From Pecten maximus (lineage: Eukaryota), in the NCBI RefSeq assembly GCF_902652985.1, contig NC_047023.1:20336001-20400000 (forward strand): a stretch of DNA of 64,000 nucleotides, in the 5' to 3' direction. The notes beneath the pieces were generated by a model. That model saw nothing but the letters and a program-made list of their open reading frames with translations, was not told the DNA's origin and made no database searches. How positions within the stretch are numbered: the stretch's first letter is position 1; the number at the start of each line of letters is the position of its first letter. Both the position numbers and the translations under genes were made by a program. This document shows positions 1 through 64,000 of this stretch, in pieces.

Positions 1-1667
1 GAGTTGGATGTGATATCAAAGGTGAAGCTTTATCTATTGAATGTTTACTGAGAGTTCTTTTTGATATAGAGTTAGAACCGTCCACTAGAGGATTTACAGG
101 ATCGTGTTAATTCGGGCTATTTAAGTAGTGATGATCTTGCATCCATTTTGATTGTAAATGAGAATATATACAACATTATGAGATAATTTTGAATATATAA
201 AAAATCGGACATTACTCTTGGGCAGTAGGAATTATGCATGTTTTACCTTTTTTTCTCAGAATCTTAATTCACACGAGGTCTATGTAGATCTTACAGAAAA
301 GCAGTGCCATTCACTTCCTCTAAAGCCATGATAATCTCACATATTATTTCTGACCCAGAACTCAAAAATAAGCTAAGCCGATTGTGATATTTTCACACGT
401 GGGTAGGTCCTAATACCAGCATTGATTAGGCCTATAGTAAGCTTATAGTATCGGTCAGATGCGGTCGACTTGATTGATGTTAATCTTGTCAATTTCATGG
501 ACAAATGAAACGGATTAACTTTTGCTGTTTCATTGAGTCAATTCCAGTAGAAATTTAAATATTTAAATAATTATGTAATTAGGAGAAAGAGAGATAAGAT
601 ACAAAAAGATACATTTTTGATATATTGAGTCAAAATCATACGATATTCATGTAAGGTTTCTGGTAGCTGAGTGCAAAGCTTTTGTCATTCACTTCCTGTT
701 GAGCAGGTCAGCGCTTGTAATCTGTCATACTCTTGGGTTGAAGGGTAATCTTGAAATCTAAAGCTAAGACAAATGAGAATTTGGCGAAAGAAATAGTGTT
801 CACTAAAGTTTGGGGTTTACTCAGTGCGAAGCAAGATTTGTTTCCTAATAATATCTACTGTATCTACAGCGTTTCTGGCAACTCTCCACATCTTTGTCAT
901 GGTGACGCTATCATCAGATCAGGTCAGATATGTTACAATGATATTTTGTTACCGTGCCATAATTTTCTCATGTTCTCATTGATTCATACTACAAGAATCT
1001 AGAAGATGTAACAGTCATGCTGTGCAGTCATGCTTACAGTTGTCATGATTTAAAAATGATTTCTGTTTTTTTTTTCTGTCTATATTCTTCTCTAAAGTAA
1101 TGTGCCATGTCCACATATCATGTATTGAGCTAAATATAGATGTTGTTTCTCATGTTCAGTTGTTTTGATATAAACTGTACGATCGATACTTTTTCCTTTT
1201 GTCTTCAATGTTGATATACCATCTGTCCCCTCGTCTTTCTTTATGTCGTATATCTAATTTGCTAGTATAGTCTTTTTTCTTTTAACATATGTTATTTTTG
1301 TGTCTTTTTTTTTTTATCTCGATTGTGCTGTCAAATGGTTTCCGTGCAAATCTATATCTCGTGTTCGTATTTTGCCTCCTTTTTTTTTTATCGATTTTGA
1401 AATAGTATTCCGGTTTCGTAATCATATCGGTATTTTTTATTTCATTTTTATTTTTCTTATTTTTTTGCGACGTTGGTACAATCAATAAGTTAGGACACAT
1501 CTTTAACCGTGTATACATTAAATAGCATCTTGTTTCTTATGTGGCATGTACTGTTGCCTTAATAAGCCAATACACACCAGTACCTGCCCTTGAAATCAAC
1601 ATCTTCCCAAAACATTTCTAGATTAAAACAAATCACTATATCATTATTGAAATTTGTTTAACATTGC

Positions 1668-1673
1668 TTTATT
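1668..1673 (-). terminator. Probable polyadenylation signal of copy A
   Basis: AATAAA on the minus strand about 250 nt after the stop codon at 1922. Confidence 0.5.
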
Positions 1674-1921
1674 AATAAGTAAAAAGGGTAAGGAGTATAT
1701 ATCTAACAAACAGTATATAAGTAGAGTCCGGAAACAAGCAACATCAGTGACGTCATGTTTGAACTAATTTAGAAGGCACAGTGCACGTATTGTCCAACAC
1801 AGGATCGATAACTCCATGTTTTCAATACAGGTTCGATAACTCCAGGTAATCAACACACATATTGTCCAATATGGGATAGGTAAAATCCTACTTCACATGG
1901 GATGGTTCTTCACAAAACACG

Positions 1922-4900
1922 TCAAAATTTGGTTGGAGTTTTAATGATGACCTACAAAAAAGAAAAAAGATAATAATAACTAGCCATTGTTTTCATTTTT
2001 TATACCTTTAGAATAGGTTAAATTAAGAGATCATGCATGTTTCATTACTGAAAGTTATGTTGTAATATACTATGGAATTTTGTTATCGTCTATAATTTAA
2101 TACTAAATCATTAAAATGTTGTTTATTTGTTAACGGAAGATAGGTAAAGAGGTAGTAAAGTCTTACCGTTTTGAGTTCTGAATACTCGTGTAAACCATAC
2201 TCGCCCCTGAAAAGGGAGAAAAAAATCATTCAATTAATTTAATAAATAATATTTCTATTTTGATGCATCATAAATGCGATACATCAATTTGTTACAATAT
2301 ACTGTTCTTTCAAAACAAATGCATATGAGTCAGAATGCAGAGACAAAAAAGTAATCGTAAATATGAATTAACTTACAGTTCTCGTCCAATACCAGACATC
2401 TTGAATCCTCCGAATGGACACTGGGCACCAAACACATTGAAGGAATTCACCCTGTAGAAAACAAGAAATCTCCAAATAATGTTATTGGTATTTTTGTGCA
2501 TACGCGAAGAAGTGCGTAGATATTTCGATACGAGGGAACCGTTGGGATCATGACGAGGACAACAACCCCTAGAAGAGGGACGCTAGGGCCGGACACAAAA
2601 CCAGGTACTTCACCTTTGCCTAATTCATGCGAGATTTAAAACAATAATCTAAAGAGCAGGCCATACACAAAACCAATGGTATTGTCTCTATGTGAAAGGT
2701 AAAATTACATTTACACAAATATTAGCTAAGGAACAAGAATCAAGATAAAGGGAAGTAAACTATAGCTGTGTATCATGTTAGATCGTCTAACAATTACATA
2801 CAGTACTTACAATACTGGTATGTAAGGAAGGATTTGGAATTTGGACGCGATAATACAATCGTGAATACGTAAACAGAAATTTGGCATTAGTCGAAGACAG
2901 TAACCAGATAGAAATCAAAGTTGATGGTCCAGCCATTCTGACACAGAAGAATTTGTGCATGCGCTTGCTTACTTAGTTATACCGTTATATCTTCAGCAAG
3001 AGTTTTACAACTGTTACCATATTTGACCCATAACCAATTAAGGCAGCTTTGTTTTAATGTCCGAAGCTGAAAATAATTTATTGTTTATTGGTGACGTACC
3101 AGATTGTTCCGGCTCTGACATGGTTGCTGTAGGTCATGACCTTGTCAAGGTCCTTGGTGCAGATACCGGCAGCCAATCCGTAATTTGTTCTATTTGCCCG
3201 CTGTACGACATCATCCATAGTTCTGAACTTGGTGACTTGCATTACGGGACCACAAATCTGTAACAAGCACACCAAAATGGTATAATGACGCTTCCACAGG
3301 TCAATTTACCTAACAGTCAATTAAATGCATCACTGACCAATCGATTATGGATATGTTATGAATTCGACAGTTTCCACAGACAGGTATTTATTAATATGAT
3401 CTCTCATTTGAAAAAAAAAAATATTAAGTTGCAAACTATGGTTTGTCGGACTTGACTGGTGAATGTACCTCCTCTCTGCCGATGCGCATTTCTTCCGTGA
3501 CACCAGAGAACACTGTCGGCTGGACGAAGTATCCCACGGTACCTTGACGCTTGCCACCACATTCTAGTTTGGCTCCCTGCTGCACTCCGCTTTCTATCAG
3601 GGCGATGACTTTGTCGAATTGCTCCTGGTCAATCTGTGATTAACATAGTTCTCATTATCTTTAGATGATTGCGTTTACATTTGTTTTTGCTGTATTTAAA
3701 CTAAGATCATATTTTAAAAATCGACATCTAAACGATGAGATCAGACAGTAGACTATATCAAAAGGTTTTTTTTTTTATGGAAAAGCAGATATATATTTAT
3801 ATTTAGAGTACGAAGCAAAAGTAAGATAGTTATTATAATTGCAGATTTGGCAATGCATAATGTATATATGTATATATGCAATATGTATCGTTTGAATAAA
3901 TATGAATTTATATATATGAATATATATTATTTGTACCTGGGGTCCACATATGGTCCTAACATCGAAAGGATCCCCGACCACCCGTGATTTGGCCTTCTCT
4001 ACCAGTTTCCTGATGAAGACATCATAGATCTCCTCGTGGACGTAAGTCCTGGATGCGGCACAGCAGTACTGTCCCATGTTGAGGAAGAGTCCATTTTGGC
4101 ATGTTTCCACTGCTCTGTCCACTAGCAAATAGAAGCGATATTACAATACATTACAGTAAGAAGGTTAATAGGAAGGGGTATCGCCGTGAACGCTAAATAC
4201 GAAGTAATACTTTCAAGGAGGAAATGGGTTTGTCTTACAATCACGCAGCGCCATCACCAAATAAAAACAAAATGACAAAAAAGTTTCAAGGATGAGATAT
4301 TACAATTGGTGAAATCCTTTCAAGGAAGGTAAATGAAGGAATACTGTAGTCATCGACAGCAATAGAAAAACAGCAGTTACATATGCATATTGATACTCTT
4401 CAGAAGGAACTTTACTCAATAGTATCTACAATATTGTAATGTATAACGGTAACATATATTTTTCAAGACGAGGTTGTGAAAGCTCTATTACTCAAACAAA
4501 CCATAACTACATTGTCTGAAGGTTTATTAACATTCTTCTGGAGAAAAGATATATTGCTCACCATCGGCGTCAGCAAATATGACATTGGGACTTTTCCCTC
4601 CAAGTTCCAGAGTAACCCTCTTGAGATTGGTACGTGCAGCGGCCTGCATCACAATCTGTCCTACCTATGATTGGAAAACAAGAATATACAAATTTGATAT
4701 CAACAGTATTACTGATATATGTAAAGATTCAAAATTATGTTTTATCCATGAACCACGTACCTCGGTAGATCCTGTAAAAGCGATCCTGTCGATGTCGTAG
4801 TGTTCCGAAATAGCGGCGCCTGCTGTTGGTCCATAGCCTGGAATCACGTTCACTACACCAGGGGGAAATCCAGCCTTAATAAATTAGTTTAGAAATCACA

Positions 4901-7900
4901 CAGAGTAAACAAAACAACAAATCAATAACCTATGTGTTAAACACACTTTTGTTACGTGTCAACGTTTGATGCAAAATCAGTGAAAGAAACGCCTTAAAGA
5001 GTCACCATTTTATGAATTTCCTGCTTCTTTAATTAAAATCAGAAAGATTGAATGAAGTATCTTTTACAGTGATTCGTTGAAAGCCTACCTCCTTGATGAG
5101 CGAGGCTGTGTAAAGAGCGGTGAGTGGGGTCTGCTCGGCCGGTTTAAGGACAACCACGTTACCGCAGGCTAGAGCAGGACCAAGCTTCCAGGCCATCATG
5201 AGGAGAGGGAAATTCCACTGGAGTTAAAGAAGACATTTATATAGGTAATGTACAATATTTGATAGTATCATCATCATGTGACAGTTTTGTTTTATTTAAT
5301 TGTTACTGGTATTTTCGTACTAAATCAATTAATCAAAATTGCCGGGTCCTATTTGATTATAACAATATTTTTGTAGATTTATTTGTGTAGCTATACAATA
5401 CAGCATATTTTACAAAACGATTCAGAAAAAGGGAAATATAATGCCACTAGTTTCTTGGTAAATAAAAGCTTGGCCATCTTGATTTGTATACTTATGCTCT
5501 AACAATGTATTTGTTTACGAGAGAGATATAGTTCATCAGAAAGGTGTGAAGTAACTCGTTTACATAGAAGGGTGGCAAGTTTCCCTCACGTAAAGGTGGA
5601 TTACGTAAGGTGAAATGTGTATATGATACATATTCCTGTAGTGTAAAATTAAAGTTGACAATAACTTACATGAAGAATCTGACCGCAAACTCCCACGGGT
5701 TCATGCTTGGTGTAGCAGAAATACTCGCCGTCTACAAAAGAGCGTTATCAAATACCCACAATATTATATTAAAACAAGAAGATATTTCATAATTAAAAAA
5801 AAAAAAGGGTTTTTATCAACATAAGATCTAACAAATCTAAATAATCAATACCTGTATATCAATGTTATATACGTGATAATGATAACAGGAATATAATTAT
5901 GTGTTAAGCGCACATCATTATCATAATAACTTTAGGGAGAAGAATTAGTGTAATAAACACAGAAATGGTCTTATAAAGGGATCACCGCAAAATGCTACTT
6001 TACCCGTGAAAATGCTTTTGTAAAGGAATTATCACAATATTGCAACTTAAGCCAATGACAATGGTCTTGTTGAGGAATAATTACACTTGGTACTTTAACC
6101 ACGAGGATGGTAAGGAATGATCACACGTGATACTTTACCCATGGGAATAGTCTTGCCACAGATCTTGTCAGTCCAGCCAGCGTAGTACCTGATACACTTC
6201 ATCACAAGGACCATGTCAGTGTTGTACGAGTCAGTGAAAGGTTTGCCACAATCCAGAGTCTCAAGGCTCTACAATGATGAACGATGGAGAACAATGGAGA
6301 GCAATGGAGAACAATAGAGAACAATAGAGAACAATGGAGAACAATATTCATCATGACTAATCTTTCTTGATTTGTTGCATTTTGTGAATTATCATGAGCT
6401 TTCTCGGTATTTCTGAAACTACATAATATAGACTTTTAAATAATAAGGTCATTTTATATTGGCAAAAAATGAAATCGATACGGAACGACCCAAGATAAAA
6501 CAATTAATCAAGGATATATGAATATGCATCCGCTGAAACCAAGTGCTCTTTAACGAAAGCATTCCATCCGAACCAATTCGTTCATTTCTTCCCATAATCA
6601 ACTCACTGCCAAGTAGAGCCTGTCCCGTTCTATAAGATCAGCCAGTCTGTTTAGTAGGCGTCCTCGGTCACTGGCATCCATATTGCGCCATACAGATCCG
6701 GTCTCTATCGCCTTTTTCGCCGCAGCAACAGCCCTGTCAACATCGGCCTGTGGTGATATAAAAAAACAAGAAATCCATCCAACTATTAATTAACCCAAAA
6801 GCCAGGATTTGGTATCTCACCGATCAAACGTATGGAAATTTTCTGATATTGAAACTAATTTGCTGTACTCTGATTTACTTACAAATCGCATATTAAGTTG
6901 TTTAGGAGACAAACAATCGTGTTTATACTGCTTGTTTCTGTTTAGATAAGAAATCTGGTACGTTCATGTATTAACGTAAAATGTTTGCAGCATGACGCTT
7001 TGATATAAAACACGGATACATTACTGAGTTATCTCCCTTGCCTGTAAGCTCTTTCCGGTTTCAACAAGAAAAAGAAATCAATTCGGCATCGGAACAAATT
7101 CGCCAAATTAAGGATAAGAAACTGTTTGCTACCAGAAAATAAGATTTTGTATTTTATTAAGGTTTCCTAAAGACAAAAGAGCGTATGCTAGACTTACAGG
7201 TTTACGATAAACAAGCAATCGTATATACATAACGGTTGCCAAGACTGAACAACGCTTTATCTAATTAGCTACCGACACTGACCTTGTCACCTTCTTGTAC
7301 GTCAACGGTCTTCTTTCCAGTGGCCGGGTTGAGGACGTGAAATGTCTTTCCGCTGGCAGCGTTTACCCATTCATTGTTGATAAACAGCTACAAAAATAGA
7401 AAAAATATATATCATATATCGAATATCTTTTTATTTTTCTGTAGAATTAGAAAACTAGCATATATTTGTCGTTATTAGGACTTTCTAGTATAGTATTATG
7501 GTAATTAGGACTATCTAGTATAGTATTGTAGTAATTAGCTCTGTCCAGTATATTATAGTCGTGTTTAGGATTGTCCAGGACACTTCTGTCGTAATTAGGG
7601 CTGTCTAGTGTATTATTGTAGTAACTAGCACTGTCCAGTATATCATTGCAGTAATTAGAACTGCTCAGTATATTTTTGGATTAATTGCATTGTAGGACTG
7701 TCTAGTAAGGTGGTCCACAGGATAACCGTCTTCTGTTGCATTGAAGACTTGCAAATCTAACTCAAATATGATTCCATGTTCTTAAAATAAGAGCCGAGGT
7801 GGTTACCATGGAAACGCTAGGCATATCACCAACGAACACCGAACGCCTCAAACTTTATAATATACAAGGAATTATAATACTTAAGAAATCACAAAACTAA

Positions 7901-7998
7901 TATACCGTGAAAGAAATTTTCAAACTTTATCACCATGCTATACATACATGTTTAAATCTGATCTCGGGGTTTCTGATTGGTGTAGCCATTGTTGTCAT
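1922..7998 (-). CDS. ALDH1A-type aldehyde dehydrogenase copy A; probable lens Omega-crystallin (ALDH1A9-like), 14 coding exons, 495 aa
   Basis: Exons (minus): 7948-7998 [17 protein letters not shown]; 7283-7387; 6607-6747; 6139-6268; 5670-5731 (..GQILH); 5089-5217 (WNFPLLM..KPAEQTP); 4761-4874 (..FTGSTE); 4562-4664 (TLELGGKSP); 3937-4121 ([11 protein letters not shown]); 3469-3633; 3100-3257 (ICGPV); 2377-2451 ([13 protein letters not shown]); 2167-2206; 1922-1951 (VIIKTPTKF*). All introns GT-AG, phases consistent, no internal stops; internal exon sizes 105/141/130/62/129/114/103/185/165/158/75 match vertebrate ALDH1A genes. No mitochondrial leader. The ALDH call is secure; the crystallin identity is inference. 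Confidence 0.95.
6271..6345. repeat. 10-bp tandem repeat (ACAATGGAGA) abutting the copy A coding-exon-4 acceptor
   Basis: About 7 units running directly into the acceptor AG at 6270-6269. Confidence 0.85.
7455..7706. repeat. Degenerate ~30-bp minisatellite (GTAATTAGGACTGTCTAGTATAGTATTGTA-like)
   Basis: About 8 diverged units in the intron between coding exons 1 and 2 of copy A. Confidence 0.75.
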
Positions 7999-8574
7999 CT
8001 TGTCTCCAAGGTCTGCGGCGAACACCTACTGTATATGTTTCACTAATTCCGTCAAACCTGCAAAAACAAACATAGGATAGGTCGTAAACGATTCAACTTT
8101 CTCGGGGAACACTTATAACAGAATTATATTTTCGAGAATAATACTTGCTGGAAATGTAAGTATTTACCTATAAATGCTTGATATCTTATATTTTATTCTG
8201 TACATTCAGAATGATTTTCTCAAATTCATTTTCTGTATGACCGTCCTGAAATATACACAATCGCGCATTTTCATCAGTTTTAACAATAAAAATATCAGGA
8301 AAATGGATTAAAGGAAACTTAAAAGCTACTGTTATGATCTTACGTACGGGAACCACGTATAGCACCAGGTTGCAAACATCTATAGATAAATAGCTAAATA
8401 CAATAGTCAGTGAGAATCGTGTGACATTTCAAGAGTTAGAAATGTATCATGATGAATTGTAGCCGCTAAGGCAAGGCTATTTACCTGCATGTCGATCAAT
8501 TCCTTCTTGTTAAAAAGAGGTAAAAAATATGTCGACCACAAAACCTAAATCTTTGACTCTGATATCTTTCCCAC

Positions 8575-8812
8575 TTTTTTATATGTCTGGTATCGTTTTT
8601 TATATGTCTGGTATCGTTTTTTATATGTCTGGTATCGCTTTTTATATGTCTGGTATCGTTTTTTATATGTCTGGTATCGCTTTTTATATGTCTGGTATCG
8701 TTTTTTATATGTCTGGTATCGCTTTTTATATGTCTGGTATCGTTTGTTATACGTCTGGTATCGTTTTTTATATGTCTAGTATCGTTTGTTATACGTCTGG
8801 TATCTTTTGTTA
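8575..8812. repeat. 21-bp minisatellite (TTTTTATATGTCTGGTATCGT), about 11 copies
   Basis: Directly visible; produces the spurious FYMSGIV-repeat ORF 8529-8831. Confidence 0.95.
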
Positions 8813-9328
8813 TCGTAATATTATGTTATAAAATATTATTTTCTGCTTGTTCGTGTTTTTGTTACATATATTTGCTAGAAGTTGGATATGTTTAACATTG
8901 AATTAAATTATTCTTTTTTTTAAATCTTATATCAAAAACATGTGAATAGCGAAGTTTAACCCCGAAGAATAATATGACGTCACGAATATCAAACGCAAAA
9001 CAGCAATAAGAACGGCATGACTTTCGATTTACTCCATCGCAAGGTCTAAAGCTGATCCCGTTCGTTTTAGGTAGATCGTGAATAGTCAATACAATATATA
9101 TATATAACATACATAACTTGTGGTGTTACTAAGCATGCAATAAAAACGCCTTTCAAATAGTCAAGAAGCTAACCAAGTGATTTCTGTCAGGCTTGTAGAA
9201 TGGGACATGATCTACTCTCACATCCAAATCTTTATTAAAAAAATATAAGTCATAACAACGTATTACTAAAAATTACCACAGGGACAATTAAATTGAATTG
9301 AAATAGTCAAAATATTATCCAAGAAGGT

Positions 9329-11697
9329 AAAATAAACAGAACGTGACTATACCTGTGACCTTGAAATAAACAGAACTTGACAATACCTGTGACGTTATAA
9401 TAAACAGAACGTGGCTATACCTGTGACAATTAAATAAACAAAACATGACTATACCTGTAACAATTAAATAAACAAAACATTACTATATACCTGTGACGAT
9501 GAAAAAAAAGAACGCGACTTTACCTGTGACGATGAAATCAACAGAACGTGACTACCTGTGACGTCATAATAAATAGAACGTGACTATACCGGTGACGATG
9601 AAATAAACAGAACATGACTAAACCTGTGCCGATGAAATAAATAGACCGTGACTATTACTGTGACGTCATAATGAATTGAATGTGACTATACATGTGACGA
9701 TAAAATAAAACAAAAAGCGTGACTATACCTGTGACGTTAAAATAAACAGAACGCGAAAATACCTGTGAGGTTCTAATAAACAGAGCGTGACTATACCTAT
9801 GACTTCATAATAAACAGAACATAACTGTACCTCTGACGATGAAAAAAGAACGTATCTATACATGTGACGATTAAATGAATGAAACGTGACTATACCTGTG
9901 ACGATAAAATAAACAGAACGCGCCTATACCTGTGATGATATAACAAACAGTCCGTGACTATAGATTTGACGATAGAATTATCAGAACATGACTATTCTTA
10001 TGAAGATAGAATAAACAGAACGTGACTATTCTGATGAAGAGAGACTTAACAGAATGTGACTATACCTGTGACGATAAAATAAACAGAACGTGACAATACC
10101 TGTGATGATATAACAAACAGTCCGTGACTATAGATTATGACGATAGAATAAACAGAACGTGACTATTCTGATGAAGAGAGACTTAACAGAATGTGACTAT
10201 ACCTGTGACGATAAAATAAACAGAACGTGACAATACCTGTGACGATAAAATCAACAGAACGTGACTATACCTACGACGATAAAATAAACAGAACGCGCCT
10301 ATACCTGTGATGATATAACAAACAGTCCGTGACTATAGATTTGACGATAGAATTATCAGAACATGACTATTCTTATGAAGATAGAATAAACAGAACGTGA
10401 CTATTCTGATGAAGAGAGACTTAACAGAATGTGACTATACATGTGACGATAAAATTAACAGAACGTGACTATACCTGTGACGATAAAATAAACAGAACGT
10501 GCCTATACCTGTGATGATATAACAAACAGCCCTTGACTATAGCTGTGACGACAAAACAAACCGAACGTGACTATAGATTTAACGATATAATGATCAGATC
10601 ATGACTATTCCTATGAAGATAGAATAAACAGAACGTGACTATACCATAAACGATAAAATAAACAGAACGTGACTATACCTGTGACGATAAAATTAACAGA
10701 ACATGACTATACCAGTGACGTTGAAATAAACAGAACGTGACTTTATCTGTGACGATGAAATAAACAGACCGTGACTATACCTGTGACGATTAAATTAACA
10801 GAACGTGACTATTCCTATGAAGATAGAATAAACAGAACGTGATTATGCATGTGATAATTAAATAAACAGAACGTGACAATACCTGTGATGATAAGAAAAA
10901 TATAACGTGACTATACCTGTGACGATAAAATAAACAGTCCGTGACTATAGCTGTGACGATAAAACAAATCGAACGTGACTATAGATGTGACGATAGAATC
11001 ATCAGAACATGACTATTCTTATGAAGATAGACTTAGCAGAATGTGACTATACCTGTGACGATTAAATAAACAGAACGTGAAATACCTGTGACGATAAAAT
11101 AAACAGAACGTGACTATACATGTGACGATAAAATGAATAAGAATGTGACTATATCTGTGATGATAAAATTAACAGAACGTGACTATACCTGTGACGATCA
11201 AATGAATAAAACGTGACTATACCTGTGACGATAAAATAACATAACGTGACTATACCTGTGACGATAAAATAAACATAACGTGACTATGCCTGTGACGATT
11301 TAATAAATGGAACGTGAAATACCTATGACGATTAAATAAACAGAACGTGACTATACATGTGACGATGAAATAAACAGAACGTGACTATACCTGTGACGAT
11401 AAAATAAACAGTCCGTGACTATAGCTGTGACGATAAAACAAATCGAACGTGACTATAGATGTGACGATAGAATCATCAGAACATGACTATTCTGATGAAG
11501 AGAGACTTAGCAGAATGTGACTATACCTGTGACGATTAAATAAACAGAACGTGAAATACCTGTGACGATTAAATAAACAGAACGTGAAATACCTGTGACG
11601 ATAAAATAAACAGAACGTGACTATACCTGTGATGATAAAATAAATATTACGTGACTATTCCTATGACGATAAAATAAACAAAACGTGAATATACCTG
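9329..11697. repeat. 34-bp satellite (GACGATAAAATAAACAGAACGTGACTATACCTGT), about 70 copies, in intron 1 of copy A
   Basis: Directly visible with recurring variant series; the upstream end coincides with the exon-1 donor. Confidence 0.95.
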
Positions 11698-11727
11698 TAA
11701 GTCTGTGTACTTCTGCTGCGGCTGTGG
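11695..11727 (-). other. Putative non-coding first exon of ALDH copy A
   Basis: Begins about 30 nt downstream of TATAAAAG (11756-11749) and ends in TTACAG|GTATAT (GT at 11694-11693). A matching acceptor tttgtttttgcag| opens the ATG-containing exon at 8057. The TSS is estimated from TATA spacing only. Confidence 0.65.
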
Positions 11728-11748
11728 TTTCTCTGGCTGACGACGGCA

Positions 11749-11830
11749 CTTTTATAGGAGACAGCAAGACATACTGATTAAAACCTGAGTACGTCCACTT
11801 AGCTTTGCGCACTCAAGCTGACGTCATCAA
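11749..11830 (-). promoter_or_regulatory. Copy A promoter: TATA box and perfect CRE adjoining/overlapping a Pax6-like site
   Basis: TATAAAAG at 11749-11756 (minus); TGACGTCA at 11819-11826; minus-strand GCTTGAGTGC (11818-11809) fits the 3' half of the Pax6 paired-domain consensus GCWTSANTKM, and a full site would overlap the CRE. Confidence 0.7.
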
Positions 11831-13837
11831 CGTTTGATGAAAAATTGCCTCATCAATTTGTAAATTACATAATTATTTTCAAACATCGGAGAAACATTTA
11901 TGTAAACGTCATTTATACTCGACAATATATTTTAATTATTTGCAAGAACAAAACATATAATCACGATTTGTGAATATGGATTGTAAATGATTTTAATAGC
12001 TATTTTTGTTTTTTTGTATTTTTGGAATATTTTTAAACGTGTGCATTGAAACGATATTACAATCTTACATAGGGTAAACTCGTTCTGTGCCACTGTATAC
12101 TATAGAGTTGGATTCTATAAGCTGAAACTCGTTCCAGGCGCTGTATAATATAGAGGTTGATTCGATAAGGTAAAACTCGTTCTGTGCCACTATATTTTTT
12201 CTTCTTTTTGCATTTTGCAATTATTTTTAAACGTGTGCATTGAAAATGATATTGCAATCTTACATAAGAAACTTGGGAGCAAATATTTCGTCATTTCGGT
12301 AGTGGAAATTTTCAACGCCAATTCCCCAGAAACACAAATAAACCGTCCAGAACTCAGTACATCAAATAGACATTTACAGACAACACAAACACATATGACA
12401 ATGTGAGAAGGTAAACTTGACAACTCCAACATGAAAGCATATAAACGAACAGAGATGAGGTTACGGGGAGAATGGAAGGCAGGGCAATTTTTTAACAAAA
12501 CGGGGAGAGGGATATAACATATCTAACCTTTCAAATTTACAACCATGTTAAATCTAAGATTAAGGGATATAATGAAATTCCCTCATAATTCAATCTTAAC
12601 ACATCTGACCGCGAAAATTAACCAAACAGAATAGCGCCTTTATTACATTATAAAACACACGTAACACAGAGGAAATATGACTATACCTGATGAAAAGAGC
12701 GAGTATCTTACTTTTGATGAGAAAAAAGGTAAATTATACGGTGTCTGTTACAATGTGTACTGAAGATAGACAGCTATTGTCATTTAAAGGAATTGTTTAG
12801 GTAGTGTTTGTTTAAACCATAAAATTAACAAAGATATGTTTAGATCTGATTGAAAGTTTTGTAAACGGTGGGTGGGTTCAATAATACTATCTTTACATAA
12901 TCTTACGTTTGAGATGTAGACAAGGGGTTTAAGATCGAGGTTTTTTTGTTATCTTTCGCCGAAAACATAAAAGGTCATCAAAGCATCTTCAACACTTTAC
13001 TTTGAAGGCGAGGAGGCAGAAATTGGAACTTAAAAATTTAACATATGTCCTTTTAATTGAACCTGTATCATATTTCATATGAACTTCAAGGGAGCATTTC
13101 TTTAGAAAACATGGGGTGAAAACGTGTTTACGGTGCTACATTTAACGTAATGGCAGAAAATGAAATATTTTAAAGCAGTACATAGTTTGTGTAATGGAGT
13201 TCATCGCAGTGGAGTAAGAGCAGCTTGTGTTTACAGTGTATACTCATCACGTCACTTTGTACCGAGACATGTTTCACAAAGTGTTTTTACCCATTTACCT
13301 GTGAAATCCAACACCTTTCTCACGACACAGAGTGCAGTTAGAAAACACACTTAGAAAAATATCTCTACATGCACCAGATCACACATCAATCATTGCTGCA
13401 CATTTATTTACATGTTAACCAATTACATTAGTTGTTACTCCAAAACGTGTTTCGACATTTAAACAACACAAAGCTATCAGCACGATCAAGTTCAAGTTCA
13501 TCTTATTCCGTGGACCTATCGGCCCATACGTGAAAAATAACAAATTGATTATACATAAATATTTAATACTGTAAATACATAAAAAATGGAGAATGATCAA
13601 CATGATATTGTAAGCTTAATCTAAAAACATGCGTCTCAATGTCAATCTCGATCAGAATGTGGCTATCTAGGCAAACCATTTATAACATCGGTTGATATTT
13701 TCTGTAATTACGAATATATTTACAACATGCAGATAATTTACTTCTCTACTATACTACACTAAAGAATATCGGTTAATAATGCGTACGTCTATTTGCCTCA
13801 CATTATATAGATGTCTACTACTGGTCGTAAGGTATCT

Positions 13838-14200
13838 AGAAGTGGATCGTATAAAGTAGGGCTCTTCTTGTGCCAATTATAATATAAAGATGGATCGTAT
13901 AAGGTAGCTCTCTTTTTGTGCCAATTATAGTGTAAAGGTGAACCGTATAAGGTTCAAATCATTTTATGTCAATTATAATGTAAAGGTGAATTGCATGATG
14001 GAGCACTCTTTTTGTGACAATTATAATGTAAAGGTGGATTGTATGATGGAGCACTCTTTTTGTGACAATTATAATGTAAAGGTGGATTGTATAAGGTAGC
14101 ACTCTTTTTGTGCCATTGTATAATCTAGAGGTTAAATATATAAGGTTACATTCGTTGTGTGCCAGTGTATAATATAGAGGTGGATTCTGTAAGGTTACCT
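13838..14200. repeat. Degenerate 48-bp minisatellite (related units at 12070-12192)
   Basis: GGTGGATTGTATAAGGTAGCACTCTTTTTGTGCCAATTATAATGTAAA-like units, about 7 copies. Confidence 0.8.
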
Positions 14201-15094
14201 ACATTTGTACCACTTGTACCACTGTATACACCAGAAGTTGAGTTACCGAATTTTTGATATTCTTTCCACAAAACTTTTCTTTCTGTTAGAATAGTTTACT
14301 TCTTCCACACTGCACTCAAAATATCCCCGGTGTTATCTCGCGTAGATTTACAGTGTTTGCTTTAAACATGTAGCTCGCCCACTTAATACCTCACTGTACA
14401 ATTGTTTTATTTGTCATTGTTCGCATGGTGAACTTTAAAACGCACTCATATATTTCTACCTGGTTGTGTTATACAGTTGTGATAATGGCGAAAAGGACTG
14501 TATTTGTGGTTGGCAATATATTTGATGAGACCAGCGTCGACAACGTTCAAAACATGGCTGGCGTACCTACGGAGACTCTCTTGGCCGACTCTTTTTTCTA
14601 ACACTATCTAAGCCTATATGGTGTGTAATATTTCACTCCCCACTGAAAATCCTTGACGCTAATCTGTTGATATACAACCAGTTCTTTGAAGTTTAAAAAA
14701 TAGCCTCTTGAACTGACGGGGAGGGTCAAGGCGCTATTTCTTTTTTTTTCTTTTTTTCTTTTTTCTTTCTTTTATTTTATGTGTAAACATTGTTGTTTGC
14801 CTTACATAACAACACTGCCGCATTTTGTCGATTTTATCTTTCAACATAGACCCTGACATTTATCAAATATATCTTAAGCAGTATTTCTCACTGAAATTAT
14901 CCTTAATGATTTCACAATTGTCTTTCTTAAAGTGTCAAGGGACCTAAGGATGACAGTATACATTATGTATATCCAGGTATTAATATAATCTTATAAACGA
15001 CATGTAAATATTATTATGTCGGGCCAACTATCCCTGTGCCATTGAAATAAATTGATATAAATATTTTATCTAGGTTGTTTATAAGTAATATCTA

Positions 15095-18000
15095 CAATGT
15101 TGTACTGAATGGTATAGAACTGCAATGTAGTACTGAGTAGTATAACACTACAATGCAGTAATGAGTAGTATAAAACTACAACGTAGTACTGAGTGTTACA
15201 GAACTACAATGTAGTACTGAGTGTTACAGAACTACAATGTAGTACTGAGTGGTATAGAACTACAATGTAGTACTGAGTGTTACAGAACTACAATGTAGTA
15301 CTGAGTAGTATAAAACTACAACGTAGTACTGAGTGTTACAGAACTACAATGTAGTACTGAATGTTACAGAACTACAATGTAGTACTGAGTGGTATAGAAC
15401 TACAATGTAGTACTGAGTGGTATAGAACTACAATGTAGTACTGAGTGTTACAGAACTACAATGTAGTACTGAGTGTTACAGAACTACAATGTAGTACTGA
15501 GTGTTATAGAACTACAATGTAGTACTGAGTGGTATAGAACTACAATGTAGTACTGAGTGGTATAGAACTACAATGTAGTACTGAGTGGTATAGAACTACA
15601 ATGTAGTACTGAGTGATATAGAACTACAATGTAGTACTGAGTGGTATAGAACTACAATGTAGTACTGAGTGGTATAGAACTACAATGTAGTACTGAGTGT
15701 TACAGAACTACAATGTAGTACTGAGTGGTATAAAACTACAATGTAGTACTGAGTGTTACAGAACTACAATGTAGTACTGAGTAGTATAGAACTACAATGT
15801 AGTCCTGAGTGTTACAGAACTACAATGTAGTACTGAGTGGTACAGAACTACAATGTAGTACTGAATGGTATAGGACTACAATGTAGTACTGAGTGTTATA
15901 GAACTACAACGTAGTACTGAGTGGTATAGAACTACAATGTAGTACTGAGTGGTATTGAACTACAACGTAGTACTGAGTGGTATAGAACTACAATGTAGTA
16001 CTGAGTAGTATAGAACTACAACGTAGTACTGAGTGGTATAGAACTACAACGTAGTACTGAGTGGTATAGAACTACAATGTAGTACTGAGTGGTATAGAAC
16101 TACAATGTAGTACTGAGTGGTATAGAACTACAACGTAGTACTGAGTGGTATAGAACTACAACGTAGTACTGAGTGGTATAGAACTACAACGTAGTACTGA
16201 GTGGTATAGAACTACAATGTAGTACTGAGTGGTGTAGAACTACAATGTAGTACTGAGTGTTACAGAACTACAATGTAGTACTGAGTGTTCCAGAACTACA
16301 ATGTAGTACTGAGTGGTATAGAACTACAATGTAGTACTGAGTGGTATAGAACTACAATGTAGTACTGAGTGGTATAGAACTACAATGTATTACTGAATGG
16401 TATAGAACTACAACGTAGTACTGAGTGTTACAGAACTACAATGTAGTACTGAGTGGTATATAACTACAATGTAGTACTGAGTGTTACAGAACTACAATGT
16501 ATTACTGAATGGTATATAACTACAATGTAGTACTGAGTGTTACAGAACTACAATGTAGTACTGAGTGTTACAGAACTACAATGTAGTACTGAGTGTTACA
16601 GAACTACATTGTAGTACTGAGTGGTATAGAACTACAATGTAGTACTGAGTGTTACAGAACTACAATGCAATACTGAGTGGTATAGAACTACAATGTAGTA
16701 CTGAGTGGTATAGAACTACAATGTAGTACTGAGTGTTACAGAACTACAATGTAGTACTGAGTGGTATAGAACTACAATGTAGTACTGAGTGATATAAAAC
16801 TACAATGTAGTACTGAGTGTTATAGAACTACAACGTAGTACTGAGTGGTATAGAACTACAATGTAGTACTGAGTGGTATTGAACTACAACGTAGTACTGA
16901 GTGGTATAGAACTACAATGTAGTACTGAGTGGTATAGAACTACAATGTAGTACTGAGTGGTATAGAACTACAATGTAGTACTGAGTGGTATAGAACTACA
17001 ATGTAGTACTGAGTGGTATTGAACTACAACGTAGTACTGAGTGATATAGAACTACAATGTAGTACTGAGTGGTATAGAACTACAATGTAGTACTGAGTGG
17101 TATTGAACTACAACGTAGTACTGAGTGATATAAAACTACAATGTAGTACTGAGTGGTATAGAACTACAATGTAGTACTGAGTGGTATATAACTACAATGC
17201 AGTACTGAGTGGTATAGAACTACAATGCAGTACTGAGTGTTACAGAACTACAATGTAGTACTGAGTGGTATAGAACTACAACGTAGTACTGAGTGGTATA
17301 GAACTACAATGTAGTACTAAATGGTATATAACTACAATGTAGTACTGAGTGTTACAGAACTACAATGTAGTACTGAGTGTTACAGAACTACAATGCAATA
17401 CTGAGTGGTATAGAACTACAACGTAGTACTGAGTGGTATTGAACTACAATGTAGTACTGAGTGTTACAGAACTATAATGTAGTACTGAGTGTTATAAAAC
17501 TACAACGTAGTACTGAGTGTTACAGAACTACAATGTAGTACTGAGTGTTATAAAACTACAACGTAGTACTGAGTGTTATAAAACTACAACGTAGTACTGA
17601 GTGTTATAAAACTACAACGTAGTACTGAGTGTTACAGAACTACAATGTAGTACTGAGTGGTATAGAACTACAATGTAGTACTGAGTGGTATAGAACTACA
17701 ATGTAGTACTGAGTGGTATAGAACTACAATGTAGTACTGAGTGGTATTGAACTACAACGTAGTACTGAGTGATATAGAACTACAATGTAGTACTGAGTGG
17801 TATAGAACTACAATGTAGTACTGAGTTGTATTGAACTACAACGTAGTACTGAGTGATATAAAACTACAATGTAGTACTGAGTGGTATAGAACTACAATGT
17901 AGTACTGAGTGGTATATAACTACAATGCAGTACTGAGTGGTATAGAACTACAATGCAGTACTGAGTGGTATAGAACTACAATGCAGTACTGAGTGTTACA

Positions 18001-19975
18001 GAACTACAATGTAGTACTGAGTGGTATAGAACTACAACGTAGTACTGAGTGGTATAGAACTACAATGTAGTACTGAATGGTATATAACTACAATGTAGTA
18101 CTGAGTGTTACAGAACTACAATGTAGTACTGAGTGTTACAGAACTACAATGCAATACTGAGTGGTATAGAACTACAACGTAGTACTGAGTGGTATTGAAC
18201 TACAATGTAGTACTGAGTGTTACAGAACTATAATGTAGTACTGAGTGTTATAAAACTACAACGTAGTACTGAGTGTTACAGAACTACAATGTAGTACTGA
18301 GTGTTATAAAACTACAACGTAGTACTGAGTGTTATAAAACTACAACGTAGTACTGAGTGTTATACAACTACAACTGTAGTACTGAGTGTTACAGAACTAC
18401 AATGTAGTACTGAGTGTTATAGAACTACAACTGTAGTACTGAGTGTTATCAAAACTACAATGTAGTACTGAGTGTTATAAACTACAAGTAGTACTGAGTG
18501 TACAGAACTACAATGTAGTACTGAGTGGTTAGAACTACAATGTAGTTACTGAGTGGTACTAGAACTACAATGTAGTACTGAGTGGTATAGAACTACAATG
18601 TAGTACTGAGTGGTTCAGAACTTACAATGTATTACTGAGTGGTATAGAACTACAACTGTAGTACTGAGTGGTATAGAACTACAATGTAGTACTGAGTGGT
18701 ATAGAACTACAATGTATTACTGAATGGTATAGAACTACAACGTAGTACTGAGTGTTACAGAACTACAATGTAGTACTGAGTGTTACAGAACTACAATGTA
18801 GTACTGAGTGGTATATAACTACAATGTAGTACTGAGTGTTACAGAACTACAATGTAGTACTGAGTGGTATAGAACTACAATGTAGTACTGAGTGTTATAG
18901 AACTACAATGTAGTACTGAGTGTTATAGAACTACAACTGTAGTACTGAGTGTTATAGAACTACAATGTAGTACTGAGTGGTATATGAACTACAATGTAGT
19001 ACTGAGTGGTATAGAACTACAATGTAGTACTGAGTGGTATAGAACTACAATGTAGTACTGAGTGGTATAGAACTACAATGTAGTACTGAGTGGTATAGAA
19101 CTACAATGTAGTACTGAGTGGTATTGAACTACAACGTAGTACTGAGTGTTATAGAACTACAACGTAGTACTGAGTGGTATAGAACTACAATGTAGTACTG
19201 AGTGGTATAGAACTACAATGTAGTACTGAGTGGTATAGAACTACAATGTAGTACTGAGTGGTATAGAACTACAATGTAGTACTGAGTGGTATAGAACTAC
19301 AATGTAGTACTGAGTGGTATAGAACTACAATGTAGTACTGAGTGGTATAGAACTACAACGTAGTACTGAGTGGTATAGAACTACAATGTAGTACTGAATG
19401 GTATATAACTACAATGTAGTACTGAGTGTTACAGAACTACAATGTAGTACTGAGTGTTACAGAACTACAATGCAATACTGAGTGGTATAGAACTACAACG
19501 TAGTACTGAGTGGTATTGAACTACAATGTAGTACTGAGTGTTACAGAACTATAATGTAGTACTGAGTGTTATAAAACTACAACGTAGTACTGAGTGTTAC
19601 AGAACTACAATGTAGTACTGAGTGTTATAAAACTACAACGTAGTACTGAGTGTTATAAAACTACAACGTAGTACTGAGTGTTATAAAACTACAACGTAGT
19701 ACTGAGTGTTACAGAACTACAATGTAGTACTGAGTGTTATAAAACTACAACGTAGTACTGAGTGTTATAAAACTACAACGTAGTACTGAGTGTTATAAAA
19801 CTACAACGTAGTACTGAGTGTTACAGAACTACAATGTAGTACTGAGTGGTATAGAACTACAATGTAGTACTAAGTGGTACAGAACTACAATGTAGTACTG
19901 AGTGTATAGAACTACAATGTAGTACTGAGTGGTATAGAACTACAATGTAGTACTGAGTGGTATAGAACTACAAAG
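15095..19975. repeat. 28-bp satellite (GTAGTACTGAGTGGTATAGAACTACAAT), about 174 copies
   Basis: Homogeneous 4.9-kb array between the two ALDH paralogues; each unit contains AGTACT and the near-palindrome ACTACA-A-TGTAGT. Confidence 0.98.
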
Positions 19976-20168
19976 TACATGCAGTACTAACTAGAATATG
20001 TATGGTATAACCTCTATATTGTTTGATATGATTTAGTTCTGGCAGATAAACAAGTAACTCAATGTTTTTGCAATATTGTAATGTATTACATGGAAGTCAC
20101 GGTGTAATAAAAAGTTTGTTATAAACTGTTAAATCCTTTCCTTGGAATAACAATGTCAGTCTGCTAAA

Positions 20169-23100
20169 TCACTTCGTCAACGGGTTCATTAATACCTGAA
20201 ACATAAAAAAATAAACATTGGATAATTTTACATAGTTATTTCAATAGAAATGCCAATGATGTAAAAATGGTACTGCCTCAAAACATATATATGGCGGAGC
20301 TGTAATAGGGGTAAACACATGGCGGGGTTAGTAGTAGAGGGTAGAGGAGTAAACACATGGCGGGGTTAGTAGTAGTGGGAAGAGGAGTAAACACATGGCG
20401 GGGTTAGTAGTAGGGGGTAGAGGAGTAAACACATGGCGGGGTTAGTAGTAGTGGGTAGAGGAGTAAACACATGGCGGGGTTAGTAGTAGGGGTAGAGGAG
20501 TAAACACATGGCGGGGTTAGTAGTAGGGTTAGAGGAATAAACACATGGCGGGGCTAGTAGTACGGGGTAGAGGAGTAAACACATGGCGGGGTTAGTAGTA
20601 GGGGGTAGAGAAGTAAACACATGGCGGGGTTAGTAGTAGGGGGTAGAGGAGTAAACACATGGCGGGGTTAGTAGTAGGGGGTAGAGAAGTAAACACATGG
20701 CGGGGTTAGTAGTAGGGGGTAGAGAAGTAAACACATGGCGGGGTTAGTAGTAGGGGGAAGAGGAGTAAACACATGGCGGGGCTAGTAGTACGGGGTAGAG
20801 GAGTAAACACATGGCGGGGTTAGTAGTAGGGGGTAGAGAAGTAAACACATGGCGGGGTTAGAAGTAGGGAGTAGAGAAGTAAACACATGGCGGGGTTAGT
20901 AGTAGGGGGTAGAGAAGTAAACACATGGCGGGGTTAGTAGTAGGGGGTAGAGGAGTAAACACATGGCGGGGTTAGTAGTAGGAGGTAGAGGAGTAAACAC
21001 ATGGCGGGGTTAGTAGTAGGGGGTAGAGGAGTAAACACATGGCGGGGTTAGTAGTTTCTCCATTTCTCCATTTATGGTCAGTAAAATGCCAAAATCGCTG
21101 ACATGACGTAATAATCACTGTCGGATAAGGAGTTCACTCTACAAATTCCGTTAGAACCGGTAGTTATCTTAATTATTGATCTATAAAAAATGACTAAGCA
21201 AAATAACTTTCAGATTCCTTCTTTATCTATAAACATGTATTTTAGAAATGTTTTAAGAATCATGGACCTTAACCTTTGAAACAGACCTTTTTTTCTACTG
21301 TACAAAGACGGAGTATGCACTGTCCAACATCACTTTTTAATACAGATAGTTTAGGTCAAAAATATGTTGCATCTACTGTATGATTACTCCATGTTACGCA
21401 ATGGTGTGTTTTTTTACATTGACGGATCAGAACTTCCTGACCCAGATGACGCAATGGTAGAACTAACCAATCAATTACATATTTTAAAAACAAATTTTAA
21501 CAGATGCTATCCGACAACAGAAAACTCGTGTGGAATGGTCAGTTCAAAATTACCAGATGCCCGAAAATATTCTCTACTCACTTCACAATAATTGTGCGGT
21601 AAAATAGTAAAATAATATACAGCTGTAGCTAGTCTCGTTGTGCCACCTAATGCAAAACTTTACATTTCATTATTTACCTTCATATAGTTTGATAGTATTT
21701 TACATAAGATAGTATACAGATACATTTCGTTTTCTATTCAAATTATATCTTTTCAAAATTACGTTTACATATAAAACACTTTAGGACAGACATGTAAACT
21801 GGTAACATACTTACCGTTTTGATTTCAGAATATTGTGCCAAACCATACTCTCCTCTGTAATACGAAGGTGTTGATATGTGTTCATGCATCAGCGAGGTAT
21901 GTACAAAGTATCAATATTTTCATTATAATACACCATATCATATCAACAGGAAAACGGAACTAGAAATTGCATGATGGTTTATTAATTACATGTAGTTATT
22001 TTTCGTTTGCAAGCCAAAAAACGCGCAATGATCTTTAATAATATTGTGAAAATTATTTTCAAATGTTTTAAAGATGGAATGGGAAAATTACGTGGTTAAC
22101 AAAGGGAATGTATTAACAGTAGGACATTCACTTACAGTTCTCGGCCGATTCCGGACATCTTGAATCCTCCAAACGGACTTTGCGGGGTGACAATATGGTA
22201 TGCGTTTACCCTAAAACGTAATCAAAAGAAGCGTTCGTAATACGAAATTAAAAGCAACTCGGCTCGTTATACTAAATGATGAACATACCCGCTCATTATA
22301 TATAGTAATAAACATACCCGCTCATTATATATAGTAATAAACATCCCTGCTCGTTATACAAAATAATAAACATCCCTGCTCATAATACAAAATAATAAAC
22401 ATCCCTGCTCATAATACAAAATAATAAGTATCCCCGCTCATTATACAAAATAATTAACATCACGTTTCAATATACAAAATATTTTGTCTCGAAAATCGAT
22501 AAATCTGATTAGGAGAACTTTCGTTATAACTACAGTTAGAATATTTGTCCAACACAGATCTCCCAGTACGACGATATGGTTGCTAATATGCATTGTGATA
22601 TCAACACGAGCCATAAATTCAGGCATTGAATAGTTTTTACTCTCATTGACCTGCATTCATAGATCAATCACTTCAACTTTCTATAACATGACAAACCATC
22701 ACTTTCATATCTTTATTATTTAGTTTTTGTATGAATTCATGCAGTCGACCTTGAACTCATTTTTATATACTAACTTAAAAGAAAGGCATATCCTAATACC
22801 ACACATTTTATTAATAGGTCAACCAGTTCGCCTTAAGTAGTAGTAAACGCTTGTCCAGATTCTCCACCACATTATTCGAACACTTGAAACAATGTGTGTT
22901 AGTCATCGAATACTTTTTTTTATCTTACAACGCTAACGGACCATTTATCAATTTGGAAGAAATGTTCTACGTCAAGCCATTGATTCCCGACAATAAAACC
23001 AAACATTTACCATACTGTTCCGGCTTTGACCTTGTTAGAAAAGGTCACTGCTTTTCCAAGGTCGTTGGTATAAATAGCAGCAGCCAGTCCATAAGGTGTG

Positions 23101-24662
23101 TTGTTTGCTCTTTCGATAACCTCTTCCATTGTCTTAAATTTGATAATTTGCTGAACTGGTCCAAAAATCTGATAAAAAAGAACACAAACATTCTATTGAT
23201 AGTTTCGGTACGTTGTATCTATATTAAGCTAGATTGATGCAAATACTTTGTAATACATTTATGTCGATATTTAACTTCATTGTTACGATTAGATTAGTAG
23301 TTAAAGTCGAAAGTTATCTTCATCGTCACGAATGTTTTAATGATTTGTACACATATATACATATAGGTAAATTATCACAAATATTTAACTATTTTGTATA
23401 TATACCTAACGAAATTATCAGGGATATATTAGTAGCAAATAATTATTTATCATTTTTTCGCTATTGATCATTAATACATGAATCAATACTATTTTAATGG
23501 TTGGTATCGTTTTTCTGCATAATGTGACAATTCTTACGTATGGCTATTAAAGATAATTTTTGTATATTAAACCATGGTATTCGGACTGACAAACTTCAAA
23601 GTGATTTCGGAAGTGACAGTATCCAGACTGTAATGGCCACTAAACTGTTACCTCCTCCTTGCCGATAGTCATGTCCTCTGTGACACCGGTAAACACGGTC
23701 GGCTGGATGAAGTAACCTTTACCCTCTACGGCCTTCCCGCCACACTCCAGCTTGGCACCATCCTTCACTCCTTTCTCGATCATCGATAGAATCTTCTTAA
23801 ATTGTTCTTCGTCAATCTGAAAATGATGATTGCTTTTCGTTTATTGAAATATAACTTTCATAGAAATACATATTGTATGAATAAAAAAGCTCCACCTTAA
23901 GGTTGATTTTTTCAATAAAGATATAACGTGTCATTTCCATTTATTAAAGTGATAAGATTATGAAAATATTTTATCAATAATTAGCCAGGAAGTATATATA
24001 TTACTTGTGGTCCAGATTCATTCTTGGTATCAAACGGGTCTCCTACACTCCTATTTTTGGCTCTATTGATAAGTTTCGCAGTGAATTCCTCGTAGACTTC
24101 CTCTTGGACATACGTCCTTGACCCCGCCGTGCAACACTGACCCATATTGTAGAACAATGCTTGATGTGACATCTCAGCCGCGACGTCCACTGGGATAAAA
24201 GTAAATACGTAGGTGAAGCAGATTCTACTATTCGCAAATGTTCTTAACATTGCTATACCCAGGTATCTCCAGATGGGGTTATTCGTATGACAATGCTGTA
24301 TATCAGTGAAATGTAATACTAATATCTACAAAACATTAGTTATCGTAAGCAGTCTGATTTTTTATCGTCAAAGCGAAAAAAATCCTTTTCATAAAATTTC
24401 ATATGAAATGATTACTCATTGGATATATCAACATAAAGAGTGAGGCGAACACATAATTCTTGGACAGAGCTAAAATTTAAATGAGTAAAGGAAAGAAAGG
24501 GGGAGGGGGTCAGTAGAGTTGTATGTGACTTACAATTAGCATCAGCGAAGACGACGTTTGGACTTTTCCCTCCCAATTCCAGAGTGACACGCTTAAGGTT
24601 AGATTTGGCAGCAGCTTCCATTATAATTTGTCCAACCTGAAAACCCAATAACATATTGAAAT

Positions 24663-24698
<36 letters not shown>

Positions 24699-27600
24699 AT
24701 TTGATTTAAAAATATCAAAATGTGAAAGCGATTAATATGCACCTCAGTTGAACCTGTAAAAGCGACTTTGTTGATATCAGGATGGCTAGAGATGGCAGCA
24801 CCGGCGGTTGGACCATATCCGGGCACTATATTCACTACTCCGGCAGGGAAGCCAGCCTAGGTGTACAAAGACAAAACGAAAGTTAAACAATGATAAACAC
24901 ATACCGTTAGCGTTATTTGTATTATGCCAGTCTAGACCCCATCTACAGCGATACTTGTTATATCCATATCTCTTTGAATAAAGCACCTATATACAAGGAT
25001 GTTTGTGGGGTTTGTTATGTTCCTTCTTCTTTGAATGGACACCAGGTACAGGATGTTAATGGGTTTTGATATACCTCGACCTTTTTTAATACAGACCCCA
25101 TGTACAAGGATGTTAGTCGGATTGAACTGTCCGTAACTCTTTGAATAAAGACATATGTTAAGGGCTGTGAGTGGGGTGTGTTATGCCCCTACCTCTTTGA
25201 ATAGAGACCCCATGTAAAGGGCTGTTAGTCGGGTTTGAACTGTCCCTAACTCTTTCAATAAAGACCTATGTAAAGGGCTGTAAGTGGAATTTGTATGCCC
25301 CTACCTCTTTGAATAGAGACCCCATATACAGGGCTGTTAGTGGGGTTTGTTCGGCGGGCTTCAAGACGATGCAGTTTCCACAGGCTAAGGCAGGCGCTAT
25401 CTTCCAGGACATCATTGCCAATGGGAAATTCCACTAGAAAAAAAACATTCGGACGGTATACAATACAATTAATTTACCATCATGAAATCTTTTTACTCTG
25501 GTGGCATTCATATGTAACCGAAAAATACAAGCATGCTACGACTCAGTTTCTTTAAACGTAGGCCGAATACTTCAATTTGCCAAATCTTGTAATATTAATT
25601 TAGGCTTTCATTAATGCAGTCCCAGTTGTTTAAAAGATGATTAGGCTAATTGCAGTTTTAAAATCCTGATGAAATATGGCACTTCTCAGACTCTTCCTAC
25701 CTGCCTATTTTGAAGATTATACACACACATGTTTTGCAATTAAGGAGAAATGAGATTTTCACTAATCAAGAGATTAAGCTAAACCATCTTTTTAACAACT
25801 GGGCACTGGTGATATGTCACATCGTTTGATAAATTTTAAGCAGAATCATGTGTTCGGATTTTATTTTGTTTTGGCTCTGTTCCAATAAATCATCTTTCAT
25901 CAAAAGGTGGATAAGTCTCATAATACATAGTATTGGTTTGTTAGCAGAATGTAATAACTATTTCATCAACAGAAAAAGTGCATTATCAAATTCAGCTTGA
26001 TATTTTTTTAGTACCGGAATAATCTGACCGCAAATTCCCACTGGTTCATGTCTGGTGTAACAGAAGAAGGGACCATCTGTAAAGGAAATGATGTTTAGGC
26101 TAATTGAAGTATTATGTGTCGATACATAACTAGCTCTAACAGTGATACTACAAATAGAAGCATGTATATTTTAAGATTGGAAATGAACACCAGAAAGTGG
26201 CTGTTGTTATTAAACCATATCATGACGTCAACGAATAAGTGACGAGAAATAAATCAGTTCTTTACCATTGAGATAAAAATATATAATAATGTATTAAATA
26301 CGAAAATACGAGAATTACATGATGCAGTATGCATGGCTGTAAAATTAAAAGGTACCTATTTTTTATTGAAAAGTACTTAAAGTTTAATTACTTGAATTGA
26401 CGTTGTGGATTTAGATAAATAAGAACTACTGCCAAATTGCAAAGACAGATTATCATTAACAAGTCTTCAAGAAAATAAAACAATATGATCCTAAGTGAAC
26501 TTGACATCATATACACACGTACCAACTGGGATGGTTTTGCCACAGATCTTGTCCGTCCAACCGGCGTAGTACCGGATGGTGTTAAGGATCATGCTCATAT
26601 CATTTTCATACATATCTCTGAAAGGTTTCCCATTGTCCATTATCTCCAAACTCTGCAATCAGAAAATGTTACATATTACTTTTTTTTCACCGAAAATGTC
26701 CGTCAAATATAACTTTCTTTCGTAAAACACGTAAATAAATTAATTTTAACAACTGTTCAAATTCAAAGAGTTTGTATTTATATGGCTTTCGATTTGCTGT
26801 GAGTCTAAATTTATACCTGCTGCATATAAAGGTATCATGATAAACAATCATGGATTTGTCTCTTAAAATTTAATGGATTAACAATAGTACTAGTTAAGAG
26901 GAATCATATTACGTTAAGGACCTACCGATATGTACAGTCTGTCCCTCTCGATCAGATCGGCCAGTTTGTTCAGTAGGGTCCCTCTGGTGCTGGCGTTCAT
27001 CAGTCTCCATGGCGAGTCATCCTTAAACGCGGCCTTGGCAGCTTCCACAGCCTTGTCTATGTCAGCCTGAGTACAAATGGAAAAGCATTTAGCCGTCAGG
27101 AAGACAGAGTCCTTATTCATCAGAAAAGCAGCTTGCTTTTATTCCGAAAAACAGAAAAGTTATTCTTCACAAAGGGATGTCAAAAAGGTAGAATATGTAG
27201 TCGTCAGAACGGGTAGGCAAAAAGGCAGCATATTTAATCGTCAGAAAAACAGAATGTTTAACCGTCAGAAAGACATGTTTAGTCATTAGAAAGGGTCGTG
27301 AAGAAGGAAGGCAGAATAGTCAGTCAAGGTCGTGAAGAAGGCAGAATGGTCAGTCAAGGTCGTGAAGAAGGCAGAATGGTCAATCAAGGTCGTGAAAAAG
27401 GCAGAATGCTCAGACGTCAGACGTGTCGTGAAAAAGAAAGAAAGCTCTGACGTGACACAGGATTGTAAAAAGGGCACAACGATTAGTTGTCAGAAAGACA
27501 GAATGATAAATCGTTGGAACTGCAGAATGCTTAGTCTTCAAATACATGTAGTCTTCTTCAGAAAGACAAAATGTTTAATAAGCAGAAAAAGGTCGTCAGG

Positions 27601-29827
27601 AAAGCAAATGAAAAGCAGACGGTTAAGTTATCAGAAAGACAAAAAGAGCAGCCATCGGAAAGCCCGTCTGAAAGGCAGCATTTGTAGTCATCAGAAAAGT
27701 TTGTCAAGAAAGCAGAATGATTAATTGTCTGAAAGAAAGGATCGTCCGAAACACATAATGCTGTCATCAGAAAAGGAGCATGCTCAGATGCTAATGTGCA
27801 ATCGTTTATTAGGTGGTGACGTGATCATAGAATGACATTCACAATGATTTTCTTAAAATTGTTATAATGTAGGAAAGTTAAGATGTTTATTAATCATAAT
27901 CTGGGGTAGCATAGCTGTAGATATTTCAAGAAAAAAATGACTATTTCGAAGTCATGATGCGTAAAAGGTCTCAAAATACACAAATTTGTTTTGTATACTT
28001 AAGGTATACTTTGTTAACAGGAGATTGACAACAAGAGCTCTGTTATAAAGCGCATTTCTTTCTATGTTCATCCTACATTAATCGTAATAGTGCGTAATTG
28101 GTCATGACTTTGACCAAGCTGTATATCTACCTTGTCCCCTTCCTGGACCTCGATGATCTTTTCCCCTGTACTGGGGTTGATTGTGGCGAAAGTCTTGCCG
28201 CTAACACTGTCCACGTACTCATTATTAATGAATAACTGTAACAAAAATAATATACCTGATGTAAACATCATCAACAAATACTAGTAAATGTAAAAAAAAG
28301 TAACGTTACTGAATATATGTAACAACAGACGTAATAATCATTAATATACATACCTTCAGTAAATTAAATTAAATTGTTCATGTCCATTGTTATAAAAATT
28401 ATTATTATCTGTTTGTTAAGCACGAATCATGGATATTTTCCAGACACAATAATGTTTTCTGATGACAGTGTGGGACAGCAACTTTTTGTTATGTTTTCAT
28501 TATATTGTCCTTTAATTATTGTTAATTTGAAATGTGCAATAATAATCAGCAGAATACATTTGTCTTCGAGAACCGAAAAATTATAAACTTGTAAGAGGTA
28601 CATTTTTAGCTCTTCACATACTTGACGTAATGTGATGTAATGTGATAAGTAGTATCTAATCTGACCTGGCACATGACACAACGTTATCTTAGACAGTGCG
28701 GGTAACATGTACCTATACCATGTTGATGGTTGTCATTACTTATAAATACTGATTCGTATACCGTGTATTTGAATCAAAACCACTTACAAAACGGCTACTA
28801 ACACTGAACGTTAAGTAAATTTTGTACTTAGGTTCTTTAGTATTGACCCTGTTGTATATTTTGTCCTTTAGTGTTGACCCTGTTGTATATTTTGTCCTTT
28901 AGTGTTGACGCTGTTGTATATTTTGTCCTTTAGTGTTGACCCTGTTGTATATTTTGTCCTTTAGTATTGACCCTGTTGTATATTTTGTCCTTTGGTGTTG
29001 ACCCTGTTGTATAGTTTGTACTTTAGTGTTGACGATGTTGTATGTTTTGTCCTTTGGTGTTGACCCTGTTGTATATTTTGACCTTTAGTGTTGACGCTGT
29101 TACATATTTTGTCCTTTAGTGTTGACCCTGTTCTATATTTTGTCCTTTAGTGTTGACGCTGTTGTTTATTTTGTCCTTAAGTGTTGACCCTGTTCTATAT
29201 TTTGTCCTTTAGTGTTGACGCTGTTGTTTATTTTGTCCTTTTGTGTTCACCCTGTAGTATATTTTGTTCTTGGATGTTATGCTATGATTTATGTTACATG
29301 TACTCTGAAATTTACGCTTTGATTTATTTGTCCTTTATGTTGTTCAAATACATATTGTCAATAGTCACATTTATGACATGTCCAGCATTCAGGTACACGG
29401 ACCACGTTTACTTTTTCTACCATATTAACAGCGGACCATAGTGGTCGCCAGTGTTGGACATACTTGAATCATGTTATATTATGTATAAGAATGATCCACG
29501 CGTGAAGGTGTATGTATAATATGTCATTATCATCACAAAAGTAGTCCTTTCGGATTTATTAAAAAGAAACTAAGATTATATCAAGTCGCGAGTCCATGTC
29601 GGGATAAAAACTTTTGAAACGACTCCCAATTCAACTGGTGTTCGCGTTCGAGTTCTTGACATGTACGTGTGCGTGGTCCGTCTATAGAGAAACTGAACTA
29701 GCATAATAGAAATGCCACTTCAGATAAGATTTATATATATAGAAGCACAAAAGTTATTAAAAATCGTTACCTGTGTGTATTTTACTTCCGGGTTTCTGAT
29801 AGGATCCGGTAATTGGGCTGCCATCAT
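20169..29827 (-). CDS. ALDH1A-type cytosolic aldehyde dehydrogenase copy B (canonical motifs intact), 14 coding exons, 496 aa
   Basis: Exons (minus): 29771-29827 [19 protein letters not shown]; 28131-28235; 26926-27066; 26523-26652; 26015-26076 (GQIIP); 25305-25433 (WNFP); 24743-24856 (FTGSTE); 24534-24636 (TLELGGKSP); 24005-24189 ([11 protein letters not shown]); 23652-23816; 23011-23168 (IFGPV); 22136-22210; 21815-21854; 20169-20195 (VLMNPLTK*, the least certain exon). GT-AG introns at the same positions as copy A. Confidence 0.95.
20308..21056. repeat. 37-38-bp G-rich minisatellite (GTAAACACATGGCGGGGTTAGTAGTAGGGGGTAGAGGA), about 20 copies
   Basis: Directly visible in the last intron of copy B. 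Confidence 0.95.
22283..22455. repeat. 29-bp minisatellite (AAACATCCCTGCTCATAATACAAAATAAT-like), about 6 copies
   Basis: Directly visible in intron 11 of copy B. Confidence 0.85.
24930..25352. repeat. ~56-bp tandem repeat derived from the 3' end of copy B exon 6 plus its donor
   Basis: Exon-end sequence ctacctctttgaatagagaccccatatacagggctgttagtggggtttg recurs about 7 times into intron 6 with increasing divergence. Confidence 0.9.
27075..27780. repeat. Degenerate 24-30-bp low-complexity repeat upstream of the copy B exon-3 acceptor
   Basis: Recurring GTCAGAAAGACAGAATG / GTCGTGAAGAAGGCAGAATGGTCA motifs. Confidence 0.75.
28840..29265. repeat. 31-bp minisatellite (TTGACCCTGTTGTATATTTTGTCCTTTAGTG), about 13 copies
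   Basis: Directly visible in intron 1 of copy B. Confidence 0.93.
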
Positions 29828-30839
29828 TAATGTTCCCTTTGTTCACCTGTGTCGCCAGAGATAGACTGACCTAGCTATAATCAGGTACTGTGGTATACTC
29901 TGTCCATACAGATAACCGTCTGACGTGGACTTTATGCTCAAGCACGATTATCTCAAATCCTACATAAGATTTACGAGACATTGATAAGATGTTAAAGTGT
30001 GTTATAATAATTCTTTATTGGAGAAACAAATATCTGTATTGCGACATACATGTGTCTGGTATAGCACAACTGTACATATATATGATATATATGCGGTGTA
30101 ATAACGTTGACTAAACTTTATCATATCTTAGGCTTAACAGTTGTACATGCTAAGGGTCCAAAGTTAGAAATCAAGAAAAACAGAAAGTGTAAATACCACC
30201 AGGGGATCTAGCGTTTACCAGCCAACTGTCGTCCGTCCAGGACCATAAGGGTAGAAATTCGGAAGGAAAAAATGATAGTTTAAGTATTACATAATAATGC
30301 ATACATTACATAATATAATTATTATATAAATCTCCTTCTAAACGATGGATCACGTCATGTGTTACTGGTATCATACATAACAGACTACATACATATCTTT
30401 ACACAATAACACTTACAGACGAAACTAAAATCGGCTAACTTGATGTCATTGCTAACTCTTTAATAAATATTGTTTGGTGGAAAGACTTGCCAGCGATGTT
30501 TCACTGCCGAATACTGCCATTAATTCCTTTGGTATATAAGCCTGTGGTTATGCAATCCTTCATAGACGCGTTCCCACAACTAAACCTTATCGAAAAAATT
30601 GATATAGTATCTTAATTGATTAAAGGTGTTTTCATTTCATGAAAAGAGTCTTTTTCTCCCCCCCCCCCCCCCTTTTTTTTTTAGTCTTGACAAAAAATAA
30701 TATCTTCAAGACGAGTTTAATTAATTCTCATATGAAATGAAAAAAAATTTAAGAGATTTCTATCACATAAGATTTTGGCAGGTTTTGATAATAATAATAA
30801 TTCTAGACGCAGACATTTAGTTAAAAAAAGAAACAAAAG

Positions 30840-32720
30840 TTCACATAATGACGTCTCGAATATGGATAAGTTAATGATTATCTATTTCAAATGTTTTGAC
30901 TGTTGGTGCGGTAACCACAGCGTCCGGGAGAATGTTCCAGTGTTCCAGACAATCCGCTCTCTAAACGAATATTTCCTCGGATTCAGTCTGCTTCTCGTTT
31001 TATCATGTCATGGTCTGCTCTCTTCTTCTTCTTTTTTTTAGTATTTTGCGTTAATAATCCCTCTGTGTGTTGATTTATATACTTGGATCATATCTCCCCT
31101 TAGCCTTTTATGTTTCAGTGTATGTATTTTAAAAACTCCTAGTCTACTTTTGTAGCTTAGATCCAACATTCTTGGTATTTATTTGAGCTGCTCTTCTTTG
31201 GACGTTCTCTAATTCATTATAATATTCTGCAAATATGGGTCCAGATGCAAGCCCATATTCTAAATGAGGCCGAGCAAGCACTTTATATAGATGACAGAAA
31301 GTCGTAGTATCCAAGTATGCGTAGGTTCTTCGGATGGTCCCCATTATTCTATTTGCCTTGATGACAATATCATGAATATGATCGCTGAAGTTAAGGTTGC
31401 TATCAGTTGTAATTCCAAGGTCCTTTTTTCCTTGTTACTTCCTGAAGGGAGGTCGCAACTCTTCCTTTGGTGTGTATTGGTATAAATGTAGAGATCTTTT
31501 GTTGGATTTCTTTCCTAGGTGCAAAACTTTACACTTGTCAATGGATTTTTTCTGACCATTTTCGTAGTTGATTTGTCATTCTGAAGATTGTTATTTTTCA
31601 TATAATTACAGATTTTAGTATCATCTGCGAATAAATACGTGGTTGCATCAATATTTTCCGGAATGTCATTGATATAAATTACAAATTTTCGGTCCTAAAA
31701 CACTTCCTTGGGAAATCCCACTTGTAACCTCCATCCATTTGGACAGTTCTCCGTTTACCGATACTCGTTGTTTCCGGCCAGTTATAAAAGTTGGCACCCA
31801 ATGGACGGTTTCCTGCAATAATCCATGATTTTTATTTGCTGATAAGCAGTAGATGTGGAACCGTAACTAACGCGTTCATGAAGTATAGGTATACTGCTTC
31901 GATTTATCCTCCTTTTTTTGAAACATATGTTCATTCTTCAATAACTTTCAGTAACTGCAAAATAGTCGACCTTCCTTTTACGAATCCATGTTTACTTAGG
32001 AGATTACTGTTTTCCAGATGAGCCATTTTTCTTGACCTTACAATCCATTGTTTTACATATAACGCTAGTTAAGCTAACTGGTCTATAATTCTCTGGCATT
32101 TTCTTGTCCCCTTTCTTGTAGATCGCAGTATCCAAACTGTCTTTCCAATTATCAGGAAGTTCTCCTGTCTGCAATGAACACTTAAATATTTCGCACAAAG
32201 GGACTTTTATAATATCCGCTGTTTCCTTCAATACTCCAGGATGGAAATTGTCTCCTCCTGGTGATTTTGTATGATAGAATGTTAAATATTTCAAGTTCCG
32301 AAACTTCAGTAGTACTTTGTGGAATTTCTGTTTTACGGTCTTCGACTACGGTAACACTACCTTTGGGTTCAACCGTGTATACACTTGAGAAATATTCTGC
32401 TAGAGCGTTAGCCTTATCGTGATCAGTTTTAGCAATGTTTGTTTAGTTCCCACATTTCATTTGCAGTTCTGTTTTTTTTTTTAATTTTAGAATTTGCGTA
32501 TCTCCAAAACTGCTTGGGACTGGTCTTTACCTCTTTTACTATATCTTTTTCCAGATTTGTTTAACATTTCCTCACCAATTTTTTAACATTGTTTGCGGCT
32601 TTCAACGTATTTTATTTTCATCCAGTCTCAATGCATCTCTGCCAGCTCCTGTGTTTTTGTTTGATAGCCTGGACGGTGTTCTTATCCAGGGGATTCTGTC
32701 TTTTCTTCGTTGCACATATT
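30840..32720 (-). mobile_element. Decayed, 5'-truncated CR1-like non-LTR retrotransposon (ORF2 reverse transcriptase)
   Basis: Minus-strand fragments KSPGGDNFHPGVLKE, YKKGDKKMPENYRPVSLTSVICK, HGFVKGRST, VTSGISQGSVLGP, YLFADDTKI, LYKVLARPHLEYG, LENVQRRA, RLRGDMIQVYK and LPDAVVTAPTVKTF, broken by frameshifts and stops. Confidence 0.9.
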
Positions 32721-33258
32721 CTTTTGTTAAAATGTTGAGGGCTAATAAAACGGAGATGGCTATTTTGTTGCGCCATTCACAATACAGGACATTATGACGT
32801 CACAAAGGAGTTTGGCCAATGAAAAACACTCCAGAGTAATATACATTAGTGACATGTGCAAAAAATATTATTTGGGCGAATTCAGCATTACAACTAAAAT
32901 GTAGCTACTTTAGCTCGCATCAGTCTCAATATAATACAAAGGTGAAACGGGTTATCTTCCATCAGGCGATTATGTCTTTATCAGTAATCACAAATATACA
33001 AAGGGGCGCAATTAAAGTCCATAATACAACAAAAGATTAGTGTATCTATCCTGACCTGTATAAAGAAATGAGTGTTCTGGAAATGATAAATTAATGTACA
33101 AGTCAGTTTGAATTACCTTTATTAGATCGTGGCAAATAATAATAATATCACCGTTACATTTGCAAATCAAATTGGGCAACATCGCATGAGATAAATCACA
33201 GATTATACATGGCAGAAAGGGAGAATGCTAGGCACTCTGGAATGTGACTAACATAACA

Positions 33259-33392
33259 CCATAAAATACAGCAAATATCTGGCATCCCAAAATATCTACC
33301 CACCATAAAATACAGCAAATATCTGGCATCCCAAAATATCTACCCATCATAAAATACAGCAAATATCTGGCATCCCAAAATATCTACCCACT
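33259..33392. repeat. 44-bp tandem repeat, 3 copies
   Basis: CCATAAAATACAGCAAATATCTGGCATCCCAAAATATCTACCCA three times. Confidence 0.9.
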
Positions 33393-34113
33393 ATAAAGGA
33401 TGAAACATCACGCACCCTAAAACATATACCTACCATTCAGGATAAATCATTGCTTCACAAACATCTTCCAATGTGGAAAAACATTCGTTAAAAAAACCCC
33501 ATTATCCTTATCATTATATAATGTTGACGCCTCTTTTCCTACATATATTACCTTCAATGAATAACGAAAGTCTACCATACCATGCAAGTACTTTTTTTTC
33601 AGGTTTTAATTAAGATTTCTTTCATTCACTTAAATGTTATGGTGTTTCATATAAAAGTTTAAATTCTTCTAAACTAATCAGGGCTATCTAACCAATGGGA
33701 GGGCTCCTGATTCGTCCTACAAGGACCTTTAGATTTATATCTTAATTCAAACACTATCATTATAACCTGAATATGGATATGTATTTTACTGGAATTGCCC
33801 TCATGTGTTAAGGGCCAAAAGTATCATTCTATCGACCAATATCACCTGTCATGGTATGTAGCTAATTTGACATATAAGGGATTGTTTGTTTACTGGGTTT
33901 ATCGCCTAGTTAACAGCCAGGGGTGGGAAGCACAAAAACAAGTATGGCTGCTGTTCAGACAGCCATACAGCCATTAATTGTAAAAGCTGAAAATGCGGAG
34001 ACAAACGGTGTGTGTTAAGGTTGAGAAAATATCAAAATGTTAGTCAATGGTATGAAATACAACTAGAATTGGAACTGAACTAATATTGCAGAGAAACTAG
34101 TCATGTTGAAATA

Positions 34114-34200
34114 CAGTTCGCATGATTCTGACTACTTATCTGCTTTAATATACTACTAGGGGCAGATAAAGCGGACCGATAGTCAGAATCATTCGGACTA
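34114..34200. mobile_element. Small inverted-repeat element (MITE-like); related copy at about 47140-47233
   Basis: Arms CAGTTCGCATGATTCTGACTA and TAGTCAGAATCATTCGGACTA are near reverse complements; similar ends recur near 47143 and 47214-47233. Confidence 0.55.
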
Positions 34201-36946
34201 AGCCAAATATAACACCATTTGTAGGGATTACAACAGGAACTATTACAAACATAATCTTAAAAATGCGTCTAACAAGACACATCATCTAAATCTATAGACC
34301 TAATAGAAATAGAGAATAAAACAAATAAGGAATGCATTACTAGGGGAGGAACAAAACAAAAGCCATATTATACTATTCTACTTCTACATGAAAATAAATA
34401 TCGAAAAAATATAAAGTTTCCTTGTACTAACATAATACTTTAGCTTGTACATGTATTTTATTTTTTAACAAATGTCTTGGTTTCTTAGAATTCATTGACT
34501 TATTTCAGAAGCAGCAATTGAGAAATACACAATACAATGAGAGATACACAATACAAGGCATGCCAACTTTCCTATTAACAGCTACAAAGCCTTCCCTTTT
34601 GATTTATGAACTCAATCATCACTTGAAAGAACTTTCAGTAAAAATACCTATACTAATGCTTTAAATCTTGATGATAGCAGATTGAATTATCATTGGACAT
34701 AAAATTGATATAAAAACAAAATAAACATAAATAAAGGAAAAAAATAGAAAAAACCATCATGAATGAAACATAAAAACTAGAAAACATAAAACAATGGTGA
34801 TACGTATATAGGAATAAACCTGCGTAACCTGGGACAACACAATAAATGAACGAAAAAACAAAAATCAAATACAGCACTGGATACCAGCTCTCGAAAACTT
34901 TCCACTTATTCTTATGTATCTGTCTGAAAAGTAAAAGTGATTGAAAACTGTGATTATCTGACTGCTGTTTTACGATGTATTTTACACTTACACATGAACA
35001 ATGTCAATATTTACTTGTTTTAAATATAACCATTAAATTCCTCATTTAAACCAACCAGAATCTCACAATTAAGTGAAAAACACATCCCTCAAATTACTAT
35101 GTTAAACTGAACAATTTTATCAGAATTCGGAGAAAGAACACTGAAAATTTGATTTAGCACTGACCTTTATCTCTTAAGAAACTTGTTATATATTGTTTAG
35201 TGAATAATGAAAACAGAAAAAAATAGATGTTTAGATGATAATGTTATTTAAAAGAAGATGAAATACTCAATTGCATCTTAAAAGAATTTCATCTGAACTC
35301 TCTACACTGTACAGACTTTCTACATCTTTTCAAGCATACACAGAATTATACCAACACACCCAAACTTAAATTAGATATGCCATTCCCATTGTGTTATATC
35401 ACAGTATATATAACGTATATTAGAGAAGTGGAAATTACAAGTCTAATTTTAATTAGATTGACCAAAACCATAACAGTCTTCAGATCTAATGTCCAGTACG
35501 TCATACTAACATGTTTTCATAATGAAGTTGTGTAAATTTCCAACTACTGATATCAATAACTGAAAAAATTCAACATAAAAATACATAAAACTAAATAATT
35601 TTCGAAGAAATAACAAAAATATAATTGCTCAAAATCAAAGCTGTAAACAATAATTTAGGGCCATTTCCAGTTTTTTTTTTAAATTTGATAGATTACTTGC
35701 CTCTGCCTCAAAACATAACATCACAAATTCAGATCAGCTGTTCAAGAGTGAGAAAAAGAGGCCCTTCTAAATAGTTGTCAAAATAAAAAAAATAAAAAAA
35801 TGAACGATTTATTAATAAGTACAATTTGCAACTTTCAAGTCTAATTGAATAAATCTAAGTTGCTTACACTTTGATTGATATAACAATTTAAACTACATGT
35901 AGAATGCCAAACAATTCAGCTGGCAAAACACTTTGTATAACATCCATATCATGCATACAGCCATAATGTATACAGTACTAGTGGAGAAGTGTAGGCTTGC
36001 TTGACATTAGGTTGCATTTATTAGAATATGTGAACTTGCATTTGGATTAACAATGGTTAATATCACAATAAGAAATAGGAATTACAATTCTAGTACAGTT
36101 TCATAAATCTTTTGGAAACATCAACCTTGCTGACAAAATTGTCTTGATAATAATTCTATGAATTTTGTTGAAGATTTTTTATATTTCTTGCGAAAATTAC
36201 AAAGCATTTCCAAGTCATCTAAGAGTTACATAATATAAAGGCCAAGGTCATTTGTTTGCTAAATCTGCTGGCAAAATATAAGGCATATGGATCTTCTGGA
36301 ACTTGAATAGAAGATCATTGAACTTTTTAACATACCTGATGGCTGTGAAATCAAGGTCATTATTATGAGGAAGCTTATCTTGATGTGCAGAGATTATAAG
36401 TGAAAGCTACCCTTAGAATTTCTAGGATGTGGTTACTTTTGCAGAGAAAAACCATCATTTGGTGAAAGTGAAAAGAAGCGAATTTTATCCGACAAAAATT
36501 TCTTAATGAAAAATATACCTCCTAAGTACAAATCATCCATGATTAATAAAAAATATACACGTAATGTTAAGCACACTATAATTGAGCACATAATTCTACT
36601 GTGAATGCCTACCGATGTAGCAGTAACGCACTAAAGGTGATCCAAAATAAACTGGAGAAAAACAATCTCTTGTCCTGGAAGACTGAACAAATGAACCAGC
36701 TTGTATATGGCTGTACCATAGTAACTGTAATTAAAATGAAATGTAACTTACAAATAAAACAAATACCTATTGTACTCATTCTTTCTCCACAGAAATAGTG
36801 CAAGCCTCCACATACTCCAATTTTAAAGTGATATCATGATTTATGCCTAGAGCTAATGAGTATTAATATAACAGTAAAATCTTATACTAATATACTTATT
36901 TTCATTCTTTAAATTGTTTTCAGTTTGATCAACAGGGGCATGGCAC

Positions 36947-37028
36947 AAATTCCAAACACTCGGTCCATATATGTATTATGTGTAACTAATATACATATAT
37001 GTATATATGGACTGTCGGTTGGGAATTT
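36947..37028. repeat. Imperfect ~80-bp inverted repeat
   Basis: AAATTCCAAACACTCGGTCCATATAT ... ATATATGGACTGTCGGTTGGGAATTT. Confidence 0.55.
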
Positions 37029-37517
37029 ATGTCAAATCCTTGTGGGTTACTCTACTTCCTAACAAAAATATAAAAAAAATATCAATTTATATTCAAATTC
37101 AATATCTAACAATTCAATGAGTAAATTTAAATGTCAAAAGAACAATAGTACAAAGTATAAATTGCAATGATTTTCACTTCTATGCTAATTCAATAATTCA
37201 CTAAATCACTAATTTAATATTTCACTAAATCACTAATTCAATATTTCACTAAATCTTTAATTCAAAGCAAATGCAAAGTTTTAATTTACTACAGTATAAT
37301 AAACTGTATTATCAATATTGGTATTTGATGCGCAAAGTGATCATGAATTTTAATTTTCAGAACTGTCCCATGATATCGGGACAACACACGAAAAATAACC
37401 CTGAAGACATTGATAGTGGTATTAGCTTTAACTTACTAGTTATCTCCCCTTAATAGACAAGTTTAAAATATAACATAAAACACCTTCCTTATTCAAAGCA
37501 TAAAAGAAGACTAATAT

Positions 37518-64000: not shown

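Follow-up and report, generated by a model that had tools for sequence, protein, structure and literature searches.

Scallop Ω-crystallin is puzzling in that it is reportedly inactive although none of its key residues is missing, and the locus described here raises the question of whether a gene copy with an altered cofactor pocket could supply a molecular explanation for an inactive, structural aldehyde dehydrogenase (ALDH). The window, which is the whole stretch of 64,000 nucleotides of Pecten maximus DNA that was analysed, contains two tandem ALDH1/2-type genes, copies A and B, both on the minus strand. The initial annotation had proposed that copy A keeps its catalytic residues and has lost NAD-pocket motifs that copy B retains. 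The gene models are as follows.

1922..7998, minus strand: coding span of copy A, 14 coding exons, 495 aa, no stop (gene model from the window sequence)
7998-7948, 7387-7283, 6747-6607, 6268-6139, 5731-5670, minus strand: copy A exons 1-5 (gene model)
5217-5089, 4874-4761, 4664-4562, 4121-3937, 3633-3469, minus strand: copy A exons 6-10 (gene model)
3257-3100, 2451-2377, 2206-2167, 1951-1922, minus strand: copy A exons 11-14 (gene model)
20169..29827, minus strand: copy B, 496 aa and identical with P0021, the tandem ALDH1/2-type paralogue in which the motifs are canonical; its last exon starts at 20195

All 13 introns in the gene model of copy A have GT-AG ends, and the translation agrees letter for letter with the Pecten maximus entry XP_033749616.1 (P0001), named 'retinal dehydrogenase 1-like'. 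The Aldedh domain (PF00171) is full-length (1-461/461, E 8.5e-177) and an AlphaFold model based on 149 sequences gave a pLDDT of 97.4 with a TM score of 0.99 to ALDH2, which together place copy A in class 1/2 of the ALDH superfamily; a first model based on nine sequences (pLDDT 49) was set aside. An ordinary ALDH fold is plausible from this prediction, which owes much to the many normal ALDHs in its deep alignment and is silent on binding. The predicted fold (TM 0.98-0.99), 60-64% identity and the catalytic triad are shared with vertebrate ALDH2, ALDH1A1-3 and ALDH1B1. No mitochondrial leader is present in copy A, nor in the Ω-crystallin of Placopecten magellanicus. Copy A residue n corresponds to residue n+4 of mature ALDH2 by gapless alignment to bovine ALDH2.

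In runs X6 and X15, contigs of copy A are joined across introns 10 and 11 at their canonical ends and extend into exon 9. None of the runs listed as carrying copy A was recorded as RNA, and it is the spliced joints, found in two studies, that establish that the gene is transcribed and spliced. Exon 12 is common to the paralogues. Two coding differences were seen in the reads over copy A and both are synonymous, a weak sample confined to positions 1600-3890.

The codons of interest are distributed over the gene as follows, in ALDH2 numbering.

5670..5675, minus strand: codons of I166L and P167H, cofactor side, common to copy A and its Argopecten orthologue P0005
5672-5670, minus strand: codon CAT of H167
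5212..5214, minus strand: N169, oxyanion residue, kept
5143..5145, minus strand: K192, adenine-ribose contact, kept
4605..4607, minus strand: E268, general base, kept
4054..4083, minus strand: F296L, C301Y, the catalytic C302 (kept) and G305A
4068-4066, minus strand: codon TAC of Y301
4065-4063, minus strand: codon TGC of C302
4056-4054, minus strand: codon GCA of A305
3469..3471, minus strand: E399, kept
3254-3252, minus strand: codon TGT of F401C, with the same letters in runs X3, X6 and X15; the Argopecten orthologue has Tyr here

The four substitutions first noticed (P167H, C301Y, AGSR to AASR, F401C) are indeed present in the codons of copy A at these positions. The alignment likewise confirmed the retention of N169, K192, E268, C302 and E399, as the gene model and P0021 did the motifs IIPWN, EEIFGP and GQCCTAGSR in copy B. 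Three further changes, I166L, F296L and K240R, were found. The catalytic residues N169, E268 and C302 are all present, and K192, E195, G245-G250, Q349, E399 and F465 are also kept. When the near-universal ALDH cofactor residues given in the consulted part of PMC12041015 are taken as a list (I166, K192, E195, 245-250, Q349, E399, F401), copy A equals the outgroup consensus at 10 of 12, the differences being I166L and F401C.

The reality of the codons was examined in four runs from four studies over the region 1600-3890, which of the four codons covers that of F401C only. No other letter was seen at 3252-3254 in three of the four runs (DNA run X3, X6 and X15, from three studies), X5 having no coverage there, and this rules out an assembly error or a rare allele for F401C. 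For P167H, C301Y and G305A such an origin is unlikely, as the same residues H167, Y301 and A305 occur in Argopecten irradians P0005, which has Y401 instead of C401; the check in a related species agrees with the annotation at three of the positions. An alternative splice site restoring Pro167 appears unlikely: in the gene model the donor after the His codon is a canonical GT whose position and phase match those in copy B.

The weight of each substitution was judged against two sets of proteins. The close outgroup comprises 111 ALDH1/2 proteins (120 listed matches, minus 5 of at least 560 aa, plus 4 cluster members, minus 8 of the Ω clade), and the distant set comprises 133 of 150 ALDH cluster representatives, 17 having been dropped for length. 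P167 is found in 111/111 of the close outgroup and 119/133 of the distant set (A 8, S 1, T 1, H 1, gap 3). Ten distant ALDHs thus carry A, S or T at 167, nine of them with the catalytic Cys, while in the sole protein with H167 (P0385, without a name) all of the triad is gone and residue 401 is Tyr. F401 is found in 111/111 and 129/133 (Y 2, L 1, gap 1), and the three proteins with another residue all lack Cys302 in the alignment, one of them being a partial sequence. Within the distant set, therefore, H167 (one protein) and Y401 (two) are confined to proteins that lack the catalytic Cys. None of the 111 close or 133 distant ALDHs has Cys at 401, and no protein of either set has the catalytic Cys without F401.

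The high conservation claimed for P167 and F401 is borne out by these counts, and their invariance in the outgroup puts P167H and F401C far outside normal variation. Both residues are also kept in the alignments by ALDH2, ALDH1A2 and ALDH1A1, unlike in copy A. Residue 167 sits beside the cofactor diphosphate, and the literature search found no paper on a Pro167 change. As had been supposed, F401 contacts the cofactor, specifically its nicotinamide half, according to the excerpts consulted of PMC8160307 and PMC12041015. By alignment, P167H and F401C (plus I166L) are the only cofactor-side changes at near-invariant sites in copy A.

The other two substitutions were counted as losses of the NAD pocket, and here the initial annotation did not hold. 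C301 is found in 86/111 of the close outgroup and in just 19/133 of the distant set, a Phe stands at 301 in an active Pseudomonas ALDH (PMC13598318, in part), and F296 and C301 form part of the wall of the ligand tunnel (PMC8908493, in part). Position 301 is a variable residue of the aldehyde site, and C301Y was rejected as an NAD-pocket lesion, though Tyr, which copy A shares with its orthologue, stands at 301 in none of the comparison proteins (0/111, 0/133). G305 occurs in 107/111 of the close outgroup; Ala at this position is found in sheep and human ALDH1A1, in 17/133 distant ALDHs and in 8/8 Ω-clade sequences, so that AASR was rejected as a lesion and is a likeness between copy A and vertebrate ALDH1A1. 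Taken together, the comparisons suggest two credible cofactor-side lesions (P167H, F401C), one substrate-site change (C301Y) and one ordinary replacement (G305A).

The best named relatives of copy A are scallop Ω-crystallins at 82-84% identity, from Placopecten (Q9NJH2), Ylistrum, Mizuhopecten and Pecten itself (P0004). In a tree of 30 sequences, in which no cephalopod Ω-crystallins were placed, copy A falls in an Ω-crystallin (ALDH1A9) clade of eight with a support of 100/100, which bears out its assignment to a lineage of structural ALDHs. The Placopecten Ω-crystallin (AAF73122.1 for Q9NJH2), 83% identical to copy A, shares with it AASR, N292, the C-terminus and the order of the promoter blocks (see below), and differs from it in keeping I166, P167, F296, C301 and F401. 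The six canonical Ω-crystallins, including this lens protein, all keep I166, P167, C301 and F401.

Copy B lies elsewhere in the tree and is only 66% identical to copy A. Its use as the comparator was therefore misplaced; judged by identity, the proper comparator is P0004, a second Pecten protein with canonical motifs that is 83% identical to copy A and 86% to the Placopecten protein, copy A being the extra paralogue. P0004 lies outside the window under an accession adjoining that of copy A, and the Argopecten orthologues of copies A and B also have adjacent accessions on the same contig (XP_069138658.1, XP_069138657.1). A tandem cluster is likely from this adjacency in the two genera, from which the position of P0004 is deduced.

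The orthologue of copy A is Argopecten irradians XP_069138658.1 (P0005, 'retinal dehydrogenase 2-like'), the pair having a support of 100/99. The two share L166, H167, L296, Y301 and A305, and 20 residues are common to only these two among the eight Ω-clade sequences. Both are full-length, with a mutual identity of 78%. The Argopecten protein differs from copy A by C302S, F401Y, F465I, G270S and K272R and has a much longer branch (0.26 vs 0.053), and it is predicted to be catalytically dead. At 217 sites with a conservation of at least 90% among the outgroup proteins it shows 31 departures, vs 10 in copy A, 5-7 in canonical Ω-crystallins and 5 in copy B, where the excess of copy A is small and inside the spread of 0-14 that outgroup proteins reach on a similar count. 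A canonical Ω-crystallin of Argopecten was not among the named matches, and no A-type protein outside Pecten and Argopecten was found among the matches listed, likewise in the search of shorter proteins, with 120 listed.

In an account ascribed to Piatigorsky (2000), the Placopecten Ω-crystallin is said to be inactive and to bind neither NAD nor NADP despite intact key residues. Since canonical Ω-crystallins keep P167, C301 and F401, the changes in copy A postdate the crystallin lineage and cannot explain its reported inactivity generally. If the Placopecten report holds, activity was lost before the substitutions, which would then be traces of relaxed selection acting on a pocket no longer in use. 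We therefore favour, with some confidence, the reading that copy A is a second scallop Ω-crystallin, a likely non-enzymatic structural protein, probably of the lens/cornea, whose unused cofactor pocket is likely eroding under relaxed selection. It is likely that the loss of activity reported for the family came before the pocket changes and was not brought about by them; a further weakening of NAD binding would be the likely effect of P167H and F401C. The further changes of the Argopecten orthologue (C302S, F465I, G270S, K272R) and its 31 departures fit the relaxed-selection reading. The molecular explanation initially offered for an inactive structural ALDH thus stands in part: P167H and F401C are real and on the cofactor side, but canonical Ω-crystallins lack them and they are no general cause.

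From the residues shared by living sequences, the following order of events may be proposed. An ALDH1/2-type gene of the tandem cluster would have become a lens crystallin with its catalytic and cofactor residues all intact, and the crystallin gene would have been duplicated before Pecten and Argopecten split. One copy would then have acquired I166L, P167H, F296L and C301Y, after which F401 may have changed to Cys in Pecten and to Tyr in Argopecten, where the copy would have gone on to lose C302 and to alter F465, G270 and K272.

Another possibility is that copy A descends from an enzyme-crystallin that still had activity or bound NAD, and that P167H and F401C switched this copy off. The invariance of both residues in the outgroup and the hold of F401 on the nicotinamide half would agree with such a switch, as would canonical Ω-crystallins that appear fully equipped for catalysis. 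Nevertheless, the Placopecten protein reportedly is inactive and does not bind NAD with P167 and F401 intact. Moreover, residue 401 differs between the orthologues (C vs Y), so that of the two changes only H167 is common to both; nine ALDHs with the catalytic Cys tolerate A, S or T at 167, and the search for a described Pro167 change returned nothing. We regard this course as unlikely.

Copy A keeps the whole triad and may still be active. It could be an enzyme or a ligand binder whose aldehyde funnel has been reshaped by L296 and Y301, with catalysis or an NAD-independent esterase activity at lower cofactor affinity. Retention of K192, E195, Q349 and E399 beside the triad is consistent with this, as are the aromatic residue at 301 of an active ALDH (PMC13598318, in part), the tunnel-lining F296 and C301 (PMC8908493, in part) and the proposal, from docking, of squid Ω-crystallin as a pigment binder (PMC6397165, in part). 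The orthologue has C302S and F465I, which argues that catalysis is not conserved in the clade, and Cys401, or a catalytic Cys without F401, has no counterpart in the comparison sets; a working site of this kind appears improbable. That copy A is a redundant duplicate without a separate function, on its way to becoming a pseudogene, is very unlikely: the long Argopecten branch with its 31 departures and the restriction to two species among the matches listed would suit such drift, but the open frame with 13/13 canonical introns, the spliced transcripts in two studies, the full length in two genera at 78% identity, the promoter-like blocks kept upstream and the synonymous variants (2/2, a weak sample) argue against it.

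The region upstream of copy A shows the following features.

11695..11826, minus strand: promoter and short non-coding leader exon predicted for copy A, with a CRE-like 8-mer, two blocks and TATA; the transcription start is predicted
11756-11749, minus strand: TATA box of the predicted promoter

At 11826-11749, a CRE-like 8-mer, two blocks resembling Pax6 sites and the TATA box follow one another just as their counterparts do in the Placopecten Ω-crystallin promoter, which is described as Pax6-regulated in the part of PMC5737492 consulted; the comparison was made by eye with its supplementary Figures S9B and S10. Two short patterns of this promoter have one match each in the window, none of them at copy B, and 0 in 100 shuffles; as the patterns were built after seeing both sequences, the shuffles are no independent test and the agreement is one of resemblance only. 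The CRE 8-mer by itself occurs eight times in the window. Copy A thus appears to keep a promoter resembling the published lens promoter.

Two further members of the fold provide a comparison. Cephalopod Ω-crystallin and human ALDH16A1 are ALDH-fold proteins described as enzymatically inactive (PMC6397165, where this is stated for the cephalopod protein, and PMC10650815, both in part). ALDH16A1 lacks the catalytic triad that copy A keeps (PMC10650815, in part); loss of the catalytic Cys of this type is not found in copy A, and within the pair only the Argopecten orthologue has lost C302.

Scallop Ω-crystallin is a classic case of an enzyme taken over as a lens protein, and the excerpts consulted treat it as one gene. 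The literature searched, mostly other than subscription journals, yielded no paper on a second one, and supplements of scallop genome or eye-transcriptome studies may list the paralogue; this second scallop copy, with its likely eroding cofactor pocket, has apparently not been described before. As the copy is kept in two genera and appears dead by sequence in one, it provides a short series from nature by which the steps that lead from enzyme to crystallin can be put in order. Two entries that databases list under 'retinal dehydrogenase-like' names may be flagged as probable non-enzymes. The inactivity of the canonical Ω-crystallin remains unexplained by the changes of copy A.

More tentatively, copy A may after duplication have turned, in Pecten and Argopecten, into the crystallin reserved for the lens, the sister copy having kept a residual or non-ocular role, an escape from gene sharing that we consider possible though doubtful. 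If true, copy B, canonical Ω-crystallin, Pecten copy A and its Argopecten counterpart would form a living gradient from enzyme to pseudoenzyme, one that arrives at the H167 and Y401 also found in distant dead ALDHs, perhaps because exclusion of NAD(H) is favoured. Ω-crystallin is called 'tetrameric' in the title of a 2006 paper by Horwitz.

Over exon 12 of copy A, the Ω-crystallin paralogue under study (positions 2377-2452), contigs that run on into exon 13 or introns of the other paralogue match A with 0 letters differing, and such contigs are likewise identical to A at the start of its exon 14 (1926-1952). DNA depth over both stretches is about three times that of the flanks. These results suggest gene conversion between A and a copy of the type of P0004, the second Pecten Ω-crystallin protein.

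A separate observation at 1906-1949 concerns one spliced contig of the sequencing run X6, which carries an A-type exon 13 but differs from A in six letters at the end and has another 3′ UTR. The contig may come from a recombinant allele or from an additional gene copy, or it may have been joined wrongly in assembly.

P0385 and P0274, ALDH-like proteins without a name that are 495-498 aa long and 41-48% identical to A, lack N169, E268 and C302 (ALDH2 numbering) and both have Y401, with H167 additionally present in P0385. They are likely to be independent ALDH pseudoenzymes. The Argopecten irradians orthologue of A (P0005, XP_069138658.1) carries C302S despite its annotation as 'retinal dehydrogenase 2-like', and no canonical Argopecten Ω-crystallin was found among the named matches of the protein search. 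P0124 (OWF48408.1) reaches 718 aa including a repeat-like N-terminal extension, which is likely a gene-call artefact, and P0122 (XP_033729322.1), 99% identical to P0004 and encoded on a 17 kb contig, is likely an uncollapsed haplotype.

Long imperfect tandem repeats lie within A and within and downstream of the tandem ALDH1/2-type copy B:

9400-11650 and 8580-8810, first intron of A
28840-29270, first intron of B
20300-21050, last intron of B
19500-19990, downstream of B

Upstream of B, 31000-32500 looks by eye, from motif likeness, like the decayed remnant of a LINE-type reverse transcriptase, and neither of two ORFs in this region matched a Pfam family. The CRE-like 8-mer TGACGTCA occurs 8 times in the window against 0.5 expected from shuffles, with half of the sites in 8975-11826, two of these four within the intron repeat.

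Follow-up and report, generated by a model that had tools for sequence, protein, structure and literature searches.

Two tandem co-orthologues of scallop Omega-crystallin in Pecten maximus, one with altered cofactor-pocket residues

Scallop Omega-crystallin is a textbook example of enzyme recruitment to the lens, and it presents a puzzle: reportedly it has no activity and does not bind NAD, though all of its catalytic and cofactor residues are conserved. The inactivity of the Placopecten protein is said to have been described by Piatigorsky et al. in 2000, and the Omega-crystallin gene studied by Carosa et al. in 2002 reportedly has an extra first exon and a promoter with TATA and CREB/Pax6 elements. 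A locus of the scallop Pecten maximus sharpens the puzzle. Two ALDH genes on the same strand, here called A and B, had been taken in the original prediction to be the single Omega-crystallin orthologue (A) and its active enzymatic sister (B), the pair recording how the crystallin arose, through duplication and a new promoter. The analysis described here brings in a further gene, C. In the best overall explanation, to which we give a probability of roughly 55%, A is a derived, structural copy that has given up NAD, formed after duplication of an Omega-crystallin gene, and C is the conservative copy.

The window, the whole stretch of DNA that was analysed, comprises 64,000 nt of a Pecten maximus chromosome (NC_047023.1, 20,336,001–20,400,000), and all positions are given in its numbering; all features located by position are on the minus strand. 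The window is the middle of a cluster of four cytosolic ALDH1/2-type genes in the order C (−), A (−), B (−), B2 (+). Two of the four, A and B, lie inside it and both are intact. C is a tandem paralogue that lies to the left of the window, ∼16 kb downstream of A, and B2, the fourth paralogue, lies ∼17 kb past the right end. Splice-aware models bear out A and B as same-strand paralogues with 14 coding exons each.

The coding region of A occupies 1922–7998, with GT–AG boundaries at all introns. Exons 1–7 are at 7948–7998, 7283–7387, 6607–6747, 6139–6268, 5670–5731, 5089–5217 and 4761–4874, and exons 8–14 at 4562–4664, 3937–4121, 3469–3633, 3100–3257, 2377–2451, 2167–2206 and 1922–1951 (stop codon 1922–1924). 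The translation of 495 aa equals RefSeq XP_033749616.1, ‘retinal dehydrogenase 1-like’, exactly, and an AATAAA at 1668–1673, ∼250 nt past the stop, is a candidate polyadenylation signal judged by its sequence. The coding region of B (20169–29827, ATG at 29827) has exons 1–7 at 29771–29827, 28131–28235, 26926–27066, 26523–26652, 26015–26076, 25305–25433 and 24743–24856, and exons 8–14 at 24534–24636, 24005–24189, 23652–23816, 23011–23168, 22136–22210, 21815–21854 and 20169–20195; its product is RefSeq XP_033750674.1, ‘retinal dehydrogenase 2-like’, with 496 aa. The model of C equals RefSeq XP_033749615.1 exactly, at 492 aa.

The identical exon structure that had been claimed for A and B holds for exons 2–13, which agree in phase and in length (105, 141, 130, 62, 129, 114, 103, 185, 165, 158, 75 and 40 nt), but the last exon of B had to be relocated to 20169–20195, past a 38-bp minisatellite, where it was placed from the RefSeq C-terminus. 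The lengths of exons 2–12 are, we take it, those of mammalian ALDH genes as well. The extra intron relative to the published Omega-crystallin gene, between ...KT and V..., is common to A, B and C. A differs from mammalian ALDH2 and ALDH1A in one more intron near the 3′ end and in the absence of a leader peptide and of Ile166, Pro167 and Phe401 (ALDH2 numbering here and below).

All the proteins are full-length matches to Pfam PF00171 (Aldedh; cut-off 23 bits), with 588.8 bits for A, 610.2 for C, 606.4 for B and 602.6 for Omega-crystallin. A also matches human and bovine mitochondrial ALDH2 and ALDH1A1/1A2 over its full length (PDB 1a4z, 1o02, 4wb9 and 6alj; E ∼1e-220), and it is ∼64% identical to macaque ALDH2, with Cys302, Glu268, Asn169, Lys192, Glu195 and Glu399 conserved. 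Relatives were gathered with an alignment of exon-by-exon references of A, B and C and one hemichordate protein. As the fragments in this alignment were misaligned and the resulting HMM covered 126 positions, it served as a filter only and all results were re-tested with full-length proteins. A search of representative proteins with exon 9 of A gave mainly fragments, close relatives being absent from the matches, and the matches listed for the best full-length representative were ALDH2-like proteins from other phyla. Searching with exons alone yielded no candidate of a length inside the limits set.

The resemblance of A to the Omega-crystallin of Placopecten magellanicus (ALDH1A9; Q9NJH2/AAF73122.1) extends to its termini. 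Both proteins lack a mitochondrial leader and both end in ...IIKTPTK(V/F/L). The first ATG of A is at 7996–7998 and a second, encoding Met4, at 7987–7989; it is Met4 that corresponds in the alignment to the initial Met of both Omega-crystallin and C. The open reading frame is intact over 495 codons, 492 of them from Met4, which is also the length of Omega-crystallin.

In maximum likelihood (ML) trees, A groups with Placopecten Omega-crystallin as had been expected (100/99), in an Omega clade that also contains Mizuhopecten XP_021357575.1, Ylistrum XP_060073179.1 and C (support 100/100 and 100/99). Because A and C fall in one clade with Omega-crystallin, they are its tandem co-orthologues. A is thus not the single orthologue, C being in the same clade, closer to Omega-crystallin (86% identity versus 83%), of the same length and canonical in its motifs.

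The trees also bear on the place of B. At 67% identity to A and 71% to Omega-crystallin, B is more distant from both than C is (83% and 86%). B and B2 belong to a clade of their own, present across scallops (100/100), with orthologues of 89–95% identity in Ylistrum, Mizuhopecten and Argopecten (3–4 scallop genera). Mussel and ark-shell genes are sisters of the Omega clade, leaving B outside (95/91 and 97/96), and a clade limited to scallop genes is rejected, if marginally, by the AU test (p = 0.046). As the mussel and ark-shell genes are nearer than B to the Omega clade, the A/B split predates scallops, and it long predates scallop eyes. B does keep the canonical motifs at all catalytic and cofactor positions checked, but B and B2 are conserved across scallops as older paralogues, and B is not the enzymatic sister left by a duplication that founded the crystallin. 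The original prediction can still point to the position of A in the Omega clade, to an adjoining canonical gene on the same strand and to an upstream TATA/CRE segment that is unique to A. The trees nevertheless largely refute it, and we now regard it as highly improbable.

What sets A apart from its relatives is its cofactor pocket. Cys302, Glu268, Asn169, Lys192 and Glu399 are retained in A as in B, C and Omega-crystallin. The altered cofactor motifs that had been noticed in A are real, comprising I166L, P167H and F401C together with C301Y. Ile166-Pro167 correspond to Leu162-His163 of A (CTT CAT, 5670–5675), turning GQIIPWNFP into GQILHWNFP; the 27 other ALDH1/2 sequences in the comparison show no variation at either position. 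Cys301, in the motif GQCCCAASR, has become Tyr297 (TAC, 4066–4068), next to the retained catalytic Cys302 (4063–4065), and Phe401 has become Cys397 (TGT, 3252–3254), so that EEIFGPV reads EEICGPV. Omega-crystallin retains all three motifs that are changed in A. Ile166 of ALDH is an adenine-ribose contact, and the almost universally conserved Phe401 stabilizes the nicotinamide moiety (PMC8160307, PMC12041015). These near-universal contacts and the IIPWNFP motif are missing from A and present in B and C. Ile166, Pro167 and Phe401 are taken here as NAD contacts in all active ALDH1/2 enzymes.

Against the same 27 sequences, which range from cnidarian to mammal, A alone has seven changes at invariant sites (F70I, N110C, I166L, P167H, K240R, H291Q and F401C); there are none in C, which retains the full set of catalytic and cofactor residues, and one in Omega-crystallin. 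From these residue changes A is predicted most likely to be a non-catalytic structural protein that does not bind NAD. The motif changes of A are absent from the published Omega-crystallin and from its Mizuhopecten and Ylistrum orthologues and are therefore not a hallmark of the crystallin.

A is also the faster-evolving copy. In Tajima relative-rate tests with a Mytilus outgroup, the counts are 42:15 for A versus C (chi-square 12.8), 45:16 for A versus Omega-crystallin and 22:20 for C versus Omega-crystallin; A evolves ∼2.8 times faster than C. Pairwise dN/dS between A and C is 0.20–0.27 at a dS of 0.35–0.43, and A is still under purifying selection overall (dN/dS ∼0.2). In four runs of one 2014 study, guessed to be RNA, fractions of 0.18–0.23 of the sampled words from 1700–9100 are present. 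The two best of these guessed RNA runs, in which the tissue is coded, reach 0.23, close to the exonic fraction of 0.239 and as expected of spliced mRNA.

These data bear on which copy serves the lens. As Placopecten Omega-crystallin is reported to be inactive though canonical, the crystallin role does not require the changes seen in A, and C is an equally possible lens protein. It may be that C is the functional lens Omega-crystallin and A a redundant duplicate whose constraint has relaxed, on its way to a role outside the lens, another function without NAD, or loss. C matches Omega-crystallin in length, in both termini and in all motifs, with the higher identity, and the acceleration of A at otherwise invariant sites would be expected of such a duplicate. 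The 90% cluster of C contains one full-length Logan transcript-derived protein, on six contigs, and that of A contains none, which hints that C is the commoner or more highly expressed copy in public data. Against this, A has an intact 14-exon reading frame with all of its splice sites, and together with a dN/dS of ∼0.2 at a dS of ∼0.4 this indicates that A has been kept under selection; its exonic words, furthermore, are nearly all present in the four guessed RNA runs, which suggests that A is transcribed. We regard this account of C and A as possible but somewhat unlikely.

In the preferred reading, that A is a derived structural copy, an Omega-crystallin gene that had already been recruited would have duplicated in tandem to give A and C. 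C would have retained the ancestral role, constrained like an enzyme. In A, the cofactor residues Ile166, Pro167 and Phe401 have been replaced along with Cys301, the reading frame, splice sites and purifying selection remaining intact, and A would be a candidate for a dedicated structural crystallin, expressed in the lens or cornea.

A more specific version of this history involves the DNA upstream of A. An AG acceptor at 8058–8059 precedes the first coding exon (7948–8057), which starts with a 59-nt 5′ leader; in C, too, an acceptor is present, 68 nt ahead of the ATG. A candidate promoter and a short non-coding first exon can be placed, at the level of motifs, at 11698–11826. They consist of a CRE palindrome, TGACGTCA, at 11819–11826, a TATA motif, TATAAAAG, at 11748–11755, and a donor, CAG|GTATAT, that would end the exon at 11698. 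Again as motifs, these match the TATA/CREB promoter reported for Omega-crystallin. A has 14 coding exons, as many as the published Omega-crystallin gene has in all, and 15 exons if the candidate non-coding exon is counted. The 202-nt segment that holds the motifs is unique in the genome, and no similarity was found between the upstream segment of A and the region upstream of C. As there are 12 copies of TGACGTCA in the 104 kb covered, one copy of it is weak evidence. Another copy lies at 8975–8982, with TATAAG near 8930. A rival donor is present at 8485, behind TATAAAAAAG of a 21-bp satellite. A 34-bp satellite of ∼70 copies (9328–11698) starts at the candidate first-exon donor, carries a donor-like CAGGTATAG in each unit and would fall in intron 1 of A. 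The extra exon and promoter are candidates, and A may use the upstream TATA/CRE promoter. It is conceivable, and we offer it tentatively, that in the Pecten lineage A gained its own genome-unique promoter and leader exon, lost the NAD pocket and became a purely structural lens or cornea crystallin, C keeping the shared role.

The age of the A/C duplication is a separate matter. In ML trees A is placed with C weakly (63/27). The duplication could be ancient, before the split of the scallop genera sampled, with the A type lost or unsampled in Placopecten, Mizuhopecten and Ylistrum. A tree constrained to group C, Omega-crystallin and Ylistrum apart from A is worse by only 3.0 lnL and is not rejected (AU p = 0.26), nor is one in which A and C join Ylistrum as in the species tree (p = 0.28). 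C is farther from Omega-crystallin and from Ylistrum (86% to either) than these are from each other (91%), and the introns of A and C can be aligned no further than the exon flanks (window positions 1–13000 versus the neighbouring locus), both as an old split would have it. Such an age is harder to reconcile with an A–C dS of just 0.35–0.43 and with the Omega-type proteins found among the matches, two in P. maximus (A and C) and one each in Placopecten, Mizuhopecten and Ylistrum, the clusters likewise giving one each for Mizuhopecten and Ylistrum. Moreover, B and B2 are 89–95% identical to their orthologues and A and C 82–86%, which fits acceleration after a lineage-specific duplication. On balance we consider an ancient duplication doubtful. 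It concerns timing and fits either functional reading; A would then be an old paralogue and not a novelty of the Pecten lineage.

Other crystallins offer comparisons. Elephant shrew eta-crystallin (ALDH1 class, PDB 1o9j) is a lens crystallin and a full-length match to A, but it represents a separate vertebrate recruitment, and it retains enzyme activity. In the delta1/delta2-crystallins of birds, derived from argininosuccinate lyase, the recruited gene was duplicated in tandem; one copy is catalytically dead and the other is still an enzyme. If A is a structural crystallin and C has the shared role, the scallop pair would be a molluscan parallel, by analogy only; the protein families are unrelated.

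In four scallop genera an Omega-type protein is fully canonical and slow-evolving (82–91% identity). Against this background the tandem duplicate A gives a view of release from cofactor constraint, with Phe401, Pro167 and Ile166 gone. If A did become a purely structural crystallin, it would be a natural control, implying that in other scallops the canonical Omega-crystallins remain under enzymatic constraint though reported inactive. Should C be the lens protein, A would be a young pseudoenzyme; should A prove to be lens-specialized, it would provide an invertebrate case of ‘gene sharing first, duplication and specialization later’. In either case, an origin of the crystallin by A/B duplication fails, and the cluster of C, A, B and B2 is the right frame for questions of expression and biochemistry.

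Gene A, one of two ALDH1/2-type genes in the window (XP_033749616.1), was originally predicted to encode Omega-crystallin, the scallop lens protein ALDH1A9, with the second, gene B (XP_033750674.1), as its enzymatic sister and the A/B duplication as the origin of the crystallin. In two IQ-TREE trees (LG+C20+F+G4; 33 and 25 rows), A does belong to the Omega clade (support 100/100 and 100/99), together with Placopecten magellanicus Omega-crystallin (Q9NJH2), Mizuhopecten XP_021357575.1, Ylistrum XP_060073179.1 and gene C (XP_033749615.1), a third Pecten maximus ALDH gene to the left of the window. B lies in a separate 100/100 clade comprised of the B proteins of Pecten, Ylistrum and Mizuhopecten and the proteins of a fourth gene, B2, from Pecten, Ylistrum, Argopecten and Mizuhopecten. 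It is not the sister of A, as a mussel/ark-shell group of Mytilus, Tegillarca and Logan proteins is nearer to the Omega clade (95/91 and 97/96). Forcing all scallop sequences into a single clade costs 7.5 lnL (AU p = 0.046). B is an old paralogue, the split of which from the Omega lineage precedes the scallop-mussel divergence, and the locus therefore records no origin of the crystallin via A/B duplication.

Within the Omega clade the three proteins from other genera form a group of their own (82/65), and A groups weakly with C (63/27). Trees in which C, Omega-crystallin and Ylistrum were forced together without A (p = 0.26), or A and C were forced together with Ylistrum (p = 0.28), show that an A/C duplication before or after the scallop splits is compatible with the data. 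The Ylistrum and Mizuhopecten proteins are 91% and 90% identical to Omega-crystallin, C is 86%, A 83% and B 71%. A is one of two Pecten co-orthologues, but the P. maximus copy closest to the published crystallin is C. B and B2 share 89-95% identity with their own orthologues, the figure for B2 among four scallop genera being 92-95%. Adjacent B-type and Omega-type genes are suggested for Mizuhopecten and Ylistrum as well, by consecutive locus tags (OWF48408 and OWF48409) and by shared scaffolds.

Scallop sampling covered four genera, with the other scallops represented by proteins. Single-sequence and exon searches starting from the cluster reached no scallop protein, so an alignment of exon references was adopted instead. 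Candidate alignments were compared locally by their ranking of held-out or simulated scallop sequences; the one picked (exon references of A, B and C plus one hemichordate protein) was the query of the last database search, a deliberately crude profile used as a filter. Among the matches listed were A, C, B, Q9NJH2 (492 aa), a homologue from Ylistrum balloti and further bivalve proteins. The Mizuhopecten, Argopecten and additional Ylistrum members, with their accessions, came from cluster look-up.

The genome examined comprises 918.3 Mb in 3983 contigs, the cluster being on C9 (45,552,881 bp) and the window spanning C9:20336001-20400000. Gene models were built from conserved peptide cores for each exon, which were then joined at splice sites chosen to preserve GT-AG, reading frame and homology. 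The prediction of two intact same-strand paralogues with matching exon structure holds: the minus strand carries every ALDH match inside the window, and A, B and C agree in the length and phase of each of exons 2-13. A has 14 coding exons (minus strand, 495 aa), its ATG lying at 7996-7998 and its stop codon at 1922-1924; its second Met is codon 4, from which 492 aa are counted. B (minus strand, 496 aa) starts at 29827 and ends in an exon at 20169-20195 that encodes the RefSeq C-terminus and has a good acceptor in front. As a tandem pair the two genes are real, but the cluster is bigger, with C and B2 outside the window. C was found by tblastn of the exon peptides of A against the 40 kb left of the window; it occupies C9:20313785-20322174 (minus strand, 14 coding exons, 492 aa), ∼16 kb left of A. 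The models of A and C match XP_033749616.1 and XP_033749615.1 in every letter. B2 (XP_033749581.1, 497 aa) lies on the plus strand at C9:20416674-20422718, head-to-head with B and ∼51 kb from it; a run of 100 N is present in this right flank. Pairwise protein identities are 83% for A-C, 67% for A-B and 72% for B-C; as DNA the four genes share ∼80% identity, different enough for reads to be assigned to single copies. An unplaced scaffold of 17,296 bp (C163) encodes XP_033729322.1, 99.2% identical to the C protein, and since its order matches the C locus throughout, with ∼92-97% DNA identity, it is an uncollapsed alternative haplotype rather than a further paralogue. A mitochondrial-type ALDH2 lies away from the cluster at 10.53 Mb (C9:10534805-10541998, plus strand), its exons being 88-100% identical to the mitochondrial-like proteins of Ylistrum and Argopecten. 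The genome has additional, more diverged ALDH1/2-like genes at C16:5.59 Mb, C9:15.57 Mb and C14:28.40 Mb.

A 28-bp minisatellite (15092-19977, ∼174 copies, 92% matches) lies between A and B and accounts for the strong GC skew at 16-22 kb. A 38-bp minisatellite (20307-21055, ∼20 copies) occupies the last intron of B, between exon 13 (21815-21854) and the true last exon (20169-20195), and at 24970-25350 the 3' end of exon 6 with its donor has been tandemly amplified into intron 6 in 56/112-bp units. Upstream of B, broken frames at ∼31000-32500 on the minus strand carry the reverse-transcriptase-like motifs ENYRPVSLTSVICK and FADDTKI, and resemble the remains of a non-LTR retrotransposon.

The ATG of A follows a strong acceptor at a distance of 59 nt, so a non-coding exon is to be expected upstream. 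The promoter proposed for this exon, at 11695-11830 on the minus strand, contains the CRE palindrome TGACGTCA at 11819-11826 and TATAAAAG at 11748-11755, although the 104 kb examined contain 12 copies of TGACGTCA, which tempers the specificity of the CRE reading. The 202-nt candidate segment is unique in the genome, and no counterpart was found in the 5.8 kb upstream of C. The putative leader-exon donor, CAG/GTATAT (exon end 11698, minus strand), which would splice to 8057, is recognized at motif level; a 34-bp satellite of ∼70 copies (9328-11698) begins directly at it and has a donor-like CAGGTATAG in every unit. A rival leader exon would end at 8485 with the donor GCAG/GTAAAT, behind TATAAAAAAG of a 21-bp satellite (8575-8813, 11 copies) in the 5' region of A; each unit contains TATAAAAA, and the last lies ∼100 nt before this good donor. 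In C, too, an acceptor precedes the ATG, at a distance of 68 nt, and a candidate TATA and donor lie farther upstream.

Indirect evidence that A is transcribed comes from sampled words of 1700-9100 counted in sequencing runs presumed to be RNA. Four runs of one 2014 study contained 0.18-0.23 of the words, and six runs of three further studies 0.07-0.13. As the exonic fraction of this stretch under the A model is 0.239, the best runs seemingly hold the whole spliced mRNA of A, free of introns. The 90% cluster of C includes a full-length Logan-derived protein seen on 6 contigs and that of A includes none, which hints, weakly, that the transcript of C is assembled more often.

The altered cofactor motifs noted in A are present, but they are specific to A and no trait of Omega-crystallin. 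At 31 catalytic and cofactor positions (mature ALDH2 numbering), Omega-crystallin, the Ylistrum protein and C are canonical throughout; B departs only by C303T and by L252I, a conservative change that it shares with the Omega clade, and A by I166L, P167H, C301Y and F401C. The A and C proteins can be told apart by peptides covering A residues 162-163 (ILHW versus IIPW in C), 297 (GQYCC versus GQCCC) and 397 (EEICGPV versus EEIFGPV). Nearly universal conservation is described (PMC8160307, PMC12041015) for Ile166, which binds the adenine ribose, and for Phe401, which stabilizes the nicotinamide. A comparison with 27 other ALDH1/2 sequences, from sea anemone to macaque, shows seven changes in A alone at sites where all of these agree (F70I, N110C, I166L, P167H, K240R, H291Q and F401C); Omega-crystallin shows a single such change (Y480S), and B and C show no change of this kind. 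With Mytilus as the outgroup, Tajima's relative-rate test counts 42 differences specific to A versus 15 specific to C (chi-square 12.8), 45:16 for A versus Omega-crystallin and 22:20 for C versus Omega-crystallin. Pairwise A-C dN/dS is 0.20-0.27, so A is maintained under selection, and at a dS of 0.35-0.43 the silent sites of the duplication are not saturated; A-C introns can be aligned only close to exons.

The cofactor-motif changes of A would suit a copy freed from cofactor binding after duplication. It is possible that the A/C duplication, occurring after recruitment to the lens, split a structural copy from an enzyme-like one. The canonical Omega-type proteins keep every catalytic and cofactor site tightly conserved across four genera, which is unexpected for a purely structural protein.
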